DNA from: Thermodesulfovibrionales bacterium
GTDB taxonomy: Bacteria; Nitrospirota; Thermodesulfovibrionia; Thermodesulfovibrionales; SM23-35
DNA length: 64,000 nt
Reading direction: 5' to 3'
Assembly: GCA_963716185.1 (NCBI GenBank)
Contig: OY970295.1
Span: 780,078 to 844,077, forward strand
Shown here: piece after piece, positions 1 through 64,000 of the stretch
Position numbering within the stretch: position 1 is the first letter of the stretch
How the letters are laid out: each line of letters begins with the position of its first letter
The notes under the pieces: generated by a model
Database searches by the model: none
What the model was told of the DNA's origin: nothing
What the model saw: the letters and a program-made list of their open reading frames with translations, nothing else
Translations under genes and position numbers: made by a program

Positions 1-84
1 AGTATGGTACTAAAGCATTCCTTATAGGCATTCTATCACTTATGCCCTCCCATTGAACGGATTACACCCGTCCGCATTTTTCCC

Positions 85-114
85 TTGACAGAATCTCGAT
101 AAAGATGGTATAAG
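85..114 (+). promoter_or_regulatory. possible sigma70-type promoter upstream of the cytochrome cluster
   Basis: TTGACA (85-90), 18-nt spacer, TATAAG (109-114), about 85 nt upstream of the ATG at 199. Sequence match only. Confidence 0.3.
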
Positions 115-198
115 TTAACGCTGATATTAATATGCATATCGTTTTGTCATCGAAGAGGTTATCTCAAGTTTATAAAATTTATAAGGGGGTATGGAATA

Positions 199-1062
199 AT
201 GAAAATAACCCGGTTCTTTAGGAATAAGAGGAATAATGCTAAACGACTTTTGTCTTTTGTTGCCTTCTTCGGGTTTCTATCTGTACTGTTATTGAGTCAC
301 TTCGTTCTGAAAGAAAGTTTTGCGCAGGAAGAGGCGGCGAAAGCTGCTGCTCAGCTGTCTGATGCTGATTGCGTAAAATGTCACTCAGCCGTGGTGGGAA
401 CAGTTGACAGTAAAGGCGGGAAGCATAAGACCGCTGTGACCTGCATGGGTTGCCACAAAGGCCACCCGCCTATGGTAAGCAAGGAAGATATTATTCCCGC
501 CTGCAGTATGTGCCATGCGGGCAAACCCCATTATGAAATCGGAGGCTGCAGTACATGCCATTCCGATCCCCATGCTCCTTTGCAGATGAAATTAGCTGCA
601 AACCTTACAGCCCCCTGTCTATCCTGCCATGACAAACAGGGCAAAGAGCTCAAAGAACATCAGACCCTTCATTCAAAGCTGTTCTGTACCACCTGCCACA
701 AAGAGCATAAACAAGTACCTTCGTGTCTGCAATGCCATCAGTCCCATTCGCCTGAAATGGTTAACAAGGACTGTATTGCATGCCATCCGGCCCATCAGCC
801 GCGCACAATCACATACGGGCAGGATATGCCTTCTAAACTTTGTTCCTCGTGTCATAAGGTCATATACGACACTCTTACCGGCGTTGAGACCAAACATGCC
901 AAATTAACCTGTGTCTTCTGCCATAAAGATAAACACGGATACGTTCCTGCTTGTGAAACATGTCATGGAACGCCTCATCCCACAGCAATGCTTGAGCATT
1001 TCCCGAAATGCATAATGTGTCACATAAGTGCACATAGTTTAGGAAAGGAGGCTAAAAAGTAA
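199..1062 (+). CDS. dodecaheme c-type cytochrome with N-terminal signal or anchor
   Basis: 12 CXXCH motifs (CVKCH through CIMCH) arranged as three tetraheme repeats, plus at least 12 further His as candidate distal ligands. Basic then hydrophobic N-terminus. SD-like AAGGGGG about 9 nt upstream of the ATG. Confidence 0.9.
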   Translation: MKITRFFRNKRNNAKRLLSFVAFFGFLSVLLLSHFVLKESFAQEEAAKAAAQLSDADCVKCHSAVVGTVDSKGGKHKTAVTCMGCHKGHPPMVSKEDIIPACSMCHAGKPHYEIGGCSTCHSDPHAPLQMKLAANLTAPCLSCHDKQGKELKEHQTLHSKLFCTTCHKEHKQVPSCLQCHQSHSPEMVNKDCIACHPAHQPRTITYGQDMPSKLCSSCHKVIYDTLTGVETKHAKLTCVFCHKDKHGYVPACETCHGTPHPTAMLEHFPKCIMCHISAHSLGKEAKK

Positions 1063-1988
1063 TGGATCGTACTAAAAAAGCTGTCTTACTGCTTACGGGA
1101 AGCATATTGTTATTATTCGTTGTCCTGGCCTGCGCATCCCAACAAGTAGCTCCTGTAGCAGAAAAACCCGAAGCCGCTGCTGCCCCTAAACAAGAGGCTG
1201 TGGCCCCAAAGCCGGAACCCGCTCCCCCGCCGAAGCCTGCATCTCCCTATGCTGTTGAGGTGACTCCGCTGACGACTACTGATTGCGCACGCTGTCATTT
1301 ATCTGTCTTCAACCAGATCAAAAATGAGGGCGGCAAACATAAAATCGACTGCACACAGTGCCATACGGTATATCATGTATACAATCCGGTAAAGCAGAAC
1401 TGGGATCAGATTATGCCCAAGTGCCAGACCTGTCACGGGCTTATCCACGGCGACAAATTCGCATCCTGCCTGGCATGTCACTCAAACCCTCATGCTCCCA
1501 AGACCCAGATGGCAATGACTCCGGAGTTCGGAAAGGTCTGCGGTGACTGTCACGCCAAAGTCAGCGAGATACTGCTGAAGAACCCGAGCAAACATACGAA
1601 AGTGCAGTGTATGCAATGTCATCACGACAAACACGGATATATTCCTTCCTGTATGGAATGCCATAAGCCTCATACTTCGGACCAGACTGTTAAAGACTGT
1701 TTGGCCTGTCACCCGGCGCATGAACCTCTCAAGATCGCTTATCCCGACACTACAAAGAACGAAGTCTGTGGCGCGTGCCATAGTCAGGTCTATAACAAGA
1801 TCAAGACGACCACGAGCAAACACGGTCTGGTTGCATGTGCAAAATGCCATATAAGGCACAGATATATTCCCAAATGCGAAGAATGTCATGGTAAACCTCA
1901 TGGTGAGGTGGTAATGAAGAAATTCCCCAACTGTCTGCAATGCCATGTAGATGCGCATGACTTGCCTTCTAAAGGCGGGAAGAAATAA
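1062..1988 (+). CDS. dodecaheme c-type cytochrome, lipoprotein with Pro/Ala-rich tether
   Basis: 12 CXXCH motifs with the same module order as the upstream paralog. Lipobox-like LLFVVLAC, then the linker VAPVAEKPEAAAAPKQEAVAPKPEPAPPPKP. Its ATG overlaps the upstream stop (TAATG at 1060-1064). Confidence 0.9.
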   Translation: MDRTKKAVLLLTGSILLLFVVLACASQQVAPVAEKPEAAAAPKQEAVAPKPEPAPPPKPASPYAVEVTPLTTTDCARCHLSVFNQIKNEGGKHKIDCTQCHTVYHVYNPVKQNWDQIMPKCQTCHGLIHGDKFASCLACHSNPHAPKTQMAMTPEFGKVCGDCHAKVSEILLKNPSKHTKVQCMQCHHDKHGYIPSCMECHKPHTSDQTVKDCLACHPAHEPLKIAYPDTTKNEVCGACHSQVYNKIKTTTSKHGLVACAKCHIRHRYIPKCEECHGKPHGEVVMKKFPNCLQCHVDAHDLPSKGGKK

Positions 1989-2006
1989 ACGCTACTTGTA
2001 TTGCTC

Positions 2007-2046
2007 AAAACCCCGGGAGTTGTTAACTCCCGGGGTTTTTAATTTT
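2007..2046 (+). terminator. rho-independent terminator after the dodecaheme pair
   Basis: Stem AAAACCCCGGGAGT / loop TGTT / ACTCCCGGGGTTTT, followed by a T-rich tract, 19 nt after the stop at 1988. Confidence 0.7.
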
Positions 2047-2188
2047 TCGAGATCTTCATTACTGGCACCTGATTAATCCGAAAATGATTATATTTCACAA
2101 TTTCTTCATAATTCCTTCGTCACCTCTTCATAATCTTTTTATATCCTAAGGTTAATGAATAGAATTGATTCAAAAATAGATATTAATA

Positions 2189-2218
2189 TTGACAAGCTTC
2201 GACCGATAAATTTAGAAT
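2189..2218 (+). promoter_or_regulatory. possible sigma70-type promoter for the downstream six genes
   Basis: TTGACA (2189-2194), 18-nt spacer, TAGAAT (2213-2218), about 45 nt upstream of the start at 2261/2264. Confidence 0.35.
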
Positions 2219-2260
2219 AAATAAATTTTATATGAAAAAGACTTCTTTCTCGACAATAAA

Positions 2261-3076
2261 TTGATGTCGGCAAAAATAAAGATACTTAACCTTCTTGCTC
2301 TCCTGGTTGTTCTGAGTTTTTTATTCATTATTGCAGGACCATTTGCCATTCAGACTTATTCCGCTCAGGAGAGTCCTTGTCTGGGGTGCCACTCCGATCT
2401 TAAGAAGCCTACAAAGAGTGTCCATGCGACGATGGCAATGGGATGCGAAACATGCCACAAGCCTGTGGAAGGTAAAAGCCATCCTGACCAGAAAGGCAGT
2501 ATGAAATTGACACAGGACGTGCCCGGGCTTTGTTATAACTGTCACGACCAGTCGAAATTCACCAAGGGTAAATCGGGTCATACTGTTGTGGGTATGTGTA
2601 CGGGGTGCCATAATCCCCATGCCTCAAATTCAGACAAGTTATTGAAGGCTGATCAACCCGAGCTCTGCTATGCCTGCCACGAGAAGTCAAAATTCGCAAA
2701 AAAGCATGTTCATTCGATAATCGCTGCCGGCGGATGCACATCATGCCATACTCCGCATATATCAAACAACCATGCGCTTCTTTTATCTAATGACATAAAT
2801 GAATTATGTAAAACTTGTCATGCGGGCAAGGATGGAAGACATATAGTTGCAATTCCGGGGAAAAGGATCCATCCCATTACGGGGAAGGACCCCTCAACTT
2901 TAACTATGATAAAGGTGCCGGACCCCGCGAGGCCGGGAAAAGAGATGGAAGTGCCGGATCCTAAGAATCCGGGAAAAGATATAACCTGTACAACCTGTCA
3001 TGACCCGCACAGTTCGGATTTTGCCAATCTTTTTCCACAAAAGAATATGTGCGCCAAGTGCCATAAATACTATTAA
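2261..3076 (+). CDS. nonaheme c-type cytochrome (paired-CXXCH type)
   Basis: 9 CXXCH motifs with the repeated pattern LCxxCH...K..H...CxxCHxPH. N-terminal signal peptide. TTG at 2261 or ATG at 2264. Confidence 0.9.
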   Translation: MMSAKIKILNLLALLVVLSFLFIIAGPFAIQTYSAQESPCLGCHSDLKKPTKSVHATMAMGCETCHKPVEGKSHPDQKGSMKLTQDVPGLCYNCHDQSKFTKGKSGHTVVGMCTGCHNPHASNSDKLLKADQPELCYACHEKSKFAKKHVHSIIAAGGCTSCHTPHISNNHALLLSNDINELCKTCHAGKDGRHIVAIPGKRIHPITGKDPSTLTMIKVPDPARPGKEMEVPDPKNPGKDITCTTCHDPHSSDFANLFPQKNMCAKCHKYY

Positions 3077-3082
3077 TTTACC

Positions 3083-4120
3083 ATGCCGAGGACAAAAAAT
3101 ATGCGTAAATATTTCTTCTACACCATAATCTATTCCGCACTATTAATTTTTCTTGGTTGCGCAACCTCCTCTTCTTTGCCGTCAAAACCGACTGGAAATT
3201 ACGTGTGGCCCACTCCGCCCGCAACCCCTCGCGTTAAATGGGTAACACAGTGGTCGGACAGATACGACTTTGGAAGGCCGAGTCACGTTATGGAAATGCT
3301 TATAGGCAAGGAGCGCGTTGAGAAACTAAGAAGACCGAGCGGTATTGTATCGGACAACGCAGGGAATGTCTATGTTTCCGACTCGGAGATCCGTATAATA
3401 TTTGTTTTCGATGTGGAAAAAAATGTGCTGAGGTTTTTAGGTATGGGATCTCTCGGCGGCCCCACAGGACTTGCCATAGACAACAATAGGGGTATTATAT
3501 TTGCTTCGGACACCAGATTGGACAAGGTTTTCGGCATTAATAAAGTCACGGGTGACATTGTGATGTCCATAGGTGGCCCCGGGGAATTTAGACGTCCTTC
3601 CGGCTTGGCTTATGATGAGCAGAGAAACAGGCTTTATGTTGCAGACACCCAAAACCATGCAATTAAAGTCTTTGATAAAGACGGACGACCTCTTTTCACC
3701 ATAGGAAAAAGAGGAGCGGAGAACGGTGAATTCAACTATCCGACTTTCCTCGCCCTCGACAAAGCCGGAAGACTCTACGTGGACGACTCCTTTAATTTCC
3801 GGGTTCAGATATTTGATGCCGAAGGGAAATTCCTAAAAAAATTCGGGAAATTGGGTGATTCTTCAGGTTATTTCACCAGGCCCCAGGGAATCGGGGTAGA
3901 TTCGGAAGGCCATATATATGTGGCCGATTCCTCGTTTAATAATTTCCAGATATTCGACGAAAATGGCAGACTGCTGCTGTGGGTCGGAAATACGGGGACA
4001 AAGCCTGGGGAGTTTTACATTCCCGCAGGGCTGTTTGTTGATAAGAACGATAGGATTTATGTTGCGGACACGTTTAACGGAAGAGCCCAGGTTTTTCAAT
4101 ATTTAAAAACAGCAAAATGA
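3083..4120 (+). CDS. NHL-repeat beta-propeller lipoprotein
   Basis: Repeated blades of the type P.G.A.D..G.IYV.D..N.R.Q.F. Lipobox LIFLGC. 6-nt gap from the upstream cytochrome. Confidence 0.85.
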   Translation: MPRTKNMRKYFFYTIIYSALLIFLGCATSSSLPSKPTGNYVWPTPPATPRVKWVTQWSDRYDFGRPSHVMEMLIGKERVEKLRRPSGIVSDNAGNVYVSDSEIRIIFVFDVEKNVLRFLGMGSLGGPTGLAIDNNRGIIFASDTRLDKVFGINKVTGDIVMSIGGPGEFRRPSGLAYDEQRNRLYVADTQNHAIKVFDKDGRPLFTIGKRGAENGEFNYPTFLALDKAGRLYVDDSFNFRVQIFDAEGKFLKKFGKLGDSSGYFTRPQGIGVDSEGHIYVADSSFNNFQIFDENGRLLLWVGNTGTKPGEFYIPAGLFVDKNDRIYVADTFNGRAQVFQYLKTAK

Positions 4121-4339
4121 GTGCCCAGCGGGCCTGATTCACCGCAGGTCCATAAAATAAAGATCTGTCTCACCGGATAGATTTGATTCTTCCCTGGTAT
4201 TTTTTTCAAAAAATAGCCCGATAATTCTTTATTTTTCAAATTAATAATTCTTATAATAAATAATTTAAGTCTAAAATTGTGGACATTTTTTTAGCAGCTG
4301 CTATTAGGCGATGAAAGGGATGAAAAGGAAAAAATCTTT

Positions 4340-6193
4340 GTGAGTTTAAAACGGACTGTCATCTGTTCTTGCGCTCTTATAGCTGTTATTTTATTTTTAC
4401 GCGGGAAAGCAGCCGCTCAAATGACAACAGAATATCCGACACGATTCAGTCTTTCTGGAGTCATTGAACTTTCCTACAACGATTATTATTATAAATTGCC
4501 TTCAACTGGAGGAAAGAGCGAATACGATACGTCATTCCTTCAACAAACCTATGGACTCGGAGCGAGTGGTTACATACTTCACCCTCGGCTTGCCGTTTTT
4601 GACGTAGGGATATCGTACAACAATGTCACACAGATAGCCGCCGTCAGGGGCCTGAAAACAAATGGTCACGATTTTGGATATCAGGCGACACTTACTCTTC
4701 TCCCTTACAGACCTATTTCGCTGGCCCTTTTTGGAGGCAATACTTCTTATACAATCGCTGAGGCGCCTTTCGGCACTCAAGACAGAAGTACAAAATATTA
4801 CGGCGCTAGATTGACAATCATGAAGCCTTTTCTTCCGTTCATAAGACTTGAGTATAACCATGAAGAAGACGGCCAATTTGGATGGGGGAGAACCCCCGGA
4901 ACAATAAGGACTGATGAATATACACTTGACTTCCGGGGAAATTTGAATTTCCTGCATTCCATATATACGGGAATCATACAGTATACGAATTTTTCGGGAC
5001 AAGATATAAAATATAAAGCCAAAGATATACGGTTAAATATAAATAGTGCCATAAAAGAGGGTGTCTATCTGCAGAACTCTTTTAATTATGATGAGATCGA
5101 TTTCTCCAAACTGCTAAGCTTCACCAGCCAGCTTGATATTAACCACAGTCAGACTTTTAATCAGAATTACGGCTATACTTTTTATCGCTCCGAGGAGATT
5201 ACGGCAGGTGTCCCGGCACAGGGGATCCCCGGACAAAATAACAAAGAAACCATTAATTCCATTACAGGCTCATGGACCTACAGATTTGTCAACGGTCCGT
5301 CCAGTTCTCTTTCCCTCAATTACGGCACGCGTAATGAGAGTGACGGCAGTATTAGCAACCATGCGAAGTTCTATGGTATTAGTTTTAGCTTGAGCTACTC
5401 AAAATCTTTTTTGGGCATGAACTTTTCTCCGGACTACAGACTTATTATCAGAAAAGATAACCTTAAGGGAAATCTTCTGGAAAACAATCTTGAGCTTAAT
5501 CTTGTAACAAAAAATTTGAAGTGGGGGACATTGTATTCGAACTACTCCCTTACTATCTCTCATGAGAAGGATATATCTCAGCCCTTATTACAGGATCAGG
5601 CTATTGATACTGGCGCGGCTATTGAAACACACGTCACCAAGATCGACAGTACATTACATGCCTTAAGGACAGGCATAAGGGGTAGAGGTGTAGGAACAAG
5701 ATTGTCGAGGGCCCAATGGAATCTGGAAGCCGAAGTTTTTTACTCGAACGCAACAATAGTGAGACAAATACCGCAGTCTTCTTCCGATACGTCTGATACC
5801 TCTACGACGCAGACTGAGACGATAAAACAAAATATCAATCGTTACAGCCTCCTTGGGAATGTCTCCTACCCTATCGGATGGGCTACAGTTTTTTTCAGTT
5901 CAGGCTATTCCATAGGAAAATCTAATTCGCAAAGTCTTAGACGATTTTTCTATGAGGAACGGATCGCTTATCCAGTTTTCAGAAACCTGCGCCTTTTTGT
6001 GACATGGAAGGAGTTGTGGGATAACATTGCTGATACTCCCACCCAGAGGGTGGACGAATACTCCATAAGTGCTGAATACAGGATAGGGCAGACCACCATT
6101 AGCGCGGATGGAACAGTTCTAAAGACAACAGTTGATGGTCAAGAGATAAATGTCAGAAGATTCTTTCTTAGATTCAGGAGAGTTTTATTTTGA
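4340..6193 (+). CDS. predicted outer-membrane beta-barrel protein, no recognised family
   Basis: GTG start. Signal peptide ending AAAQ. More than 20 short alternating hydrophobic/polar segments rich in Y/F/N/S/T. C-terminus ...RFRRVLF with terminal Phe, typical of OMPs. I recognised no catalytic motif. Confidence 0.6.
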   Translation: MSLKRTVICSCALIAVILFLRGKAAAQMTTEYPTRFSLSGVIELSYNDYYYKLPSTGGKSEYDTSFLQQTYGLGASGYILHPRLAVFDVGISYNNVTQIAAVRGLKTNGHDFGYQATLTLLPYRPISLALFGGNTSYTIAEAPFGTQDRSTKYYGARLTIMKPFLPFIRLEYNHEEDGQFGWGRTPGTIRTDEYTLDFRGNLNFLHSIYTGIIQYTNFSGQDIKYKAKDIRLNINSAIKEGVYLQNSFNYDEIDFSKLLSFTSQLDINHSQTFNQNYGYTFYRSEEITAGVPAQGIPGQNNKETINSITGSWTYRFVNGPSSSLSLNYGTRNESDGSISNHAKFYGISFSLSYSKSFLGMNFSPDYRLIIRKDNLKGNLLENNLELNLVTKNLKWGTLYSNYSLTISHEKDISQPLLQDQAIDTGAAIETHVTKIDSTLHALRTGIRGRGVGTRLSRAQWNLEAEVFYSNATIVRQIPQSSSDTSDTSTTQTETIKQNINRYSLLGNVSYPIGWATVFFSSGYSIGKSNSQSLRRFFYEERIAYPVFRNLRLFVTWKELWDNIADTPTQRVDEYSISAEYRIGQTTISADGTVLKTTVDGQEINVRRFFLRFRRVLF

Positions 6194-7278
6194 GACTTTA
6201 TAACCTGCGCTTTGAAGGCTACAAGTTAAAAAGATTTTTTGTCTTTTTGCAATTTATTTTTCCTATATTACTGATGGCCGCGGCATGCGCTGCTCCTGAA
6301 GTCAGAGATATCAACACACTCCCGGCAGAACAAGATTCGGGTCCGGTTTGGCCTCAACCGCCCCAGACTCCAAGGATAAAGTTTGTTGGAACAGTTTCAG
6401 GGCCTGCTGATGTGGGGATAAAAAAATCATGGTTTAGAAAAACCATGGATAACATCCTGGGCAAAAAGGAGACGGTCGGAATAATGTTGAGGCCTTATGG
6501 TGTCTTCGCCGACGCCGACAGAATCTATGTGACTGATCCGGGGATTTCTCTATTGCACGTTATCGACCTGACGAAAAAACAATATTTCCAGATAAAAAAA
6601 GCGGGGGAAGAGATGCTTATATCTCCAATAGGTGTAGCAGTTGATGAATACGCCAATATCTATCTCACTGATTCCGCATTAAAAAAGGTCTTTGTATTTG
6701 ATAAAAAAGGTAAGTTCCTGAGAGAGATAGGTTCCCCTGAACTTTTCTTGAGACCAACAGGCGTCGCTGTTAACGAAGACAGAATTTACGCAATCGATAC
6801 CCTTGGTCACAAAATATTGGTATTTTCAAAAAAAAATGGGAAACTATTATTCCGTTTCGGCAAGAGGGGTACGGGAAAAGCCGAATTTAACTATCCCACA
6901 AATATCTTTATCGGGAAGGATGGTTTTATCTATATAACCGATTCCTTAAACTTCAGGGTCCAGATATTTGACAGGGACGGCAATTTTATAACTGCTTTCG
7001 GAAAGCAGGGTGACGGCTCAGGAGACTTTTCACAACCGAAAGGTATCGCGGTTGATTCTGAAGGACATATTTATGTTGCCGATGCTCATTTCGATAATGT
7101 CCAGATTTTTGACCGGGATGGCAATCTACTTTTAAGCTTTGGAGACACAGGGCGGGGGAAAGGAGAGATGGTGCTTCCCGCCGGTGTCTTTATAGACAGC
7201 CGGGACCGAATTTATGTGGCAGATTCCTATAATAATAGGGTACAGATATTTCAGTATTTAAAAAATCAGAAGCAGTAA
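6190..7278 (+). CDS. NHL-repeat beta-propeller lipoprotein, paralog of 3083-4120
   Basis: NHL blades. Lipobox LLMAAAC. TTG start overlapping the barrel stop (TTGA at 6190-6193). The C-terminal half is very similar to the first NHL protein. Confidence 0.85.
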   Translation: MRLYNLRFEGYKLKRFFVFLQFIFPILLMAAACAAPEVRDINTLPAEQDSGPVWPQPPQTPRIKFVGTVSGPADVGIKKSWFRKTMDNILGKKETVGIMLRPYGVFADADRIYVTDPGISLLHVIDLTKKQYFQIKKAGEEMLISPIGVAVDEYANIYLTDSALKKVFVFDKKGKFLREIGSPELFLRPTGVAVNEDRIYAIDTLGHKILVFSKKNGKLLFRFGKRGTGKAEFNYPTNIFIGKDGFIYITDSLNFRVQIFDRDGNFITAFGKQGDGSGDFSQPKGIAVDSEGHIYVADAHFDNVQIFDRDGNLLLSFGDTGRGKGEMVLPAGVFIDSRDRIYVADSYNNRVQIFQYLKNQKQ

Positions 7279-7323
7279 CAAATAGTATAAATTTGACTGC
7301 AGGAGAAGACTAAAAATGCGCGG

Positions 7324-8115
7324 ATGCCGGATGCTCAAGAGATTACGATTAATATGTCTATATACAGTATAATAAAAGTTGTAAGTATGAGATTGAGCGT
7401 GAAAAGAAATGTAGAGTTTTACTCTCTGCTTGTTGCATTTTATATATTTTTAACTCCTCTTCTTGTTTATGCCGGTGTCGGCTCTACCAAGCATAACCTC
7501 TCTATTTCGGGTCCGGGCGCCGCAAAAGCGACACGTGAAACAGAAGTGTGTAAATTCTGTCATACGCCGCATAATTCAGATCCTGCCTATCCTTTATGGA
7601 ATCACCAACTTTCGGCGGTACGAAATTACACGCCTTTCGTGAGTGAGACACTGAAGTCATATAGGACGGCAGCAGATGCACCGCCCATTGATGGAATATC
7701 GAAACTCTGTCTCGGCTGCCACGATGGAACAGTTGCTTTAGGGGCGTTGGTTAGTAAAGGAGAAACTGTAGAAACAGTCCCTGAATCGCTGACATTTGGG
7801 ATGGAAGGTTATTTGGGAACAGACCTGTCAGGAGGGCATCCCATATCCATTATTTATGATCAAGCTTTGGTAGACAGCAGAAATTCGGACCCCGATATTA
7901 TGCACCTTAATCCGTTGCCGCTCACTGATAAAGATGTGAAGCTTTATCCCACACAGGGTGGCCGTGGAGTCCAGTGCACGTCGTGCCATGACCCGCATGG
8001 AGGCAAAGGAAATCCCGGTGAACCGCCATTCTGGCAGAAAAAAACTTACGACGAAGTATGTTTGGTGTGCCACGATAAATCGCTGCCCGTCTCGACCCCG
8101 GGAGCCGGACATTGA
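7324..8115 (+). CDS. tetraheme c-type cytochrome (paired-CXXCH type)
   Basis: 4 CXXCH motifs (CKFCH, CLGCH, CTSCH, CLVCH), plus HNLS...CxFCHTPH...PLWN. The true start is probably ATG 7387 (MRLSVKRN... followed by a signal peptide ending VYA). Confidence 0.85.
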   Translation: MPDAQEITINMSIYSIIKVVSMRLSVKRNVEFYSLLVAFYIFLTPLLVYAGVGSTKHNLSISGPGAAKATRETEVCKFCHTPHNSDPAYPLWNHQLSAVRNYTPFVSETLKSYRTAADAPPIDGISKLCLGCHDGTVALGALVSKGETVETVPESLTFGMEGYLGTDLSGGHPISIIYDQALVDSRNSDPDIMHLNPLPLTDKDVKLYPTQGGRGVQCTSCHDPHGGKGNPGEPPFWQKKTYDEVCLVCHDKSLPVSTPGAGH

Positions 8116-8129
8116 GAAGAATCTGAGAT

Positions 8130-9218
8130 ATGAATGATAAAAAATATAAACTACTACTTTTAGTACTTGTATCAGCCGCGTGCTATTTTTTAATGTCCCC
8201 TGCCTCTCTTTATTCCTTCTCTCCGGGGCAGAGCCCTCATTTTGATAAAAGCAAACTACCTAAGGGCTGCGGCAGCTGCCACAGGGGCCATGGAGTATTT
8301 AATTCCTCGATGCTGCCCGAATCGATCGATGTATTCTGCTTCAGATGCCACGGCAACAATTTGAGTACTGCGAATGTCAGAAGTGAAGGAGCGCTTTCAA
8401 AACATATCACTGCTCCTGATATCCAGAAGGAATTTAATAAACCATATCGCCACCCTGTTGAAAAAACTGTTATTACCGGTAGCAGCGAGAGTTCCTCTCG
8501 AACAAACCGGTCCGCACCGAGGCACGCTCAATGCACGGATTGTCATAATCACCACTATGCTACAAAGGAAAACACATTGGCAGGAATTAAAGGAGTAAGC
8601 GCTCAGGGTCTATCTGTTAATAAAATAAATTCCGAGTATGAGCTTTGCTTCAAATGCCATTCAAACAGCGCCAATCTTCCGCCTGATGAGAAGAACAAAG
8701 CAGACCAATTCAAGATTTCGAATCCATCCTATCACCCGATTATTGCACAGGGAAAGAATATAGATGTGCCGAGCCTTATTAATCCTTTGACCGCCTTAAG
8801 TATTATCAAATGCACAGACTGTCATAATAATGATGACCCATTTGGTCCAAAGGGGCCCCACGGCTCTTCTTACAGATACATTTTAAAGAAAAATTTTACG
8901 GAAACAGATGGTCCGGAGGGACCGTTTCAATATGAACTTTGTTACTCTTGTCACAGGCGGGAGAGCATTCTCGGCAATGAAAGCTTTTTTTACCACGACC
9001 TGCACGTCTCGGTCGTTGGCGCTTCGTGCAGGACATGTCATAACCCCCACGGCAGCAGCCAGTACGCCCATCTTATCGATTTCGATAACCTGTCTGTCAC
9101 TCCTTCAAGTAAAGGCTTCATTGAATATAGACAATTCGGAAGAAGAGCAGGGGAATGTTTTCTTAACTGCCATGGGAAAGACCACAGCCCGTTATCATAT
9201 CCCGTGAAGATCCAGTAG
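8130..9218 (+). CDS. multiheme c-type cytochrome (7 CXXCH plus 1 CX3CH)
   Basis: CGSCH, CFRCH, CTDCH, CFKCH, CTDCH, CYSCH and CRTCH, plus C-terminal CFLNCH. Signal peptide. 14-nt gap from the upstream gene. Confidence 0.85.
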   Translation: MNDKKYKLLLLVLVSAACYFLMSPASLYSFSPGQSPHFDKSKLPKGCGSCHRGHGVFNSSMLPESIDVFCFRCHGNNLSTANVRSEGALSKHITAPDIQKEFNKPYRHPVEKTVITGSSESSSRTNRSAPRHAQCTDCHNHHYATKENTLAGIKGVSAQGLSVNKINSEYELCFKCHSNSANLPPDEKNKADQFKISNPSYHPIIAQGKNIDVPSLINPLTALSIIKCTDCHNNDDPFGPKGPHGSSYRYILKKNFTETDGPEGPFQYELCYSCHRRESILGNESFFYHDLHVSVVGASCRTCHNPHGSSQYAHLIDFDNLSVTPSSKGFIEYRQFGRRAGECFLNCHGKDHSPLSYPVKIQ

Positions 9219-9295
9219 CGTAGCCGCCTTTGAAAGATTCCCTTTAACCCAATTGAATAATGCAGATGTTGTGAATCCCGAGTATGATGACGTTA

Positions 9296-9389
9296 TTGGA
9301 AAAATTTCTCCTGACCTCCCTTTGGAAAAGGGAGGGATTATTCCCCTCTTTGGCAAAGAGGGGCAAGGGGAGATTTTTCGGAAATTGTC
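9296..9389. repeat. double-hairpin intergenic repeat, family 1, copy A
   Basis: Hairpins CCTCCCTTTGGAAAAGGGAGG (9315-9335) and CCCCTCTTTGGCAAAGAGGGG (9343-9363), flanked by GGAAAAAT.. / ..ATTTTTCGG. About 90 percent identical by eye to the reverse complement of 11901-11994. Confidence 0.85.
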
Positions 9390-9419
9390 CGCTTACTTAT
9401 GAACTCCTTAATAACAACC

Positions 9420-9887
9420 TCAATTAGAAGGGCCTGAATTGATTTCTTTCAGAATCATTTCTATGACGATTGGGACCTTGCTTTCGATCTCAGGTGTTAA
9501 GCGTTCGCTTTCAGTTTCCGTATCTGCAGGTACAACTCCGATAAATATGGTTTCAGGGCACTTGCCCGTTAATTTTATCCCTTCCAGCGTTTCAATCAGG
9601 TGCAATTTTGCCGGATCCGTCTTTCCGTGCACCGTTAACGGAACTTCTTCCTGCCTAAGGCGGACTACGGAACCCGGCTGGTCATTTGTACGAAATACGT
9701 CAACGACAATCATTTTATCTTTGCCTTCGATTACATGAGGAACCATGCAGGCTGAAAGACCTACCTCCATAAAATCCACATTTTCAGGCAGCTTCATTTT
9801 CTCCAAAACTTTTGCCACATGATAACCGAAACCTAAATCAGACGCATAAGGATAACCGCAACATAATATTAAAATGTTTTTTTTCAC
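9420..9887 (-). CDS. hydrogenase maturation endopeptidase-like protein (HybD/HycI family, divergent)
   Basis: 155 aa. Aligned by eye to HybD as I remember it: ILILCCGYPYASDLGFGYHV, MIVVDV...QPGSVVRL..EEVP, IGVVP...LTPE. 4-nt overlap with the pdxJ stop. Confidence 0.6.
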   Translation of the reverse strand: MKKNILILCCGYPYASDLGFGYHVAKVLEKMKLPENVDFMEVGLSACMVPHVIEGKDKMIVVDVFRTNDQPGSVVRLRQEEVPLTVHGKTDPAKLHLIETLEGIKLTGKCPETIFIGVVPADTETESERLTPEIESKVPIVIEMILKEINSGPSN

Positions 9888-10612
9888 TTACTGATTCCTC
9901 CGAACGATATAATTAGTTTTTTCATCTCTCTTACAGCCTTCTCCATCCCAACGAGCACCGCTCTCGCTACGATACTGTGCCCTATGTAAAACCCTCTGAT
10001 GCCCTGAATAGAAGCAACTTTTGAAACATTGAAATAATTCAGACCGTGTCCTGCATTAACTTTAAGCTCCATATCCAGGGCCTGCTTCACCGAGTTTATG
10101 ACACGGGCTAATTCACTCTCCTGGTTTTTCCCTTTTGCATTTGCATACATCCCGGTATGTATCTCAACCATGTCCGAACCGATCTGTTTTGACATCTTAA
10201 TATTCCCGGAGTCAGGATTTATAAAGAGACTTACCGGCATACCCGCACCCTTGATTTTCTTTATCGCTTCACTAATATTTCTTTTCTGCGATCCTACGTC
10301 CAGCCCTCCCTCTGTGGTAAGTTCCTGTCTTTTTTCAGGCACAAGGGTAACCAGATCGGGCTTTATCCGGGCAGCGATACTTATCATTTCCTTTGTTGCC
10401 GCCATCTCAAGGTTGAGCTCAACAGGCACAAACTCCCTCAGCATCTTCAAATCCCTGTCCTGGATATGCCGCCTGTCTTCCCTGAGGTGGATCGTAATCC
10501 CGTCTGCGCCGCCGAGTATCGCCAGGGTGGCAGCCATTACAGGGTCGGGTTCGATTCCCTTCCTGGCCTCTCTTATCGTAGCTACATGGTCGACATTAAC
10601 CCCGAGCAGCAT
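9884..10612 (-). CDS. pdxJ: pyridoxine 5'-phosphate synthase
   Basis: LGVNVDHVATIREAR...GADGITIHLREDRRHIQDRD...GHGL; typical length. Confidence 0.95.
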   Translation of the reverse strand: MLLGVNVDHVATIREARKGIEPDPVMAATLAILGGADGITIHLREDRRHIQDRDLKMLREFVPVELNLEMAATKEMISIAARIKPDLVTLVPEKRQELTTEGGLDVGSQKRNISEAIKKIKGAGMPVSLFINPDSGNIKMSKQIGSDMVEIHTGMYANAKGKNQESELARVINSVKQALDMELKVNAGHGLNYFNVSKVASIQGIRGFYIGHSIVARAVLVGMEKAVREMKKLIISFGGISK

Positions 10613-10620
10613 AATTTAAA

Positions 10621-10760
10621 TCAAATTACAATAATCAAATTACAAATTACAAACAAATCTCAAATCCCAATAAAAAATTTCAAAACCAAATATCTGAGGT
10701 TTGTCTATTGAATCTTGGTTATTATTTGGAATTTGGTTATTATTATCAGCCTCCTCTCTA
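10621..10760. repeat. AT-rich imperfect inverted repeat between hypE and pdxJ
   Basis: The left arm (CAAATTACAA-type units) and the right arm (TTGGTTATTATTTGGAATTTGG) match about 70 percent as reverse complements by eye. Similar AT-rich arms flank the repeat at 13760-13985. Confidence 0.4.
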
Positions 10761-10765
10761 AGTCC

Positions 10766-11764
10766 TCAGCATATCCTCGGCAACTGATCACCGGAAAGCA
10801 TGTCCACAATACGGGTGCCGCCTATAGCTGTCTTTAATAAAACCATGCCGGAAGGCGATTCCCTGACCTCGCCGATGATCCGGGATTCTTTCCCCAACGG
10901 ATTTTTTCTCATTATCTTAACAAGAGGCTCAGCTACATCAGGGTTTGCAATTGCAATAAGTATTCCTTCGTTTGCAACATAAAGCGGATCAAGTCCGAGG
11001 AGTTCGCAGGCGCCCCTGACACCCGGCGGTACGGGTACGGCCTGCTCTTCGATCATTATGCAATACCCTGAATCCACCGCAATCTCTTTCAGTGTTGTTG
11101 CGAGGCCGCCCCTGGTAGGGTCTCTCATAGCGTGTATCTTTTTGGTTTTCTTCAACATCTCACTGACAAGGCCGTTAAGCGGAGCCGTATCACTCAAAAC
11201 AGACGGTTTGAAAGTGAGGCCGTTCCTCTCCGCGATAATTGAGACTCCGTGGTTGCCGATCGGACCGCTGAGAATGACCTTGTCCGACGGTCTGACATTT
11301 AAGGGTGAAACATCGACCCCTTTTTGAATTATCCCTACCCCTGAGGTATTAATAAATATGCCGTCGGCCTTGCCTTTGTTTACTACTTTTGTATCTCCGC
11401 CGACTATCTTTACTCCTGCCTTTTCTGCCGCTTCAGACATGGACGCAAGAATTTTTTTCAGATCTTCGAGAGGAAACCCTTCTTCGAGAATAAGCCCGAC
11501 CATGATGTAGAGAGGTTTTGCTCCCACCATAGAGAGGTCGTTCACAGTTCCATAAACCGCGAGTTCACCGATATTGCCGCCCGGGAAAAATATGGGAGAA
11601 ACAACATAAGAATCTGTTGTAAATGCAATACGTCCTTTATTCATGTCGTCAAGGACAGCTGAGTCGTTCAGCGTTTTAAGCTCGAATTTAGGGACCAAAT
11701 GCTCCCTGATTAACCGATACATCAACTTGCCGCCGCTGCCGTGCCCGAGAAGAATCCTCTCCAT
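10766..11764 (-). CDS. hypE: hydrogenase expression/formation protein HypE
   Basis: N-terminal LLGHGSGG and the C-terminal PRIC motif. ATG 11764 is preferred (GGAGG 8 nt upstream); the ORF extends to 11797. Confidence 0.95.
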   Translation of the reverse strand: MERILLGHGSGGKLMYRLIREHLVPKFELKTLNDSAVLDDMNKGRIAFTTDSYVVSPIFFPGGNIGELAVYGTVNDLSMVGAKPLYIMVGLILEEGFPLEDLKKILASMSEAAEKAGVKIVGGDTKVVNKGKADGIFINTSGVGIIQKGVDVSPLNVRPSDKVILSGPIGNHGVSIIAERNGLTFKPSVLSDTAPLNGLVSEMLKKTKKIHAMRDPTRGGLATTLKEIAVDSGYCIMIEEQAVPVPPGVRGACELLGLDPLYVANEGILIAIANPDVAEPLVKIMRKNPLGKESRIIGEVRESPSGMVLLKTAIGGTRIVDMLSGDQLPRIC

Positions 11765-11900
11765 TGATTTATCCTCCGATTTGGATTTACAAATCATTTT
11801 AACACATCCCTCAGAATGTTATATAGTATTGAGACTCGTTGAAACTTAGTTTCCATCAGTCTCTATTGAGCTCTATTACTAAAGAGTACATAAGAAAGCA

Positions 11901-11994
11901 GACAATTTCCGAAAAATCTCCCCTCGCCCCTCTTTGCCAAAGAGGGGTATAATCCCTCCCTTTGGAAAAGGGAGGTCAGGAGGGATTTTTCCAA
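11901..11994. repeat. double-hairpin intergenic repeat, family 1, copy B
   Basis: CCCCTCTTTGCCAAAGAGGGG and CCTCCCTTTGGAAAAGGGAGG hairpins with AAAAATC/GATTTTT-type ends. Inverted relative to copy A. Confidence 0.85.
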
Positions 11995-12039
11995 CGATGT
12001 CATCGTACTCATGAACTCTTTAGTAAGTCTCCATCTGTC

Positions 12040-12663
12040 TCATTCATCAGGCGGAATCCATATTTCCGAAAGGAATAGCGGCAACTCCGCGGCACATACC
12101 GGCCCAACCCTGACATTCCACCCGGTCAGGGTCTCGATATCTTCCTTTAGAGAAGCGGCGAGCCCGGGGATCATCAGGACCTTGTCAATCACTTTTTCCT
12201 CCATGCCTGTTTCTTTCAATGAATTCCATATTCTCTCCGCTGTCAGAGTTTGATAAATCATCGACATATCAACCGTATTACCGTCCGTATCCACAAATAA
12301 GACAAAGAATGGGCACGTCGTTGTTCCCAGGACAGTCATAAGCACCTGTTCAGTGTATTCATTATTTCCTGAGATTAGCAGCAGGGAATTGGGTGCAGGT
12401 TCGTTTAATTCTATAGCGCCGGCAAAGCCGGGTCTCGGATGCGTCAAAACCGGCACCTCAGGCCACAATTCTTTAATTCTATTGATCGCCTCTAAAGCAT
12501 AAGACTGGTTGCGGCTTATTAATGAACAATCCCGAGGTTTTTTAATTCCTGATTTTATTGCATCAATAAATTCCATGCACGAAGAGAGACCGCATTGCGA
12601 ACAGGCTTGATTGAGATATCTTTGAAAATCTATCTTCTCTAAATATAAATCTGCCGAGAGCAA
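12040..12663 (-). CDS. Fe-S protein with an RnfB/CdhE-type N-terminal 4Cys motif and a CFeSP-like C-terminal domain
   Basis: C21-x2-C24-x4-C29-x16-C46. From memory, the C-terminal part resembles the C-terminal Rossmann-like domain of the corrinoid Fe-S protein large subunit. TTG start 1 nt after the hypD stop. Confidence 0.6.
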   Translation of the reverse strand: MLSADLYLEKIDFQRYLNQACSQCGLSSCMEFIDAIKSGIKKPRDCSLISRNQSYALEAINRIKELWPEVPVLTHPRPGFAGAIELNEPAPNSLLLISGNNEYTEQVLMTVLGTTTCPFFVLFVDTDGNTVDMSMIYQTLTAERIWNSLKETGMEEKVIDKVLMIPGLAASLKEDIETLTGWNVRVGPVCAAELPLFLSEIWIPPDE

Positions 12664-12664
12664 A

Positions 12665-13735
12665 TTATCGCTTGATCACTCCCGAATACTTGTAATAAGC
12701 CGCGCAGCTTCCTTCTGTGCTTACCATACATGCGCCTACGGGGTGTTCAGGAGTACAGGCCTTTCCAAAGAGGCGGCAGTCCGTTGGTATCTTGAGTCCT
12801 CTGAGGACCTGACCGCACTGGCAGCCTTTCGGCTCCTGCCCGTCCGGGACCCGGATATTGAATACCAGATTGGCGTCACGGTTCTTTACCTTTTCTCTCA
12901 ATTTCAGTCCGCTCCCGGGTATTACGCCGATTCCCCGCCAGTTTGCATCACACGGCTCGAAATACTCATTGATCAAGGCCGCCGCCTTTTGGTTGCCTTC
13001 CGGTTTTACGACTCTGGTGTACTGGATCTCAACTGCCGCCCTGCCGGAGGCTATCTGCTCAAGGAGCATCATAATGGCCCGAAGGATATCTTCAGCTTCA
13101 AACCCGGTTACAACCGAGGCGATTTTGTAATCGGTCGCTATAAACTCATAAGGTTTGGTGCCGATTATTACGGTCACATGACCCGGAAGAATAAAACCGT
13201 CGATTTTTAAATCCGGAGAATCAAGGAGGGCCTTAAGTGCGGGCGGGACTATCTTATGTGCCGAATAAATATAAAAATTCTTGGCCCCCAGTCTTTCTGC
13301 CTCCTGAATTGTCCCGGCAATTGACGGCGATGTTGTTTCAAAGCCTGTCGCAAAAAATATAATATTTTTATCCTTATTTTCAACCGCGAGTTTCAATGCG
13401 TCCATTGGTGAATAGACGATGCGGATGTGAGCGCCTTCAGCCTGTGCATGATACAGAGATTGCTTATTGCTGCCCGGCACCCTCATCATATCACCGAATG
13501 TAGAGAGGATGCAGTCGTCACGTCTCGCAATCACAATGGCAGCATCCACATCCTTTATCGGTGTTACGCACACAGGACATCCGGGCCCGCTCAGGAGGCT
13601 GATCTCTTTCGGAATGATATCTCTTATGCCGTGCCTGAATATCGCCACAGTGTGCGTACCGCAGACTTCCATAAACTTTACGGGTCTTCCGATAGACCCC
13701 ATAAGGTCCTTTATTTTTCCAGCGATGTCTTCCAT
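12665..13735 (-). CDS. hypD: hydrogenase formation protein HypD
   Basis: FMEVCGTHT, GPGCPVCV, and C-terminal Cys motifs (CQCG, C...C). GAGGAG SD upstream. Confidence 0.95.
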   Translation of the reverse strand: MEDIAGKIKDLMGSIGRPVKFMEVCGTHTVAIFRHGIRDIIPKEISLLSGPGCPVCVTPIKDVDAAIVIARRDDCILSTFGDMMRVPGSNKQSLYHAQAEGAHIRIVYSPMDALKLAVENKDKNIIFFATGFETTSPSIAGTIQEAERLGAKNFYIYSAHKIVPPALKALLDSPDLKIDGFILPGHVTVIIGTKPYEFIATDYKIASVVTGFEAEDILRAIMMLLEQIASGRAAVEIQYTRVVKPEGNQKAAALINEYFEPCDANWRGIGVIPGSGLKLREKVKNRDANLVFNIRVPDGQEPKGCQCGQVLRGLKIPTDCRLFGKACTPEHPVGACMVSTEGSCAAYYKYSGVIKR

Positions 13736-13823
13736 TTGTTTCTCCTCTTAATTTTTTAGGTTACAGCAAATCCTAAATTCTAATATCCAATTCTAAACAT
13801 AACGTTATAAATAAAATGCGCAT

Positions 13824-13934
13824 GTCATTCCCGCAATCCCGAAAGCTTTCGGGAGTCGGGAATCCTTCCGAAACAACCCCCTGGCCCCCTTTTGTAAGGG
13901 GGAACAAGAAAGATTCCGGACAAGCCGGAATGAC
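13824..13934. repeat. composite GTCATTCC-type repeat, family 3, with a nested 18-bp palindrome
   Basis: GTCATTCCCGCAA [TCCCGAAAGCTTTCGGGA, 13837-13854] GTCGGGAATCC ... CCCCCTTTTGTAAGGGGG ... GATTCCGGACAAGCCGGAATGAC. The terminal arms are inverted. Confidence 0.8.
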
Positions 13935-13985
13935 AGCCTATACGCATATGTTATGAGCATTTAGTATTTCGAGCTTGGAATTTTT

Positions 13986-16448
13986 TCACTCTATCCTTGC
14001 TTTGATCCTTTCTCTTATTATATATGCCTGGCCGAGGGATATTCCAGCATCATTTGTCGGGACTTTATCATGTATATGGACCTTCAGACCTTTTGACTGA
14101 AGTATGTCCGTGCTCCTTCTCAGCAGATACATATTTTGAAAAACGCCGCCGCACAAGACAACATCTTTTATAGAGTACAGGGACGAAAGTTTCTCTACGA
14201 CCCTGACAGTGGCGGTAACAATGGTATTATGGAATTTTGATGAAATAACACTTTTGTCTTCACCTTTTACCAGGTCTTTTATAATTGCTAAAACGGTGTG
14301 AGAAAATCCGACCTCCATGGTATCTCTGAATTTTATATCGATGGGATAATCTTCGGAGATTCCGGTTGCCGCTGCGGCTTCAAGCGCTATTGCAGCCTCT
14401 CCCTCGAATGTATTCTTATCGCATATGCCGACCATTGCGGATATTCCGTCAAACAGCCTACCCGCGCCTGATGACAACGGCGAAAACTGCTTGTTATCAA
14501 CGATCTTTAATATATCTTTAATCCTGTTATGACCGTGCTTTTCAAAAAAGCCGATAGATTTGAGGTAAGTTATCGCCTCATCTCCGGCTGCATCCCGGAT
14601 ATAACTTACAGCTATCCTCCACGGCTCCCTCACAGCGACCTCTCCACCCGGAAGTGGAATGTATTTAAAATGGCATGCCCTTTTAAACCCTTTTATATCG
14701 GCGATCAAGAATTCCGCGCCCCAGAGATTGCCGTCGACGCCGTAGCCGGTGCCGTCAAAGGAAACCCCTATAACCTTCTCCTTAATGCCCTTCTCAGCCA
14801 TAACAGAGGCAACATGGGCATAGTGGTGCTGAATGCCGATCTTTTTTATGCCGTCCTGCCTCAAAGCCCATTGCGTAGATAAATACATCGGATGAAGATC
14901 ATAAGCAAGGACCTGGGGATTTACCCTGTATACATCTTTGAGGTTCTTCAAACTCTCCTCGAAAAACAGCAGCGTCTCATAGTTTTCCATGTCGCCTATG
15001 TGCTGGCTTGGAATGGCGAAACTCCCTTTTGTGAGAGTAAATACGTTCTTGAGATCAGCACCGCAACCGAGAACCTCGGGACCGTCATCGTGAAGTGGAA
15101 CAGGATCAGGCACATACCCCCTTGAGCGGCGGATGAAGGACAATGATGAGCGACCTTTAGTAACACCCCTTTGTCCCCCGGCGGAAGGCGTACTCCCCTC
15201 ATTATGTAAGGGGGGGCCAGGGGTGGTCATAACTTCGAAATTATTCACCCTCACAACCGAATCGTCTACACGCATAAAGATGTCCCTGTTATGGACAAGA
15301 AATGCGTCGGCAATACCCGAAAGTTTAGAAACAGCTTCTTCGTTGTCGACAACTATCGGCTCTTCGGAAATATTGCCGCTTGTCATCACAAGGGCGTCGA
15401 AATTCGCCCCCACTATCCCCTCCTTGTCAATGGGAGGTGTAAAAGGGGTAGGATAATAAAACAGCAAATAGTGCAAAGGGGTATAAGGGAGCATGAAGCC
15501 GACATAATTATTTTTGGGTGAAATCTCTTCGGGCAGATTATTCTTTAATTTCTTTAACAATACTATTGGTCTTCTGTTGGAGATTAAAATCTTCTCTTCT
15601 TCCTCAGACACCTCACAGAATTTTCTTATCGTTTTAACATCGGGGGCCATAAGGGCAAAAGGTTTATTGCTCCTCCTCTTTTTTAATCTCAGCCTTTTCA
15701 CAGCCTCATCATTTAGAGCGCCGCATGCGATGTGGAAACCACCCAACCCCTTAACAGCTACGATCATTCCTTCTTTCAAAAGCCGGACAGTTTCCCTTAT
15801 CGGATTCTTACTATGCATACGCCTTTTACTAAGGGAGATGCGCCCCTCCTCAATCCCCCCCTTGCTGATGCGGGGACGGGGGGGTATTATCAACTCGACG
15901 TGCGGGCCGCATACCGGGCATGCGATCGGCTGTGCATGAAATCGCCTGTCTTCCGGATTATAGTATTCCTTTTTGCAGTCAGGGCACATATTAAACACAG
16001 ACATTGTGGTATTCGGTCTGTCATAGGGAACCGATCTTGTTATAGTATATCTGGGCCCGCAGTTTGTGCAGTTTATGAACGGGTAAAGGTAACGCCTGTC
16101 TTCTTTATTCAGCATTTCGCTGAGACAATCTTCACATATCGATACATCCGCCGATACCAGGGTAAAACTACCTTCGTCTTCACTTTCTCTTATCCCAAAA
16201 TCTCGATAGCCGTGATATGTCATAGGTATTACGTCAACACTCATGATCTGAGAAAGTGGAGGCGCTTCCTTGTTGAGCCTGTCAATGAAGGCAGAACTGT
16301 TTTCTCCCTCTATCTCGATAGTCACTCCTCTGGAGGAGTTAATGACAAACCCTTTGAGGTTTAATGATCTGGCAAGGTTGTATACAAAAGGTCTGAATCC
16401 GACCCCTTGCACTACGCCTTTAACCGATATCTTGAGCCGTTGGTTCAT
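13986..16448 (-). CDS. hypF: carbamoyltransferase HypF
   Basis: Acylphosphatase-like N-terminus (VKGVVQGVGFRPFVY), four CxxC zinc-finger motifs, a YrdC-like KGLGGFH, and a Kae1-like C-terminal half. Two extra segments; see findings. Confidence 0.95.
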   Translation of the reverse strand: MNQRLKISVKGVVQGVGFRPFVYNLARSLNLKGFVINSSRGVTIEIEGENSSAFIDRLNKEAPPLSQIMSVDVIPMTYHGYRDFGIRESEDEGSFTLVSADVSICEDCLSEMLNKEDRRYLYPFINCTNCGPRYTITRSVPYDRPNTTMSVFNMCPDCKKEYYNPEDRRFHAQPIACPVCGPHVELIIPPRPRISKGGIEEGRISLSKRRMHSKNPIRETVRLLKEGMIVAVKGLGGFHIACGALNDEAVKRLRLKKRRSNKPFALMAPDVKTIRKFCEVSEEEEKILISNRRPIVLLKKLKNNLPEEISPKNNYVGFMLPYTPLHYLLFYYPTPFTPPIDKEGIVGANFDALVMTSGNISEEPIVVDNEEAVSKLSGIADAFLVHNRDIFMRVDDSVVRVNNFEVMTTPGPPLHNEGSTPSAGGQRGVTKGRSSLSFIRRSRGYVPDPVPLHDDGPEVLGCGADLKNVFTLTKGSFAIPSQHIGDMENYETLLFFEESLKNLKDVYRVNPQVLAYDLHPMYLSTQWALRQDGIKKIGIQHHYAHVASVMAEKGIKEKVIGVSFDGTGYGVDGNLWGAEFLIADIKGFKRACHFKYIPLPGGEVAVREPWRIAVSYIRDAAGDEAITYLKSIGFFEKHGHNRIKDILKIVDNKQFSPLSSGAGRLFDGISAMVGICDKNTFEGEAAIALEAAAATGISEDYPIDIKFRDTMEVGFSHTVLAIIKDLVKGEDKSVISSKFHNTIVTATVRVVEKLSSLYSIKDVVLCGGVFQNMYLLRRSTDILQSKGLKVHIHDKVPTNDAGISLGQAYIIRERIKARIE

Positions 16449-16509
16449 CGGCAGGCTTTTGAATACTCTGCATTTGTTAACCGTCTCAGAATAAAAGCAA
16501 CATTAATTA

Positions 16510-16590
16510 TAAAATCCCTCCCAACCTCCCTTTGCCAAAGGGAGGAATAACTCCCATCTTTGGCAAAGAGGGGTGAGGGGAGATTTTCAG
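16510..16590. repeat. double-hairpin intergenic repeat, family 1, copy C
   Basis: CCTCCCTTTGCCAAAGGGAGG and CCCATCTTTGGCAAAGAGGGG hairpins with AAAATCCC / GGGAGATTTT ends. Confidence 0.8.
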
Positions 16591-16723
16591 AATAATATAG
16601 CTCCAATTTTGAGATCCTCATAACGGGTAATTATATAAAAGATCGAGGACCCGAAGGGTCGGGGGTAAGAGAGTTGATAGTTTAAGAGTTTTTATTGAAT
16701 TCTCGAATCCTTGAATCCCTTTT

Positions 16724-17368
16724 TTACTTCACCAGAGACTGAAGCCAGTTTGTCCATTCACTTATTCCTTCACCCGTCTTGCACGAAACCTCGAATATCT
16801 TCAATTGCGGGTTTAGGGACAAGGAATCCTTCTTCATCTTTCCGATATCCGCATTTGTATAAGGCAGGAGATCGATCTTATTAAGAACCAGAGCCGACGA
16901 TTCCTGAAACATCAACGGATATTTCAGGGGTTTGTCATGGCCTTCAGCTATACTGAGAAGCATGACCTTCATGTCCTCGCCGACCTTAAATTCAGCAGGA
17001 CAGACGAGATTTCCCACGTTTTCTATTATAAGCAGGTCAAGATCGTTAAGCGGCAGTTCATACATCACTTCTCTGATCATGTTTGCATCCAGATGGCATG
17101 CGCCTCCGGTATTTATCTGAACAACAGGGATACCGAGTTTTTCGATCCTCTGTGCGTCATCGGTACCCGCAATATCTCCCTCTATCACGCCCATCTTTAT
17201 TTTGCCGTTGATACCCTGAATGGTCTTCTCTATTAGAGATGTCTTACCCGCTCCCGGGCCGCTCATAATATTCATCACATAAACACCGGCCTCATCAAAC
17301 ATCTTCTTATTTTCAGCGGCAAGCCTGTCATTAGCCTCCAAAATATTCGTCACGACCTTGACCTTCAT
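16724..17368 (-). CDS. hypB: hydrogenase nickel incorporation GTPase HypB
   Basis: P-loop GPGAGKTS, ENVGNLVCPA, NKIDL. ATG 17368 is preferred (GGAGG 7 nt upstream) and overlaps the hypA stop (TGATG). Confidence 0.95.
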   Translation of the reverse strand: MKVKVVTNILEANDRLAAENKKMFDEAGVYVMNIMSGPGAGKTSLIEKTIQGINGKIKMGVIEGDIAGTDDAQRIEKLGIPVVQINTGGACHLDANMIREVMYELPLNDLDLLIIENVGNLVCPAEFKVGEDMKVMLLSIAEGHDKPLKYPLMFQESSALVLNKIDLLPYTNADIGKMKKDSLSLNPQLKIFEVSCKTGEGISEWTNWLQSLVK

Positions 17369-17712
17369 CAAAATACCTCCATCTCATCGATATTTAATTC
17401 CCGTCCCGTCTCGATACGAAATGATTTGTTTCCGCACAGAGGACATGACAAAACATAAGCCTCTTCCACAGTAAAATTCTTGCTGCAGCTGTTACAAAAA
17501 CCGCTTACAGGGATTTCGTTTATTGTCAGGACAGCCTTCTCAGCGATGGTCCCTGTTTTAAGCGCCTCAAAGGCAAAAAGCAGGGAATCTGACATGACCC
17601 CGGAAGCCTTGCCTATCTTTACCTTTATTAATTCAATACCTGAAAAACCTTGTTTCTTACAACTATCTATTGCAATCTCGAGTAAACCCTGGGCTATGGA
17701 AACTTCATGCAT
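17368..17712 (-). CDS. hypA: hydrogenase maturation nickel metallochaperone HypA
   Basis: N-terminal MHEVSIA and paired CxxC motifs (CNSC...CPLC). The longer ORF to 17823 overlaps the upstream gene and is Arg-rich, so I reject that extension. Confidence 0.9.
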   Translation of the reverse strand: MHEVSIAQGLLEIAIDSCKKQGFSGIELIKVKIGKASGVMSDSLLFAFEALKTGTIAEKAVLTINEIPVSGFCNSCSKNFTVEEAYVLSCPLCGNKSFRIETGRELNIDEMEVF

Positions 17713-18028
17713 TCTGTTCTTTAGACAACCTCTCTTTCTCTTTTTCGTACGCTTCCTTGCCGGCCTCGATGGCAGTCGATATGATCGACTTCTTTTCCTC
17801 GTAGAATCCCTTGCCCTTGTCAATGCCGCCGGTTATTTTTTCTTTCACATCTTCCACATAACCCTTCGCCTTCTCTTTCACGTCCTCTGTAAGCTCTTTT
17901 ATCTTCTGTCTGGTTTCACGACCTGACTGGGGCGCCAGAAGCAAAGCAAAGCCCGCGCCTACCATGCCGCCGAGTAAAAACGAAAGGAATATACTTCCTG
18001 CGCTATATCCGCATTCTTCTTCTCTCAT
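17705..18028 (-). CDS. YtxH-like protein
   Basis: FLLGGMVGAGFALLLAPQSGRETRQKIKE followed by a Lys/Glu-rich helix, typical of the YtxH family. Confidence 0.75.
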   Translation of the reverse strand: MREEECGYSAGSIFLSFLLGGMVGAGFALLLAPQSGRETRQKIKELTEDVKEKAKGYVEDVKEKITGGIDKGKGFYEEKKSIISTAIEAGKEAYEKEKERLSKEQNA

Positions 18029-18420
18029 TGTCCGCCTCCCTTTCTTGAAAATAAGTTATTCAATAAAACCAAAAGGCCTGTCTTTATCCCGGCCTTTACA
18101 CCTGAAGCCTTTATGTAACCCGAGGATGTAAAATCTTCAACTACGCCGCTCACGCGCTTAATATTCAGCCCCACATCCCTCACTGATCCCGACAGGGTTT
18201 TAATGTCGGATGTAATATCACCGAGGTCATTAGAGACATTTCTCAAACTTTTTAGCGTCTGTTGCAGCTCTTCAAGAGTCGGTTTAAGCGACTCCTCTCT
18301 TGTCTTTAAAAAATCATTTAGGGAGTGGAATGTTCTCTTCATCTCGATAACCAGCGAGACGATAAATCCTGCCGTTATAAGGACGGCAATACCTATCAAT
18401 GTCTGCCATAATTGACTCAT
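18025..18420 (-). CDS. membrane-anchored coiled-coil protein (DUF948-like)
   Basis: A single N-terminal TM helix followed by heptad-like Leu-rich sequence. 4-nt overlap with the ytxH-like gene. Confidence 0.5.
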   Translation of the reverse strand: MSQLWQTLIGIAVLITAGFIVSLVIEMKRTFHSLNDFLKTREESLKPTLEELQQTLKSLRNVSNDLGDITSDIKTLSGSVRDVGLNIKRVSGVVEDFTSSGYIKASGVKAGIKTGLLVLLNNLFSRKGGGQ

Positions 18421-18520
18421 AATGACCTTTAAAATTATTATAACAGATTAAATAGGGAGTTAGAAGCAAAATAACAGCCGTACCGAAATGCAAATGTCTT
18501 TTGTGGTATTTTAATTATCC

Positions 18521-19591
18521 GTGGACGATACGTTTTATATAAAACGTGCGCTCAGGCTTGCGGCAAGGGCACGGGGAATGACAAGCCCGAACCCGATGGT
18601 GGGGGCTGTCATTGTTAAGAACGGACATATCATATCGGAAGATTTTCACAGAAGCCCCGGAACCCCACATGCCGAAGCCCTGGCCATTGAAAAGGCCGGT
18701 GAACAAGCCCGGGGGGCTGAATTATATGTAAATCTCGAACCATGCTGTCATACGGAAAAAAGAACACCCCCATGCACCAAATCTGTCATAAATGCAGGCA
18801 TAAAAAAAGTAATTGTTTCCATGAAAGACCCGAACCCGAGGGTTTCGGGCAAAGGAGTTACGGAGCTTCAAAAGGCGGGGATAGACGTGGTGTCAGGCGT
18901 TCTCGAGGATGAGGCAAAAAGACTTAATGAAACCTACATAAAACATATAACTACAGGGAAACCTTTTGTGACGCTCAAGATAGCCATGACCCTCGATGGC
19001 AAGATCGCAACTCCGGAGGGCCAGTCAAAATGGATTACGGGTGAAAGGGCGAGGAGGCTGGTCCACCGCTTAAGAAGCGGCGTTGACGCAATAATGACCG
19101 CCATAGGAACAGTGAAGGCCGATAATCCGCAGCTCACGGCCCGGACAAAGGGAGGGAAAAATCCGATAAGGATTATTATCGATCCGAATCTCGAGATACC
19201 TCTCGATGCTAGAGTGCTGCGAACCCCACCGGAGACAATTATTGTTACAAAGCTCAACAACTCTAAAGCAAATTATCTTCAAAAATCAGGTTTTAAATTA
19301 ATATTTTTTAAAGATATACTAGATCTTAAGCTTTTGATGAAAAATATCGGAGGAATGGACATTACGTCAGTTCTGATAGAAGGAGGCTCTTCACTAAATG
19401 CCCACGCCCTCGAAGACGGGATTGTTGATAAGATAATGTTCTTTATCGCGCCAATGATCATCGGGGGGAAAGAGTCCTTTCCCGCAGTAGGAGGAAAAAC
19501 CTTTAGAAAGCTCGAAGTGGCCTATAAAATAAAGGATACAAGAGTAAGACGGATTGGAGAGGACTTCCTGATCGAAGGGTATCTCAGATAG
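18521..19591 (+). CDS. ribD: bifunctional riboflavin biosynthesis deaminase/reductase RibD
   Basis: TSPNPMVGAVIV...PHAEALAI...LEPCCHTEKRTPPC deaminase motifs plus a C-terminal reductase domain. GTG start. Confidence 0.9.
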   Translation: MDDTFYIKRALRLAARARGMTSPNPMVGAVIVKNGHIISEDFHRSPGTPHAEALAIEKAGEQARGAELYVNLEPCCHTEKRTPPCTKSVINAGIKKVIVSMKDPNPRVSGKGVTELQKAGIDVVSGVLEDEAKRLNETYIKHITTGKPFVTLKIAMTLDGKIATPEGQSKWITGERARRLVHRLRSGVDAIMTAIGTVKADNPQLTARTKGGKNPIRIIIDPNLEIPLDARVLRTPPETIIVTKLNNSKANYLQKSGFKLIFFKDILDLKLLMKNIGGMDITSVLIEGGSSLNAHALEDGIVDKIMFFIAPMIIGGKESFPAVGGKTFRKLEVAYKIKDTRVRRIGEDFLIEGYLR

Positions 19592-19646
19592 ACCTGTCTG
19601 TCGAGAAAGATTATTCTAAACTTGAAATTCAACTATAATTCTCTAC

Positions 19647-22600
19647 ATGCGATACATGAACAAAAAATTATTTCGGCTAACAAAGGATATTAATACTCAC
19701 CGTTCCGGCTCCTGCGGCATCGGCTTTGTATGCAATATAAAGGGAGCTAAAAACCATCATATAATTGAATACGGGGTTGAAGCCGTTAAGAACCTCACGC
19801 ACAGGGGTGCTGTCGGCGCTGACGGGAAGACCGGAGACGGGGCCGGCGTCCTTTTTCAGATACCGGAAAAGTTTTTCCTGAAAAAGATAGAGCATCTCGG
19901 CTTCAACCTATCACACATCAACAATCTCTCGGTTGGGTTCTTTTTCCTGCATGACGATATAGAAAAAGAGATTGAGAATATCCTGCAGGAGCTTGATCTC
20001 AGAACAATCGGCTGGAGGGATGTTCCGACGAATGACGATGCCCTCGGAATATCGGCACTGACGACAAAACCCCGGGTAAGACAGCTTTTCATCGACACTT
20101 TTAATATTTCCCATGAGAAGAAAGAACAAAGACTTTTTATCGCGAGAAGGGCAATCGAGAAAAAATATGACAATAGAGCATACATTGTTTCCCTGTCATC
20201 AAAGACAATCGCATACAAGGGAATGCTCGTTGCAACGAATCTCGACCGGTTTTATCCCGACCTTGTTGATAAAGATTTGGAATCCGCCTTCTGCATTTTC
20301 CATCAGAGGTTTTCTACGAATACATCTCCTGACTGGACACTGGCGCAGCCTTTCAGGGTACTCGCACATAACGGGGAGATTAATACCATACAGGGAAACA
20401 GAAACTGGATGGTCTCCATCGAGAGTGAAATAGAGGAAGCACTCTCTGATCTGGACGGACAAAAAATAACACCTCTCATATCCTTCGAAGAGAGCGACTC
20501 TGCCTCATTGGACAGGATTCTGGAACTTCTGATTCTTTCGGGGTTCTCGCCCGAGCACGCCATCAACATGTGTGTACCCCCCGCACTGGAATGCTGCGAT
20601 TTTGACGAAACGACGCGGGGCAGAGTCGAGGCCTTTTTCGAATACCAGTCCTTTCTCATGAAACCCTGGGACGGCCCCGCAGCAATCGTGTTTACAGACG
20701 GAGATTCTGTGGGAGCACATCTCGACCGCAACGGGCTCAGGCCGCTCAGATATACGGAAACAGCAGACGGCATGCTTGTCCTGGGCTCTGAAACAGGCAT
20801 GTTAGACCTTGGCGGCAGGCAGATAAAGGAGAAGGGCAGATTGGGTCCGGGCGAGACCATCTCAGTTGATATGAGAAAAGGAAAGTTGAGACTTACTCAC
20901 GATATATTAAAGGAACTCTCCGGGCAGAAGCCTTACAGAGAATGGATAGACAAGTTCCTGTTGAAAATCGATCAGTCGGAAATTAAAGTCCCGGCTTCCC
21001 TATCTGATATCACCAGGAAGCAGATCGCCTTCGGCTACACCGAAGAAGAGATTCAAACCTCTCTGAAAGAAATGGCGTTATCGGGAAAAGAGATGACCTA
21101 TTCAATGGGCGATGATACCCCGCTGCCCCCTTTATCGGAAAAGCCCCAGCTCCTTTTCCGGTACTTCAGGCAGCGTTTTTCTCAGGTAACAAACCCGCCA
21201 ATCGATCACATAAGGGAAAGGATAGTCATGTCTTCGAGAATGAACCTGGGATACAAGATAAATTTCCTGCGGGAAACCCCTGAACATGCCCGACGGTTGC
21301 ATTTGGACTCGCCAATACTGCTCGAAAATCATATTAAAAGCATATCAGAACAAAATATTCTGAAGGTTGATAGAATACCGGTTACGTTCTCAAAAACCGG
21401 CAGCGCGTCACCTGTTTATCATGCGGTCAGAAACCTTCAGAGAAGAGTAATCGATTCGGTCAAGAAGGCCACTGAAATAATAATCCTCTCCGACATTGAT
21501 ATTTCGAAGGACATGATCGCAATACCGAGCCTCCTTGCCGTTTCGGCATCTTTCAAGGCACTGCAGAGAGAAGGGTTGTCGAACAGGGCGAGCCTGATTA
21601 TAGAAACAGGAGAAGCGAGAGACGTGCATCACATTGCGTGTCTTATCGGGTATAACGCGTCTGCTGTCTGTCCTTATCTTGCTCTTCACACATTGAAAGA
21701 ATTGTGCGACAAAAATGAAATTAAGATCCCATATGAACAGGCGGTCATTAATTATAAAAAGACGCTGGAAGAGGGCCTTCTTAAAGTCATAGCAAAAATG
21801 GGCATTTCCACGCTCAATTCTTATTACGGCGCCCAGCTCTTTGATACAATCTGTTTGAACAGAGATTTTATCGAAGAATATTTCAGAGGGACACCTGTTT
21901 CTCTCGAATCGGACGGAATGGCTGAGGTAGAAGAGTCTCTTTTTAAAAGACACGCGTCGGCCTTTGAACCATCCAAGTCCGTACTTGATTATGGAGGTAG
22001 TCTGCGATACAGAAAGGGGGGTGAACATCATGCCTGGTCTCCGCCTTATGTAATCGCGATGAAAACTTTTTTAAAAGATACGGCATACGACAGCTATAAG
22101 AAATTTTCTCATCTGGCAAGCGAGCAGCCTTTTTTCGTGAAGCACCTTCTCGATTATAAAAAAGGCAGCCCCCTTCCCCTCGATGAAGTTGAACCGGCCG
22201 CATATATCCTTAAACGGTTCTTCTCCGGCGCAATGTCAGTCGGCTCTCTGGGGCCCGAGGCCCATGAAACAATAGCAGAGGCTTGCAATAGACTGGGGAT
22301 CAGGAGCAACAGCGGCGAAGGCGGGGAAGACCCCGTAAGGTACTGGACTGTAAAAAATAGCGCTATAAAGCAAGTAGCATCGGGAAGGTTCGGTGTCACG
22401 CCTACATATTTGGCATCGGCAAATGAGCTGGAGATAAAGATCGCCCAGGGCGCCAAACCCGGAGAAGGCGGACATCTTCCGGCAATCAAAGTTACAGATT
22501 ATATCGCCGGCCTGAGACACTGTAAACCCGGTATTCTTCTCATATCACCTCCGCCCCATCACGATATATATTCCATAGAAGACCTTGCACAATTAATACA

Positions 22601-24035
22601 TGACCTCAAGGAAGCGAACCCGAAAGCAATGGTCTGTGTAAAACTCGTTTCAGAGACAGGTGTCGGTACTGTTGCGGCCGGGGTCGCAAAGGCATATGCT
22701 GATATCGTCCAGATATGCGGTTGCGAAGGAGGCACCGGCGCGGCGTCCATAAGCTCGATTAAGAACGCGGGCAATTATTGGGAAACAGGGCTGGCAGAAA
22801 CTCAAAGGGTTTTGATCGAAAATGGCCTTAGGGAAAGGGTCCGCGTAAGAGTTGACGGAGGGTTCAGGACCGGCAGGGATGTGATTATTGCGGCGCTTCT
22901 GGGCGCAGAGGAGTATGGCTTCGGCACGGCGACGATGGTCGCCGTCGGCTGTGTGATGGCGAGGCAGTGTCATCTCAATACGTGTCCTACAGGCGTTGCC
23001 ACACAGGACAAAAAATTAAGGGAAAGGTTTAAGGGCAGACCTGAAGACATTATGGCATACTTCAAGGCCGTTGCGCGGGAGGTGACCGAGATTCTGGCGG
23101 ATATGGGGTTTAAAAGCCTCGAAGAAATTATTGGCAGGACCGACCTGCTCTCTGCTACCCGACTCGGAAATGAGAAGGCCGCAAAAAAGATCGTTCTCGA
23201 CGGATTTTTCGAACGATACCCTGAAGAAACGCGCAGGACATGCACATGGAAGAGAAACGATAATCCTTCGCCGTCGATGAACGATATGCTCGTTCATGAT
23301 CTGCTTCCTTACATTCAGAAGGCAGAACCCGTCGAAAGAGAATACAGCATCAGAAACATTGACAGAAGCATTCCGGCAAAACTTAACTATCATATATCCT
23401 TGCAATACAGGGATAACGGTCTGCCCCCGGATACTCTCCGGCTGACCTTCAGAGGTACGGCGGGACAGAGTTTTGGCGCCTTCAACCATAGAGGTCTTTC
23501 CATCACGTTAATAGGAGATGCCAACGACTATGTCGGGAAAGGAATGTTCGGAGGAAAAATAATCATAAGACCCCCGGACATCAGAGATTGCCACGAGCAT
23601 GTGATTGCCGGCAATACTGTGCTCTATGGAGCGACAGGCGGAGAATTTTACGGCGCCGGCAGGGCCGGAGAAAGGTTCGGAGTCCGGAACAGCGGCGCTA
23701 CTGCAGTTATTGAAGGAACAGGACATCATCCTTGTGAATACATGACAAGGGGGACAGTGGTTGTTCTGGGCGAAGTGGGTTACAATGTCGGCGCCGGAAT
23801 GACCGGGGGGACCTTGTATGTTTATGATGAGCATAATAAACTCAACAATAAATTGAACAGCTCGTATGTCGTTTCTTATGGATTAGAAGATATTTCTGAA
23901 ATAGAAAGATTGAAATCCCTCATAGGAAATCATTACATGTATACGGATAGTCACATAGCCGGTGCGATTCTGGAGAGCTTCGGTACTCTGCTGAAATGTT
24001 TCAAAAAAGTCATTGCTATCAATGAAACTCGATGA
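19647..24035 (+). CDS. gltB: glutamate synthase large subunit
   Basis: 1462 aa. N-terminal CGIGFV amidotransferase nucleophile, central FMN/3Fe-4S region, and C-terminal GXGXG beta-helix repeats (GxTxxxGxxG). Confidence 0.95.
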   Translation: MRYMNKKLFRLTKDINTHRSGSCGIGFVCNIKGAKNHHIIEYGVEAVKNLTHRGAVGADGKTGDGAGVLFQIPEKFFLKKIEHLGFNLSHINNLSVGFFFLHDDIEKEIENILQELDLRTIGWRDVPTNDDALGISALTTKPRVRQLFIDTFNISHEKKEQRLFIARRAIEKKYDNRAYIVSLSSKTIAYKGMLVATNLDRFYPDLVDKDLESAFCIFHQRFSTNTSPDWTLAQPFRVLAHNGEINTIQGNRNWMVSIESEIEEALSDLDGQKITPLISFEESDSASLDRILELLILSGFSPEHAINMCVPPALECCDFDETTRGRVEAFFEYQSFLMKPWDGPAAIVFTDGDSVGAHLDRNGLRPLRYTETADGMLVLGSETGMLDLGGRQIKEKGRLGPGETISVDMRKGKLRLTHDILKELSGQKPYREWIDKFLLKIDQSEIKVPASLSDITRKQIAFGYTEEEIQTSLKEMALSGKEMTYSMGDDTPLPPLSEKPQLLFRYFRQRFSQVTNPPIDHIRERIVMSSRMNLGYKINFLRETPEHARRLHLDSPILLENHIKSISEQNILKVDRIPVTFSKTGSASPVYHAVRNLQRRVIDSVKKATEIIILSDIDISKDMIAIPSLLAVSASFKALQREGLSNRASLIIETGEARDVHHIACLIGYNASAVCPYLALHTLKELCDKNEIKIPYEQAVINYKKTLEEGLLKVIAKMGISTLNSYYGAQLFDTICLNRDFIEEYFRGTPVSLESDGMAEVEESLFKRHASAFEPSKSVLDYGGSLRYRKGGEHHAWSPPYVIAMKTFLKDTAYDSYKKFSHLASEQPFFVKHLLDYKKGSPLPLDEVEPAAYILKRFFSGAMSVGSLGPEAHETIAEACNRLGIRSNSGEGGEDPVRYWTVKNSAIKQVASGRFGVTPTYLASANELEIKIAQGAKPGEGGHLPAIKVTDYIAGLRHCKPGILLISPPPHHDIYSIEDLAQLIHDLKEANPKAMVCVKLVSETGVGTVAAGVAKAYADIVQICGCEGGTGAASISSIKNAGNYWETGLAETQRVLIENGLRERVRVRVDGGFRTGRDVIIAALLGAEEYGFGTATMVAVGCVMARQCHLNTCPTGVATQDKKLRERFKGRPEDIMAYFKAVAREVTEILADMGFKSLEEIIGRTDLLSATRLGNEKAAKKIVLDGFFERYPEETRRTCTWKRNDNPSPSMNDMLVHDLLPYIQKAEPVEREYSIRNIDRSIPAKLNYHISLQYRDNGLPPDTLRLTFRGTAGQSFGAFNHRGLSITLIGDANDYVGKGMFGGKIIIRPPDIRDCHEHVIAGNTVLYGATGGEFYGAGRAGERFGVRNSGATAVIEGTGHHPCEYMTRGTVVVLGEVGYNVGAGMTGGTLYVYDEHNKLNNKLNSSYVVSYGLEDISEIERLKSLIGNHYMYTDSHIAGAILESFGTLLKCFKKVIAINETR

Positions 24036-24065
24036 AATAATGTAACCCCTTATCAGTCACACGTA

Positions 24066-24155
24066 GCATATCATAACCCCACCTTACCTCCCCTTAACTT
24101 AATCCCGAAAGCTTTCGGGACTCTTAAGTTAAGAGGGGGTGAGAGGAAGTTACCC
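24066..24155. repeat. family 2 hairpin repeat with the 18-bp palindrome at its apex
   Basis: ACCTCCCCTTAACTTAA [TCCCGAAAGCTTTCGGGA, 24103-24120] CTCTTAAGTTAAGAGGGGGT. Confidence 0.8.
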
Positions 24156-24194
24156 GATTCCACCCTCACTGAATGACCATGAAACAATATTCGA

Positions 24195-24641
24195 TTATGC
24201 CAGAAGTACAGAGTCGATCCATGCATATAATTGCTCCTCTGGCACGGCACCCGAAATATCTCCCAGTTTGTTGCCGTTCCGATAGAGATAAAATGTGGGT
24301 GTTGCGTTTATGCTGAAGCGGGCTCCAAGATACGGTTCATTGTCAAGATTCACCTTGACTACTTTTAATACCCCGGCTTTCCCCCGCGCCAGTTTATCCA
24401 CTACCGGGGCCATTACGCGGCAGTAACCACACCAAGGCGTCCAGAACTCAACCAGCACCGTGCCGGGCCATCCAAGGACCTCCCTGTCAAAATTAGCGGT
24501 CGTCAGATCAACCGGGGTCTTTGGAATTTTTATAAAGTTCTTGCATTTCCCGCATTTAGGATTGCTGTCCAGTTTGTCCGCCGGTACTCTGTTGAGCACC
24601 CCGCATTTATCACACCTGAGATAGACTGTCTTGTCAGACAT
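24195..24641 (-). CDS. thioredoxin with an N-terminal zinc-finger (TrxC-like)
   Basis: CDKC...CGKC N-terminal pair and a WCGYC active site. ATG 24641 is preferred over the TTG at 24665. Confidence 0.85.
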   Translation of the reverse strand: MSDKTVYLRCDKCGVLNRVPADKLDSNPKCGKCKNFIKIPKTPVDLTTANFDREVLGWPGTVLVEFWTPWCGYCRVMAPVVDKLARGKAGVLKVVKVNLDNEPYLGARFSINATPTFYLYRNGNKLGDISGAVPEEQLYAWIDSVLLA

Positions 24642-24696
24642 ATAATTGGGAACTCCTTTATCCAACCGGCACCCGGTATTTAAGATTTTATCAAAA

Positions 24697-26151
24697 ATGG
24701 AAATAAATGTAATGGCGTTACGGTCCGGAATAATCGCGGATGCCTTTAATCGCCTTTATGATAAAATTATCAGAAGCATGCATAACTCACTTAAAACACG
24801 GCCAAACAACCTTACGATTGGAAATCTCTGGGTAAACATCTGGCAGATTTCATGGCCCATGTTCCTCATCATGATCTTTAATTTCTTCGTGGGATTGACC
24901 GATGTCTACGTGGCCGGGTTTATCAGCCCCGAGGTCCAGGCAGCCGTCGGCTTCGTGAGTCAGTTATATTTCCTCATCATTATCATCGCCAATGCCATCA
25001 GTATCGGAACATTAGCTCTGGTCTCAAGAGCCATCGGCGCCGGCAATACGGAGACGGCTGTGGAAACGGCTAAACAGTCTCTTTTGTTCAGCGTAATAGT
25101 CGCGTTGGGAGTCATGGCAACCGGTTTATTCTTTGCGAAAGAGGTAATATCTATTGCAGGTTTTCCGACCAAAATAAGCGAGATCTCGGAGAATTTTCTA
25201 AGAATTTTTTCCCTGGCGCTCGGGCCGAACTATATCCTGCTGATTTCGAATGCCATATTCCGGGCGAGCGGCGAGGTGAAAAAACCATTGTTTACCATGT
25301 TCGTAGTCAGCGTCCTAAATATCATAGGAAATTTTGTACTTGTCTTCGGTATTTTCCCTTTCCCAAAAATGGGATACATCGGCATCGCACTCTCATCAGC
25401 TATTTCTGTCATGGCAGGCATGGTAATCAGCCTTTCCTTCTTCCTCACCGGCCTATGGAGATCAATCTATGCAAGACCATGGCGCATGTCCGCTGTCACT
25501 GTAAAAAAGATTATAAAACTCGGCTGGCCCGCAGTTTTATTGCAGATAGCCTGGAACGCGGGAAGCATCGTCCTATACAATATCCTCTCCAGGCTGGGCG
25601 ATAAGAGCATCGCTGCCCTGGCGTCCATAACGAACGGGCTGAGAATAGAGGCAATCATATACATGCCTGCTTTTGCCCTTAACATGGCAGCATCCGTACT
25701 CATTGGCCAAAACCTGGGGGCCAATAATCCTGACAGGGCCGAAAAGATAGGGTGGAAAATAGCTCTCACAGGGGTAATCCTTATAAGTCTTATGGCCCTG
25801 ATAATCTTTGTATGGGCAAAAAATTTCGCCTCTGCGATATCAAAAGATCCCGCGGTCCTTGAAGAGACAACACGCTACCTGAGGATTAACATGTTATCCG
25901 AACCTCTAATGGCATTAGGTGTGACTTTGGCGGGCGGCCTCCAGGGGGCCGGAGACACAAAAGGGACGATGTGGGTGATAGTAATAGCGATGTGGATGGT
26001 CAGACTGCCGCTCGCCTATTTCCTTGCCGTTGTCCTGAATTACGGGGCCATCGGTGTGTGGATCGCCATGGTCACTTCCATGAATATTCAGGGCATTCTC
26101 ATGACATTGAGATTTCATAAAGGACAGTGGAAAACATTAAAATTAGATTAG
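24697..26151 (+). CDS. MATE family efflux transporter
   Basis: 12 predicted TM segments and MATE-like repeat organisation. The start is uncertain (24697 or 24712); the ORF opens at 24646. Confidence 0.85.
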   Translation: MEINVMALRSGIIADAFNRLYDKIIRSMHNSLKTRPNNLTIGNLWVNIWQISWPMFLIMIFNFFVGLTDVYVAGFISPEVQAAVGFVSQLYFLIIIIANAISIGTLALVSRAIGAGNTETAVETAKQSLLFSVIVALGVMATGLFFAKEVISIAGFPTKISEISENFLRIFSLALGPNYILLISNAIFRASGEVKKPLFTMFVVSVLNIIGNFVLVFGIFPFPKMGYIGIALSSAISVMAGMVISLSFFLTGLWRSIYARPWRMSAVTVKKIIKLGWPAVLLQIAWNAGSIVLYNILSRLGDKSIAALASITNGLRIEAIIYMPAFALNMAASVLIGQNLGANNPDRAEKIGWKIALTGVILISLMALIIFVWAKNFASAISKDPAVLEETTRYLRINMLSEPLMALGVTLAGGLQGAGDTKGTMWVIVIAMWMVRLPLAYFLAVVLNYGAIGVWIAMVTSMNIQGILMTLRFHKGQWKTLKLD

Positions 26152-26345
26152 TCCAAAGAATTCAGATATTGTTCAAAAATTTATTTGACTCGATGAATTA
26201 TTGGAATCATCTTTATTGGCTCTGTTCAAAAACCATTCCGATCAACCATCAGTTAAGGTACACTAAGGTATCGAAAAATAAATTCTTTCACAACACCTGA
26301 ATTCTTTAATTTTACATTCTTAATGTTAGGCAGGAGGTATCAGTC

Positions 26346-27563
26346 TTGTTAAAACTTTTTAATACGCTGGGGAAAATGGTAGAAGTATTCCATCCGGTCA
26401 ATAAAAAAGTGGTCACCATGTTTACCTGCGGACCTTCTGTATACCAAAGGGCTCATATCGGCAATTTCAGGACATTTTTGTTCGAAGATATACTCGCCCG
26501 ATATCTGGAATATTCAGGCTGTACGGTCAAGAGGGGAATGAACCTCACCGATATCGAGGACAAAGCGATTGCAGAAGCCCAAAAGCAAAAAACAACCGTC
26601 AAACGTCTTACGGAAAAAAACATCAGGGAGTTTCTTGACGAGATGAAGCTCTTAAGAATGAAAATCCCGGATTATCTTGCGAGGGCCTCCGAATGTGTCA
26701 ACGAGGCTGTTGATATCATTGAGCATTTACTCGGCCTTAAAATCGCATACCGGGACAGGGGAAATGTTTATTTTGACCCCTTGAAATTCCCCGGGTTCGG
26801 AAAACTCTACGGCCTTGACATGTCAAAGTGGCCTTCGAAGAAGAGACGGTTCCATAAAGATACGTATCCGGGGATGCAGTGGAATCTTGGTGATTTTGTT
26901 CTGTGGCATGGGTACGAGGATGGCGATAAATACTACTGGGATACGAAGATCGGCAGGGGACGACCCGCGTGGAACATTCAGGACCCGAGTATGATCAGCA
27001 AATATTTCTCCGAGACGCTCTCGATTTATTGCGGCGGAATCGATAACCTCTTCAGGCATCATGATTATATACTGGCAATCCTTGAATCAGTAAGACCATA
27101 TCCTATGTCGAGGTTCTGGCTCCATTGCAACCACCTTTATGTAAAGGGCCAGAAGATGTCCAAAAGCAAGGGAAATATATTATATTCAGACACCTTGCAA
27201 AAACTGGGTCTTGGCATGGATGAGATAAGATTTTTCCTGATATACGGACATTACCGTGAGAGGATGAGTTATTCGGAAAGACAGTTGAATATGGTTATAG
27301 ATAAACTGAGATCGCTCAAGAGCCTTGCAAAAAAGATCAAAGACCAAGCTTCTTACAAAGCCGATTTTTCGGGGAAAACGGTGCAGAGTTTAAGAAAGAC
27401 CTTCACCGGACATATGGATGACGACTTAAATGTAAAAGAGGCATTTGACGGGTTATATGGGATATTATCGGATATAAAATTTGTCGACCTGAAACCTGGT
27501 GAGGCTGCGGGGATAACAGAAACTCTTAAGGAAATAGACGAAGTTTTCAAGGTATTTTTTTAG
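26346..27563 (+). CDS. class I aminoacyl-tRNA synthetase-like protein related to CysRS (divergent, short)
   Basis: N-terminal MLKLFNTL, HIGN in place of HIGH, KMSKS present, NLTDIEDK, MDDDLN. TTG start with GGAGG 8 nt upstream. The Zn-ligand positions appear substituted; see findings. Confidence 0.7.
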   Translation: MLKLFNTLGKMVEVFHPVNKKVVTMFTCGPSVYQRAHIGNFRTFLFEDILARYLEYSGCTVKRGMNLTDIEDKAIAEAQKQKTTVKRLTEKNIREFLDEMKLLRMKIPDYLARASECVNEAVDIIEHLLGLKIAYRDRGNVYFDPLKFPGFGKLYGLDMSKWPSKKRRFHKDTYPGMQWNLGDFVLWHGYEDGDKYYWDTKIGRGRPAWNIQDPSMISKYFSETLSIYCGGIDNLFRHHDYILAILESVRPYPMSRFWLHCNHLYVKGQKMSKSKGNILYSDTLQKLGLGMDEIRFFLIYGHYRERMSYSERQLNMVIDKLRSLKSLAKKIKDQASYKADFSGKTVQSLRKTFTGHMDDDLNVKEAFDGLYGILSDIKFVDLKPGEAAGITETLKEIDEVFKVFF

Positions 27564-27584
27564 ACAAATTTATTAGGAGGGAAC

Positions 27585-29210
27585 ATGGTTCAGGGATATG
27601 AAAATGCCTCTTCCTGCTGGAAGATAATAATGTCGGATGTTTCCACAAACAGGGGATTGCTGTCTTTTATTGAAAAGTTTGCAAGAGAAAATACATCACC
27701 GGCAAGGATCGTATTCGGCACTTCAGGCTGGAGAGGTGAAATAGGCAACGATTTCACGTTTAATAATGTGAGGATCGTAACTTCCGCAATTATAGAGATG
27801 TTTAAAGCCAATGAACCTTCGGTCATGCAGGCGATGGGGGTATCGGGTTTTGATGAAATAAAAAGACGGGGAGTCATTGTAGGACACGATAACCGGTTTC
27901 TCGGCACGGATTTCTCAATGGAAGTGCTGGGACTTCTTCAGAGAGAGAAGATCAGTACCTGGTATGCAGGTGAAGCTCCGACTCCGGCATTTTCGGCAGG
28001 AATCGAGATGTTGAATGCCGCCTGCTCGATCAACCTCACACCTTCACACAACCCTGCGAATTATGCGGGCTTTAAATTCAACCCCTCCGACGGGGGGCCC
28101 GCGGGACCGGAAATTACCGCCGTTATAGAAGAGATTGCAAACAGGAAAATGAAGAGAGCGGACATGCTCCAGCCGGCAAAGCCTGACTGCATCGAAACAA
28201 TAGACCTGGCGGACCTTTACAGAAAATTCATAATGGACCGTAAAACACTCGATCTCACAAAAATCCTCGATTTCATAAATAAAGAAGACTGCATTATCTG
28301 CATTGACAATGTCCACGGTTCAACGAGAGGATATATGGAGAAGATCCTCGGCAGCAGCGATAAAATCAAATATCTGAGGACAGAAGATGATATTCTATTC
28401 GGCGGCATAGCTCCGGAGCCGTCTGAGAAAAATATGCAGGGGGTCCGGAAGGTTTTGAAAGAGAGCAGGGCCGGATTTAAACTGGGTGTTATCATGGACC
28501 CCGATGGCGACCGTGTCAGACATTCCGACGGCAGCGTGCAGATACCGATGAATTACTTCGGTGCGATAGCGCTCCATTTTCTTCACACCTATAAAAAAAT
28601 ACCGGGTGTCTCGGCAAAATCAGTAGCAACAAGCAACCTTGTGAATGCCATCGCTGAAGGGCTCGGCATTCCTGTGAGAGAAACAAAGGTCGGCTTCAAA
28701 AACTTCCGTCCCTACCTGCTGAAAACATCCGGCGAAAGGGCCATAGTCGCCTTCGAAGAATCGGACGGCATATCTGCATATAACCATGTCCTCGAAAAAG
28801 ATGCGCTGTTCGGTCTGCTTCTCGCCGTAGAGATAATGGCGGTCACGCATAAGAACCTTGGCGAATATCTCAAAACCTTGATGGACGAGTTCGGATATTA
28901 TTATCCGGAACGCTCCGGTATTTCTGTTGGCAGGTCCCTTGTCGGCGAACCGTTATTAAAAAGGCTTTCAAAAATCAGGGAGACTTATAAGACAGGAACT
29001 GTAGTCGATATCGGCAGCCGTAAAAGAACGATCAAAAATGTAATAACGGTAGACGGAACAAAGCTGGTTTTTGATGACGGTTCATGGCTCATGATAAGAC
29101 CGTCGGGGACAGAGCCGAAGGTAAGATTTTATATCGAGGCGAGGACTGAAGAAGGCAAAAAGGCCATATTCGAAGTAGCCGAGAAAATGACGAGAGAGGC
29201 TATAGGATGA
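27585..29210 (+). CDS. phosphoglucomutase/phosphomannomutase family protein
   Basis: Active-site TPSHNP, metal-binding MDPDGDR, sugar loop FEESDG, C-terminal RPSGTEP. Confidence 0.9.
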   Translation: MVQGYENASSCWKIIMSDVSTNRGLLSFIEKFARENTSPARIVFGTSGWRGEIGNDFTFNNVRIVTSAIIEMFKANEPSVMQAMGVSGFDEIKRRGVIVGHDNRFLGTDFSMEVLGLLQREKISTWYAGEAPTPAFSAGIEMLNAACSINLTPSHNPANYAGFKFNPSDGGPAGPEITAVIEEIANRKMKRADMLQPAKPDCIETIDLADLYRKFIMDRKTLDLTKILDFINKEDCIICIDNVHGSTRGYMEKILGSSDKIKYLRTEDDILFGGIAPEPSEKNMQGVRKVLKESRAGFKLGVIMDPDGDRVRHSDGSVQIPMNYFGAIALHFLHTYKKIPGVSAKSVATSNLVNAIAEGLGIPVRETKVGFKNFRPYLLKTSGERAIVAFEESDGISAYNHVLEKDALFGLLLAVEIMAVTHKNLGEYLKTLMDEFGYYYPERSGISVGRSLVGEPLLKRLSKIRETYKTGTVVDIGSRKRTIKNVITVDGTKLVFDDGSWLMIRPSGTEPKVRFYIEARTEEGKKAIFEVAEKMTREAIG

Positions 29211-29278
29211 CAGAGTTGCTTAAATTGTAATTTATACACAGACTTTAAATGGAGCATGTCCATAAACGCGATAGTTGA

Positions 29279-29313
29279 CCACCCTCCCCTTACCCCTCCC
29301 ATCAAGGGAGGGC
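29279..29313. repeat. family 4 GC-rich repeat unit
   Basis: CCACCCTCCCCTTACCCCTCCCATCAAGGGAGGGC. Its reverse complement resembles 43071-43105. Confidence 0.6.
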
Positions 29314-29322
29314 ATATCTGCG

Positions 29323-29345
29323 GGAGCATGTTTGCAACATGCTCC
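29323..29345 (+). terminator. possible terminator hairpin after the phosphohexomutase gene
   Basis: Perfect 9-bp stem GGAGCATGT / TTGCA / ACATGCTCC followed by TTAACTTTTAT, a weak T-tract. Confidence 0.35.
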
Positions 29346-29455
29346 TTAACTTTTATATTGCGAACCCGGCTATTTCGTGCAGATGCATCCTTAGCTTTTC
29401 ATTGCTGGAGATAGGGTTCAGGTTATGGAAACCTGAACCCGCAAGGAGGAAGGCA

Positions 29456-29486
29456 AAGAAAGATTCCGGACAAGCCGGAATGACAG
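29456..29486. repeat. family 3 repeat fragment
   Basis: The 31 nt AAGAAAGATTCCGGACAAGCCGGAATGACAG are identical to 13906-13936. Confidence 0.85.
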
Positions 29487-29529
29487 AAAATGGAAACTGA
29501 TTGAGTTTATGAAACATACACTAAACAGG

Positions 29530-29868
29530 CTATTTGTTTTCGATGGAAAACAAGGGTTCGTGGATCGATTCGTTCCGGCAGACTGGGCACCTGCCCGGTT
29601 TGTTCAGTCTCTCCCTCTTTCTAAAAACGAAACCGCATTTTTTGCATATTGCAGGTTTGACTATAAATGTGTGACTGCCTTTATTGATAGTCCGCTGGAT
29701 ATGCTCAAGATGGTCGTATGCCTCTTTCTCGGAAATACCGGCTTCAACAGATATGTCTTTCGCAGACAGTCCCGAACGCTTTCGGGATTCGAGCAAGGCC
29801 ATTATCTTCTGCCGGATGGTCTCCCGCCTCTCAACCGGCACGAACGGCTTGAGAGGTTTTTTCTTCAT
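29530..29868 (-). CDS. predicted transcriptional regulator, HTH fused to a Zn-ribbon
   Basis: HTH-like LSAKDISVEAGISEKEAYDHLEHI and C-terminal CKKC...CPVC. 4-nt overlap with the obg stop. Confidence 0.7.
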   Translation of the reverse strand: MKKKPLKPFVPVERRETIRQKIMALLESRKRSGLSAKDISVEAGISEKEAYDHLEHIQRTINKGSHTFIVKPAICKKCGFVFRKRERLNKPGRCPVCRNESIHEPLFSIENK

Positions 29869-30881
29869 TTCTTTCTCTCTTTGGTTTCTTTCAGCTTGAC
29901 AGAAAGATAACCCAAAAGTTTTTTAATTCCGCTGCCCGTTACAGCGGACACAGGGAAAAAATCTATCCCATTAATTTTACAATATCCTTCGAGCCTATCA
30001 AGCCTATCCTTGCTACCCGCAACATCGAGCTTCGTCCCCGCAACTGCCTGGGGCTTACTGACAAGTTCGGGGCTGTATAGTTCAAGCTCTTTATTGATCT
30101 TTTCGAAATTTTCTACAGGATCACCCTCAGTCGTCTCCGAAATATCAACAAGGTGGAGGAGCATCGATGTTCGCTCGACATGTCTTAAGAACTGAAAGCC
30201 GAGACCGACACCTCTGTGAGCGCCCTCGATGAGCCCCGGGATATCGGCAACAACAAAACTTCGATAATCTTCAAGTTTGACAACCCCGAGCATGGGCCTC
30301 AGCGTGGTAAACGGATAATCTGCAACCTTTGGTCTCGCTGAAGATATCACAGACAAAAGAGTGGACTTCCCTGCATTAGGAAGACCGATCAACCCGATGT
30401 CGGCAAGAAGCTTCAGTTCAAGGATCAGCCATCTTTCTTCGCCTTCCTCGCCCGGCTGCGCGTATCTGGGGGCCTGCCTGGTAGGTGTAGCAAAGTGGGA
30501 ATTGCCGAGTCCTCCCCTCCCGCCCTTAACAAATATAGCCTCCTTGCCATCGCTATCAAGGTCTGCGATAACCTCTTTTGTTTCGGCATCTTTTATTAAG
30601 GTGCCCAGGGGCAGAGGGATAATAAGGTCCTCTCCATTCTTACCGTGCATTTTTTTGCCCATGCCGTGCTGACCCTTCTGAGCTCTATATTCACGATGGT
30701 ATATATGGTCAAGAAGCGTATTCAAAGCATCAGTCGCCTTAAATACGATGTGCCCTCCCCTTCCCCCGTCTCCGCCGTCAGGACCGCCCCTCGGGACATA
30801 CTTCTCCCTCCTGAAACTGACGCAGCCCCTGCCGCCGTCTCCTGCCTTTACGTAGATCTTAACATAGTCAATAAATTGCAT
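29865..30881 (-). CDS. obg: GTPase Obg/CgtA
   Basis: MQFIDYVKIYVKAGDGGRGCVSFRREKYVPRGGPDGGDGGRGG, and GLPNAGKST G1 motif. Confidence 0.95.
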   Translation of the reverse strand: MQFIDYVKIYVKAGDGGRGCVSFRREKYVPRGGPDGGDGGRGGHIVFKATDALNTLLDHIYHREYRAQKGQHGMGKKMHGKNGEDLIIPLPLGTLIKDAETKEVIADLDSDGKEAIFVKGGRGGLGNSHFATPTRQAPRYAQPGEEGEERWLILELKLLADIGLIGLPNAGKSTLLSVISSARPKVADYPFTTLRPMLGVVKLEDYRSFVVADIPGLIEGAHRGVGLGFQFLRHVERTSMLLHLVDISETTEGDPVENFEKINKELELYSPELVSKPQAVAGTKLDVAGSKDRLDRLEGYCKINGIDFFPVSAVTGSGIKKLLGYLSVKLKETKERKK

Positions 30882-30964
30882 TATAAATTATCCCCCAACG
30901 AAGTGAGAAGAAAAAGCTGGCTTTTCCGTCTCATACGTGTAAAAGAAAACGCGCCCAAGTTCTA

Positions 30965-31057
30965 CAAACTCCCCTCCTATTTTAGGAGGGGATTAAGGGG
31001 TGGTAAGCCGTAATCGGACAACCACCCCGACCCCTCCTTACCAAGGAGGGGAGTTTG
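30965..31057. repeat. triple-hairpin element with perfect 14-bp terminal inverted repeats
   Basis: CAAACTCCCCTCCT ... AGGAGGGGAGTTTG. Internal hairpins CCCCTCCTATTTTAGGAGGGG, GGGGTGGT..ACCACCCC and CCCCTCCTTACCAAGGAGGGG. Confidence 0.8.
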
Positions 31058-31157
31058 CGGCAACCCACTCAGAATAAGATTTTAATGCTAGTACAGCGTC
31101 CCGCAAACAAATGGTGTTATCAAATGTGATTAGTAAGCTCAATATTGGCTTCACTTT

Positions 31158-31231
31158 GTCATTCCGGCTCGTCCGGAATCTTTCCGGGCTTCTCAGAAGG
31201 ATTCCCGACGCGCTTCGCTTGCGGGAATGAC
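31158..31231. repeat. GTCATTCC-type repeat, family 3
   Basis: GTCATTCCGGCTCGTCCGGAATC ... GATTCCCGACGCGCTTCGCTTGCGGGAATGAC. Confidence 0.75.
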
Positions 31232-31290
31232 ATTCCTTTTATGCATGTACATAACACCAGTCATTTGTGAGACACTATAATAGCCACAAC

Positions 31291-31317
31291 AACAAAAAAG
31301 GCGGGCATGAGCCCGCC
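31291..31317 (-). terminator. rho-independent terminator of rplU-rpmA
   Basis: On the minus strand: GGCGGGC TCAT GCCCGCC followed by TTTTTTGTT, about 27 nt after the rpmA stop. Confidence 0.8.
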
Positions 31318-31343
31318 TTCCATATCTTCAAATATTCTCTTCT

Positions 31344-31604
31344 CTATTGCGCAGGCGGATAAACGCTTATCTGCAATCTCGTCCTGTCCTTCCGTTCAAA
31401 GTTCACTACGCCATCGACTTTGGCAAAGAGCGTATCATCAGAGCCCCTGCCCACATTCATGCCAGGATGAAACTTTGTGCCCCTCTGTCTGACAAGTATG
31501 CTGCCGGCCCGGACAAACTGTCCGCCGAACCTCTTAATCCCCAGGCGTTTCGACTCGCTGTCCCTGCCGTTCCTTGAACTGCCCACACCTTTCTTATGCG
31601 CCAT
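31344..31604 (-). CDS. rpmA: 50S ribosomal protein L27
   Basis: [28 protein letters not shown]. Confidence 0.97.
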
Positions 31605-31606
31605 AT

Positions 31607-31924
31607 CTATCCTCCGAAAACTATTTCTTTAATTTTTAGGGCCGTATAAAGCTGCCTGTGTCCGTTTGTTTTCCTGTATACCTTCCGGGGCCTCTGTTTG
31701 TGAACGATTACTTTGCGTCCTTTCCCCATACCTTCCACTGATGCTATAACCTTTGCCCCGCCCACATAAGGAGACCCATAGATACCGGTACCCTCTTTTT
31801 GAATCATAAGCACTTTATCAAGAGTGACATCGGTACCCGTATCCGCAGTAAGTTTCTCCACCTTTATTGTCTCGCCGGGAGAAACTCTATATTGTTTTCC
31901 GCCATTTTCGATTATTGCGTACAT
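31607..31924 (-). CDS. rplU: 50S ribosomal protein L21
   Basis: [19 protein letters not shown] 5 nt upstream of ATG 31924; the ORF opens at 31936. Confidence 0.95.
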
Positions 31925-31983
31925 TCTTACCTCCAAAGTTTTTTAATTTAACATAATTAAGAGTGGAAAGACAATATTATACA

Positions 31984-32658
31984 TTAATCAAGAGTATTAA
32001 GGAAATCTTTCAGTATCCCCCTGTCTTCATCCGACATGGTAATAAACTCTATTCCGGCATCATATTTTGCCACACCGTCTGAAAGGTTCTCTTCACAATT
32101 GGCCACCCTTCCCTCAATATTTAACTCATGTTCACCGAGGTAAAGTTCAATGTCATGGCGGGAATTAAGGTCAAGACAATATTCGGTTTCTATCAGCATT
32201 CCTCCCTGGCTCAATTTTTTTACGGTATATGAATACGGGAAATCAAGCTTCATGTCCCTTACGCCCGCAACCTTAAACCTCATCCCCATAGACCTGTTTT
32301 CGATCATTTTAATTTTATTTTCCTCGATGAAATTCAGGAGCATGTCTGTCTTTTCACTCAGGGTCTCGACAAATTTTATACCGGCCTTGTAAACAGGAAC
32401 AACATTTTTTGAATCCTTGTCTTCTTTAGAAAAAAGAGTTGCCCACACGACACAGCCTCTTAAGGTCAAATACTTATCTTTGTACTTTATCTTAAAGGTA
32501 TATCCTCTATTTAATTCAAGCCTTCTTCTTGTCTCCACTGCCGCGCCGCTGATACTGATATTCAGAACTTCAAGGTCGGACGTATAGAGTACATTTCCGT
32601 GAATCCCCGCAACCGCATACCGCTTGTATCTCCTGTTATTATTATCCATATATCTCAA
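31984..32658 (-). CDS. PilZ domain protein (tandem; the second domain is degenerate)
   Basis: RRYKR (RxxxR) and NISISGA (D/NxSxxG) in the N-terminal half. The second half has a similar beta-rich pattern but lacks RxxxR. Confidence 0.7.
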   Translation of the reverse strand: MRYMDNNNRRYKRYAVAGIHGNVLYTSDLEVLNISISGAAVETRRRLELNRGYTFKIKYKDKYLTLRGCVVWATLFSKEDKDSKNVVPVYKAGIKFVETLSEKTDMLLNFIEENKIKMIENRSMGMRFKVAGVRDMKLDFPYSYTVKKLSQGGMLIETEYCLDLNSRHDIELYLGEHELNIEGRVANCEENLSDGVAKYDAGIEFITMSDEDRGILKDFLNTLD

Positions 32659-32680
32659 AAAAACCGGAGGGTACGGGGCT

Positions 32681-33484
32681 TCATCTCAGCACAATGCCTG
32701 CGTAGCCGACAACACGGTCATAATCTCCGCTCACCTCTGCGGATGTAGAATACTTCACGAGTCTTGCAGACCGGGCGCCGAGGGCCTTTGCGGCAAATAA
32801 TAAAGTAGTTACAGGCAAATATCCGCACATGGATATCCTCTCTCTGACCACAATTTCGTAGAGACCTTCGGGGTCAAGAGACAGTATCCTGTCGATAGCT
32901 TTTCCGTCTTTCTGCCTTGCGACATTGTCGGGCACGTAATGGCTCATGTCCGAACTCGCCGCGACAACTACAGGATAACCCACAGCTTTCACGGCCTTAG
33001 CTATGCCCTCTCCGAGCAGCCTGCACTCTTCGACGGAAGCAGAGAGCATAATAATGGGTACGATCTTGACATGACCGGAAAAAAACGAAATGAAGGGAAG
33101 CTGCACCTCGAGTGAATGTTCAAACATATGAGCCTTTGCATCTTTGGTTACAATAGGGACATTCATCGCAATTTTATAGGAAATCTGCTCATCGATATTG
33201 AATCTCCCTGTAGGTATCTCCCATTCGCCGGACTCCATCAGTGATATGCGTTCCCCAAACCCTGTATGATTTGGTCCGACCAGAACAAAAGTATCGGGAA
33301 AATCTATTGCCGAGTAAACAGCCCCGGCCACCGGGCCTGAATACATTAATCCCGCGTGCGGAGAAACCATCCCTATGACCCTTTCCTTCCTGGCGTTCTT
33401 GTCTACATAGTGCTCGACCTGTTCGGCCAGTTTAGCCGGATTCTCATAATAAAATTGCCCCGCAACAGCCGGAGACCTCTTCAA
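32681..33484 (-). CDS. Memo-like protein (AmmeMemoRadiSam system protein B family)
   Basis: N-terminal PAVAGQFY and a HAG..YSG pattern; typical length of about 265 aa. Confidence 0.8.
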   Translation of the reverse strand: MKRSPAVAGQFYYENPAKLAEQVEHYVDKNARKERVIGMVSPHAGLMYSGPVAGAVYSAIDFPDTFVLVGPNHTGFGERISLMESGEWEIPTGRFNIDEQISYKIAMNVPIVTKDAKAHMFEHSLEVQLPFISFFSGHVKIVPIIMLSASVEECRLLGEGIAKAVKAVGYPVVVAASSDMSHYVPDNVARQKDGKAIDRILSLDPEGLYEIVVRERISMCGYLPVTTLLFAAKALGARSARLVKYSTSAEVSGDYDRVVGYAGIVLR

Positions 33485-34854
33485 AAATCTTCCTCCCCGA
33501 TATTCTCATAGGCCCTGTCGGTCATGTTCATAAACCTCGTGCAATGAGAAATATATGCTAAATGAACCGTGACGCCGGCAGGACCATTTCTTTGTTTGGC
33601 AATGTCAACTTCTGCTTTTCCCTTATTGGCCGGGTTATCTTTATTATAGACTTCATCCCTGTAGAGAAAAAGTATAACATCCGCATCCTGTTCAATGGCG
33701 CCGGACTCCCTGAGGTCCGCCAACATGGGTTTTGGAGGTCTGCGCGACTCAACACTTCTATTGAGCTGGCTCACGGCAATGACGGGAACATGTAATTCCT
33801 TTGCCAGTCCTTTGAGCGAGCGGGATATATCCGATATCTCCTGTTCACGCCTTTCAAAACTTCCCTTCCCCTTCATCAGCTGAAGATAATCGACTATCAC
33901 GAGGCTCAGTCCGTGCTCCATTTTTAAACGTCTCGCCTTTGCCCTCAGCTCAAGGACGGTAATAGCAGATGAATCATCTATAAATACGGGCGCACCTGTA
34001 AGGTTGCTCGCCGCGCTCGTCAGTTTGTGCCAGTCCTCTTTTTTTATAAAACCCTTTCTGATGCTGTTCGAGTTCACCATCGCCTCGGAACACAGCATCC
34101 TTAAAGCAAGCTGCTCCTTTGACATCTCGAGGCTGAATATGGCGACAGGCTCTCGCATTTCAAGCCCGACGTGCTGGGCGACATTGAGTGTAAAGGCTGT
34201 TTTCCCCATAGAAGGCCTTCCACCGATCACGACAAGGTCCCCTTTCTGGAAACCTGTTGTAAGGTCATCAAGGTCCTTGAATCCCGAAGGCACCCCGGTC
34301 ACCGTTTCTTTTTTATCATAGAGATGCTCGATCATCTCGAAACTGCCTTTGATGACCTCCTTCAGGGACACGAATGAGGCTTTAACTCTTTTGTCCGAGA
34401 TGTCGAAGATTGACTTCTCTGCATAGTCGACAAGGTCCTCTGCATCAAGATTGTCCTCATACACCTTGCCCGCAATCTCGTTTGCCGATCTCAAAAGACC
34501 TCTCAGCAATGCCTTTTCCCTTACGATGTGGGAATGGTATTTAACATTTGCCGCGGTCGGGGTCATGTTCACCATCGATGACAGATAAGAAATGCCGCCG
34601 ACGGCCTCTAATTCGTCCTTCTTTCTAAGATAGTCAGTAAGTGTTATAAGATCTATAGGCTCATTCTTATCAAAAAGTTCCGTCATGGCATAAAAGATCT
34701 TCCTGTTCGACAGCTTATAGAAATCCTCGGGATCGAGGATCTCGAGAGTCTTGGGCAGAGCGTTGTTGTCAATTAAGACGGCGCCCAGGATAGACTGTTC
34801 AGCCTCAATATTCTGGGGAGGAAGTTTATTAAGATGAAGATCGGTATCTTTCAT
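33481..34854 (-). CDS. dnaB: replicative DNA helicase DnaB
   Basis: PPQNIEAEQSILGAVL, Walker A GGRPSMGKT, and RecA-like C-terminal domain motifs. Confidence 0.97.
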   Translation of the reverse strand: MKDTDLHLNKLPPQNIEAEQSILGAVLIDNNALPKTLEILDPEDFYKLSNRKIFYAMTELFDKNEPIDLITLTDYLRKKDELEAVGGISYLSSMVNMTPTAANVKYHSHIVREKALLRGLLRSANEIAGKVYEDNLDAEDLVDYAEKSIFDISDKRVKASFVSLKEVIKGSFEMIEHLYDKKETVTGVPSGFKDLDDLTTGFQKGDLVVIGGRPSMGKTAFTLNVAQHVGLEMREPVAIFSLEMSKEQLALRMLCSEAMVNSNSIRKGFIKKEDWHKLTSAASNLTGAPVFIDDSSAITVLELRAKARRLKMEHGLSLVIVDYLQLMKGKGSFERREQEISDISRSLKGLAKELHVPVIAVSQLNRSVESRRPPKPMLADLRESGAIEQDADVILFLYRDEVYNKDNPANKGKAEVDIAKQRNGPAGVTVHLAYISHCTRFMNMTDRAYENIGEEDF

Positions 34855-35044
34855 TCCCGTTTATAAATCCACTACTTGCAGAATCTGCTCCCATTCTGTG
34901 AATGGCAGATGTGATGAAAAAGCTCTATTTAGAGACACCTTGTTGCACTCACCTTGGCCCGGGCGGGTCCTTGTCCAAAAAGCACTGCAGGTTAAATTTG
35001 CAATGTGTATCATAATTAAATTTCGTCTCTTCGTACGGGTTTTT

Positions 35045-35062
35045 TCCCGAAAGCTTTCGGGA
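35045..35062. repeat. 18-bp perfect palindrome TCCCGAAAGCTTTCGGGA
   Basis: Exact copy lying between rplI and dnaB. Confidence 0.9.
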
Positions 35063-35094
35063 CTTCGCAGTTTCCGCAAGTTTAGGTAATCATT

Positions 35095-35538
35095 CTATTC
35101 TTCGACAACCTGTACGTTAACCTCTGCCGATATCTCGGGATGGACCCTCACTTTGACAGAATATGAACCAAGCCTTTTTATCGGCTCCTCAAGGGAAATC
35201 TTCTTCCTGTCTATATCAATCCCATCGTTTTTCAACTGTTCCGCAATATCCATGGTCGTCACAGAACCGAAAAGCTTCCCTTCCTCGCCGGCCTTTGCCT
35301 TAATTACAACAGTCGTGCCCGAAATCTTGCCGGCAAAGTCCTGCGCCTGATTTTTAATCTTTTTGGCCTTCTCCTGTATAACCTTCTTTTCGTGTTCCAG
35401 GGATTTTATATTCTTTACATTGGCTTCGACGGCAAGCCCCTTCGGCACCAGATAATTCCTTGCAAATCCGTCGGCCACATCGATAATCTGTCCCATATCT
35501 CCGATACTTTTAACATCTTCTCTCAGTATAACTTTCAT
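35095..35538 (-). CDS. rplI: 50S ribosomal protein L9
   Basis: MKVILREDVKSIGDMGQIIDVADGFARNYLVPKGLA. Confidence 0.95.
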   Translation of the reverse strand: MKVILREDVKSIGDMGQIIDVADGFARNYLVPKGLAVEANVKNIKSLEHEKKVIQEKAKKIKNQAQDFAGKISGTTVVIKAKAGEEGKLFGSVTTMDIAEQLKNDGIDIDRKKISLEEPIKRLGSYSVKVRVHPEISAEVNVQVVEE

Positions 35539-35754
35539 TGAAAATCTCCTTCCCGGTGAAAGATTTTATTCTTCAGTCAAATAGTCTTTGTGGATTATTT
35601 TCTTCTTCATTTTTGAGCCACGATAGTAATTCCAAAGGAAACGGCATTCCCCGCTCAAATACCGATGTTCATAACACTATAGGAGTCTTTAGTCTAAGTT
35701 TTATAGTATACCACGGATTTTGAATGTATTTAAAAGCAAATAATTGCACGCAAC

Positions 35755-35872
35755 GTAATCCTTCAGGGAAGTGTGGCATAGCATAACCCCTCCTTACCTC
35801 CCCTTACCTTAAGGGGAGGAATAAACCTCCTCTTAGGTTAAGAGGGGGAAGGGGAAGTTAATGAAGGATTAC
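35755..35872. repeat. family 2 double-hairpin repeat with terminal inverted repeats
   Basis: GTAATCCTTCA...TGAAGGATTAC ends. Internal hairpins CCTCCCCTTACCTTAAGGGGAGG and CCTCCTCTTAGGTTAAGAGGGGG. Confidence 0.8.
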
Positions 35873-35884
35873 ATCCGCACAATC

Positions 35885-36718
35885 TTACAATATCTTAAAA
35901 GGCGCCGGGATGAAAGTAACAATGAATATAACAAGTGCGAGCCACCCGATAAATTTTCGCTTCCCTCCCAATGGGGCTTTCCAATAAATTACAGGGGGAT
36001 GCCTCAGACCGAGGATCAGCAATAACACGGACCATACAAACCACCCTTCCCACGACAACAAGCCGAGCAATATCATCATAAAAATCAAGAAGATTGAAAG
36101 ACGGATATTTTTTTCTCCGAGGAGGGCATAAGCGATATGTCCTCCATCCAGCTGTCCGACAGGTATAAGATTGATAGAGGTCACAAAAAGTCCGATCCAT
36201 CCCGCAAAAGCAACGGGATGCAACAGTATATCCGAACCGGACGGAGTTGCGCCCAATATTATTTGAGACAGAAAAGAAAAGAGGATTGAATCACCGAGGT
36301 CCAGTGTGCCGTTTGCCTGAGTCACCGGTACTATATGAGACAGCTGGAGACCGACTATTGCGGCGATGACCGAGATAATGAACCCCGCGATGGGGCCGGA
36401 CGCCCCTATGTCTATCAGCGCCTCGCGCGTAACAATCGGAGATTTCATTTTAATAAACGCCCCGAAGGTACCGATGATCGTAGGGGCGGGAATAAAATAC
36501 GGGAGGGTGGCCTTTACCCCGTGTCTCCTCGATGTAAAATAGTGAGATAATTCATGACTCAGGAGGATCACCATCAGAGTCAAAGAAAAAGGAACGCCTT
36601 TGTAAATTTTTTCAGGTTCTGCAAAAACATCCGCACCCGTCTGCATCGCTCCGACAAAGAGCGTTGACATTATGGTAAGAATAAAGAGGATAAGATGTAA
36701 AAAGGGAAACTTTTTCAT
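35885..36718 (-). CDS. site-2 protease family zinc metalloprotease (peptidase M50)
   Basis: HELSH (HExxH) in a TM segment and NLIPVGQLDGGH; polytopic membrane protein. Confidence 0.9.
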   Translation of the reverse strand: MKKFPFLHLILFILTIMSTLFVGAMQTGADVFAEPEKIYKGVPFSLTLMVILLSHELSHYFTSRRHGVKATLPYFIPAPTIIGTFGAFIKMKSPIVTREALIDIGASGPIAGFIISVIAAIVGLQLSHIVPVTQANGTLDLGDSILFSFLSQIILGATPSGSDILLHPVAFAGWIGLFVTSINLIPVGQLDGGHIAYALLGEKNIRLSIFLIFMMILLGLLSWEGWFVWSVLLLILGLRHPPVIYWKAPLGGKRKFIGWLALVIFIVTFIPAPFKIL

Positions 36719-36816
36719 AGATTTCTATTCTTTATACCGTTCCTATGACTGTTTAATTTGACAGCAGGAATGATTTTGAGTGTCAAACTGTTATTATTAT
36801 AATTATATTCCATCGC

Positions 36817-36846
36817 AATAAAAAGGGCCTCCAAAAAAGAGGCCCT
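36817..36846 (-). terminator. rho-independent terminator of the GntR-family gene
   Basis: On the minus strand: AGGGCCTC TTTTTTG GAGGCCCT followed by TTTTTATT. Confidence 0.75.
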
Positions 36847-36905
36847 TTCAGGATAAAAAGCTCTGCCAAGCTTTTTAAACCAACCCTTATTCAGTTTTAA
36901 TTAAA

Positions 36906-37643
36906 TCATTTGATCCTTTCGAATTCCATCCGGACCTTGTCACCGGCGTTTAGTATGCATCTTGAATAGGCAACGGGATTTCCGTCCGCGCCAATAAAAA
37001 TCCTGCCGACTACCATTGAATGCGGGCCATCCTTTCTCCTCCCACTGACCGCTGCAGCCTTTTTTGCGGCGGATATCTCGGAAGTCTGCACGACTCTTGA
37101 TATTTTTTTTGTACCTTTTTCGTCTATCAGGTCAAGAAATGATTTGTACAGAATGTCCTCGTCGTCTATGGCAAGAAACTTACCTGCGGGCAAAAAAAAC
37201 CCTTCAATAATAGATGGGCCGCCGCCTGTATATTTCTTGCAAAGGACATAATGTATCCTGTCCGCTGTCTTAAGTATTTCCTTTATACCCCGTGAGGGGT
37301 CCCTTAAGCCCCTTTCCAGTATTTCTCTTCTGACCGTCATCCCTTTTCCGTTCGTGACGTCCGTCAATCTCGTTCTCATCACGGGACCAGGGTTCGGCAG
37401 AGAGTACAGAACAAATGTTCCCTTGCCCTGCTGTCTTCTAAGATATCCTTCCCTTACCAGTTCCTGGACAGCTTCCCGCACAGTCACCTTGCTGACATCG
37501 TAAGATTTGCACAGATCATCTTCAGTAGGTATCTGTGTCCCGGCAGGCCATTCACCCCCTTCTATTTTCTCTCTTATAATGGAATAAATCTGAACATACA
37601 GTTTCTCTTTGCTATCTCTGTCTATAGTTCTCTCAGTATTCAT
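36906..37643 (-). CDS. GntR/HutC family transcriptional regulator with a UTRA domain
   Basis: Winged-helix LPTEDDLCKSYDVSKVTVREAVQELVREGYLRRQQGKGTFV plus a C-terminal effector domain. Confidence 0.85.
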   Translation of the reverse strand: MNTERTIDRDSKEKLYVQIYSIIREKIEGGEWPAGTQIPTEDDLCKSYDVSKVTVREAVQELVREGYLRRQQGKGTFVLYSLPNPGPVMRTRLTDVTNGKGMTVRREILERGLRDPSRGIKEILKTADRIHYVLCKKYTGGGPSIIEGFFLPAGKFLAIDDEDILYKSFLDLIDEKGTKKISRVVQTSEISAAKKAAAVSGRRKDGPHSMVVGRIFIGADGNPVAYSRCILNAGDKVRMEFERIK

Positions 37644-37834
37644 ATGCTCATTACTTCATATCTTTATAACGTTTAGTAGAAAGCAATATGTATGCCAATC
37701 ATATAACTTAGCGATTTATTTGGATAAAATTGCTACTAAGGCAAGAAAAATGCAACTTCGAGATGCATTAAAAACAGACAGATGCGGATCCAGTAGGATT
37801 TTTTAGACATGAAATCAATTGTTGCAGCGAAACT

Positions 37835-39121
37835 TTATGTTTCTATTCTTATTCTTTTCAATGTCCTCTGGAGTTGCTGCCTGTGTATACCGAGTGCAAC
37901 AGCAGCCTTTGAGATATTTCCGCCGGATTTTTGAAGGGCAGAGCGTATCAATTCTTTTTCGACGCTCCTGAGCGCCTCCTTCAATTTCGGTGAAGGGCCG
38001 ACTCTCTGGAAGCGGTATTTGAGGAAGTGATGGGGCAGGTCAGCGGGCAGTATCTCCGGACTGTTCGCAAAAGATATCGCATGCTCGATAATATTCTCAA
38101 GCTCCCTTATATTGCCCGGATATACATAGTTTTTCAGGATATTCAAAGCTTCTTCGCTGATGCCTTTGATCAACAGATCTTTCCTCTTGTGGGCGTGTTT
38201 CTTCAAAAAGTGCTCTATTAAAATTGGAATGTCCTCGGTCCTGTCTCTCAGGGGCGGCAGATGGATATTTATGACGTTAAGCCTGTAAAAAAGATCTTCA
38301 CGGAACATACCCCTCTTGCAGGCGATATCAAGGTCTCTGTTCGTAGCAGAGATAATTCTCAGATCAACTTTGATCTGCCGCGTACCCCCTATCCTCATCA
38401 CTTCGCCTTCCTGCAGCACCCTTAGAACTTTTACCTGGAACAAAGGTGACACGTCCCCGATCTCATCAAAGAACACCGTACCGCCGCCGGCAAATTCAAG
38501 AAGGCCCTTTTTTGTATAATTGGCGCCGGTAAAGGAGCCTTTCTCAAAACCGAAGAGTTCAGATTCGAGGAGGCCGTCGGGGATCGCGCTGCAATTGATG
38601 ACGCCGAAAGACATCCCCTTTCTGGGACTCCATTTATGAATAGCCCGAGCAACGAGCTCTTTCCCTGTACCGCTCTCCCCGGTGATCAGGACATTACTCT
38701 CACTTGCAGCGGCCTTTTTGATCAAACCAAAGACCTCCTGCATCAACGCACTTGTTCCCTTGGTTTCGTCAAACCCGTTATCGTGATTAAGTATCCTCCT
38801 CTTGTGCCTGTTGATTACGTGAGCAAGGGTTTCAGGCGTGATCGGCTTTTCAAGGAAATCGGAAGCACCCAGTTTCATGGCCTCAACGGCCTTTTTTACT
38901 TCGGGTTTTGAAAAGGCTATAACGGGCATGCGTTGCCTTAATTCCAAGAGCCTTTTCTCCCAATCGCCGCTGTCGATATCAAGGAGGGCTAAATCGTATT
39001 TCAGCGGGCTGTCCGGGTCAGTATCTATAACTATGCCTTGGCTCGAATCCTTTTTGCCGCCTGATTTAAATAATGAGGATATCTCCCTCGAATTATCAGA
39101 GACAATCAATATGTTACGCAT
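37835..39121 (-). CDS. sigma-54-dependent response regulator (NtrC family)
   Basis: Receiver-like N-terminus, AAA+ domain with GESGTGKE and GSFTGA, and a C-terminal Fis-type HTH. Confidence 0.9.
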   Translation of the reverse strand: MRNILIVSDNSREISSLFKSGGKKDSSQGIVIDTDPDSPLKYDLALLDIDSGDWEKRLLELRQRMPVIAFSKPEVKKAVEAMKLGASDFLEKPITPETLAHVINRHKRRILNHDNGFDETKGTSALMQEVFGLIKKAAASESNVLITGESGTGKELVARAIHKWSPRKGMSFGVINCSAIPDGLLESELFGFEKGSFTGANYTKKGLLEFAGGGTVFFDEIGDVSPLFQVKVLRVLQEGEVMRIGGTRQIKVDLRIISATNRDLDIACKRGMFREDLFYRLNVINIHLPPLRDRTEDIPILIEHFLKKHAHKRKDLLIKGISEEALNILKNYVYPGNIRELENIIEHAISFANSPEILPADLPHHFLKYRFQRVGPSPKLKEALRSVEKELIRSALQKSGGNISKAAVALGIHRQQLQRTLKRIRIET

Positions 39122-39183
39122 GGTTCATTTTAAATCAGACATCCCGGAAAGATATAAATATTGGGCATTTACTCTTACCGTAA

Positions 39184-40164
39184 TCAAAATATACTTAATT
39201 TGAGATACCTTTTTGGATGCTCCCTGATGTCTTTAATGAGATCCTTGAACTCTGATACGGAACTCTTCAGGTCCGTCAGTGTTTCCTTCATATCTTTGGT
39301 CAACTCTTTGTCCCTGATCAGGCTTCCGGCAGCGCCTTCGCCCGCGTCAATTCTCTCCAGGATTGAAGAGAGTTGTTTTGAGGCGGTATTCAGGTTTTCA
39401 TACAATGACGGGTCCTGGGCAAGCTTCATCAGTGTCCCCTGCCCCTCGTTCACCTTTTTGCTGAACTCCTCCATCGATGACGCCGTACGCAGCATTTTGT
39501 TATAGAGCGAAGGGTCCTCCACAAGCATCTTCATCGTCCCCTTGGACTCCCTGAAGTCCTTCAAGATCAGAGAAAGGCTCAGGGTCGCATTTTTCAGATT
39601 GTCGTAGACCGCAGGGTCCGTAAAAAGCTTTGCTATAGTGCCTTTATGGGTTTCAACATTTTCAAGGAATCCCGTGAACTTGTCCAGGACCTCGGTTATC
39701 TTCTGAATAGACTTTGCACTTGCATTCACTATGTCCTGAAGCTCAATCTGTGTAGCGCCTTTGATCATATCCCCCGGTTTGATAGGTCCGGCCTGAGGAG
39801 AGCCGTTGCTTAATTCCACATACTTGTCACCCAGAAGTCCCAGGGTAAGAATGGTGGCCTTGACGTCCTTGTTGATTAATCTCGCCGCATCCCTGTTGAT
39901 AGAAATTGTGACCAATGTACCGTATTCCGGGTTAAGTTCTATATTTTCTACCTTGCCTATTTCGACTCCGGAATACCAGACCGGCGAGCCCGCTCTTAAA
40001 CCCCTTACGTCCTTAATCTGGGCCTTTATCCGGATCTCGGGCGTAAATATGTTCTTGATGCCGCCCGCAAAAAAAACCGTCAGAAACAGCAATAAAAGGG
40101 CAAGAGTAATTACCAGGCCGACCTTGAGTTTCGACCACGCAAGCTGTTTTTTCATGTCAAACAT
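39184..40164 (-). CDS. mlaD: MlaD/MCE-family substrate-binding protein with a long helical C-terminus
   Basis: N-terminal TM helix, then the MCE core GLRAGSPVWYSGVEIGKVENIEL. Follows mlaE and mlaF. Confidence 0.85.
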   Translation of the reverse strand: MFDMKKQLAWSKLKVGLVITLALLLLFLTVFFAGGIKNIFTPEIRIKAQIKDVRGLRAGSPVWYSGVEIGKVENIELNPEYGTLVTISINRDAARLINKDVKATILTLGLLGDKYVELSNGSPQAGPIKPGDMIKGATQIELQDIVNASAKSIQKITEVLDKFTGFLENVETHKGTIAKLFTDPAVYDNLKNATLSLSLILKDFRESKGTMKMLVEDPSLYNKMLRTASSMEEFSKKVNEGQGTLMKLAQDPSLYENLNTASKQLSSILERIDAGEGAAGSLIRDKELTKDMKETLTDLKSSVSEFKDLIKDIREHPKRYLKLSIF

Positions 40165-40205
40165 TTAAGCCTCCTGAATGGGTCCATAAGTAAGGCATCA
40201 TTAGT

Positions 40206-40283
40206 GAAAAATCTCCCCTCCCCTTTGCCAAAGAGTCCCGAAAGCTTTCGGGATTTGGCAAAGGGAGTTTAGGAGGGATTTTA
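40206..40283. repeat. family 1-related hairpin with the 18-bp palindrome at its apex
   Basis: CCCCTTTGCCAAAGAG [TCCCGAAAGCTTTCGGGA, 40236-40253] TTTGGCAAAGGGAG, with AAAAATCTCC / GGAGGGATTTT ends. Confidence 0.85.
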
Positions 40284-40319
40284 TAATAAATGTCTTCATT
40301 CCTATGACTTTATTAGACG

Positions 40320-41060
40320 CTATTGAGCAATATTTGCGCTCAATTCGTCTGTAAACTTTTTAATGTCCGGGACATCCGAACGCAAAAGTCCGTCTTTGCC
40401 GCCGTCAAATATTATCTCGCCCTCTTTTAAGAACATAAACCTGTCAGCCACTTTTAACGCATCGAAGACCTTGTGGGTGACAATGATAAGACCTTTGCCG
40501 CTTTTGCATAAGTCGACAATAAGCCTGCATATATTATCAGCATTTATAGGGTCAAGCCCTGTCGTCGCCTCATCGAAAAGGAACATACTCGGTTCGAAAG
40601 CGACAAGTGACCTTGCGATAGCAACCCTCCTGTGCATTCCGCCGCTCAGTTCATCGGGCATAAAATCGATTGCCTCCTCCACACCCACAACCCTGAGCAT
40701 CTCCCCAACTTTCCGGTCTATCTCCTCTTCCGACAGCCTTGAATATTCCCTTAAACAGAACGCCACATTCTCCTTAACATCCAGGGAATCAAAGAGCGCC
40801 CCTTCCTGGAAGACCATGCTGAACTTCATCCTTATTTTCCTCAGTTCGTCTTCGCTCTTGCCCGCGATATCTTCACCGTAAACGATTATTTTTCCTGCAT
40901 CAGGTTTAATAAGCCCCAATATCAGTTTCAGTATTGTAGTTTTACCCTCTCCGCTCCCCCCGAGAATCGCCACCCGTTCATTTTCTTTTATCACAAAGTT
41001 CACGCGTTTCAATACCTCACGCGTTCCATAGGCAAAACAAACCTCTTCAAATATAATCAT
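40320..41060 (-). CDS. mlaF: ABC transporter ATP-binding protein (MlaF-like)
   Basis: Walker A GGSGEGKTT, signature LSGGM, Walker B LFLFDE. Confidence 0.9.
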   Translation of the reverse strand: MIIFEEVCFAYGTREVLKRVNFVIKENERVAILGGSGEGKTTILKLILGLIKPDAGKIIVYGEDIAGKSEDELRKIRMKFSMVFQEGALFDSLDVKENVAFCLREYSRLSEEEIDRKVGEMLRVVGVEEAIDFMPDELSGGMHRRVAIARSLVAFEPSMFLFDEATTGLDPINADNICRLIVDLCKSGKGLIIVTHKVFDALKVADRFMFLKEGEIIFDGGKDGLLRSDVPDIKKFTDELSANIAQ

Positions 41061-41830
41061 ACGGAAAAGCCCAATATGTAAAGCAATATCCTCGTAAGAA
41101 CAAAATCAGAGACAATAATCATCACAATTGAAGTGACGACCGCCCTCGTAGTAGAAGTCCTCAGTCCCTTTGATCCTCCCTTTGTCGAGAGTCCCGTGTA
41201 ACAGCTTATGCTCGCTATCAGATAACCGAAAATGAACGGTTTGGCCGCACCGGCAAACACATTCTCAAAGGTCAGGATATCCCTGACCGAGCTCCAGTAA
41301 AAAGTTCCGCTCTGATAACTCACAAATACCGCTATATAATAGCCCCCGAAAAGCGACACCGCGTCACCGATAAGCGTAAGGACCGGCAGCATTATTACGG
41401 AACTCAATATCCTGGGCGTCACAAGCTTTTTTATCGGGTCCAGACCAAACACCCTGAGCGAGTCCACCTGATGCCCGAGTATCATGGAACCTAATTCAGA
41501 GGCAATCCCGGAGCCCACCCTTCCGGCGAAAACGAGCGCCGCCGCAACAGGGCCTATCTCTCTGATAATCGAAATACCCACAATCTTGCCCGTATACATC
41601 TTAAGTCCCAGGCCGGAAAGTTCAGCGGCCAGCTGAAGAGAAAGCGCCATACCTATAAACAATGAAACGAGGAAGACTATTAGAAACGATCCCGCGCCGG
41701 CATAGTCCATCTGTTCAACAAGGTCCTTAAAATAAAAGGGTCTTTTCACGACACCTGCCAAACCCTTGACGGAAAGGATGTAAAAGTCCTGAAGGTCGCT
41801 TATAAAATCTCTGATCTTTGTTGTTTCCAA
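41057..41830 (-). CDS. mlaE: ABC transporter permease (MlaE-like)
   Basis: Polytopic membrane protein of about 257 aa. 4-nt overlap with mlaF. MlaE-type sequence (REIGPV...). Confidence 0.9.
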   Translation of the reverse strand: METTKIRDFISDLQDFYILSVKGLAGVVKRPFYFKDLVEQMDYAGAGSFLIVFLVSLFIGMALSLQLAAELSGLGLKMYTGKIVGISIIREIGPVAAALVFAGRVGSGIASELGSMILGHQVDSLRVFGLDPIKKLVTPRILSSVIMLPVLTLIGDAVSLFGGYYIAVFVSYQSGTFYWSSVRDILTFENVFAGAAKPFIFGYLIASISCYTGLSTKGGSKGLRTSTTRAVVTSIVMIIVSDFVLTRILLYILGFSV

Positions 41831-41888
41831 ACTGTCATCCCACGCAATTCACAAACTATTATACACCACGCAGTGCAGGTGTTTTCGA

Positions 41889-43031
41889 TCATTCCTCATG
41901 AACAAGTTCGATCAGGGTCACCTCAGGCGGCGATAGAAAGCGGATCGGCGGCCCCCAAGTGCCCGACCCCCTGCTGACATACAGATGAGAATTATGGGCA
42001 AGGTAAGCAAAACCGGCCTGTACAGGATGATAGTATAAACCCGTCACCAGACTGAATGGAAAGATCTGGCCTTTATGCACATGCCCCGAAAGCTGAAGGT
42101 CGAAAAAGCCGGAGGCGTCTTTATCTATCAGAGGCCTGTGTTTAAGTAAAAGGGTAAACCTTTCAGCCGGAAACCCCGACAGCAATTCTTTCTCATTGCC
42201 CCCCCTGAAAAGACCGAATGCCTTCCCCTGAGGATCATCGACGCCGGCTATATTGATTAATCCAGCGACACGCACTCCGTCCCCCCTCAATACCGTAAAT
42301 CCCGCTTTTCCCGTAAAATCTAATGCCTGCGGAAGTCCCGCATAAAACTCGTGGTTACCTGTCACAGCGAACTTCCCGTATCTCGACTTGATCTCCTGCA
42401 GCATTCCGGCGAGTCCGTAAAGGCCGTTTATCTGTCCGTCCACAAGGTCTCCGGTAGAAACAAGAATATCGGGCTTTGCCTTTTTCACTTCGTCCAGTAT
42501 CCTTTTCAACCTCTCTTCTCTGACGATCAGTCCAAGATGGACATCGGATATCTGGACTATCCTCAGGCAACCGACATCCGCAGGAATTTTTGGTGATTTC
42601 AGCACTATTCTTTCCGTCCGGATGTTCTCCGCTTCAAAATATCCGTAAACCGCTATCAGCACAGAAAGAGCAAGGGGTATAAAGAAAGCATATCTTTCGG
42701 ATATGGCTATATTTGAAAAATCCTTTTTCAGAATGAGTCCGCCCGCGTGCAAGATGACACGATAGGAATCAATGACGAATGAACAGGAAATGAATAAAAA
42801 TAATATCCCCATCCATGTGTATCCTATGTAAGACATCACGCGCGCAAATAGCTCAAACCCTGCTTTTTCAGATGACCGGATAATGACCGGCGCAAAGAGC
42901 ATTACCAGCATGAAGAGTGCTACACATATACCTGTATATGCTCCAAAGGCAAAAACGGCCCTCGCTTTCAGAAAAGCATACAGGTGCATTACGCTGTAAA
43001 GGAGAAAAAATATGATCAAAAATAGCGGCAT
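41889..43031 (-). CDS. membrane-anchored metallophosphoesterase
   Basis: N-terminal TM helices, then the motifs SDVHLG, GDLVD and GNHEF. Confidence 0.85.
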   Translation of the reverse strand: MPLFLIIFFLLYSVMHLYAFLKARAVFAFGAYTGICVALFMLVMLFAPVIIRSSEKAGFELFARVMSYIGYTWMGILFLFISCSFVIDSYRVILHAGGLILKKDFSNIAISERYAFFIPLALSVLIAVYGYFEAENIRTERIVLKSPKIPADVGCLRIVQISDVHLGLIVREERLKRILDEVKKAKPDILVSTGDLVDGQINGLYGLAGMLQEIKSRYGKFAVTGNHEFYAGLPQALDFTGKAGFTVLRGDGVRVAGLINIAGVDDPQGKAFGLFRGGNEKELLSGFPAERFTLLLKHRPLIDKDASGFFDLQLSGHVHKGQIFPFSLVTGLYYHPVQAGFAYLAHNSHLYVSRGSGTWGPPIRFLSPPEVTLIELVHEE

Positions 43032-43070
43032 TATTACTCCTTACCTTAATAGGTTTCCCTATTATTCTCT

Positions 43071-43162
43071 GCCCCTTGATGGGGGAGGGTTAGGGAGAGG
43101 GTGTTTGATGAAAATAATTTATAACACCCTCCCCTTCATCCGCTCCCCTCAAGAGAGGGGAG
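43071..43162. repeat. family 4 GC-rich repeat, two inverted copies
   Basis: GCCCCTTGATGGGGGAGGGTTAGGGAGAGGGTG ... CACCCTCCCCTTCATCCGCTCCCCTCAAGAGAGGGG. The arms are approximate reverse complements. Confidence 0.65.
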
Positions 43163-43196
43163 ATATTAGATACCCACTGTTTCCGCTACAGGTCGT

Positions 43197-44726
43197 TCAG
43201 TGCATGTCCGGTGAAGCTGGCCCCTGTCCTCTCCTCATCAAGAGGACAAGAGGGAGAATGCATATCATCATGATGCTGACAAGATGGAAGGCGTCGTTGA
43301 ATGACAGCATCGATGCCTGTCTCAGAAGTTCCCTGTATATGACCGCGGGTCCGCCATTCCCCGAGAGGGGGCCTTCGAGTCCCTTATATTGAAGAAGCTG
43401 CGCTGTTTTCTCCGAGATAATCTGATATGTCCGGTCAAAGGGCGTCACGTGCTCAACAAGACGGGCCTGATGGAACTGTTCGCGCCGCGAAAGTATAGTT
43501 GTCACAAATGCAACTCCAAAACTTCCCCCAAGGTTTCTCAGGAGATTATAGATTGCGGAAGCATTTCCCATTTCTTCTTTTTTAATTCCAGCCATTGTCA
43601 TTGTGGTAAGCGGGATGAAGAAAAACCCCATCCCGATGCCAAGGACAATCCTCGGCCATATCACGGTATTGAAATCAGCGCTCAGATCGAAGTTTGACAT
43701 GAGATATGTTGCATAGGCGTTGACAGCTATTCCAAACGAAAGAAGGGCCTTTGGATTTACTTTGTTTACAAGGGCGCCGGCTATGGGCAATGATATTAAA
43801 GTGGCAATACCTCCCGGCCCCAGAACAAACCCCGCGAGAAAAGATGTGTACCCCATAAGTGTCTGGAGATAAATCGGGAGCAGGACTATGCTCGCAAAAA
43901 GATTGAAGAAACCCATGAACATCACTAAATTTCCGGTGCTGAAAGAAATATTCCTGAACGTTTTAAGGTTCACAACCGGATGTTCCGCATAAAGTTCGAC
44001 CATCACAAAAGACACCAGGGACACAGCTGAGACAACGCTTAACCACACAATGAGACCCGACGAAAACCAATCTTCCCGCTGTCCCTTATCAAGGACGACT
44101 TGCATGCAGCCAAGACCCAGGGCGAGGAGAGCAAGCCCCCAATAGTCTATTTTCATTCTGGCTTTCTTCATATAGGGAGGATCGGTTATAAATAACATTG
44201 TCAGCAATATGGAGATTATGCCGATCGGCACATTGATGAAGAAGATCCAGTGCCATGACCAGTTATCTGTTATCCAGCCTCCGAGAAGTGGGCCTATTAT
44301 AGGGCCGAACATTATCCCGACCCCGAATGCGGCCATCGCTATTCCGTGCTGACGCGGAGGGAACGTCTCAAGGAGGATAGATTGAGAAAGCGGCTGAAGA
44401 GCCCCGCCTCCCATCCCCTGGAGTATTCTGAAAATTATGAGGCTCTGGAGGTTCCACGCGGAACCGCAAAGAAATGAACTTGCGGTAAATACGGCTATCG
44501 AAATTATAAGATATTTTTTCCTGCCAAAAAACTTGCTCAGCCATCCTGTCATGGGTATTATGATTGCATTGGATACCAGGTAAGAGGTTATCGTCCATGT
44601 GGCTTCATCGATGCCGGCTGAGAGGCTGCCCCTGATATGGTCGAGAGACACATTGACCACGGATGTATCTATTATCTCGATGAGGGTGGGAAGCATCACG
44701 GTAAGAGTAATGATCCATTTGTTCAT
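43197..44726 (-). CDS. MFS drug:H+ antiporter, DHA2 (EmrB/QacA) family
   Basis: 509 aa with about 14 TM segments. N-terminal LDxTIVNVAL-like IDTSVVNVSL. Start overlaps the stop of the HlyD-family gene. Confidence 0.9.
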   Translation of the reverse strand: MNKWIITLTVMLPTLIEIIDTSVVNVSLDHIRGSLSAGIDEATWTITSYLVSNAIIIPMTGWLSKFFGRKKYLIISIAVFTASSFLCGSAWNLQSLIIFRILQGMGGGALQPLSQSILLETFPPRQHGIAMAAFGVGIMFGPIIGPLLGGWITDNWSWHWIFFINVPIGIISILLTMLFITDPPYMKKARMKIDYWGLALLALGLGCMQVVLDKGQREDWFSSGLIVWLSVVSAVSLVSFVMVELYAEHPVVNLKTFRNISFSTGNLVMFMGFFNLFASIVLLPIYLQTLMGYTSFLAGFVLGPGGIATLISLPIAGALVNKVNPKALLSFGIAVNAYATYLMSNFDLSADFNTVIWPRIVLGIGMGFFFIPLTTMTMAGIKKEEMGNASAIYNLLRNLGGSFGVAFVTTILSRREQFHQARLVEHVTPFDRTYQIISEKTAQLLQYKGLEGPLSGNGGPAVIYRELLRQASMLSFNDAFHLVSIMMICILPLVLLMRRGQGPASPDMH

Positions 44727-45817
44727 TATTCGACAACAACTGTAGGTACCACAGACATACCGATGCGAAGAACATGGCCGGGGTCCGTATCTTTGTCAAG
44801 CACTACCTTTACGGGTATTCTCTGCACGACCTTCACATAGTTTCCCGTTGCATTTTCCGGCGGGAAGAGTGAAAACACCGAGCCGGTTCCCGACATTATG
44901 CTGTCAACTTTTCCTTTAAACTTATTTCCCGGATAGGTGTCCACTTTTATAACAACCTCCTGTCCTGACTTCACTTTTTCAAGCTGTGTCTCCTTGTAGT
45001 TCGCCGTTATCCAAATGTCGTCAAGAGAGACAACCGCCAGGAGAGGCTGTCCTGCATCTACCTGGTTTCCGACTTCAACAGACCTTTTTGTTATATATCC
45101 GTCAGCCGGCGCATAAATCCGGGTGTATCCATAATTGAGCCGGGCAGTCTTTAACTGGGCCTCTTTTTCTTTTATCTTGGAGAGTTGTGAAGTCTTCAGA
45201 ACTTCTGTTTGTCTTACAATAGCCTTCTGGGTTTCAAGTGCCTTTTCCGCCTGTTTGAGCTGCTCTCCTGCGGCCTTAACCTGCGCAACAGAAACGGCAT
45301 AGGCGGTCATTGTTTTCTCGTATCTTTCTTTCGGTATAGTATTAGACTTAAAAAGATTTTCAGCCCTTTTGCTGTCCTTTTCGGCCTGGTTAAGGTCCGC
45401 TTTTCGGAGTTCGAGATTTGCCTTTGCCGCTTCTATGCCTGCGCTTATTTCGGAGATTCGCTTTTTCGATACAGCTACTTGTGCTTCGATTTCGGCAAGC
45501 TTTGCTTTTTCGGCATTTACGGACGCCGATGTCTCATTCACCTTCACTTCATAATCAACGGGGTCAATTTCTACAAGCATATCTCCTTTTTTGACCGCCT
45601 GGTTGTCTTGCACATAGATCCTCTTGATAGTACCTTTGACCTTTGGCGCTATAGTATGGATATGACCATCTATAAATGCATCGTCTGTTGTTATATGTGT
45701 CGCTTTATATCTGAGGTAGAAAAAAAGTGTTGCGCCGCCTATGACAATAACCACCGCCAGAATAAAAACTCCGAGCTTTTTCTTTTTGTTGTTTGCTTTA
45801 ATAGTTTCTTCCGCCAT
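44726..45817 (-). CDS. HlyD/EmrA-family membrane fusion protein
   Basis: N-terminal anchor, long coiled-coil, and lipoyl/beta-barrel segments (GDMLVEIDP...). Confidence 0.9.
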   Translation of the reverse strand: MAEETIKANNKKKKLGVFILAVVIVIGGATLFFYLRYKATHITTDDAFIDGHIHTIAPKVKGTIKRIYVQDNQAVKKGDMLVEIDPVDYEVKVNETSASVNAEKAKLAEIEAQVAVSKKRISEISAGIEAAKANLELRKADLNQAEKDSKRAENLFKSNTIPKERYEKTMTAYAVSVAQVKAAGEQLKQAEKALETQKAIVRQTEVLKTSQLSKIKEKEAQLKTARLNYGYTRIYAPADGYITKRSVEVGNQVDAGQPLLAVVSLDDIWITANYKETQLEKVKSGQEVVIKVDTYPGNKFKGKVDSIMSGTGSVFSLFPPENATGNYVKVVQRIPVKVVLDKDTDPGHVLRIGMSVVPTVVVE

Positions 45818-45897
45818 AGTTCGGACTCCAATTCCTTTTTCCCAATCTTACTTCGGTAAATGCTTGTGAGTAAGTCATATATTATACGATAACTCTC

Positions 45898-47127
45898 CTA
45901 CTCATACCTCAGCGCATCTATCGGATCAAGCAACGAAGCCTTATAAGCGGGATAAAAGCCGAAGAATATTCCCACCAGCCCGGAAAACCCGAAGGCCAGC
46001 AGAATTGAAATCGGGGATATGATTGTGGACCATCCCGCGAGCATCGACAGCAGCTTCGAACCGGATACGCCGAGGATAATCCCGGTTATCCCCCCGATCA
46101 ATGATAAGGTGAGCGCCTCGATTATGAACTGAAGTCTTATGTCCCATGTTTTTGCGCCTATGGCCATCCTTATTCCTATCTCCCTCGTCCTCTCCGTGAC
46201 CGATACGAGCATGATGTTCATGATCCCGATTCCTCCGACAAGGAGAGAAACCGATGCAATAGCGCCAAGCAATAAGGTCATTACCTTCGTTGACTGCTCT
46301 GCGGTCTGCATAATCTGTGTGAGATTTCTGACCGTGAAGTCGTTCTCCTGTTTCTGACCGATGTGATGCCTCTGCCTGAGTAGTTCGTTTATCTGTTTTT
46401 CCGCGGGTCCTAAGTCTTCCGTGCTCTTTGCCTTGATCATCATTATCCTGATCATTCCGGGGAAGGAGGTCCCGAAGAGTTTTTTCTGTGCGGTCGTGAC
46501 AGGGACATAAATGGTGTCATCCTGGTCCTGGCCCTGAGGAGATTGCCCTTTTGGCGAAAGGACTCCTATAACTGTGAAGGGAAGATTCTTGATCCTGATA
46601 GATTGACCTAAGGGGTCCATATCTCCAAAAAGGTTGTCTACAACGGTCTGCCCTAATAAGCAGACCTTTGTGGCGTTCTTGACATCCTGCTGCGTAAAGG
46701 CCCTGCCCGAGGCAAGTGGCCAGTCCCTGACATTCAGCATACTCGAAGTTGTTCCCACAACGCCGGTTGACCAGTTCTGGTGTCCATAAATGACCTGTGC
46801 GACTCCGTTAAGAACGGGCGCGACATCCTGTACCGCCGAACATTCCTTCTGGATCGCATCTGCATCCCCCATGGTAAGAGTAGGCTGGGTCCCTGCGCCC
46901 ATTCTCACGCCCCCTGCCGTGGTTGAACCGGGAAGAATTATAAGGAGGTTGCTTCCCATGCTCGAAATCTGATCGGCGATTCTCTTGCTCGCTCCCGTGC
47001 CCACGGCAAGCATGGTGATAACAGCGCCGACACCGATAATGATCCCCAGCATTGTAAGGGCTGAACGCATCTTGTTCACCCTTAATGCTCTAAATGATAT
47101 CCTGAATGTTGAGGGTATGTTTATCAT
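45898..47127 (-). CDS. ABC transporter permease, MacB/FtsX type
   Basis: N-terminal TM helix, large periplasmic domain, and C-terminal FtsX-like 3-TM bundle ending DPIDALRYE. Confidence 0.9.
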   Translation of the reverse strand: MINIPSTFRISFRALRVNKMRSALTMLGIIIGVGAVITMLAVGTGASKRIADQISSMGSNLLIILPGSTTAGGVRMGAGTQPTLTMGDADAIQKECSAVQDVAPVLNGVAQVIYGHQNWSTGVVGTTSSMLNVRDWPLASGRAFTQQDVKNATKVCLLGQTVVDNLFGDMDPLGQSIRIKNLPFTVIGVLSPKGQSPQGQDQDDTIYVPVTTAQKKLFGTSFPGMIRIMMIKAKSTEDLGPAEKQINELLRQRHHIGQKQENDFTVRNLTQIMQTAEQSTKVMTLLLGAIASVSLLVGGIGIMNIMLVSVTERTREIGIRMAIGAKTWDIRLQFIIEALTLSLIGGITGIILGVSGSKLLSMLAGWSTIISPISILLAFGFSGLVGIFFGFYPAYKASLLDPIDALRYE

Positions 47128-47816
47128 GATCGTCCTACCCTTTCATCGCTCATAATACGTCCGTCCAGAAACCTTATTATCCGCCTGCTGTATGCAGCAA
47201 TATCATTCTCATGGGTTACGAGTATTATCGTGATCTTTGATTCGGTATTCAGTTTTACAAATATCTCCATTATCTCGGCGCTCGTCTTTGTGTCAAGGTT
47301 GCCGGTGGGTTCATCTGCAAGGATTATGGGCGCATTGTTCACCAGTGCCCTTGCTATTGCGACCCTCTGCTGCTGTCCGCCTGAAAGCTGATTGGGATGA
47401 TGGTCTCCCCTGCCTTCCAGCCCTACATTTTTAAGGGCTTCTAATGCCTTTTCCCTCCTATCCTTTGCAGGGATGCCGTCATAAAGCATCGGGAGTTCGA
47501 CGTTTTCGAGGGCTGATGTCCTTGGAAGAAGGTTGAACCCTTGAAAGACAAAACCTATTTTTTTGTTCCTTATGCCCGCAAGTTCATCCCTGTCAAGACC
47601 GCCGATATCAGTATCTTCTAAAAGATATTTGCCGGTTGTCGGTTTATCAAGACATCCCAGGATATTCATGAAAGTGGATTTACCGGAGCCTGAAGGGCCC
47701 ATTACTGCGACAAATTCACCTTCCCCTATTGTTAAAGAAACACCCCTGAGCGCATTGACGTCGATATCACCAAGGCTGTAGACTTTAGTGATCTCCAGTG
47801 CCTCAATAATTGCCAC
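47124..47816 (-). CDS. ABC transporter ATP-binding protein, MacB/LolD type
   Basis: GPSGSGKST, LSGGQQQRVAIARAL, ILADEPTGNLD. Confidence 0.93.
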   Translation of the reverse strand: MAIIEALEITKVYSLGDIDVNALRGVSLTIGEGEFVAVMGPSGSGKSTFMNILGCLDKPTTGKYLLEDTDIGGLDRDELAGIRNKKIGFVFQGFNLLPRTSALENVELPMLYDGIPAKDRREKALEALKNVGLEGRGDHHPNQLSGGQQQRVAIARALVNNAPIILADEPTGNLDTKTSAEIMEIFVKLNTESKITIILVTHENDIAAYSRRIIRFLDGRIMSDERVGRS

Positions 47817-47817
47817 G

Positions 47818-48972
47818 CTAAAACATCCTCGGCCCCGAAGGCTGTTGTGACTTTACCTTTGCCAGAGATTCTACTATCAGTTCCTCTCCTTCGTTTATCT
47901 TTCCCGATATAAGCTCGGTGTAACTGCCGTCGCTTATACCTATCGAGACCGGGACCCGTTTTGGTTTCCCCTGCTCGAGTATCCAGACACCGGTCCCTTT
48001 CTGTTGCGCCGCGGCCTTGTTCTTCTCAGCGGGTTTGAATCTCAGGGCAGCATTCGGTATCTTAAGAACACCCTTTTTTATTGAGATGATTATGGACACG
48101 TTGGCGGTCATCCCGGGTTTAAGTTTGAAATCCGGGTTGGCAACCTGGATCACTACATCGTAGGTCACAACGTTCTGGACTATTATCGGGGCGTTCCTGA
48201 CCTGCAATACCTTGCCCTTGAAGGTGATGTCCGGATAAGCATCCACAGTAAATTCAACGTCCTGCCCGACTTTCACACTTCCTATGTCCGCCTCGGCCAC
48301 ATTCGTGTCTATCTGCATTTTTGTGAGGTCCTGTGCAATGCTGAAGAGTGTCGGCGTCTGAAAGCTTGCGGCAACTGTCTGACCGACGTCCACATTTCTC
48401 GAAACAACAATCCCGTCTACGGGAGAGATTATCTTCGTATAATAAAGGTTTGTCTCGGCAGAGCTTAAGGCCGCCTCGCTCTGGGCCACCTGGGACTTTG
48501 CAGCGCTTACAGAAGCCTTTGCCGTTTCATAGTTTGTTTCCGCCGTGTCGAGGTCACTCTGCGCGACAAGATTTTTTGATAACAACTCCTTATTCCGGTC
48601 CATGGTCCTCTTCGCATCAACGAGAGTTGCTGCAGCTTTCTCCAAATTTGCCTTGGCTGAAAAGAGGTTCGCCCTCGACTGGTTCACCTGTGCCTCAAAC
48701 AGGGCCGGGTCTATCCGCGCTATCAGCTGGCCTTTCTTTACAGGTGAATTGAAATCAACATAAATATTCTTTATCGTGCCTGATACCTGTGTTCCTACAA
48801 GTACGGTGGTCACAGGGTTTACTGTGCCCGTGGCGGTTACCGCCATTTCCACATCGCCTCTTACGACCTTGTCAAATCTGAATTTCGGCTCTTTCCCGTT
48901 GCCCCTGAACAGCAGAAATCCACCAACAGCAATAACAATAATTATTCCGCTGATGATAAGTATTTTTTTCAT
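47818..48972 (-). CDS. efflux periplasmic adaptor subunit (MacA-like)
   Basis: Signal anchor, lipoyl motif, long alpha-hairpin and beta-barrel domains. Adjacent to the MacB-type ABC genes. Confidence 0.85.
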   Translation of the reverse strand: MKKILIISGIIIVIAVGGFLLFRGNGKEPKFRFDKVVRGDVEMAVTATGTVNPVTTVLVGTQVSGTIKNIYVDFNSPVKKGQLIARIDPALFEAQVNQSRANLFSAKANLEKAAATLVDAKRTMDRNKELLSKNLVAQSDLDTAETNYETAKASVSAAKSQVAQSEAALSSAETNLYYTKIISPVDGIVVSRNVDVGQTVAASFQTPTLFSIAQDLTKMQIDTNVAEADIGSVKVGQDVEFTVDAYPDITFKGKVLQVRNAPIIVQNVVTYDVVIQVANPDFKLKPGMTANVSIIISIKKGVLKIPNAALRFKPAEKNKAAAQQKGTGVWILEQGKPKRVPVSIGISDGSYTELISGKINEGEELIVESLAKVKSQQPSGPRMF

Positions 48973-50285
48973 CTCATACCCATCGCCTTCTCAAGACTCG
49001 CCTGTGATACTTTGTAATTATAAAGGGTCTGTATGTAAGACAGCTTTCCGTTCGCCAGCAGCACCTCCGCATCGGTGACATCGATAGGACTTCCGACGCC
49101 GGCAGCGTATCTTCCGGTAGCTATCTCAAAATTTTCCTGCGCCTGCTGTACACCGAGTTCCGCCGTAGGGATACTCTCTTCGGCCTGTTTAAGATTAAGG
49201 TACGCCTGCTGTACGTCCGAGAATATGTTCTGCCTCAGCGACTCTTCGTTTGCTTTAAGGATATTCAGGTTTGCTTTTGCTTCCTGCACCTGGTATTTAG
49301 TCAGGAAGCCGTTGAATATGGGGAACGAAAGGGCCGCGCCCACATTCCAGCCGTGGTCGAGAGAAGAGATCCTTTCTCCTGACCAATTATAAGCCGCATT
49401 CCCGGTTAAGACAGGGTAGTAGCCCGTCGTTGCGAGGTCGACAGACCTCTCTCCCGCAAGCCTCTTCGCAACGGTTGAAATCAAATCAGGCCTGTTTTTA
49501 TATGCCTTGTTCAGCGCGTCTTCAAAGGTTATATTGTATTTCTGGAAAGAAAGATTATCTTCCATGATATACTCAGGCGCATCGGGGACCCCTATTGCAT
49601 TGTTCAGGGCTACCACAGCCAGCCTGAGGGCATTTTCAGCCTTAATCAGATTGAGTTTTGCATTGCTCAGGTTCGCCTCTGCCTGTGTCACGTCATATTT
49701 CGGTTTCGTGCCGACTTCGTAAAAGCCCTTTGCCTGATCAAGGTGCTGCTGGAACTGTTTCACTGTATCCGCAGAAACATCTCTGCTGCGCTTTGCCTGC
49801 AATACCCCGAAATATGCCTGCTTCACATTAAGGATCACCTGCTCGGAAACGTTTTCAAGGTCCGAGCGTGATGAATCGAGATTCAAGCTCTGAATTTTCA
49901 CCTGTGTCGGCGTCTTTCCGAAATCATAAATATCCTGGCTGAGGCTGAATCCCGTAAAATATTGATCAAAAGAACCTGTTTTACCGATAGAAGAAACAGC
50001 AGTGCCGGTTGATGATAAGGAGCTCGTCCCTCTCGCAGACGATATCCTGTCGTAGCTTGATGTCCAGTTTATCTGGGGATAATAGTTTGACTTTGCTTCG
50101 CCCACTCTGCTCATATTTGCATTGACACTATTTGCTGCAGCAGAGATAGCGGGCTGCATCTTCATGGCTATTTCAATACATCTCTCCAGATTAATGGATT
50201 CTCCCTTTTTAATGATCTCCTCTGCGGTCACCCTGAGAGGAATTATGAATATGAGTAATGCCGTTAAAAAAATTAATCTTTTCAT
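48969..50285 (-). CDS. TolC-family outer membrane efflux protein
   Basis: Signal peptide and two tandem OEP repeats with coiled-coil segments. 4-nt overlap with the adaptor gene. Confidence 0.9.
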   Translation of the reverse strand: MKRLIFLTALLIFIIPLRVTAEEIIKKGESINLERCIEIAMKMQPAISAAANSVNANMSRVGEAKSNYYPQINWTSSYDRISSARGTSSLSSTGTAVSSIGKTGSFDQYFTGFSLSQDIYDFGKTPTQVKIQSLNLDSSRSDLENVSEQVILNVKQAYFGVLQAKRSRDVSADTVKQFQQHLDQAKGFYEVGTKPKYDVTQAEANLSNAKLNLIKAENALRLAVVALNNAIGVPDAPEYIMEDNLSFQKYNITFEDALNKAYKNRPDLISTVAKRLAGERSVDLATTGYYPVLTGNAAYNWSGERISSLDHGWNVGAALSFPIFNGFLTKYQVQEAKANLNILKANEESLRQNIFSDVQQAYLNLKQAEESIPTAELGVQQAQENFEIATGRYAAGVGSPIDVTDAEVLLANGKLSYIQTLYNYKVSQASLEKAMGMR

Positions 50286-50329
50286 CCCGACCTCCTTACG
50301 CCGTCTTATGGTTTAATCCTTATTTGTCC

Positions 50330-53300
50330 TTAATGCCTTCCAAGCAAATTGTTCACTTTCTCCTGGAACTTGTCCATGTAACAGAACACCACAGGGGTTA
50401 TATACAGCGTCAGGAGCTGGGAAACGATGAGACCGCCGACAACGGCGAGACCAAGCGGACGGCGGGACTCGGCGCCGGAGCCGAAGCCGATAGCAATCGG
50501 CATGGTCCCCATAAGCGCCGCCATAGTGGTCATCATGATCGGGCGGAAACGTATCAAAGCGCCCTCATAGATCGCATCTACCGCCGCTTTCCCTTCTTTC
50601 CTCTGTGCCGCCAGGGCAAAATCGATCATCATGATGGCGTTCTTCTTGACTATCCCCAGGAGCATGATGACGCCGACAAAAGCATAAATATTCAGGTCCA
50701 TATGAAAAAGCATGAGGCTGATGAGAGCTCCGAAACCGGCTGCGGGAAGTCCTGAAAGGATGGTGAGAGGATGGATAAAGCTCTCGTAAAGTATTCCCAG
50801 CACAATGTAGATGACCAGAAGAGCCATAATCAGGAGCAGCCAGAGCCCCTTCATTGACGACTGAAATGCCTGGGCAGTTCCCTGGAAGCTGGTGCTGACA
50901 GTCTGAGGCAATGCAGCATGTGCAAGTTTATCAACAATCGAAACAGCGTCACCGAGTGCCACACCCGGCTTGAGGTTAAAGGATATGGTGACTGCCGGAA
51001 GCTGGCCCAGATGGTTCACGGTAAGAGGACCGGTGTTCTGCGTCAGAGCCGCCACAGTGTTCAACGGCACCAGTTGGCCGGTGTTTGAGTGTATATAGAG
51101 CATGGACAGGGCCGAGGGGTCCATCTGGTACTTGGGTTCCAGCTCAAGAATGACCTGATACTGGTTATTGGGCGCATATATGGTCGAAACCTGCCGGGAA
51201 CCGTATGCATAATAGAGGGCGTCCTCAATCTGTCCTGCCGTAACGCCAAGGGCAGACGCCTTGTCGCGGTCTATATCGACATTAACCTGGGGGTCTTTTA
51301 TCTGCAGGTCGCTCGTGACGTCCTGCAGCTGCGGCAGCGCCCGCATCTTGCCTTCCAGTTCTGAAGCTGAGCGATAAAGTTCTCCCGTGTCCGGACTTTG
51401 GAGTGTAAACTGGTACTGGCTCTTGGTCAGCTGACCGCCGATCCGGATAGAGGGAAGGTTCTGCATGAACATCTGGATGCCCGGCACCTGCGCGACCTTT
51501 GGCCGCAGTTCCTGGATAATCTCGTCCGCACTCAGCTTCCGTTCATTGCGGGGCTTCAGCCGCATGAACATGCGGCCGACATTATTCGACACACTGACTC
51601 CGCTGGCGCCGACTGCGGACATGAAGACATCGATATTTGGGTCCTTGGTGACTATGGCGGCCAGCTCCTTCTGGTGCCTTACCATGTCTTCAAAGGAAAT
51701 ACCCTGGGTCGCCTCGGTAAAGGCAAATATCTGGCCTGTATCTTCTGAAGGCAGGAATCCCATCGGAATTTTTGTGAACAAAAAGCCTGTCGCCACCGTG
51801 AAGATAATAATGACTGCGAGGGTAGTGCCGCGGTAGTTGAGGACAATCTTCAGGGTCCTTTCATAGGTGTGGAGCATACCATCGAAGAAACGTTCCATCA
51901 ATATATACATGCGGCCGTGCCGCTCTGCAGCCTGCGGCCGGATGAAACGGCTACAGAGCATCGGGGTGAGCGTCAGGGAGACAAATCCGGATATCAGTAT
52001 CGCCATGCTTATGGTCACCGCAAATTCGTGGAGAATCCTCCCGAGAATCCCGCCCATGAAGAGAACCGGTATGAAAACCGCAACAAGGGAAAGGGTCATG
52101 GACAAAATAGTAAAGCCGATTTCCTTGGAACCGGTGAGTGCGGCCTGGCGGACCCCTTCCCCTTTTTCTATATGGCGTACGATATTTTCGAGCATAACGA
52201 TAGCATCATCCACCACAAACCCCACAGAAAGGGTCAGGGCCATAAGGGAGATATTGTCCACGCTGAATCCCATCAGATACATTGCTGCAAAGGTGCCGAT
52301 GATGGAGAAAGGCAGCGCAAGACTTGGGATAATCGTGGCGGAGAGATTGCGAAGAAACAGAAAAATGACCAGCACTACAAGACATAATGAGAGCAAGAGA
52401 GTAAACTTCACGTCCCCGACGGAGTCGCGTATGGATACGGAGCGGTCGTAAAGGGTCTCCAGCTTGACCGAAGGGGGTATCTGGAGCCTGAAGGTCGGCA
52501 GGAGCTTCTTGATGCTGTCCACCACCTCGATTGTGTTCGTTCCCGGCTGGCGCTGGATCGCCAGGACGACGGCGCGTTCGTTATTGTACCAGTTCGCCAC
52601 CTTGTTGTTTTCCACGCTGTCGATGACCCTGCCTATTTCGTCAAGCCGGACCGGCGAGCCGTTGTGGTAAGCCACAATCAAGGGGCGATAGGCCGCCGCA
52701 TTATAAAGCTGTCCGGTTGCCTGGATAGTAAACGCCTGTTTTTGGCCTTCGAGGGTGCCTGTAGGAAGGTTCACATTTTGCAGCGCGAGCGCGTTTCCCA
52801 CATCATCAATGCCGACTTTTTTATTTGCAAGGGCACTCGGGTCGAGCTGGGCGCGGACGGCAAACTTCTGAGAGCCGAAGACCTGCACCTGGGCAACACC
52901 GCTGATCATCGAAATGCGCTGGGCTATGAAGGTATCCGCATATTCATAGACTGTGGAGACGGGAAGTATCGGTGAGCTGAGCGCAAGGTAGATAACGGGC
53001 TGGTCCGCAGGATTTACCTTGCTGTAGGTGGGAGGGGTCGGCATATTCTGCGGTAGTTGCTTCGCAGCTTTGGCAATCATCGCCTGCACGTCCTGACCGG
53101 CAGCGTCTATGTTTCTGCTCAGATTGAACTGCAGCGTAATCATAGAATTGCCGAGGGCGTTGGTAGAGGTCATCGAGTCCAGACCGGCGATAGTCGAAAA
53201 CTGCCGCTCCAAAGGTGTCGCTACGGCCGATGCCATGGTTTCCGGGCTGGCACCCGGCAGGCTGGCCGTCACCTGGATAGTAGGAAAGTCCACATTCGGC

Positions 53301-53410
53301 AGATCGCTCACAGGCAGAAGCCTGTACGCGGCAAAACCGAAGACCAGGATGGACACCATGACCAGAGTGGTCATGATCGGCCTGCGGATAAAAAGCTCAG
53401 GGACGTTCAT
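50330..53410 (-). CDS. RND multidrug efflux permease (AcrB/MdtBC family)
   Basis: 1026 aa. N-terminal FIRRPIMTTL and a 12-TM RND architecture with two large periplasmic loops. Confidence 0.95.
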   Translation of the reverse strand: MNVPELFIRRPIMTTLVMVSILVFGFAAYRLLPVSDLPNVDFPTIQVTASLPGASPETMASAVATPLERQFSTIAGLDSMTSTNALGNSMITLQFNLSRNIDAAGQDVQAMIAKAAKQLPQNMPTPPTYSKVNPADQPVIYLALSSPILPVSTVYEYADTFIAQRISMISGVAQVQVFGSQKFAVRAQLDPSALANKKVGIDDVGNALALQNVNLPTGTLEGQKQAFTIQATGQLYNAAAYRPLIVAYHNGSPVRLDEIGRVIDSVENNKVANWYNNERAVVLAIQRQPGTNTIEVVDSIKKLLPTFRLQIPPSVKLETLYDRSVSIRDSVGDVKFTLLLSLCLVVLVIFLFLRNLSATIIPSLALPFSIIGTFAAMYLMGFSVDNISLMALTLSVGFVVDDAIVMLENIVRHIEKGEGVRQAALTGSKEIGFTILSMTLSLVAVFIPVLFMGGILGRILHEFAVTISMAILISGFVSLTLTPMLCSRFIRPQAAERHGRMYILMERFFDGMLHTYERTLKIVLNYRGTTLAVIIIFTVATGFLFTKIPMGFLPSEDTGQIFAFTEATQGISFEDMVRHQKELAAIVTKDPNIDVFMSAVGASGVSVSNNVGRMFMRLKPRNERKLSADEIIQELRPKVAQVPGIQMFMQNLPSIRIGGQLTKSQYQFTLQSPDTGELYRSASELEGKMRALPQLQDVTSDLQIKDPQVNVDIDRDKASALGVTAGQIEDALYYAYGSRQVSTIYAPNNQYQVILELEPKYQMDPSALSMLYIHSNTGQLVPLNTVAALTQNTGPLTVNHLGQLPAVTISFNLKPGVALGDAVSIVDKLAHAALPQTVSTSFQGTAQAFQSSMKGLWLLLIMALLVIYIVLGILYESFIHPLTILSGLPAAGFGALISLMLFHMDLNIYAFVGVIMLLGIVKKNAIMMIDFALAAQRKEGKAAVDAIYEGALIRFRPIMMTTMAALMGTMPIAIGFGSGAESRRPLGLAVVGGLIVSQLLTLYITPVVFCYMDKFQEKVNNLLGRH

Positions 53411-53413
53411 AAT

Positions 53414-54553
53414 CTATTTGTTCCCGGCTTTGTTTTTGATTTCCACCGTGGCGCCGGGGACAAGCCTTAGCTGGCCGTCGGTAACTACTTTTTCACCGGG
53501 TTGAAGTCCTTTTTCGATAACAGTTTCACTGTTGAGTGTCCTGCCCGCAATTATGGGGCGCGAATCAACAGTGAGATCGGTCTTTATGACAAATACATAC
53601 TGCCCGTTCTGGCCTGCCTGGACCGCAGGTGTCGGGACTACAACTGCATTAGGCTGTGTGGTCAATATCATGACCACATCAACAAATTGACCCGGCCAAA
53701 GCCACTTTCTATTATTGGCAAATGTAGCTTTCAGTTTGATTGTCCCGGTAGCGACGTCAACTGTATTGTCCACAAAAGTCAGTATCCCTTCCTCAGGGTT
53801 GTCCTCGCCTTTTATTACAAAAGCCTGGACCTTCACTTTTCCGTCCGACATGTATTTCTTTATTTCCGAAAGAGACTGTTCCGGCACGGAAAAGGTTACA
53901 TAGATGGGCTGGATCTGATTGATGACTACCATGGAAGTATCGGCATTCGACTTTATAAGATTGCCCTCGTTGGATATGAGATTCCCGGTCCGTCCGTTAA
54001 TTGGAGAGTAGATATAACAATATTTCAACTGGAGGCGGGCATTTTCAACTACGGCCTTGTCGGCGTTTACCGTTGCCTCAAAGGCTGCGGCGTTAGTACG
54101 AATCTGGTCGTACTGTTCCTGCGCCACATAACCCCTTTTTACGAGTTCGGCATAGCGCCGGACTTCTTCACGTCCGTTTTCGAGCTGGGCATTGTCCTTT
54201 GCAAGGTTTGCTTCCGCCTGCTTCAGAGCAGCTTCGTAAGGACGCGGATCAATAGTGAAAAGGATGCTCCCCTGACGTACATCCTGCCCCTCCCTGAAAT
54301 GTACACGGGTCAGTATGCCTCCTATCTGAGATTTGACCGATACCGTGGAGTAAGCTTCAACATTGCCGATGGCGCGGATCTGCACCGGGACGGTCTTTTG
54401 GACCACAATGCCCGCTGTCACCGGCGCAGGCGGCTTGGGAGGCGGCGCCTGCTTCTTGGAACAAGCAGGGACCATGACCGCCAATAAAATACCTAAGACT
54501 GCAAAAATGGCCCCCGTATTTTTTACAAATCCCGAACTTATCTTTCTATCCAT
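53414..54553 (-). CDS. RND efflux periplasmic adaptor subunit
   Basis: Lipobox-like VPAC, with lipoyl, alpha-hairpin and beta-barrel segments. 3-nt gap to the RND gene. Confidence 0.9.
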   Translation of the reverse strand: MDRKISSGFVKNTGAIFAVLGILLAVMVPACSKKQAPPPKPPAPVTAGIVVQKTVPVQIRAIGNVEAYSTVSVKSQIGGILTRVHFREGQDVRQGSILFTIDPRPYEAALKQAEANLAKDNAQLENGREEVRRYAELVKRGYVAQEQYDQIRTNAAAFEATVNADKAVVENARLQLKYCYIYSPINGRTGNLISNEGNLIKSNADTSMVVINQIQPIYVTFSVPEQSLSEIKKYMSDGKVKVQAFVIKGEDNPEEGILTFVDNTVDVATGTIKLKATFANNRKWLWPGQFVDVVMILTTQPNAVVVPTPAVQAGQNGQYVFVIKTDLTVDSRPIIAGRTLNSETVIEKGLQPGEKVVTDGQLRLVPGATVEIKNKAGNK

Positions 54554-54636
54554 GAGTTTCTCCTGATTATAAGTTTCATCGTATCAGATCAAAGAAAAAT
54601 CTTCTCTCCCGGGGGAAAACCTTCTTTCTGTCTCTG

Positions 54637-55221
54637 TCACACCTTCTTATGCGCAATTAAAAGACCTTCAAAAATAAATTCGTCCATCGTCTCAGGCTTG
54701 ACTACGACACCTTCGTCCAACGCCATCGATACAATAACACCACGCACCGAGCCAAGTATGACTTTGGCCATATCAGCGGCATTACATTTTCTGAATTCAC
54801 CGGCGCGAATCCCTTTGACAAGTATTTTCTCGATCAGTTCTCTCTGGCTTCGGAAAAATTGCCTTTTTTCATTCATACCGAAAGCAAAGCCGTGCTCTCT
54901 GAGGTGGAGAAGGATAAAATCTCTATGCTTCATCGCATACTCAAGATGAAGTCTCAGAAAGTTGGATAAGGCCTGAGTTGCGGATTGGGCCTGTTGAACG
55001 GACATCTCTATCCTCGCGCTTATCTCATGCCTCCCTTCAATGATCAGACTTTTAAAGAGTTCCTGTTTATTCTTGAAATAAAGATAAATACCGCCCACGC
55101 TTATGCCCGCTTTCCCCGCGATCTCCCTGATATTGGCCTTTGCGTACCCGCGCCTGGAGAAAACATCCATGGCGGCATTAATTATCTTCTTTCTGGACTC
55201 TATACCTGAACGCCTGTTCAT
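54637..55221 (-). CDS. TetR/AcrR family transcriptional regulator
   Basis: N-terminal HTH (AAMDVFSRRGYAKANIREIAGKAGISVGGIYLYFKNK) at the head of the efflux array. Confidence 0.9.
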   Translation of the reverse strand: MNRRSGIESRKKIINAAMDVFSRRGYAKANIREIAGKAGISVGGIYLYFKNKQELFKSLIIEGRHEISARIEMSVQQAQSATQALSNFLRLHLEYAMKHRDFILLHLREHGFAFGMNEKRQFFRSQRELIEKILVKGIRAGEFRKCNAADMAKVILGSVRGVIVSMALDEGVVVKPETMDEFIFEGLLIAHKKV

Positions 55222-55282
55222 GTGAACCTGTGTTCAGTATAAGATGACCGGCGTTCACATGTCAAGAAATTTCAGAATTTTT

Positions 55283-55397
55283 GTAATCCTTCAGTGAAGT
55301 GTGGGATCATGTAACTCCCCCCTCCCCCTCTTAACCTAAGAGGGGGTTTTGTTCCTCCCCTTAAGATAAGGGGAGGTAAGGTGGGGTTATGAAGTAC
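55283..55397. repeat. family 2 double-hairpin repeat
   Basis: Begins GTAATCCTTCAGTGAAGTGTGG, as at 35755. Hairpins CCCCCTCTTAACCTAAGAGGGGG and CCTCCCCTTAAGATAAGGGGAGG. Confidence 0.8.
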
Positions 55398-55446
55398 AAC
55401 GTTCCACTGAAAAATTGCGAACTTCTCAGACGTTGCGGCGAAGGGA

Positions 55447-55797
55447 TTATTTGACTTTGATAATTCTATTCTTTTCGTCGAGGACGACTATAGTGGGCTT
55501 GAATACTTTCAGCTTGGTGTCTTCAATATAGTTATAACAGAAGATGATAATTTTATCACCGACAATGCCTTTCCTCGCGGTAGGGCCGTTCAGACAGATT
55601 TCTCCCCGTTTGCCCGGTATGACATACGTCTCGAACCGTTCACCGTTATTGAGATTACTTATCATCACCTGCTCATAGGGAATTATACCCGCCTTTTTAA
55701 GGACGGCTTCATCAATAGTAATGCTGCCCTCGTAGGAAAGGTTGGACTCCGTGACCGTCGCCATATGTATCTTCGCCCTTAATATGCACCTGAACAT
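55447..55797 (-). CDS. panD: aspartate 1-decarboxylase
   Basis: MFRCILRAKIHMATVTESNLSYEGSITID, including the G-S self-cleavage site. ATG 55797 has a GGGGGA SD upstream. Confidence 0.93.
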   Translation of the reverse strand: MFRCILRAKIHMATVTESNLSYEGSITIDEAVLKKAGIIPYEQVMISNLNNGERFETYVIPGKRGEICLNGPTARKGIVGDKIIIFCYNYIEDTKLKVFKPTIVVLDEKNRIIKVK

Positions 55798-55922
55798 AAA
55801 ATATCCCCCGGATTTCCAAGAATGAAATTGCAATTATTGCAAACAACTTTATTATGCATAGAGGCGCCGGCTAAATTCAATAGTGTCCGCCTTCCGGCTC
55901 TGAAATTGACATCATCCCTTCT

Positions 55923-56825
55923 TCACTTGCAGCAGACAGCGCCGTTTTTACACATGCCCGCATATTCAAACTGAACAGCGGAATGAGTAATCCCATACCT
56001 CTGCTCCAAAAGCACGTTTATTTTCTGAACAAGTTCATTTATCTCGTTGGAATGTTTTTCTTCGGATACGCAGGCATGGCAGGACAAAAATATATTTTCC
56101 GAGTTTACCGACCAGATATGCAAGTCATGAACATTCTCAACCCCTTTTATTGATGCGATAGCGCCAAGAACCTCATCGAAATCAATCTCTTTGGGAACTC
56201 CCTGCATAAAAATGTGGAGAGCATCCCTCAGAACACCCAGCCCGCTCCATATCATCATGATTGCTATCAACAGGCTGGCAACAAGGTCGAACGTCACCCA
56301 CCGGGTTACGGCTATTGCAATCGAAGCTATGATAACAAAGACAGAGGAAAGGGCGTCGTAGAAGAGGTGTAGATACAGCGATCTCATGTTCAGGTTCTTG
56401 TCCTTATTGCGCTTCAAGACCAGGACCGAAAGTATATTGCCGGCCAACCCAACCATCGCAACGGAAAGCATTATACTCAATGAAATTTGTCTTCCGATGG
56501 AAAATCTTTTGACAGCTTCCCCGATAATAATCAGTCCTATACCGCACAGGGAAACCGCATTAATAAAGGCGACAGCAACTTCCGTACGCTTTAATCCGAA
56601 TGAATGCTTCTTTGTTGCCTTCTTATGGGAAAATGTTTCTCCGAAATAACTCAATATCAGCGACAGGACATCTGAAAAATTGTGTCCGGCATCGGATACG
56701 AGGGCGAGGCTGCCGGAGAGTATCCCGCCGATATATTCGGCGGCAGTGATGGCCAGATTGAACAAAACAACCCACCCGATATTATTTGCATTATGCCTAT
56801 GTGCGTGCGCGTGCATAAGTTTCAA
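55923..56825 (-). CDS. cation diffusion facilitator family transporter
   Basis: His-rich N-terminus, 6 TM segments with the motifs SDAGHNFSD and HLFYD, and a C-terminal cytoplasmic domain. Confidence 0.9.
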   Translation of the reverse strand: MKLMHAHAHRHNANNIGWVVLFNLAITAAEYIGGILSGSLALVSDAGHNFSDVLSLILSYFGETFSHKKATKKHSFGLKRTEVAVAFINAVSLCGIGLIIIGEAVKRFSIGRQISLSIMLSVAMVGLAGNILSVLVLKRNKDKNLNMRSLYLHLFYDALSSVFVIIASIAIAVTRWVTFDLVASLLIAIMMIWSGLGVLRDALHIFMQGVPKEIDFDEVLGAIASIKGVENVHDLHIWSVNSENIFLSCHACVSEEKHSNEINELVQKINVLLEQRYGITHSAVQFEYAGMCKNGAVCCK

Positions 56826-57020
56826 TTATTATAGTAACAAATCAAAAGACTTTATTCACTCTCCGGACAGTTAACCCAAAAACTGGAATTCACCAAATAT
56901 CCGGGGAGGCATAGTGGCAGAAAAAGCTTGACAGCAGCACCTTTGTGGGCGGTCGGATATCAAGGCCGCCTGGATATTTTTATTCGGAAGAAATATATGG
57001 AGTAGAAAACCCAAATTCTG

Positions 57021-57038
57021 TCCCGAAGGCTTTCGGGA
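57021..57038. repeat. variant of the 18-bp palindrome (TCCCGAAGGCTTTCGGGA)
   Basis: One mismatch relative to the consensus; intergenic. Confidence 0.7.
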
Positions 57039-57133
57039 TTTTTATGCAACTATGCCTGCCTGATCTGAGATCAACCGCATTTTTCGGGTCAATCTGGGGC
57101 ACAAGCAGGAATGCAGGAAACGGCAAGTTAAAT

Positions 57134-57421
57134 CTATTCTATTATCTTCGGTACTCGGTAGAATTTATCGGTACAGGACGGGGCGTTCAGCAGGGCCTTT
57201 CCCCTCGCTATCGAAGGTGAAGGCATGTCGTCTCTCATTACGTTGCTTAAAGAAAGAACATGAGAGGTTGGTTCTATGTCTTTTGTGTCCAGCTCATTCA
57301 ATTTCTCCATATAACCGAGGATACCGCTCAACTGCGGGCCGAACAAATCCTTTTCTTCTTCAGAAAGCGATAATCTCGATAACAATGCGATATGTTCGAT
57401 TTCTTCTCTCGGTATAATCAT
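57134..57421 (-). CDS. gatC: Asp/Glu-tRNA amidotransferase subunit C
   Basis: 95 aa; IEHIALLSRLSLSEEEK...LNELDTKDIEPTSH. Confidence 0.9.
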   Translation of the reverse strand: MIIPREEIEHIALLSRLSLSEEEKDLFGPQLSGILGYMEKLNELDTKDIEPTSHVLSLSNVMRDDMPSPSIARGKALLNAPSCTDKFYRVPKIIE

Positions 57422-57427
57422 CCCGAC

Positions 57428-59545
57428 TTATATCCTCTCGAGATTTGCAAACCTTACTGCGAGTCTTTTCACTCCGTGATCCGGAAAGTTAACCATGACC
57501 TTCTGGTCATCTCCATCTCCGTAACAGTCCCTTACAACGCCTACACCCCAGGAAGGATGTTTCACCCTGCACCCCGCTGCAAACAGGGAGAAGGTATTTT
57601 TAGGCTTGATGTTCTTCTTCACCGGTACGAGCCTTATCGTCTGGTGCCCGACTATCTTTTCCATCCACTGGCAGCAGTCCCTGGGTACATTTTTCAGAAA
57701 TCTTGAGGGTTCCTGGTCCTGCAGTTTGGCGTAAAGTCTTCTCTTACTGGCGCCTGTCAGCCACAAAATGTCCTTTGCTCTGGTCATGCCTACATACAGC
57801 AACCGGCGTTCCTCGGCGACCTCATCTTCGTGATTCATCGCCTTACAGTACGGCAGAACGCCTTCTTCAAGTCCGCTGATGAATACAACCGGAAACTCAA
57901 GCCCCTTAGCATTGTGAAGAGTCATCAGGGAGACGCAGTCCGCACGGCACGCGTCGTCCATATTCGTGAACAATGACACCTTATCCAGAAAATCTTTGAT
58001 TTCGATGTCCCCGGCAGATGAGGTAAGCTCTTCAACATTTTTTGCTCTCTCCTCTTCCAGTGTTTCGGCGTAACCCGATTTCTCGAAAATATGCTTTATC
58101 ATATCCGATGCCGATTTGTACTTTGCCGATGAAAAACGCTCGATCATCCTGACAAACTCAGACAGCTTCTCCTTGGCAGAATGAGAGAAATTATCGCCCC
58201 GAAGCGCCGCCTTCAGAGCATCGAACAGCACCAGGGATTTTTTCTTTGCCTCAAGCTCTATCTTGGCGAGTATGGTCGCGCCGATTCCCCTCGGCGGACT
58301 GTTTATGATCCTCCTGAAACTTACGTTGTCCCCCTTATTCAATGTTACACGCATATATGCGATGATATCTTTGATTTCTTTCCTTTGATAAAAACTGATG
58401 CCGCCGATAACACGATAAGGTATAGCCTCACTGCGCAGGGCATCTTCGAGAACCCGCGACTGGAGGTTCACACGGTAAAATATGGAAAAATCCCTGAAAT
58501 TATACATTCCCCTCAGAAAGTATTCCTTGATGACCTTGGCAATATACTTTGCTTCATCTTCATAGGTATTCACCCAGCAATAGTGCACCTTCTCTCCCGT
58601 CCCCCGGTCGGTCCAGAGCCTTTTATCCTGCCTGTTCCGGTTCTGAGAAATAACGGCTCCCGAGACGGTCAGGATGTACTGGGTCGAACGGTAGTTCCGT
58701 TCCAGTTTAATCAGTTTTGCACCGGGGAAGTCGCTCTCAAACTGCAGGATATTATTTACGTTGGCGCCCCTGAACTTGTAAATGCTCTGGTCGTCGTCTC
58801 CGACAACGCATATCTTCTTGTGAGCGGATGCAAAGAGTTTCAGGAGATGATACTGCGCAAAGTTTGTGTCCTGAAATTCATCAACAAGAATATAGGCAAA
58901 CTTGTCCTGATATCTTTTTAAAAGCCGCGGATTATCTTCAAATAGTTTTACTGTCAGCATGATCAGGTCATCGAAATCAAGCGCGTTGCCTCTCCTGAGC
59001 TCATCCCGGTATCTTACATAAACCTTCGCGAGTTTCTCGTCAAAACCAAAGCCGTCGCCGGAAGAAAGGAACTCCTCGGGGCTCACCAGGGAAGACTTTA
59101 AAATACTAATCCTCGACACAATCCCCTTATACAGGGCTTCATACATCTTGAATTCCTTCAATATATGCCTAACCAGATTGCACTGGTCATCTTCATCATA
59201 AATGGAAAAATTGTCATTATACCCGAGGGCTTTAATCTCTTTGCGCAATATCCTGTTGCACTGTGAATGGAACGTGCCTATCCATGCGCCGTTGAGATCT
59301 TTGTCGAGGAGCCTGCCGATCCTGTCCTTCATTTCATCGGCAGCTTTGTTCGTAAAAGTTACCGTCAAAATGGAATCCCGTGAGAACTTCTTGGCCTTGT
59401 TCAGATAGGAGAATTTGTGTGCGATGACCCGTGTCTTACCGCTTCCCGCACCAGCGAACACGAGGAGAGGACTATCGACATAGGCAAGGGCTTCTTTCTG
59501 CTGGGGATTTAAATCATGCATTCCTATCTCCTTTGGTTTTTTCAT
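57428..59545 (-). CDS. ATP-dependent DNA helicase (UvrD/PcrA family)
   Basis: LNPQQKEA...AGAGSGKT motif I, DEFQDT motif II, and the further SF1 motifs. Confidence 0.95.
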   Translation of the reverse strand: MKKPKEIGMHDLNPQQKEALAYVDSPLLVFAGAGSGKTRVIAHKFSYLNKAKKFSRDSILTVTFTNKAADEMKDRIGRLLDKDLNGAWIGTFHSQCNRILRKEIKALGYNDNFSIYDEDDQCNLVRHILKEFKMYEALYKGIVSRISILKSSLVSPEEFLSSGDGFGFDEKLAKVYVRYRDELRRGNALDFDDLIMLTVKLFEDNPRLLKRYQDKFAYILVDEFQDTNFAQYHLLKLFASAHKKICVVGDDDQSIYKFRGANVNNILQFESDFPGAKLIKLERNYRSTQYILTVSGAVISQNRNRQDKRLWTDRGTGEKVHYCWVNTYEDEAKYIAKVIKEYFLRGMYNFRDFSIFYRVNLQSRVLEDALRSEAIPYRVIGGISFYQRKEIKDIIAYMRVTLNKGDNVSFRRIINSPPRGIGATILAKIELEAKKKSLVLFDALKAALRGDNFSHSAKEKLSEFVRMIERFSSAKYKSASDMIKHIFEKSGYAETLEEERAKNVEELTSSAGDIEIKDFLDKVSLFTNMDDACRADCVSLMTLHNAKGLEFPVVFISGLEEGVLPYCKAMNHEDEVAEERRLLYVGMTRAKDILWLTGASKRRLYAKLQDQEPSRFLKNVPRDCCQWMEKIVGHQTIRLVPVKKNIKPKNTFSLFAAGCRVKHPSWGVGVVRDCYGDGDDQKVMVNFPDHGVKRLAVRFANLERI

Positions 59546-59678
59546 GATAACAGATTTCCGCCACTTAAATCTACGATATATCTCGGTTCACGCGGTTTCA
59601 CGAGATCTCAATGACTCCTGATTTTTTGGAAAAAACCGGGAAACAACTCAGAAAACTAACAAAAAAACCGGAACCCCA

Positions 59679-61505
59679 TCATTCAACAGTAACGCTCTTG
59701 GCGAGGTTCCTCGGCTGATCTACATCACACCCCCTTAAAACTCCAATGTGATATGCAAGCAATTGTACGGGAACAGCCGCCAACACCGGCGTGAGATAAG
59801 GGTTCGTTTTAGGCACAAAGATGCATCTGTCCGAAATAGCGCAAACATCATCGGCGGTGTCATTTGTGATCGATATAATCTTGCCCCCCCTGCTCTTTAC
59901 CTCCTGAATATTGGAGGCTATCTTTTCACGGAGGTTGTCCCCGGGTGCGAGGACAACGACAGGCAGCTCTTCATCTATAAGCGCTATCGGGCCGTGTTTC
60001 ATCTCACCCGCCGGATATCCTTCCGCATGGATATAGGATATCTCCTTTAATTTGAGAGCGCCTTCAAGTGCAATCGGATAATTTATCCCCCTCCCGAGAT
60101 AAAGAAAATCTTTCGCCTTGAAATAATCCTTTGCAATAATTTTTATATTTTCATCCGAGTCCAAAGTTTCTTCCACTTTGCCCGGAAGCATCAGGAGATC
60201 TCTTGACAACTCCTTCGACATGTCCTCTGATATTGTGCCCCGTATATTCCCTATGCCGCACGCAAGAAGATAAAGTCCGACGAGCTGGGTCGTAAAGGCC
60301 TTTGTAGAGGCAACGCCTATCTCCGGTCCCGAGTGGGTGTAAAAAACCGCATCGGCGTCTCTTGAAGAAGTGCTGCCCACTACATTGCATATACTAAGCA
60401 CTTTTGCGCCAAGCCTTTTTGCTTCCCTCTGGGCGGCGAGTGTGTCCGCAGTCTCTCCTGACTGTGTTATGACAATCATGAGGTCTCCGGTTCTGATAAT
60501 CGGCTTTCTGTACCGAAACTCCGAGGCTATATCAACCTCAACGGGTATCCTCACAAGTCCTTCTATCATGTATTTGCCGATAATGGCCGCATGGTAAGAG
60601 GTGCCGCAGGCCACTATGAAAATCTTTTCGACAGTCTTTATTTCAGATTCAGCCAGGCCGAATTCTTCCAGATTGACTTCACCGTTTTCCGCATTCAATC
60701 TCCCCCTCACGGTATCAGCAATGGCCCTCGGCTGCTCGTAGATCTCCTTTAGCATAAAATGTTTAAAACCGCCCTTTTCCGCCATCGAAGGACTCCACGA
60801 TACCGCCCTCACCTCTTTGTTGACGGGCATTCCGTCTACCCGTGTAATTTCAGCGCCCCGGCTGGTCAGAACGACCATCTCCCCGTCATCCAAAAATATC
60901 ACGTCTCTTGAATAACTCAGGAACGCAGGGATGTCCGAGGCAACAAAAAATTCTCCGTCACCCAGACCGACAACAAGCGGGCTATCTTTCCTTACGCCTA
61001 CAATCTTACCGGGTTCATCCTCCTTGATAACCGCGAGGGCATAGCTGCCTTCAACTTCTTTCAATGCCTCTCTTACGGCTTCTTCAAAGGGATACCTCTT
61101 CGCGTAATCCTCTATAAGATGGCAGAGGACCTCTGTGTCGGTTTCCGAAGTGAAAATAAAGCCTTTTTCGATCAGTTTCTTCTTGAGGGGAAGGTAATTT
61201 TCCACAATGCCGTTATGTACCAGGACAACGCCGTTTGACCTGTGGGGATGAGCATTTTCATCTGAAGGTTTTCCGTGCGTCGCCCATCTTGTGTGTCCTA
61301 TTGTAGTGTGGCTGGACGGATTTTCAGATTCAATCAGAGAAGCAAGCTCCTGTATCTTGCCCCGGCACCTTCTGACCTCTACGCCGCCCTCTGAGAAAAA
61401 AGCTATTCCAGCGGAATCGTAGCCTCTGTATTCAAGGCGCTTCAGGCCTTCAAGCACCACGGAAACGGCATTCCTATTTCCTATATATCCGATTATTCCA
61501 CACAT
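59679..61505 (-). CDS. glmS: glutamine--fructose-6-phosphate aminotransferase
   Basis: N-terminal MCGIIGY, two SIS domains, and C-terminal KSVTVE. Confidence 0.97.
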   Translation of the reverse strand: MCGIIGYIGNRNAVSVVLEGLKRLEYRGYDSAGIAFFSEGGVEVRRCRGKIQELASLIESENPSSHTTIGHTRWATHGKPSDENAHPHRSNGVVLVHNGIVENYLPLKKKLIEKGFIFTSETDTEVLCHLIEDYAKRYPFEEAVREALKEVEGSYALAVIKEDEPGKIVGVRKDSPLVVGLGDGEFFVASDIPAFLSYSRDVIFLDDGEMVVLTSRGAEITRVDGMPVNKEVRAVSWSPSMAEKGGFKHFMLKEIYEQPRAIADTVRGRLNAENGEVNLEEFGLAESEIKTVEKIFIVACGTSYHAAIIGKYMIEGLVRIPVEVDIASEFRYRKPIIRTGDLMIVITQSGETADTLAAQREAKRLGAKVLSICNVVGSTSSRDADAVFYTHSGPEIGVASTKAFTTQLVGLYLLACGIGNIRGTISEDMSKELSRDLLMLPGKVEETLDSDENIKIIAKDYFKAKDFLYLGRGINYPIALEGALKLKEISYIHAEGYPAGEMKHGPIALIDEELPVVVLAPGDNLREKIASNIQEVKSRGGKIISITNDTADDVCAISDRCIFVPKTNPYLTPVLAAVPVQLLAYHIGVLRGCDVDQPRNLAKSVTVE

Positions 61506-61508
61506 ACC

Positions 61509-61594
61509 AGTAGATAGTAGACAGTAAAAAGTAGACAGCTGTTACAAAGGGGTGTGGTGTTCCCCTGTTTGCTGTCTACTAACTGCTGTCTACT
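61509..61594 (-). promoter_or_regulatory. long imperfect hairpin spanning the glmU stop and the glmS translation-initiation region
   Basis: GTAGACAG (61517-61524) and GTAGACAGC (61531-61539) pair with GCTGTCTAC (61571-61579) and CTGTCTAC (61586-61593). There is a GC-rich apex and a T7 run on the plus strand. Confidence 0.5.
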
Positions 61595-63002
61595 TTTTTT
61601 CTCCTTTCACTTTTAACTTTTCACTCTTAACTTTTAACTGTCTTTTAGTTGCCCATCCTTCAACATTTATCTGCTCCACCCTGCTCATAGAAAGAGATCC
61701 CGAAGGCACATCTTTCGTTATGGTAGATCCCGCCCCGACATATGCGCCTTTCCTCACCTTCACAGGGGCGACGAGTTGGGAATCACTGCCTATAAATACA
61801 TTGTCTTCTATGGTGGTAACATGTTTTCTGTGGCCGTCATAATTGCAGGTTATTGTACCCGCGCCTACATTCACGTTCCTCCCTATCTTTGCGTCCCCGA
61901 GATATGTTAAATGCTGTGCCTTTGTACCCGGGCCTATTACAGATTTTTTGACCTCCACAAAATTACCTATCTTTGAGCCGATGCCGATGTCGGACCCCGG
62001 CCTTAAGTGAGCAAACGGGCCGACCGAGGCCCCTTTATTTACGACGGATTCCTCGATCAACGTGGAATCCTTGATAATTGCGCCGTCTTTTATGATGCTG
62101 TCAAGGATCCTCACATTAGGATATATAGTGCACCCCATGCCTATCTTCGTATTTCCCTCGAGATGAACATTAGGGTAAATCATTGTGCCTTTGCCGATAT
62201 GGACGTTCGACGACAAAAAAACCGAATTTGAATCGACAAAATTTACGCCTCCGTCCGCCAATCTCTTTATTATTCTTCCTTTCACCAGCCGCCCGGCCTT
62301 TTCCAGTTCATCCCGTGTATTGACACCGATGAATTCATCTTCGGAACCTATACAAAAAGCGCCCGCTTTCAGACCTTTTCTTCCGGCGACATAGACAATA
62401 TCGGTCAGATAATATTCGCCCCTTGATTCATTAAGCTTTATCTCTTTTAACAGAGAAAGGGCTTCAGGCTCCATAGCATATACGCCGCTGTTGACCTCTT
62501 TTATTGTCTTCTGGGTCGCCGTAGCATCTCTGTCCTCGATCACGGACATAATATTGCCTCTTTGGGCCCTTATGATCCTGCCGTATGACCCGGGGTCCCG
62601 GGCCATGAACGAAAGGAGAGAGAGTTTATTTCCGTGCTTCTTGTGGAGTGCGAGAAATTTCTTAAGGGTCCCGGGTGTAATTAGAGGCGTATCACCGTTG
62701 ACAACTACCACAGTCCCTCTGCCGTTGCCGATATGCGGCGCCGCACTCAGGAGCGCATCTCCCGTCCCCTTCGCATCTCTCTGTTCGGCAAAAGAGATTT
62801 CACCGGAAGCCTGCAGAGACGTTTTAATTTCTTCAAAATGCTTTCCCACTACCACAACAATTTTTTGCGGTTTCAGCCTCTGCAGAGTGTCTAAAACATA
62901 CTGGAGCATCGTTGCGCCGTACAGCCTGTGCAATACCTTGGGCAGGGATGAATTCATCCTCTTCCCGAGCCCGGCGGCCAGAACAACACAGGTCAGTTTC
63001 AT
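61590..63002 (-). CDS. glmU: bifunctional UDP-N-acetylglucosamine pyrophosphorylase / glucosamine-1-phosphate N-acetyltransferase
   Basis: LAAGLGKRMNSSLPKVLH and left-handed beta-helix hexapeptide repeats. Lys-rich C-terminal tail (LKVKSEKLKVKGEKK) encoded by low-complexity DNA. Confidence 0.95.
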   Translation of the reverse strand: MKLTCVVLAAGLGKRMNSSLPKVLHRLYGATMLQYVLDTLQRLKPQKIVVVVGKHFEEIKTSLQASGEISFAEQRDAKGTGDALLSAAPHIGNGRGTVVVVNGDTPLITPGTLKKFLALHKKHGNKLSLLSFMARDPGSYGRIIRAQRGNIMSVIEDRDATATQKTIKEVNSGVYAMEPEALSLLKEIKLNESRGEYYLTDIVYVAGRKGLKAGAFCIGSEDEFIGVNTRDELEKAGRLVKGRIIKRLADGGVNFVDSNSVFLSSNVHIGKGTMIYPNVHLEGNTKIGMGCTIYPNVRILDSIIKDGAIIKDSTLIEESVVNKGASVGPFAHLRPGSDIGIGSKIGNFVEVKKSVIGPGTKAQHLTYLGDAKIGRNVNVGAGTITCNYDGHRKHVTTIEDNVFIGSDSQLVAPVKVRKGAYVGAGSTITKDVPSGSLSMSRVEQINVEGWATKRQLKVKSEKLKVKGEKK

Positions 63003-63619
63003 CCCTTCACCTCGGACAGCCTCGGAGGAGTCGCGATACCGCCGGAAAGAATGATCTTTATTCCCTCGTCTATCGTGAGGTCGGTATAAAACACGCTCTC
63101 CTGCCCGAAGAGTGCTATTTCACCGAGATAAAGATTGTTAGTGGGGATATAGACGGCCTTCAGAACGGACTCACCGCCGTCTCTCTCCACTTTTACAACA
63201 CATTCCTTGGTCAGAAATCCGAATGCAAAAACTCCGGGTCTCGGGTACTCGACAACAACAAATTTCTTGAATGACGAACTCTTGCTTTCCGGTGAAAAAG
63301 CGTCAACGAGTTGTTTAACAGCCGTATATATCCCCTTGAAAACAGGTATCTTAAGAATGAAATGCTCGAAAAATTCGATTATCTTCCTGCCGAAGACGTT
63401 TGTTGAAACAATTCCTATTATAAATATCAGTATCAGGGCTGAAATAAAGCCGAGACCCCAAACATGATATCCGAGGATCTTAAAATAAATAGGCTCAAGA
63501 AAGCTGTCGACAAATTTAAAAAACCATCCGATAATCAGAAAGGTGATAATCGCAGGTATCGATATGAGAAGTCCGGCGAAGAATTTCCTTTTGAAGGTGG
63601 CGCGGATGGACGTCACCAT
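62999..63619 (-). CDS. DUF502-family membrane protein
   Basis: Two N-terminal TM helices, then a conserved soluble part (YPRPG...). 4-nt overlap with glmU. Confidence 0.75.
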   Translation of the reverse strand: MVTSIRATFKRKFFAGLLISIPAIITFLIIGWFFKFVDSFLEPIYFKILGYHVWGLGFISALILIFIIGIVSTNVFGRKIIEFFEHFILKIPVFKGIYTAVKQLVDAFSPESKSSSFKKFVVVEYPRPGVFAFGFLTKECVVKVERDGGESVLKAVYIPTNNLYLGEIALFGQESVFYTDLTIDEGIKIILSGGIATPPRLSEVKG

Positions 63620-63621
63620 AA

Positions 63622-64000
63622 TTATTTCCCGACCTTGGCGATCACTTCATCGGAGACATCGAAGTTGGTATAAACGTTCTGGACATCTTCATGGTCCTCG
63701 AGCGCTTCCACAAGCCTCATCATCTGGTCCGCTTGTCTCTCATCGAGGGCCGCATAATTTTTCGGCAGCATGGTTATCTCTGCCAGCGACACCGGGATAC
63801 CCGATGCTTCTATAGAAGTCTTTATCTTTTCCAGATTCTCGGGGGCCGCAATAATTTCGTAGTTGTCCTCTTTCGGGTCATTCTTCATGTCTTCCGCGCC
63901 TGCGTCGAGGGCCGCCGACATCAGCGTATCTTCATCGACCTTTGCCTTCTCGACAAGAATATAGCCTTTCTTTTCGAACATCCAGGATACGCAGCCGGCC
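63622..64000 (-). CDS. YebC/PmpR family protein, C-terminal part (gene runs off the window)
   Basis: ...DAGAEDM...YEI...PENL...[17 protein letters not shown]. The reading frame is open to the window edge. Confidence 0.85.

Follow-up and report, generated by a model that had tools for sequence, protein, structure and literature searches.

A probable Thermodesulfovibrionales version of the omcE cytochrome-nanowire gene cluster

The window (the whole 64,000-nucleotide stretch of DNA analyzed here) opens with genes for five multiheme cytochromes, an outer-membrane barrel and two beta-propeller lipoproteins, raising the question of which known electron-transfer system, if any, they belong to. The first-pass annotation had taken them for a porin-cytochrome conduit. 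We re-examined the genes, their relatives and the systems with which they can be compared.

Results

Gene set and transcription units

Eight co-oriented ORFs, designated A to H, were re-checked and lie where the first-pass annotation had placed them; two candidate regulatory elements fall between B and C.

A, 199–1062, plus strand: twelve-heme c-type cytochrome, signal peptide without lipobox (12 CXXCH, Pfam c3/c7-type domains).
B, 1062–1988, plus strand: twelve-heme c-type cytochrome lipoprotein (12 CXXCH, lipobox LVLAC).
Hairpin, 2007–2039, plus strand: intrinsic-terminator-like, 3' of B (15-bp stem, 8 GC pairs, T tail).
Promoter candidate, 2189–2218, plus strand: sigma-70-like, 5' of C (TTGACA-18-TAGAAT, 11/12 consensus matches; a consensus match only).
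C, 2261–3076, plus strand: MtrA-like/GSU0615-like periplasmic multiheme cytochrome (Paired_CXXCH E 7e-39; MtrA match).
D, 3083–4120, plus strand: NHL six-bladed beta-propeller lipoprotein, homologue of the GSU0617-type omcE-cluster propeller (Pfam NHL 1.5e-37).
E, 4340–6193, plus strand: outer-membrane beta-barrel of ∼28 strands, in no curated family (AlphaFold2 model).
F, 6190–7278, plus strand: second NHL beta-propeller lipoprotein, D paralogue (Pfam NHL E 1.8e-27).
G, 7324–8115, plus strand: OmcE-family four-heme cytochrome, candidate filament subunit (PDB 7tfs_A match).
H, 8130–9218, plus strand: eight-heme cytochrome with signal peptide (7 CXXCH plus a conserved CX3CH, CFLNCH).

Recounting gave exactly the heme motifs tallied earlier (CXXCH: A 12, B 12, C 9, G 4, H 7), so that 44 CXXCH and one CX3CH make 45 heme sites. 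The junctions also read as described: TAATG at 1060–1064, a 6-nt gap at 3076/3083, a TTGA overlap at 6190–6193 and a 14-nt gap at 8115/8130. The cluster had been called packed, which is right for these junctions but not for the 272-nt B–C gap or the 219-nt D–E gap. Because the terminator-like hairpin, a strong one, and the promoter-like site both sit in the B–C gap, between A–B and C–H, the locus is not one tight eight-gene operon; A–B is predicted to be a transcription unit separate from C–H. The D–E gap holds a TATAAT-like box found in four of five aligned relatives, with only its last three bases invariant, and E–H probably have a promoter of their own.

The eight-gene order is retained in all Nitrospirota relatives with sufficient flanking DNA, over barrel identities from 56% down to 26%, and given this conserved order the arrangement is far beyond chance. 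The 4-nt overlap of the F start with the E stop recurs in four loci (L002, L004, L005 and L009). A is kept 5' of the cluster in L001, L004, L006 and L009; the overlap of its stop with the B start is also seen in L001 and L004, with a small gap instead in L009. The two proteins are 36% identical with identical heme spacing. A, which has 15 His besides those of its 12 CXXCH motifs, is predicted to be a soluble periplasmic protein. B, the cytochrome with the lipobox, retains LVLAC among its orthologues and carries a Pro/Ala/Lys-rich tether of ∼45 amino acids after the lipobox Cys. Hydrogenase-maturation (hyp) genes are conserved neighbors on the opposite strand.

An OmcE-family subunit

G aligned over its full length with the Geobacter OmcE extracellular filament subunit (PDB 7tfs_A; E 2.2e-24, about 30% identity) and with 9yuq_N (E 5.7e-19), which is probably D. 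soudanensis OmcE and whose chain is deposited in 16 copies. An alignment of 32 sequences from both clades showed no variation in the four CXXCH motifs or at H36, H62 and H204, and H151 was present in at least 90%. Its sequence marks G as a homologue of Geobacter OmcE that keeps all eight heme-ligating histidines (H151 being nearly invariant). The true start is probably M22 (7387), not 7324, and the signal peptide ends in LLVYA, followed by GVGSTKH. Further histidines are conserved in the clade of G, which also carries a PGxGH tail at the C terminus; OmcE has neither, and given these features G could assemble differently. A heme-free AlphaFold2 model of G was of low confidence (pLDDT 54.7). OmcE-like four-heme cytochromes are abundant, with 1788 matches at E below 1e-5. 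With G in the OmcE family, the known system that comes closest is the omcE filament cluster, ahead of the MtrCAB, Pcc and Ext conduits. The earlier conduit reading missed this component; what stands of it is an outer-membrane-associated multiheme cytochrome, barrel and propeller cluster of the extracellular electron transfer type, with C MtrA-like and E nearest to MtrB by TM-score.

The companion cytochromes and propellers

C has nine hemes in the window and 11 in most orthologues. It matched MtrA (PDB 6r2q chain A, E 1.2e-14) and the first cytochrome of Geobacter-type omcE clusters (E 1e-37 and 3e-32; hhalign probability 99.9%); its match to the DmsE-family decaheme model was partial and, at 98.5 bits, under the cut-off of 192. 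H matched Pfam Paired_CXXCH (3.7e-20), MtrC/MtrF domain II/IV (46 bits; cut-off 30) and an NrfB-like profile, as well as the two cytochromes of Geobacter-type clusters (hhalign, 99% and 92.6%); no conserved lipobox was found among the H orthologues compared. With 11 and 8 hemes in most Nitrospirota orthologues, the pair equals its Geobacter counterpart in heme number (9+2 and 8), and C and H are both strictly conserved across the cluster loci.

The two NHL lipoproteins said to bracket the barrel are indeed paralogues: D and F match Pfam NHL, are 44.5% identical and keep the lipobox cysteine, which is nearly invariant across relatives (at least 90% of sequences). Phmmer matched D to the Geobacter/Desulfuromonadales cluster propellers at 1e-62 to 4e-64, and both D and F match the propeller lipoprotein of the omcE loci in these bacteria at about 1e-62. 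All share the lipobox Cys, a WPxxPxxPR[IV] motif and a QVFQY end. In the D family the ending is conserved, as is the motif in the form W-P-x-x-P-x-x-P-[RK]-[IV], whose invariant positions are the Trp, the first two Pro and the following Asp.

A barrel of its own family

The 617-aa E is a barrel in its AlphaFold2 model, as had been suggested (mean pLDDT 85.8, all-beta, with a signal peptide and a C-terminal Phe), comprising 28 long strands over residues 37 to 616. The entire chain is modeled as barrel, with no plug domain and no TonB box. Searches of Pfam and NCBIfam returned no family. Among solved structures the highest TM-score was to MtrB (TMq 0.45); ranked by E-value, the Foldseek list was headed by TonB-dependent transporters and also contained the ushers PapC and FimD. 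Geobacter-type omcE clusters have a longer barrel (713–752 aa), to which E showed no significant sequence similarity: neither hmmsearch nor jackhmmer found a match, and the hhalign probability was only 18 to 22%. The E family is confined to Nitrospirota/Thermodesulfovibrionales, within a wider superfamily of 317 representatives. E fell into no unrelated outer-membrane protein family, and its linkage to the cytochromes is conserved along with the gene order.

Distant superfamily barrels keep similar company. In L016 and L018 they are again grouped with NHL propellers and with cytochromes of the OmcE-like or MtrA-like kind, and a SurA-like isomerase accompanies the barrel in L016 and adjoins it in L017. 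L016 encodes three or four OmcE-like four-/five-heme proteins, with no MtrA-like gene on its visible short contig; in the 4.6 kb visible of L018, a propeller and then a five-heme lipoprotein cytochrome precede the barrel, a second propeller follows it, and no OmcE-like gene is seen. All three are short contigs, on which the absence of a gene is weak evidence.

Discussion

C–H have the composition of the minimal omcE clusters described in a recent preprint, namely OmcE with a large barrel, a pair of multiheme cytochromes and a pair of beta-propeller lipoproteins; Nitrospirota are listed there among the phyla with omcE clusters (bioRxiv 10.1101/2025.10.22.684050). The first-pass statement that no barrel with beta-propeller lipoproteins was known is therefore outdated. 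The same six kinds of component make up the omcE cluster of Desulfuromonadia (G. sulfurreducens GSU0615–GSU0619; the DSOUD_2954 region of D. soudanensis): an OmcE-family subunit, two paired-CXXCH cytochromes, NHL lipoprotein(s) sharing the N-terminal motif, and a large barrel. We take the genes of L010 to be GSU0615–0619; the literature names GSU0618 as omcE and GSU0615/0616 as cytochromes. Like the "minimal" marine/thermophilic type, the window cluster lacks glycosylation genes. Gene order differs: the cluster studied here has cytochrome, NHL, barrel, NHL, OmcE, cytochrome, and Geobacter-type loci have two cytochromes, then NHL, OmcE, in some cases another NHL, and last the barrel. Further differences are that ppcA, resB and ccsB are not adjacent here, and that the twelve-heme pair, the PGxGH tail and additional histidines of the G clade, and the phylum set the window cluster apart.

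We put at about 70% the probability that C–H represent the omcE cytochrome-nanowire cluster in a Thermodesulfovibrionales (Nitrospirota) version, preceded by a conserved A–B unit, and that they work as follows. After Sec export and loading with four bis-His hemes, G would polymerize extracellularly into an insulated heme wire resembling that of Geobacter OmcE, with a heme in the adjacent subunit ligated by one of the four distal histidines of G. E, which is flanked by D and F and whose translation is coupled to that of F, would be the outer-membrane platform that exports and/or anchors the filament. C and H would carry electrons between the periplasm and the filament base, C perhaps inside or beneath the barrel as MtrA is in MtrB, and soluble A and lipid-anchored B, on its long flexible tether, could carry or store electrons in the periplasm and so supply this route. 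Homologies are what these comparisons demonstrate, and it is from them that we infer function. Filament formation by G is proposed from its modest identity to OmcE, and not all OmcE-like proteins need polymerize. The physiological weight of OmcE filaments is contested even in Geobacter (PMC13194489).

Electrons might instead reach the filament by another way, with propeller, barrel and propeller forming purely an usher-like machine that secretes and assembles heme-loaded OmcE-type subunits and conducts no electrons, an account we hold tentatively possible. The module recurs with variable cytochrome cargo, as in L016 with its OmcE-like set, isomerase and no visible MtrA-like gene; an isomerase stands beside the barrel in L017, ushers are among the fold matches of E, and published proposals give omcE-type barrels a part in secretion or anchoring. 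As described in citing papers, the osc (omcS companion) cluster of G. sulfurreducens shares the logic of a filament cytochrome with channel-like outer-membrane and beta-propeller-like proteins, and OscE/F/G are reported necessary for OmcS secretion. Its subunit is OmcS-type with six hemes, versus OmcE-type with four here. Shen et al. (Cell Chem Biol, 2025) reportedly proposed that these osc proteins fold, secrete and shape the nanowire. The SurA-like prolyl isomerase by distant relatives of E recalls OscH; a profile search found no isomerase among the eight genes of the window. Against this account, the strict conservation of C and H suggests an electrical link at the membrane, and the short contigs of L016–L018 lend little weight to missing genes.

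The sequence does not tell whether electrons leave the cell, to minerals or partner cells, or enter it. Uptake, as proposed for the NHL-cytochrome clusters of Desulfovibrio ferrophilus and 'Ca. Tenderia', would supply a sulfur- or sulfate-reducing metabolism with electrons taken from minerals, Fe(0), electrodes or a partner cell. This alternative concerns direction only and is compatible with the omcE-type reading; we consider it doubtful. The relatives are Thermodesulfovibrionales, an order known for sulfate reducers, and hydrogenase-maturation genes are conserved nearby, but these are encoded on the other strand and serve as housekeeping genes whatever the hydrogenase. NHL propellers beside multiheme cytochromes have been discussed for Desulfovibrio ferrophilus, whose NHL-plus-multiheme clusters are induced under electron-donor starvation (PMC5815863). 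In those clusters (DFE_0448–0451 and DFE_0461–0465) the NHL proteins are proposed to stabilize an outer-membrane cytochrome complex, and no barrel is reported, in contrast to E here. NHL-cytochrome clusters are also conserved in electroautotrophic Tenderiales. The Uet system of 'Ca. Tenderia electrophaga' has a barrel (UetC), two NHL proteins likewise proposed as stabilizers, and four-heme and eleven-heme cytochromes; Uet also includes a cupredoxin, three-heme c7 proteins and an isomerase. Both likenesses are in gene content, and nothing in the sequence fixes direction. None of the D. ferrophilus, Uet or omcE propeller clusters has been biochemically characterized, so the earlier remark that NHL proteins have no assigned role is still largely true, apart from the stabilizing role proposed.

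We judge it unlikely that the genes encode a self-contained MtrCAB/Pcc-type conduit, in line with the first-pass reading, in which C threads E, G and H are ordinary monomeric cytochromes of the surface or periplasm, D and F merely stabilize the complex and no filament forms. Like Shewanella MtrCAB and Geobacter Pcc/Ext, the cluster has an MtrA-like periplasmic cytochrome, which also partially matches the DmsE family, a very large barrel with its top TM-score to MtrB, and more multihemes; H is above the MtrC/MtrF cut-off, and L018 has no visible OmcE-like gene. Yet G is homologous to OmcE over its full length and keeps every heme ligand, the whole gene set matches the omcE cluster, C is under the DmsE-family cut-off and H has no conserved lipobox. 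E belongs to no MtrB/PioB-type family and has 28 predicted strands, versus 26 in MtrB. There is no MtrC/OmcA-type ten-heme lipoprotein here, and the two propeller lipoproteins and the OmcE-type subunit are present only here. A conduit could also serve as the base of a filament, which makes the two readings compatible. That barrel and propellers are unrelated outer-membrane proteins (e.g., for nutrient uptake) lying by chance beside cytochromes, as the lack of a family for E and the transporters heading its Foldseek list might suggest, is effectively refuted by linkage conserved in all loci including distant superfamily members, and is further opposed by the missing plug and TonB box, the conserved E/F coupling and propellers specifically homologous to those of omcE clusters.

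We conclude that the cluster is real and conserved, yet not an unprecedented arrangement. Specific to the present variant are a barrel with no significant sequence link to the Geobacter-type barrel, its position between the propellers, and the A and B pair upstream.

G encodes an OmcE-family cytochrome

The eight plus-strand ORFs A-H lie where the first-pass annotation placed them, and its heme-motif numbers hold exactly (CXXCH counts of 12 for A and for B, 9 for C, 4 for G and 7 for H, with one CX3CH, CFLNCH, in H), as do the ORF junctions it quoted.

199-9218, plus strand: ORFs A-H, beginning with the multiheme cytochromes A and B
2261-3076, plus strand: C, nine-heme cytochrome
3083-4120, plus strand: D, NHL-propeller lipoprotein
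4340-6193, plus strand: E, outer-membrane barrel
6190-7278, plus strand: F, NHL-propeller lipoprotein
7324-8115, plus strand: G, four-heme OmcE-family cytochrome
8130-9218, plus strand: H, cytochrome
9420-16448, minus strand: hycI-like protease, pdxJ, hypE, CdhD/FeS-domain protein, hypD and hypF, directly downstream of H

The same annotation took A-H for a porin-cytochrome conduit; we likewise find an extracellular-electron-transfer cluster, but that reading had missed the homology of G to OmcE. G matches over its full length both the Geobacter sulfurreducens OmcE filament (PDB 7tfs_A; E 2.2e-24) and PDB 9yuq_N (E 5.7e-19), whose 218-aa chain, a "putative multiheme cytochrome c", occurs 16 times; this second entry probably represents the OmcE bundle of Desulfuromonas soudanensis described in a preprint on omcE nanowire clusters (bioRxiv 10.1101/2025.10.22.684050). 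We fetched the Geobacter omcE locus with an OmcE sequence rebuilt from the PDB alignment and added related loci (together, Geobacter-type loci), and a pairwise search matched G to their OmcE at 9e-29. Its matches to C and H run through the paired-CXXCH motif only.

Heme ligands were compared in a 32-sequence alignment that combined G, 15 of its close relatives and 16 Geobacter-type clade members. All eight heme Cys are invariant, as are H36, H59, H62, H112, H201, H204 and H229, that is, the four proximal His and three of the four distal ones (in TKH, in TPH and at the third residue past heme 3); H151, the remaining distal His, is nearly invariant (at least 90% of the sequences). The four CXXCH motifs and four conserved distal His of G make up eight heme ligands, and the alignment retains the ligand set by which OmcE homologues were defined (bioRxiv 10.1101/2025.10.22.684050). 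G also has a signal peptide, ending ...VYA before GVG, and from its sequence we infer that it forms an extracellular filament of the OmcE type. An AF2 model of the heme-free monomer, built on the same 32 sequences, reached a pLDDT of 54.7, too poor for a fold search and as expected of a coil-rich, heme-free model.

After its fourth heme motif, G continues into a C-terminal tail (window 8071-8115) that ends P-G-x-G-H. A tail His occurs in 78 of the 120 closest relatives of G, typically in the same P-G-x-G-H ending, whereas it occurs in none of 120 Geobacter-type OmcE relatives, whose chains stop two residues past the last CXXCH. The close relatives of G are presumably of Nitrospirota type, and the tail His could serve as a ninth heme ligand or a self-cap. 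At the other end of the gene, translation may begin at 7324 or at 7387. The sole good Shine-Dalgarno-like sequence, AGGAG at 7301-7305, serves an out-of-frame ATG at 7316 with an ORF of 19 codons and is badly positioned for the in-frame ATG at 7324; the signal peptide begins at Met22 (7387).

A large barrel between two propeller lipoproteins

The central 617-aa ORF, E, had been proposed to be a beta-barrel, and structure prediction bore this out. From a 24-sequence alignment, AF2 returned a mean pLDDT of 85.8 and an uninterrupted barrel of 28 long strands spanning residues 37-616, preceded by a signal peptide and closing with Phe as the last residue. No Pfam or NCBIfam family matched E at E-values up to 0.1. 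The best TM-score of the model among solved structures was to MtrB (6r2q_B; TMq 0.45), a fold-level resemblance only. MtrB has 26 strands and houses MtrA; estimated from geometry alone, the lumen of the 28-strand E should be at least as wide. A TonB-dependent transporter, the top of the Foldseek list by E-value, was rejected: E has no plug domain, the TM-scores were low (0.23-0.35), and the linkage to cytochromes is conserved. The identical protein in the public databases is annotated from Met28, with a length of 590 aa (window region in question, 4340-4420), which drops the signal peptide (MSLKRTVICSCALIAVILFLRGKAAAQ precedes that Met); since orthologues retain an equivalent signal peptide, the GTG start at 4340 is more likely.

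Geobacter-type loci encode a barrel of their own (713-752 aa), to which an hmmsearch with the E-family profile gave no significant match. Widening the E family to 185 members by phmmer and jackhmmer provided no bridge to it, and hhalign, run against Geobacter-type templates of 3 and 5 sequences, gave a probability of 17.7-22% (E about 1e-3) over the N-terminal approximately 215 columns only. Judged by these profile comparisons, the two would represent either extreme divergence or different barrel lineages. The E family had 38 word-index matches, of which all the named ones are from Thermodesulfovibrionales or Nitrospirota. A genome scan with the pattern G[YF][IV]YHPRLA yielded only 8 loci, and the window's own GYILHPRLA falls outside that pattern.

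The propellers that bracket E were correctly described as paralogous NHL lipoproteins. D and F are six-bladed (Pfam NHL, E 1.5e-37 and 1.8e-27), share 44.5% identity and both carry a lipobox Cys. Pairwise searches matched them to the propellers of two Geobacter/Desulfuromonadales omcE loci at 1e-62 to 4e-64, and common to the propellers across phyla are a nearly invariant lipobox Cys, a QVFQY C-terminus and, immediately following the lipid anchor, a conserved W-P-x-x-P-x-x-P-[RK]-[IV] motif. The first-pass statement that no role has been assigned to such propellers is right.

An exhaustive profile search placed E in a superfamily of 317 representatives, 60 of them below 1e-30; its distant members are 570-830 aa long and similar mainly in the N-terminal third. 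We read the genomic context of three of these distant members (L016, L017 and L018), and the first of them is a further cluster, distinct from A-H, that shares its module.

300-11632 of JACRGT010000125.1 (Nitrospirae MAG): L016, cluster around a distant relative of E

L016 carries three or four tandem OmcE-like four- or five-heme cytochromes, a Wzy_C/TPR protein and two NHL propellers, which match D and F at 1e-91 and 1e-103; immediately upstream of its 608-aa barrel lies a SurA-like isomerase. Two of its cytochromes are five-heme proteins and match the "5-heme OmcE-like" class already described (bioRxiv 10.1101/2025.10.22.684050). An isomerase also adjoins the barrel in L017, and L018 has two propeller lipoproteins with a five-heme lipoprotein cytochrome and the barrel between them. 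From these contexts, therefore, propeller-barrel-propeller recurs as a module whose cytochrome cargo varies.

The multiheme cytochromes A, B, C and H

C matches the first cytochrome (GSU0615 type) of Geobacter-type loci at 1e-37 and 3e-32, and MtrA (6r2q_A) at E 1.2e-14. When aligned by hhalign to two Geobacter-type cytochrome families, C scored 99.9% and 99.8% and H 99.0% and 92.6%; because the paired-CXXCH repeat is common to all of them, C and H cannot be paired one-to-one with the Geobacter-type cytochromes. Against TIGR03508, the model for MtrA/DmsE-family ten-heme cytochromes, the nine-heme C reached 98.5 bits (cut-off 192.2). H, with eight hemes and no conserved lipobox, matched PF22113 at 46 bits and gave no match to TIGR03507, against which G scored 21 (cut-off 209). 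The CXXCH count of C is nine in the window and in L009, a relative's locus, and 11 in most orthologues (compared at L001 7807-8736, L002 825-1757 and L007 102-1043); the length difference of approximately 40 aa suggests that one paired-CXXCH unit was lost or gained within the family.

A and B are twelve-heme paralogues with 36% identity and equal heme spacing, and B carries a lipobox. The lipid anchor of B is joined to its twelve-heme domain by residues 25-70 (window 1134-1270), a linker of approximately 45 residues rich in Pro, Ala, Glu and Lys (...APVAEKPEAAAAPKQEAVAPKPEPAPPPKPASP...). Such a long, flexible tether could allow B to reach across much of the periplasm.

Gene order is conserved in relatives

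Conservation of gene order in relatives had been set as a check, and the order holds down to a barrel identity of 26%. In the loci we fetched, the E-family barrel is always embedded among the same genes. As far as the contigs reach, the order of the window is kept in L001, L002, L004, L006, L007, L009 and a 94-kb JGI contig (barrel identity to E 42% in L001, 55% in L002, 33-34% in L004, L006 and L007, and 26% in L009); L001, L004, L006, L009 and the JGI contig cover all of A-H, while L002 starts inside B and L007 at C. The downstream hycI, pdxJ, hypE, hypD and hypF recur in L001, L004 and the JGI contig, the 4-nt E/F overlap in L002, L004, L005 and L009, and the A/B stop/start overlap in L001 and L004. 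Cluster genes are broken into several short ORFs in L003 and L006, both from MFD long-read MAGs; because numerous genes are hit together, assembly frameshift errors are the most likely explanation, rather than real pseudogenes.

The description of the ORFs as packed with tiny gaps is accurate for the junctions quoted, but not throughout. B is followed by a terminator hairpin with a 15-bp stem (2007-2039) and a sigma-70-like promoter match (2189-2218; 11/12), and D and E are separated by 219 nt of AT-rich sequence (4121-4339), which matched no Rfam family and has a TATAAT-like box in 4 of 5 aligned relatives. That box is likely an internal promoter for E-H. On the strength of these elements, A-H would be split into at least two transcription units and probably three (A-B, C-D and E-F-G-H). 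Elsewhere the window holds ordinary housekeeping genes of the chromosome (glutamate synthase, CysRS, DnaB, AcrB, UvrD and others), and Rfam and tRNA scans of the whole 64 kb found no RNA family and no tRNA.

The closest known system is the omcE cluster

The first-pass annotation knew of no characterised example of a barrel flanked by propeller lipoproteins, and here it overlooked published descriptions (bioRxiv 10.1101/2025.10.22.684050), in which OmcE homologues with such neighbours are reported from five phyla including Nitrospirota (bioRxiv 10.1101/2025.10.22.684050). Of the systems known so far, the omcE cluster of Desulfuromonadia comes closest, and the composition of C-H is exactly that of the published cluster (bioRxiv 10.1101/2025.10.22.684050): an OmcE-family subunit, propeller lipoproteins, two paired-CXXCH cytochromes and a large barrel. 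The arrangement differs. Geobacter-type loci run ppcA, resB, ccsB, an 11-heme cytochrome, an 8-heme cytochrome, an NHL lipoprotein and omcE, followed sometimes by a second NHL lipoprotein, and by the 713-752-aa protein, which has no Pfam domain, and glycosyltransferases. In the window, where that order does not occur, the genes run cytochrome (C), NHL (D), barrel (E), NHL (F), OmcE (G) and cytochrome (H), so that the barrel stands between two propellers, with hyp genes downstream. The twelve-heme pair A-B is conserved upstream in the window type, ppcA, resB and ccsB are not adjacent, and the subunit clade of G has the PGxGH tail that the Geobacter type lacks.

More distant analogues are the osc (OmcS companion) cluster, MtrCAB/Pcc conduits, and the NHL-cytochrome clusters of D. 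ferrophilus (DFE_0448-0451/0461-0465) and Tenderia (Uet), these last two compared through their published descriptions alone. In contrast to MtrCAB, Pfam and NCBIfam searches place E outside the MtrB/PioB family, and A-H include no MtrC/OmcA-type ten-heme surface lipoprotein. In contrast to the osc cluster, the eight ORFs include no six-heme ORF and no rotamase domain; isomerases stand only beside the distant barrel relatives of L016 and L017, where they recall OscH, reported to be the prolyl isomerase of the osc cluster, and UetB of the Tenderia cluster.

A proposed role for the cluster

The secretion and anchoring of cytochrome nanowires, and their electrical connection to the cell, are recognised as an unsolved problem (PMC12307469; bioRxiv 10.1101/2025.10.22.684050). 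The homologies, barrel fold, signal peptides, lipoboxes and conserved linkage were found in this analysis, and on them we build the following proposal. G would be exported and polymerise into an OmcE-type heme wire, with E, D and F serving as an outer-membrane export and anchor platform. C and H would connect the periplasm to the filament base; C is MtrA-like in sequence, and the best structural match of E is MtrB. A and B may act as periplasmic electron carriers or stores. E may act as a conduit, an usher or both, and electrons may flow in either direction.

Taken further, the D-E-F trio may be a dedicated outer-membrane export and anchor machine for folded, heme-loaded cytochromes, a tentative reading that, with all its parts, we hold at about one chance in four. 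It would amount to a previously uncharacterised secretion and assembly system with at least two barrel lineages lacking significant mutual similarity, the E type, found in Nitrospirota and unassigned metagenome contigs, and the GSU0619 type, found in Desulfuromonadia. Its cargo would vary (four- and five-heme OmcE-like proteins, MtrA-like cytochromes), a SurA-like chaperone would sometimes be present, and in the Nitrospirota clade of subunits a ninth His, supplied by the conserved PGxGH tail, would cap the open heme site until handover to the growing filament.

The Nitrospirota variant is an independent, deeply diverged copy of the omcE system and as such is useful for comparison. Common to both versions are an OmcE-type subunit, a pair of propeller lipoproteins sharing the N-terminal motif, two MtrA-like cytochromes and a barrel of very large size. 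They differ in the sequence family of the barrel, in gene order, in the accessory cytochromes with twelve hemes and in the C-terminus of the subunit, a contrast that points to the minimal machinery. At about 7 kb, compact and glycosylation-free, C-H are a candidate for heterologous reconstitution. The cluster likely extends nanowire-based electron exchange to Thermodesulfovibrionales, which are common in anoxic sediments and subsurface waters.

What the first reader, a model, noticed from the sequence alone, without database searches (positions are those of the whole stretch)
12040..12663. Mini corrinoid-Fe-S-protein-like gene translationally coupled to hypD
Seen: a 207-aa ORF starts 1 nt after the hypD stop. 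It carries C21-x2-C24-x4-C29-x16-C46, encoded at about 12526-12603. Established: this spacing is the 4Fe-4S motif of the N-terminal domain shared by RnfB and by the large subunit of the corrinoid Fe-S protein (AcsC/CdhE). From memory and unverified: the remaining ~140 aa (LLLISGNN...FVLFVDTDGNTVDMS...VLMIPGLAASLKEDIETLTGWNVRVGPVCAAELPLFL) resemble the C-terminal Rossmann-like corrinoid-binding domain of that protein (pattern VTTNF...LLVxDTxGxSV...LIIPGxVA...LEExxGWxVxVGPxEAxxIPxFL). The central TIM barrel is absent. The cap-helix region (AWAAGKF in CFeSP) reads SMIYQTL here. Inference: this is a redox or cofactor-binding accessory of the HypCDE machinery, possibly compensating for the missing hypC or supplying electrons to HypD.
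Basis: partly seen in the sequence, partly recalled or inferred. Interest (0 to 1): 0.65.

Follow-up and report, generated by a model that had tools for sequence, protein, structure and literature searches.

The report
TIM-barrel-less corrinoid iron-sulfur protein gene

Summary
A 207-aa ORF (12040-12663, minus strand) starts at a TTG 1 nt after the hypD stop. It carries C21-x2-C24-x4-C29-x16-C46, encoded at 12526-12603.

Residues 11-64 match the [4Fe-4S] domain of the CFeSP large subunit (AcsC/CdhE). Residues 75-204 match its corrinoid-binding domain. The central TIM barrel of about 255 residues is absent. The AlphaFold model (pLDDT 85) hits only CFeSP and HgcA.

The protein belongs to a conserved, unstudied family of about 200-aa proteins in Nitrospirota and Thermodesulfobacteriota. 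Databases call them hypothetical, Fe-S-binding, or wrongly "CODH/ACS gamma subunit".

The Hyp-accessory inference is not supported.
- The gene lies between hypD and hypE only in one Thermodesulfovibrionales clade.
- Sister clades couple it just as tightly to hisG or SIR2.
- 46 related hypD loci have hypD next to hypE without it.
- hypC is absent from these clusters whether or not the gene is present.

A sister subfamily (31% identity) sits beside RACo-type activases and MtaB/MtaC genes. That supports a corrinoid role for the architecture.

Best reading: a stand-alone corrinoid/[4Fe-4S] redox or methyl-carrier protein with an unknown partner.

The parts
12040..12663 (-). Gene for the 207-aa mini corrinoid/Fe-S protein. 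TTG start at 12663-12661, TGA stop at 12042-12040.
   Evidence: ORF list and sequence. 455 homologues at E<=1e-3, and 41 invariant columns in 58 aligned homologues.
12466..12663 (-). N-terminal [4Fe-4S] domain, residues 1-66, of the RnfB/CFeSP type (PF04060).
   Evidence: Pfam FeS E 5.5e-6, 26.5 bits against a cut-off of 23. Family profile positions 11-64 match CFeSP residues 6-59, with weaker matches to RnfB chains.
12526..12603 (-). Codons from C21 to C46, carrying the cluster ligands C21-x2-C24-x4-C29-x16-C46.
   Evidence: Read directly from the translation. All four Cys are invariant in A1.
12421..12465 (-). Conserved linker, residues 67-81 (WPEVPvLTHPRPgfa). It replaces the roughly 255-residue TIM barrel of AcsC/CdhE.
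   Evidence: W67, P68, V70, P71, P76 and R77 are invariant in A1. The profile match to 2h9a skips chain residues 60-314.
12043..12420 (-). C-terminal Rossmann-like corrinoid-binding domain, residues 82-207.
   Evidence: PF03599 C-terminal part, E 1.4e-18. CdhE, HgcAB-like and HgcA NCBIfam models match this region below their cut-offs. PDB CFeSP matches by sequence. Foldseek hits to CFeSP and HgcA only.
12241..12270 (-). Cap-helix region, residues 132-141 (DMSMIYQTLT). M133 aligns with CFeSP residue 374. By motif spacing it also aligns with HgcA Cys93.
   Evidence: Gap-free alignment to 2h9a with an offset of +241. D132 is nearly invariant in both subfamilies. Position 133 is M in the main clade and N, H, C or S in distant ones. 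HgcA contact residues come from PMC7305189.
12665..13735 (-). hypD. Its stop codon lies 1 nt upstream of the mini gene's start.
   Evidence: Pfam HypD E 3e-152. The TAA-N-start junction is conserved in the window and six loci (L003, L010, L027, L081, L084, L085).
10766..11797 (-). hypE (AIR-synthase-like), 242 nt downstream of the mini gene.
   Evidence: Pfam AIRS and AIRS_C. C-terminal PRIC motif seen in the translation.
11876..12026 (.). Palindromic REP-like repeat element. It fills most of the gap between the mini gene and hypE.
   Evidence: Inverted and direct repeats shared with 9280-9414 and 16484-16614. The core hairpin motif gives 8 matches against 0 expected.

Best explanation
[quoted passage not shown] It is best treated as its own family of about 200-aa proteins.

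Shown:
- An N-terminal Cys4 motif of the RnfB/CFeSP type.
- A C-terminal domain homologous in sequence and predicted fold to the CFeSP/HgcA corrinoid-binding domain.
- A short, highly conserved Pro-rich linker joining the two in place of the TIM barrel.

Inferred:
- C21, C24, C29 and C46 hold a [4Fe-4S] cluster.
- The Rossmann-like domain binds a corrinoid base-off through its nucleotide tail. The proposed contacts are S98 and T104 in the SGNNEYT loop, the DTDG-x-TV loop, and the PG and GP loops.
- The cluster passes a low-potential electron to return Co(II) to Co(I). The protein would then act as a self-reactivating corrinoid carrier, handling methyl groups or the cofactor itself, for a partner encoded elsewhere.
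- Without a TIM barrel it cannot form the AcsC/AcsD heterodimer. It is therefore not part of acetyl-CoA synthase.

Its place between hypD and hypE is synteny inherited within one Thermodesulfovibrionales clade. The gene is probably co-transcribed with hypD there, but it is not a general or required component of Hyp maturation.
For: Architecture: searches give two separate matches to CFeSP, at residues 6-59 and 315-444. One search gives Foldseek E 2e-9 to 1e-7 for five CFeSP large-subunit entries (4c1n, 2ycl, 4djd, 9fzy, 2h9a) and 3e-6 for the HgcA model, with the next hit above 1e-3. The AF2 model has pLDDT 85 and pTM 0.83.

Selection: 41 invariant columns in 58 sequences include the four Cys, T104, T126, G128, P166, G187 and P188. 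T104, P166, G187, P188 and P195 remain invariant at 27-43% identity.

Cofactor contacts: the residues listed for HgcA and CFeSP (T60, T66, V91, A153; PMC7305189) have the same spacing as S98, T104 and V131 and the PGLA loop.

Corrinoid role of the architecture: the full-length homologous sister subfamily (hhalign probability 100%, 198 columns) lies beside or close to a RACo-type reductive activase, with MtaB, MtaC-type B12-binding, URO-D, CobW or CobT genes alongside, in 5 of 7 contexts examined. A natural fusion joins the mini protein to a second FeS domain and a ferredoxin domain (P0205).

Not Hyp-specific. Neighbours differ by clade (hypD, hisG, SIR2, PilZ/DUF885, response regulator/GlgC). 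Loci with hypD next to hypE and no mini gene are the majority.
Against: No experiment shows Fe-S or corrinoid binding.

The cap helix has lost the AAGK motif shared by CFeSP and HgcA, reading DMSMIYQTL instead. The lower face of the cofactor site is therefore different, and binding could have been lost or changed.

A few family members lack the cysteines (P0126, P0139).

The window-type subfamily never has RACo, MtaB/C, URO-D or CobW genes within 10 kb. The support from the sister subfamily is therefore indirect.

The 1-nt hypD junction is conserved in the window and six loci. Synteny across about 25 loci leaves room for a lineage-specific link to Hyp.

No partner is identified, so the 'carrier' role is a guess.
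Confidence: 0.55

Rival explanations
1. Lineage-specific Hyp accessory. In this Thermodesulfovibrionales clade the protein is made together with HypD. It would either donate low-potential electrons to the HypD [4Fe-4S] cluster or take part in C1-derived synthesis of the CO ligand.
For: - The start codon lies 1 nt after the hypD stop, and this junction is conserved in the window and six loci.
- The gene lies between hypD and hypE in all 8 metagenome loci with HypD at 80% identity or more, and hyp genes lie near it in 17 genome loci.
- Its N-terminal domain is the electron-transfer domain of RnfB.
- The electron donor to HypD and the anaerobic source of the CO ligand are both unresolved. The latter is suspected to come from C1 metabolism (PMC12134894).
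Against: - Most of the family lies outside hyp clusters. That includes sister-clade orthologues at similar identity, which sit 1-6 nt after hisG.
- 46 HypD loci have hypD next to hypE with no mini gene. These include clusters with the same gene order at 72-77% HypD identity.
- In some hyp-linked loci, opposite-strand ORFs or 1.3-2 kb separate hypD from the gene (L007, L024, L015, L016).
- pdxJ, which is unrelated to maturation, is embedded in the same cluster.
- There is no correlation with hypC absence.
- A REP-like palindrome separates the gene from hypE.
Confidence: 0.1
2. A redox or regulatory protein that keeps the fold but no longer binds a corrinoid. It would be, for example, an Fe-S electron carrier or sensor whose Rossmann-like domain binds another ligand or a protein partner.
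For: - The cap helix is diverged, with AAGK lost in both subfamilies.
- There are new family-specific invariant residues absent from CFeSP: D132, E193, P195, and C190 in the main clade.
- Genomic contexts are scattered and housekeeping in type, with response regulators and PilZ proteins as neighbours in some clades.
- Two contexts of the sister subfamily are ArsR, permease and thioredoxin clusters rather than methyltransferase clusters.
Against: - The loops that hold the nucleotide tail in CFeSP and HgcA are the best-conserved parts of the family.
- The sister subfamily sits next to RACo-type corrinoid activases and B12 genes.
- All significant fold and sequence matches are to corrinoid-binding domains.
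Confidence: 0.2
3. A degenerate remnant of an acsC/cdhE gene that suffered an internal deletion, or a chance ORF with no function.
For: Both ends match AcsC/CdhE with the middle missing. One version held by public sources including NCBI is a truncated 178-aa protein.
Against: - Hundreds of full-length homologues of about 205-215 aa exist in two phyla and in archaea: 455 and 334 hits, and several dozen 50%-identity clusters of about 200 aa.
- The residues are strongly conserved, including the linker that spans the 'deletion'.
- Composition matches that of the neighbouring genes.
Confidence: 0.02

Closest known systems
Corrinoid iron-sulfur protein large subunit (AcsC / CdhE; PDB 2H9A, 2YCL, 4DJD, 4C1N, 9FZY)
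   Same: It has the same N-terminal Cys-x2-Cys-x4-Cys-x16-Cys [4Fe-4S] domain and the same C-terminal Rossmann-like corrinoid domain. These are the best sequence, profile and fold matches.
   Different: - The central TIM barrel (CFeSP residues about 60-314) is missing, so the protein cannot pair with AcsD/CdhD.
- The cap helix reads DMSMIYQTL instead of LTAWAAGKF.
- It has an extra invariant Cys190 and the E193-x-P195 signature.
- No acs or cdh genes are nearby.
- It scores 95.9 bits against the 306-bit equivalog cut-off.
HgcA corrinoid-binding domain (mercury methylation)
   Same: It has a homologous corrinoid-binding domain: NCBIfam HgcA and HgcAB-like matches and Foldseek hit 9a0b_A. Like HgcA, it places a potentially coordinating residue (Met133) where HgcA has Cys93.
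   Different: It has no N(V/I)WCA(A/G)GK motif, no transmembrane domain and no adjacent hgcB. It carries its own Fe-S domain instead.
RnfB N-terminal Fe-S domain (PF04060)
   Same: It has the same cluster-binding motif and domain, with weak profile matches to RnfB chains 8ahx_B, 7zc6_B and 9eri_B.
   Different: No ferredoxin-type dicluster domain was detected by Pfam, and no rnf genes were recognised in the ORF map of the window. A membrane anchor was not looked for.
MtaC-type corrinoid proteins with RamA/RACo activases (methyltransferase systems)
   Same: This is the likely functional analogue: a small corrinoid carrier that needs reduction to Co(I). The sister subfamily of the mini architecture is encoded inside such clusters.
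   Different: The B12-binding fold family is different (PF02310/PF02607 against the CFeSP type). The window-type subfamily has no such neighbours, and it carries the reactivating cluster on the same chain.
Hyp maturation proteins (HypC, HypD, HypE)
   Same: It is encoded between hypD and hypE, and is probably co-transcribed with hypD in this clade.
   Different: It has no sequence or fold relation to any Hyp protein. It is absent from most hyp clusters.

Membership tests
CFeSP large subunit (AcsC/CdhE) | N-terminal [4Fe-4S] domain with C-x2-C-x4-C-x16-C | tested here: met
   PF04060 scores 26.5 bits against a cut-off of 23. Profile positions 11-64 match CFeSP residues 6-59. The Cys residues are invariant.
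CFeSP large subunit (AcsC/CdhE) | Central TIM-barrel domain that pairs with the small subunit | tested here: not met
   The protein is 207 aa. PF03599 covers only profile positions 302-383 of 387. The profile match to 2h9a skips residues 60-314.
CFeSP large subunit (AcsC/CdhE) | C-terminal corrinoid-binding Rossmann-like domain | tested here: met
   Residues 83-202 align gap-free to 2h9a residues 324-443, E about 1e-12. Foldseek E 2e-9. Cofactor binding itself was not tested.
CFeSP large subunit (AcsC/CdhE) | Curated equivalog score (NF003195) and acs/cdh gene neighbourhood | tested here: not met
   95.9 bits against a cut-off of 306. No other CFeSP-like gene is in the 64-kb window.
HgcA | Cap-helix motif N(V/I)WCA(A/G)GK with the Co-ligating Cys | tested here: not met
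   The region reads NTVDMSMIYQT. The motif definition comes from PMC10083202.
HgcA | C-terminal transmembrane domain, adjacent hgcB, and curated score | tested here: not met
   The protein ends at residue 207 with the corrinoid domain. Its neighbours are hypD and hypE. NF040863 scores 36.2 bits against a cut-off of 275.
Pfam PF04060 (FeS) and PF03599 (CdhD) domain families | Score above the Pfam gathering threshold | tested here: met
   26.5 against 23, and 67.3 against 24.8. The PF03599 match is partial, covering the C-terminal part only.
[NiFe]-hydrogenase maturation (Hyp) accessory | Conserved genomic linkage with hyp genes across lineages | tested here: not met
   hyp genes lie near the gene in 17 of 80 family loci, all among the roughly 30 Nitrospirota/Thermodesulfovibrionales-type loci. 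The gene is absent from 46 hypD-hypE loci.
[NiFe]-hydrogenase maturation (Hyp) accessory | Physical or functional interaction with HypC, HypD or HypE | not testable with these tools
   No multimer prediction or experiment was available.
HypC substitute | N-terminal Met-Cys motif and OB fold; presence correlated with absence of hypC | tested here: not met
   The sequence starts MLSADLY. The fold is Rossmann-like. hyp clusters lacking hypC occur both with and without the gene.
Mini FeS-plus-corrinoid-domain family (about 200 aa; defined here) | FeS domain joined directly to the corrinoid domain, with T104, P166, G187, P188, P195, D132 and E193 conserved | tested here: met
   A1 and A2 alignments. 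End-to-end homology to the sister subfamily, hhalign probability 100%.

The most novel reading that the evidence does not exclude
In this Thermodesulfovibrionales lineage the mini corrinoid/Fe-S protein has been recruited into the Hyp pathway. It would serve either as the missing low-potential electron donor to the HypD cluster or as a C1-handling component in anaerobic synthesis of the CO ligand. A less radical version is also open. The family may be a new class of self-reactivating corrinoid carriers or cofactor chaperones, with an unusual Asp-Met pair on the lower face. It would work with RACo and Mta systems in one subfamily and with unknown partners in the other.
Probability: 0.07. Interest if true: 0.85.

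Novelty: new variant of a known kind. Interest (0 to 1): 0.42.

Why it matters
Published phylogenies of PF03599 recognise three groups: CdhD, CdhE and HgcA (PMC10083202). This gene belongs to an unstudied fourth form that keeps only the cluster domain and the corrinoid domain. That is the minimal unit needed to hold a corrinoid and reduce it.

The family has hundreds of members in sulfate-reducing and related anaerobes. Automated annotation calls them hypothetical or mislabels them as CODH/ACS gamma subunits. That mislabel can falsely suggest Wood-Ljungdahl capacity in metagenome-assembled genomes.

A small soluble protein of this kind would be a tractable model for Co(II)/Co(I) reactivation chemistry.

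The hoped-for link to two open questions in [NiFe]-hydrogenase maturation would be important: the electron donor to HypD, and the anaerobic source of the CO ligand. It is not supported by comparative genomics.

Tried and rejected
- hypC compensation: rejected. A motif scan for hypC-like ORFs found none in the window or in L001-L080. The same scan found hypC upstream of hypD in most loci with HypD at 61% identity or less. It found none in the loci listed down to about 61% HypD identity (L081-L129), whether or not the mini gene is present.
- A universally conserved neighbour: none found. ORF clustering over 80 loci gave only clade-specific neighbours.
- Methyltransferase or activase partners near window-type genes: tblastn with RACo, MtaB, MtaC, URO-D, CobW, ArsP, Trx3, SBF and DGC queries found nothing in L001-L160 or the window, apart from the mini gene's own FeS domain.
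- A second CFeSP or ACS gene in the window: none.
- Horizontal-transfer signal: GC and GC3 are similar to the neighbouring genes.
- Literature: four searches found no description of this architecture or of a corrinoid link to Hyp.
- Promoter and terminator scans: no better than shuffled sequence.
- Source organism: the look-ups returned only a 1.3-kb contig and no name for P0004. The clade assignment rests on homologues.
- HypD-mini complex: I did not attempt a fused-chain prediction, because the tool reports no inter-domain confidence.
Full report
**1. The observation**

The ORF at 12040-12663 on the minus strand is 207 aa and begins with TTG at 12663-12661. The hypD stop codon is at 12667-12665, so a single base (12664) separates the two genes.

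These codons span 12526-12603. The closest GGAG lies 15 nt upstream, so initiation probably depends on coupling to hypD rather than on a strong ribosome-binding site. That reading comes from the sequence and is an inference.

The long N-terminus is genuine. In 58 aligned homologues A4, Y7, Y16, C21, C24, G25 and C29 are invariant. A version of this protein held by public sources including NCBI, P0004, is 178 aa and 100% identical over 86% of the query. That fits a start at M30, which would leave it without three of the four cysteines.

**2. What the protein is**

Pfam finds the RnfB/CFeSP Fe-S domain (PF04060, residues 21-46, 26.5 bits against a cut-off of 23). It also finds only the last part of PF03599, with residues 113-194 matching profile positions 302-383 of 387 (E 1.4e-18).

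NCBIfam models for CdhE, HgcAB-like and HgcA all match residues of about 76-202, far below their equivalog cut-offs.

phmmer against PDB sequences aligns residues 83-202 without gaps to residues 324-443 of the *Carboxydothermus* CFeSP large subunit (2h9a, E 8e-13). It gives similar matches to 4c1n and 4djd.

A profile of 29 diverse family members matches 2h9a at E 9e-36 in two stretches: 11-64 to 6-59, and 75-204 to 315-444. The protein is therefore the CFeSP large subunit without residues about 60-314, which form the TIM barrel.

An AlphaFold2 model built on 58 sequences has mean pLDDT 85 and pTM 0.83. In Foldseek against the PDB its only hits below E 1e-3 are five CFeSP large-subunit entries and the HgcA model 9a0b.

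**3. Cofactor-site details**

The gap-free alignment gives the rule that mini residue n corresponds to CFeSP residue n+241.

- M133 falls on CFeSP residue 374. From my own knowledge this is the Thr on the lower face of the cobalt. I did not verify that here.
- PMC7305189 lists the HgcA residues taken to contact B12 as in CFeSP: T60, T66, V91 and A153, with C93 as the cobalt ligand.
- Their spacing matches S98, T104, V131 and M133 and the PGLA loop. This mapping is by motif spacing and is an inference.

Conservation fits this reading:

| Residue | Pattern |
|---|---|
| T104, P166, G187, P188, P195 | invariant even at 27-43% identity |
| D132, E193 | nearly invariant; absent from CFeSP |
| Position 133 | Met in the main clade; Asn, His, Cys or Ser in distant members |
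| C190 | invariant in the close family; Ser in the distant subfamily |

A few members have lost the cluster cysteines (P0126 and P0139).

The tail-binding loops are conserved, but the lower-face helix is remodelled. Corrinoid binding is likely but unproven.

**4. The family**

The word-indexed search returned 455 homologues at E<=1e-3. The 120 best hits are mostly 205-215 aa and 60-95% identical to the query. Where they carry a name, it is "hypothetical", "(Fe-S)-binding protein", or wrongly "CO dehydrogenase/acetyl-CoA synthase gamma subunit".

The exhaustive search of 50%-identity representatives found several dozen clusters of about 200-aa proteins. Genuine CFeSP large subunits of 430-480 aa begin to appear only from E of about 1e-19 downwards.

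In species-representative genomes the family occurs in Nitrospirota/Thermodesulfovibrionales (58-73% identity). It also occurs in many Thermodesulfobacteriota at 37-46% identity: Desulfobaccales, Syntrophobacterales, Desulfarculaceae and Desulfobacterales. One Chloroflexi MAG carries it too.

A published PF03599 phylogeny recognises only CdhD, CdhE and HgcA (PMC10083202). Four literature searches found no description of this short form.

**5. Is it a Hyp accessory?**

The window has hypA, hypB, hypF, hypD, the mini gene, hypE, pdxJ and a HycI-type protease, all on the minus strand, with no hypC.

- **Family-centred survey.** Of 80 family loci, 17 have hyp genes near the mini gene, and all 17 are among the roughly 30 Nitrospirota/Thermodesulfovibrionales-type loci. 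In most of them the gene lies between hypD and hypE. None of about 50 Thermodesulfobacteriota loci does.
- **Tree.** In a neighbour-joining tree the hyp-linked genes fall largely in one clade.
- **Sister clade.** There the gene lies 1-6 nt downstream of hisG and faces a znuABC-like transporter.
- **Other clades.** The gene follows a SIR2 gene by 18 nt, sits between PilZ and DUF885 genes, or precedes a response regulator and glgC.
- **HypD-centred survey.** The mini gene is present in 8 of 8 loci with HypD at 80% identity or more. hypD lies directly next to hypE without it in 46 loci. These include L090, L092, L095 and L133, at 72-77% identity, with the same hypF-hypD-hypE-pdxJ order.
- **hypC.** It is absent next to hypD in every locus listed down to about 61% HypD identity (L081-L129), with or without the mini gene. 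It is present in most more distant loci. The gene therefore does not compensate for hypC loss.
- **Junction.** The 1-nt junction is conserved only in the window and six loci. In other hyp-linked loci the gap ranges from 4 nt to 2 kb, sometimes with an opposite-strand ORF between.
- **pdxJ.** This unrelated gene is embedded in the same cluster, which shows the cluster carries passengers.

Co-transcription with hypD in this organism remains likely.

**6. Evidence on function from a sister subfamily**

A second subfamily of the same length and architecture aligns end to end with the window's family (hhalign probability 100%, 198 columns, 31% identity). It has 334 members at E<=1e-10, in Deltaproteobacteria and Methanomassiliicoccales.

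In five of seven contexts examined it lies beside or close to a RACo-type reductive activase. MtaB, MtaC-type B12-binding proteins, a URO-D (MtaA-like) methyltransferase, CobW or CobT are encoded alongside. In the other two contexts it sits in clusters of ArsR, a permease, thioredoxin and DsbD.

One natural fusion joins the mini protein to a second FeS domain and a ferredoxin domain (P0205).

This supports the view that the architecture is a corrinoid protein subject to reductive activation. The window-type subfamily has none of these neighbours within 10 kb, so the support is indirect.

**7. Most likely mechanism**

Shown: the domain composition, the conservation and the predicted fold.

Inferred:
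- The Cys4 motif binds a [4Fe-4S] cluster.
- The Rossmann-like domain holds a corrinoid base-off by its nucleotide tail.
- The cluster returns inactive Co(II) to Co(I), as the equivalent domain is thought to do in CFeSP.

Without a TIM barrel the protein cannot form the AcsC/AcsD pair. The upper face of the cofactor would be exposed to a partner. I therefore read it as a stand-alone, self-reactivating corrinoid carrier (for methyl groups or for the cofactor itself) with an unidentified partner. Confidence is 0.55.

| Rival reading | Confidence |
|---|---|
| Corrinoid-free redox or regulatory protein | 0.2 |
| Lineage-specific Hyp accessory | 0.1 |
| Gene remnant or chance ORF | 0.02 |

**8. 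Novelty and value**

This is a new variant of a known kind: an uncharacterised, domain-minimised branch of the CFeSP/HgcA superfamily.

It matters for annotation, because the "CODH/ACS gamma subunit" label is wrong and misleading. It could also be a useful minimal model for corrinoid reactivation.

The attractive link to the open questions of the HypD electron donor and the anaerobic CO ligand source (PMC12134894) has little support. I put it at about 7%.

**9. Limits**

- No cofactor, expression or interaction data exist.
- The source genome beyond the window could not be read, so the location of hypC and the presence of acs or cob genes are unknown.
- Two structure libraries were unavailable.

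Noticed in passing
L165:2610-4866; L169:3337-8731; L167:6001-12630; L166:2028-6642; L168:1-6621; L161:659-8999; L163:4252-11051: A sister subfamily has the same mini architecture and about 31% identity, with the signature GNFxxTV / SVDNA / VGPVSGFELP. In 5 of 7 contexts it is encoded beside or close to a RACo-type reductive activase, with MtaB, MtaC-type B12 proteins, URO-D, CobW or CobT alongside. In the other 2 it lies in clusters of ArsR, an ArsP-type permease, thioredoxin and DsbD. It appears to be undescribed.
   Followed up: partly
window 9280-9414, 11876-12026, 16484-16614: A palindromic REP/MITE-like element of about 135 nt occurs three times, all in intergenic gaps of the hyp cluster. 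It contains the twin hairpins CCTCCCTTTGGAAAAGGGAGG and CCCCTCTTTGGCAAAGAGGGG. Weaker core matches lie at 31032 and 55326. It may punctuate transcription between the mini gene and hypE.
   Followed up: partly
window 12576-12663: A version of this protein held by public sources including NCBI (P0004, 178 aa) is 100% identical over 86% of the query, which fits a start at M30. It would lack C21, C24 and C29. Conservation of residues 4-29 in homologues shows that the TTG at 12663 is the true start.
   Followed up: yes
L081-L160 (HypD-centred loci); window 13736-13985: hypC is absent from the hypF-hypD junction in the whole Nitrospirota-like HypD lineage sampled (L081-L129, down to about 61% HypD identity). 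It is present as hypF-hypC-hypD-hypE in most more distant loci. Where hypC lies in these genomes is unknown.
   Followed up: partly
window 9884-10612: pdxJ (pyridoxine 5'-phosphate synthase) is embedded between hypE and the HycI-type protease. It keeps its place directly after hypE in many related loci. It is an unrelated passenger in a hyp cluster.
   Followed up: partly
P0205 (383 aa, from the representative search): A natural fusion joins a mini FeS-plus-corrinoid protein to a second PF04060 domain and a ferredoxin-type 4Fe-4S domain. It resembles a soluble HgcA-HgcB-like fusion.
   Followed up: no
L004, L006, L009, L011 (mini gene at about 10001 or 887): In a sister Thermodesulfovibrionia clade the orthologue starts 1-6 nt after hisG (ATP phosphoribosyltransferase) and is followed by a convergent znuABC-like transporter.
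   Followed up: yes
window 2261-3076 and 7324-9218: Several + strand ORFs upstream of the hyp cluster look like secreted multihaem cytochromes, with many CxxCH motifs in the translations. I did not examine them.
   Followed up: no
window 17368-17823: The ORF upstream of hypB is 151 aa, but a HypA-like N-terminus (MHEVSIAQGLLEI) begins internally. The mechanical ORF probably overextends the true hypA start.
   Followed up: no

Follow-up and report, generated by a model that had tools for sequence, protein, structure and literature searches.

PAL copies and their host hairpins

PAL is an 18-bp perfect palindrome, TCCCGAAAGCTTTCGGGA, that occurs in the window (the whole 64-kb stretch of DNA analysed) as four exact and two one-mismatch copies. 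A preliminary description had placed the exact copies at 13837-13854, 24103-24120, 35045-35062 and 40236-40253 and the variants at 29770-29787 (AACGCTTT) and 57021-57038 (AAGGCTTT), and our search recovered every one of them. As it had also claimed, the copy number is beyond chance: six matches with up to two mismatches compare with 0.01 expected from 100 dinucleotide-preserving shuffles of the 64-kb window, and PAL contributes the largest share of the window's repeated 14-mers. Five of the six copies are intergenic and one lies in-frame in a gene; PAL holds no stop codon in any frame.

Three exact copies sit at the tips of longer hairpins belonging to three host families, as had been proposed, and folding confirms all three. 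The family 3 hairpin (13824..13865, plus strand; like Neisseria dRS3/NTS, GTCATTCC..GGAATCC) has exact PAL (13837..13854, no strand assigned; search and folding) as its apex between GTCATTCCCGCAA and GTCGGGAATCC, and the 13820-13870 fold has a free energy of -13.4 kcal/mol (z = -4.6). In the spacer of the convergent genes gltB and trx, the family 2 hairpin (24074..24152, plus strand) carries exact PAL with a CT tail at its centre (24103..24122, plus strand; 24066-24156 fold, -20.4 kcal/mol, z = -5.7). The family 1 hairpin (40208..40282, plus strand) lies in the mlaF(ABC)-mlaD spacer, with exact PAL+CT, read on the minus strand, at its centre (40234..40253; 40206-40286 fold, -24.3 kcal/mol, z = -6.2). 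The description's statement that PAL is always at a hairpin apex holds for these three of six copies; those at 35045 and 57021 are free-standing in spacers, and that at 29770 is inside a gene. PAL is thus an independent unit found in three unrelated host families, two plain spacers and one gene, and not the consensus of any one family. An asymmetric 20-nt form, PAL+CT, recurs in one orientation in four of the six window copies, for which we estimate a chance probability of roughly 0.002.

Members without PAL exist in all three host families, each with a different small apical hairpin. They include a family 3 member with GCGAAGCGC between GTCATTCCCGCAA and GTCGGGAATCC (31199..31231, minus strand), a family 2 member with GGGGAGGAATAAACCTCCT instead of PAL+CT (35773..35860, plus strand) and a family 1 member with the apex GGGAGGAATAACTCCC (16500..16587, plus strand), along with further family 1 members at 9290-9377 and 11902-11989. 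The PAL-free relatives noted earlier are therefore real, except that the one named for family 3, at 31158, is a different variant and the 31199-31231 copy is the closer match. A short NTS-like hairpin, GTCATTCCGGCTTGTCCGGAATC, is present at 13912..13934 (minus strand) and in identical form at 29462-29484 (minus strand), and the 31158-31180 hairpin (plus strand) is a variant of it.

PAL is located at apices and symmetry centres. Deleting PAL+CTC from the family 2 hairpin at 24103 leaves a perfect palindrome, CTTAACTTAA joined to TTAAGTTAAG, and deleting GAG+PAL from the family 1 hairpin at 40234 leaves another, CCCTTTGCCAAA joined to TTTGGCAAAGGG; the apex in families 1 and 2 is either GGAGG-AATAAC-CTCC or PAL. 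Across several genomes, the family 3 base GTCATTCCCGCAA..GTCGGGAATCC encloses four alternative apical hairpins: a GCGAAGCGC-like hairpin in five genomes (the window, L015, L149, L154 and L160), PAL in the window, TCCGCCGGAGGCGGAGC at L154:2672, and TCCCG+PAL+TTCGGGAG in L080. Of the two modes suggested previously, these alternative apices fit a modular apex cassette best; clean insertion does not hold, the events being replacements.

As DNA, PAL folds stably, with 7 bp in the stem and 4 nt in the loop, and the loop is the sole part altered in both one-mismatch variants. These features could also suit a transcript element on which selection acted separately at every site (an intrinsic terminator, an RNase processing site or an mRNA-stabilizing hairpin), as could the TTTTT after the 57021 copy, the T-runs that end family 1 outer stems and the hairpins just past stop codons in the FCB-group loci described below. 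We consider this reading improbable. A terminator role fails: only the 57021 copy, one of six, fits a terminator pattern, and its T-run, the only one at any copy, is on the strand opposite to both neighbouring genes. Scans of three regions gave terminator-like sites in numbers equal to those in shuffled sequence or only modestly higher. Two copies lie inside apparent operons, one each in hypF-hypD and mlaF-mlaD, another is translated, and PAL has no Rfam match. Its palindromy is also exact through the loop, which would be useless in RNA.

The perfect two-fold symmetry over 18 bp, the HindIII-type core and the intergenic position of five copies could instead mark a site for a dimeric DNA-binding protein, be it an operator, an AAGCTT-centred restriction-modification or methylation target, or a DNA-uptake signal. 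The evidence makes this very improbable. AAGCTT is neither avoided nor enriched (25 occurrences against 21 +/- 4 expected), which leaves the restriction-modification motif raised in the preliminary description without support and defeats the restriction-site reading; PAL half-sites never occur singly in the window, in contrast to uptake sequences, and that reading fails too. The adjacent genes (hyp, gltB/trx, rplI/dnaB, mla and CDF/gatC) have no common function, and copies lie between convergent genes, within operons and in other repeats, not at promoters.

Replacement and turnover among relatives

The in-gene copy captures a replacement. A PF0610-like HTH/Zn-ribbon gene (29530-29868, minus strand) contains a PAL variant (29768..29787, minus strand; TCCCGAAAGCGTTCGGGA + CT on the gene strand) as in-frame codons 28-33, which encode SRKRSG at the end of helix 1 and in the next loop of an AF2 model. 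This site is empty in L126-L129, which have AAAAATACCA instead. L126, 94-95% identical to the window and with identical flanks, has AAAAATACCA in place of the window's PAL+C; PAL takes the place of 9-10 nt and is not simply inserted. In a tree, the empty allele is nested within the filled clade. PAL thus substitutes for sequence instead of adding to it, and no target-site duplication was seen at PAL.

PAL is also gained and lost between close relatives. One of the free-standing copies, exact PAL+CT in the L9-dnaB spacer (35045..35064, plus strand), is missing from the homologous spacer of L131; it is internal, at 100% identity, in the independent same-strain assemblies L215 and L216 from other runs, and the sequence is therefore not an assembly artefact. 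The other, a variant with a loop change (GGCT; 57021..57038, no strand assigned), lies in the spacer between a CDF transporter gene and gatC, where three independent assemblies terminate in or beside PAL. In 762 kb of relatives' DNA (loci L121-L210) there is a single exact PAL. The trx-gltB spacer, which holds the 24103 copy, is wholly unrelated in a relative of about 95% identity (L220) and shrinks to 14 bp in the more distant L221. The PF0610-pgm spacer is likewise completely different among relatives of about 95% identity, and the mlaF-mlaD spacer ortholog in L121 has other, NTS-type repeats. Filled and empty pairs, which the preliminary description had called for, are thus paralogous in each host family and orthologous within the gene (window versus L126). 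No orthologous host hairpin without PAL was found at intergenic sites among the relatives compared, so the composites could have arrived as whole units.

This last point bears on an alternative that we regard as unlikely though far from negligible, in which PAL does not move by itself and is an interchangeable block of mosaic intergenic repeats (compare BIMEs in E. coli and NIMEs in Neisseria), shuffled by homologous or microhomology recombination, gene conversion and replication slippage, with composites or spacers moving whole. Intergenic sites of close relatives do differ by whole-spacer replacement and not by PAL alone, the composite of GTCATTCCCGCAA, PAL and GTCGGGAATCC is present again in L080, and the modules GGAGCATGTT..AACATGCTCC, GGGTTCAGG..CCTGAACCC and CCCCTCC units behave alike. 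Searches of the window and of the Nitrospirota loci examined turned up no gene for a GIY-YIG protein, a RAYT or a transposase, which also suits this alternative and counts against the nuclease proposed below. Among the window's genes there is likewise no candidate DNA-binding or nicking enzyme to explain PAL, such as the preliminary description had proposed looking for nearby. The alternative is harder to reconcile with PAL standing alone in two spacers and in a gene whose flanks have no repeat homology, with the 20-nt unit at the exact centre of two unrelated hosts, where no homology would guide recombination, and with the recurrence of the identical 18-mer across several phyla, in many contexts that have nothing in common.

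Kinship with NTS/SRM hairpins and a candidate nuclease

Sequence comparison shows that PAL shares its core with SRM repeats. Its inner stem, TCCCG/CGGGA, is that of the dRS3/NTS/SRM hairpins, and its inner 16 nt recur as the hairpin in a repeat of Nitrospirota MAGs that fits the SRM motif (SRM motif, NTS consensus and dRS3 from Chenal et al. 2025, PMC11893778). The published motif is matched by TGTCATTCCCCGAAAGCTTTCGGGGAATC in L015 and L080, and the 73 kb of Nitrospirota loci with PAL yield eight SRM matches where a shuffle yields none. Within 70 nt of PAL, GTCATYCY tags are 5.7x denser than in the rest of the same loci, and L121 agrees with the NTS consensus at 27 of 28 positions. The published SRM motif itself fits neither PAL nor the family 3 copies in the window. 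Like dRS3/NTS/SRM repeats, PAL is short, hairpin-forming, multi-copy and mostly intergenic, and it is nested in or adjoins NTS-like hairpins; unlike them, it is a perfect 18-bp palindrome without an oriented GTCAT tag, and it can form the tip of a different repeat or lie within a gene.

Ssn proteins are single-domain GIY-YIG (cd10448) nucleases of about 94 aa that bind such hairpins solely as single-stranded DNA; their genes have repeats on their flanks, and cleavage by SsnA requires the oriented 5' GTCAT flank (PMC11893778) that is missing from PAL. PAL adjoins GIY-YIG genes in other phyla. At FCB-group loci, 10 of 12 small single-domain GIY-YIG ORFs have a hairpin 4-30 nt past the stop codon that is either PAL itself or one resembling it and sharing its stem, and in Bacteroidota and relatives the hairpins behind GIY-YIG genes lie within partial tRNA copies. 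PAL there is only 3' of the gene and within tRNA fragments, whereas Ssn repeats lie on both sides, and the FCB proteins, whose nearest solved relatives are UPF0213 proteins, look closer to these than to Ssn.

PAL is best read as a simplified relative of the hairpins, NTS and SRM, recognized by small GIY-YIG single-stranded DNA nucleases. With about even confidence, we propose that it is a tagless hairpin of the SRM/REP class that a process working on single-stranded DNA copies into the tips of hairpins, with the enzyme acting in trans. PAL would then be a self-contained hairpin-forming DNA module, placed with small palindromic genome repeats (dRS3/NTS/SRM, REP) and probably derived from the SRM variant GTCAT-TCCCCGAAAGCTTTCGGGGA-ATC by keeping the hairpin and losing the oriented GTCAT flank; the copied unit in the source genome would be the 20-nt TCCCGAAAGCTTTCGGGA+CT. 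In the window's lineage it may have spread by DNA-level copy-and-replace without target-site duplication, each copy overwriting a short stretch. Typically this would be the small hairpin at the tip of another hairpin repeat or the point about which that repeat is exactly symmetrical; occasionally it would be sequence in a plain spacer or at a surface loop of a protein-coding gene. We infer a single-stranded DNA stage, with a small Ssn-like GIY-YIG nuclease, acting on single-stranded hairpins in trans, as the most likely candidate driver; templated repair or template switching off another PAL copy could follow. Location at apices may arise because an extruded single-stranded hairpin tip is open to breakage and repair, and because only insertion at the tip keeps host pairing intact, so that such copies survive.

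Comparison with other small repeats and occurrence across phyla

PAL resembles REP/BIME and REPIN-RAYT elements (PMC3116915, PMC3733652), which are likewise small extragenic palindromes with high copy number and lineage-specific bursts, and motif mosaics occur in both systems. REPs have been reported within other, longer palindromes and in-frame in ORFs, and Rickettsia palindromic elements (RPE) are cited in the same work (PMC3733652). PAL differs from REPs in lacking a GTAG or CGTC tag, in being a perfect instead of an imperfect palindrome and in not forming inverted doublets, and from REPIN-RAYT systems in having no RAYT gene in the window.

The RPE of Ogata et al. (2000) are reportedly palindromic repeats of roughly 100-150 bp, tolerated in-frame in protein genes at surface loops. 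PAL shares the in-frame position and, in the AF2 model, the surface loop; in contrast, it is 18 bp long, replaces 9-10 nt and has a single in-gene copy here. The small dispersed repeats (SDR) of Nostoc and other cyanobacteria (Elhai et al. 2008) are said to be 21-27 nt, below any MITE size, and apparently mobile; reportedly they sit inside other repeats or in hairpin settings and lack target duplications. PAL is equally small, nested and free of duplications, but SDR belong to another phylum and have other sequences, and PAL is a perfect palindrome common to several phyla. NIMEs of Neisseria are interchangeable repeat blocks of 50-150 bp between dRS3 copies. Here too, interchangeable blocks and ATTCCC..GGGAAT hairpins build spacers that differ between close strains, but the variable block lies inside the hairpin, at its tip.

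The taxonomic distribution is skewed, in keeping with the proposal: of 120 genome loci, 76 are from Bacteroidota and 13 from Nitrospirota, compared with 2 each from Proteobacteria and Firmicutes. Across phyla, flanks pair around PAL (at least five enclosing pairs) in 57% of cases against 41% of mismatched-flank controls, a modest excess, and the CT-side bias of PAL+CT is absent. About ten of the cross-phylum matches are coding coincidences, such as the Mrp motif GPSVPKAFG.

The palindrome and its settings in the window

PAL, an 18-bp perfect palindrome with the sequence TCCCGAAAGCTTTCGGGA, can form a hairpin with a 7-bp stem and a 4-nt loop. A mismatch-tolerant search of the window found exact copies at 13837, 24103, 35045 and 40236 and one-mismatch copies at 29770 and 57021, a total of six matches against 0.01 expected from shuffled sequences, which rules out a chance origin and bears out the recurrence reported in the preliminary description. 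The top-ranking repeated 14-mers of the window derive from PAL, and both variants are altered solely in the central four bases, the loop of the hairpin. Five of the six copies are intergenic. Three cap longer hairpins, each of a different repeat family: family 3 at 13824–13865 (GTCATTCCCGCAA-PAL-GTCGGGAATCC), family 2 at 24074–24152 (..CCTCCCCTTAACTTAA-PAL-CTCTTAAGTTAAGAGGGGG..) and family 1 at 40208–40282 (..CCCCTTTGCCAAAGAG-PAL-TTTGGCAAAGGGAG..). The earlier statement that PAL always occupies a hairpin apex therefore holds for these three copies but not for those at 35045 and 57021, which stand free in spacers, nor for that at 29770, which forms codons 28–33 (SRKRSG) of a PF0610-like HTH/Zn-ribbon gene.

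The copy at 35045 lies internally, with 100% identity, in independent same-strain assemblies from other sequencing runs, which excludes an assembly artefact. Three same-strain contigs (L217, L218 and L219; window 57017–57035) terminate in or beside the 57021 copy; contigs ending at PAL imply that assemblers break at the palindrome, and thus that copy counts based on metagenome-assembled genomes (MAGs) are underestimates. Contig-end positions are also found among the matches listed from the genome collection (L072:7851-7868, L081:53, L038:88 and L116:93). Protein look-ups with L9 and GatC returned same-strain contigs at 100% identity only and were uninformative on polymorphism, and exact-protein look-ups with the window DnaB and the 156-aa trx ORF gave no match.

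The window is an ordinary chromosomal stretch, with homologues labelled ‘Nitrospirota bacterium’ and ‘Thermodesulfovibrionales’, encoding multihaem cytochromes, hypA/B/D/E/F, gltB, trx, a MATE transporter, cysS, pgm, obg, L21, L27, L9, dnaB, mlaDEF, efflux pumps, a CDF transporter, gatC, pcrA, glmS and glmU. One multihaem cytochrome gene (2261–3076) contains two tandem 36-bp units that are 75% identical (2908–2979; GATAAAGGTGCCGGACCCCGCGAGGCCGGGAAAAGA), and the glmS–glmU spacer (61508–61598) is dense with direct and inverted GTAGACAG repeats (CAGTAGATAGTAGACAGTAAAAAGTAGACAGC ... GCTGTCTACTAACTGCTGTCTACT), which may be a regulator-binding array. A search for a DNA-binding or nicking enzyme encoded nearby, as proposed in the preliminary description, gave no candidate: no transposase, RAYT (IS200/IS605-like Y1 transposase), GIY-YIG or other nuclease that could explain PAL is present among the window ORFs, ruling out a local enzyme gene as its source.

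Several conventional roles can be set aside. Scans for tRNA genes and Rfam families found none in the window, so PAL is neither a tRNA nor a known RNA family there. A transcription terminator is suggested by the T-run of the 57021 copy, the sole copy with one, but both genes beside that copy are encoded on the other strand; moreover, two copies lie within apparent operons and one is translated, and we reject a terminator and regard any other RNA element as improbable. A restriction-modification site centred on AAGCTT is rejected because this hexamer occurs 25 times in the window against 21 ± 4 expected, that is, at chance frequency, and an operator is improbable because the neighbouring genes have no function in common. 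In a word search of the window, the half-sites TCCCGAAAG and CTTTCGGGA never occur outside PAL, and this lack of single half-sites rules out an uptake sequence.

An exchangeable apex and its turnover among relatives

All three host families include PAL-free members, which rules out PAL as part of one family consensus and upholds the earlier view of it as a unit of its own. The PAL-free copies of family 1 (9290, 11902 and 16500) and family 2 (35773) have GGAGG-AATAA(A)C-C(C)TCC in the PAL position. On the family 3 base, GTCATTCCCGCAA-X-GTCGGGAATCCTTC, four alternative apices X are found: a GCGAAGCGC-like sequence in five genomes, including window 31199–31231 on the minus strand; PAL itself in the window; TCCGCCGGAGGCGGAGC at L154:2672; and TCCCG+PAL+TTCGGGAG at L080, a Nitrospirota MAG locus. 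A conserved base thus bears alternative apical mini-hairpins. Without PAL and three further bases, the family 1 and family 2 composites become the perfect palindromes CCCTTTGCCAAA/TTTGGCAAAGGG and CTTAACTTAA/TTAAGTTAAG, so that the PAL unit lies precisely at their centre of symmetry. A CT tail in one orientation is carried by four of the six window copies (24103 and 35045 on the plus strand, 40236 and 29770 on the minus strand), with an estimated chance probability of approximately P = 0.002; this bias, which is not present across phyla, argues for copying within the genome of a 20-nt asymmetric unit.

The in-gene copy provides filled and empty alleles. At this site, most homologues have three residues (xxT) and one sub-clade has six. 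Four relatives with 94–95% nucleotide identity to the window (L126–L129) read CTCGAA-AAAAATACCA-TGTCTG where the window reads CTCGAA-TCCCGAAAGCGTTCGGGAC-TGTCTG, so that 10 nt are replaced by 19 between identical flanks, with no duplication. The presence/absence polymorphism sought by strain comparison therefore exists at this site, and the filled/empty comparisons rule out simple insertion with target duplication. The preliminary description had offered either an insertion preference for hairpin apices or a modular apex cassette; PAL acts as an exchangeable apex cassette, but one that replaces sequence and does not insert cleanly. When the indel is masked in the tree, the empty allele falls inside the filled clade, which implies either that an ancient insertion was later lost or replaced as a patch, or that insertion recurred at one site. 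PAL contains no stop codon in any frame, and an AlphaFold model (pLDDT 78.7) puts its six encoded residues where helix 1 ends and in the loop after it.

Intergenic sites turn over by whole-spacer change. The trx–gltB spacer (window 24036–24194) is unrelated in the close relative L220 (1865–2091; flanks 94–97% identical) and is 14 bp long in the more distant L221; the PF0610–pgm spacer comprises 319 bp of hairpin modules in the window (29211–29529), 29 bp in L126 (1448–1477) and a different sequence of approximately 120 bp in L130 (1373–1500); and the L9–dnaB spacer is missing from most relatives and homologous in L131, where other sequence replaces the PAL segment. The spacers of relatives that are approximately 95% identical are each packed with a different set of small hairpin modules, and the turnover rate of these modules is very high. 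A single exact PAL is present in the relatives' DNA searched (loci L121–L210, DnaB 79–93% identical), indicating a PAL burst confined to the lineage of the window. Pure mosaic recombination without mobility at the level of the unit stays the main rival to PAL moving as a cassette, since the differences so far observed between intergenic sites are swaps of whole spacers.

Other repeats occupy the same spacers. Hairpin modules unrelated to PAL lie at window 29323–29345, 29414–29440, 29294–29312, 30965–31057, 43075–43153 and 55324–55376, with the sequences GGAGCATGTTGCAAACATGCTCC, GGGTTCAGGTTTCCATAACCTGAACCC and several CCCCTCC..GGAGGGG units; the unrelated L220 spacer also contains the first two types, and CCCCTCC-type hairpins adjoin PAL in other phyla (L030, L047, L098 and L110). 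An exact 31-bp duplicate, AAGAAAGATTCCGGACAAGCCGGAATGACAG, which includes an NTS-like hairpin, occurs at 13906–13936 and 29456–29486, in different spacers 15.5 kb apart. The L131 L9–dnaB spacer (3760–3990) is framed by a MITE-like inverted repeat of approximately 21 bp (GGGAGCAGATATGCTGAAAAA ... TTTTTCAGCATATCTGCCCCC, approximately 190 bp apart), of which the right end alone is kept in the window.

Affinity to SRM/NTS repeats and occurrence across phyla

REP, dRS3/NTS and SRM hairpin repeats fill bacterial spacers. According to Chenal et al. 2025 (PMC11893778), Ssn proteins, single-domain GIY-YIG nucleases of approximately 94 aa whose genes are typically flanked by such repeats, bind and cut NTS and the wider set of SRM motifs exclusively in single-stranded DNA; the repeats have no known means of spread. 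PAL resembles them in being multi-copy, hairpin-forming and mostly intergenic, and it shares a hairpin core with SRM-positive repeats. In its flanks and stem, family 3 agrees with Neisseria dRS3/NTS (consensus CGTCATTCCCGCGMAVGCGGGAATCYRG), and one related locus, L121, matches the NTS consensus at 27 of 28 positions. The published degenerate SRM motif, HGTCWYN(0-2)YYVSBRHN(0-5)WNVSBRGN(0-2)RNCYNB, which includes the oriented 5′ GTC tag, has one match in the window (13516, in hypD) against 0.31 expected, consistent with chance; PAL and the family 3 copies are unmatched, ruling out the latter as strict SRM members. In 73 kb of Nitrospirota PAL loci, among the matches listed, the motif is found 8 times, compared with 0 times in a shuffle. 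One sequence that fits it is TGTCATTCCCCGAAAGCTTTCGGGGAATC (L015:6526- and L080:982-, both Nitrospirota MAG loci), whose hairpin is the inner 16 nt of PAL plus one extra C:G pair. GTCATYCY tags are enriched 5.7-fold within 70 nt of PAL, and in L041 and L045 two inverted NTS-like hairpins enclose it. From these shared cores, tags and neighbours, PAL is best described, at the level of sequence, as a tagless derivative of an SRM variant.

PAL was also compared with two other repeat classes. Unlike REP/REPIN-RAYT elements, which are imperfect palindromes, PAL has no unpaired GTAG or CGTC tag at one end and its flanks vary, the window copies sharing just the CT tail; unlike MITEs, which measure 70–300 bp, it spans 18 bp and shows replacement in place of terminal inverted repeats with target-site duplication. 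PAL is a minimal, unusually promiscuous new variant in the dRS3/NTS/SRM-REP hairpin class, with its copy mechanism and enzyme inferred. The preliminary observation is confirmed and its interpretation partly supported. An unusually small, cleanly delimited unit with filled and empty alleles at approximately 95% identity, precise placement at symmetry centres, apical hairpin replacement in a conserved base and a sequence link to Ssn-recognised repeats together make the copy mechanism testable.

A scan of species-representative genomes returned at least 120 PAL loci, against approximately 9 expected by our own arithmetic for a random 18-mer in 596 Gb. Among the matches listed, the taxonomic spread is strongly skewed, with at least 76 loci in Bacteroidota, 13 in Nitrospirota, 13 in other FCB-group phyla, 4 each in Armatimonadota and Cloacimonadota, 2 each in Proteobacteria and Firmicutes, and 6 in other or unclassified genomes. 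Contexts across these matches are diverse; approximately ten cross-phylum matches are coding coincidences, such as the Mrp motif GPSVPKAFG, and flank pairing around PAL is 57% versus 41% in mismatched-flank controls. No IMG/VR contig contains PAL, against 2 for each of two control palindromes, a comparison that applies to that collection and not to cellular genomes. A literature search for the PAL sequence gave no match. Near-PAL variants occur 10 nt past PAL in an Armatimonadota MAG (CCCCGAAAGCTTTCGGGG, L016:516-575), in a Thermodesulfovibrionales MAG (TCCCGAAGCCTTTCGGGA, L028:1985-2003) and in an L27–obg spacer (CCCCGAAAGCTTTCGGAA, L121:8871-8888), and their sequences suggest a wider family with compensatory stem changes.

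Small GIY-YIG genes and partial tRNA copies beside PAL

Clustering of small ORFs near PAL across at least 120 loci yielded one recurrent family, single-domain GIY-YIG proteins of 80–95 aa with a Pfam PF01541 match and UPF0213 proteins as nearest PDB relatives. This family is the candidate for an enzyme linked to PAL. In 10 of 12 such ORFs, from FCB loci and extra homologue contexts, PAL or a hairpin sharing its stem (TCCCGAA/TTCGGGA; loop AGCT, GA or AGTC) lies 4–30 nt past the stop codon. This hairpin is embedded in an incomplete copy of the adjacent tRNA gene and substitutes there for the anticodon arm (L094 and L031), half of the anticodon arm (L106) or the 5′ T-stem and T-loop (L222 and L227), again the overwriting of a hairpin by PAL. 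PAL thereby shows that hairpin modules can be written into protein-coding genes and tRNA-gene copies. The window and the Nitrospirota loci searched contain no small GIY-YIG gene.

These components recur in tandem. In Bacteroidota, Cloacimonadota and Ignavibacteria loci, one to six units precede or follow a genuine tRNA gene, each with a small single-domain GIY-YIG ORF and/or a partial copy of that tRNA in which PAL or a PAL-like hairpin takes the place of an arm (L094:4100-5400, L106:5030-6200, L101:4250-5130, L113:1960-2530, L031:140-560, L222:1250-1800 and L227:670-1160). The arrangement resembles a tRNA-associated GIY-YIG cassette of an undescribed kind; no account of a GIY-YIG and tRNA cassette in Bacteroidetes turned up in a literature search.

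One conceivable mechanism, which we consider unlikely, is that PAL is the cognate single-strand hairpin of an undescribed small GIY-YIG clade, spreads by nuclease-triggered ‘hairpin homing’ and has crossed phyla into Nitrospirota. The clade would form tRNA-targeting mobile cassettes in Bacteroidota and related phyla, in the order tRNA, GIY-YIG gene and partial tRNA with an arm replaced by PAL, and homing would overwrite other DNA hairpins, namely tRNA arms, NTS repeat tips, palindrome centres and coding loops. If true, hairpin homing would explain how the dRS3/NTS/SRM repeats as a whole class propagate, for which a mechanism is missing.

A full-length tRNA-like gene with PAL as its anticodon arm is present at L009:1572-1656, within an array of seven tRNA genes in a Bacteroidota MAG (Rfam tRNA, 47 bits; ARAGORN ‘tRNA-???’, anticodon agct), with a second PAL at L009:1882.
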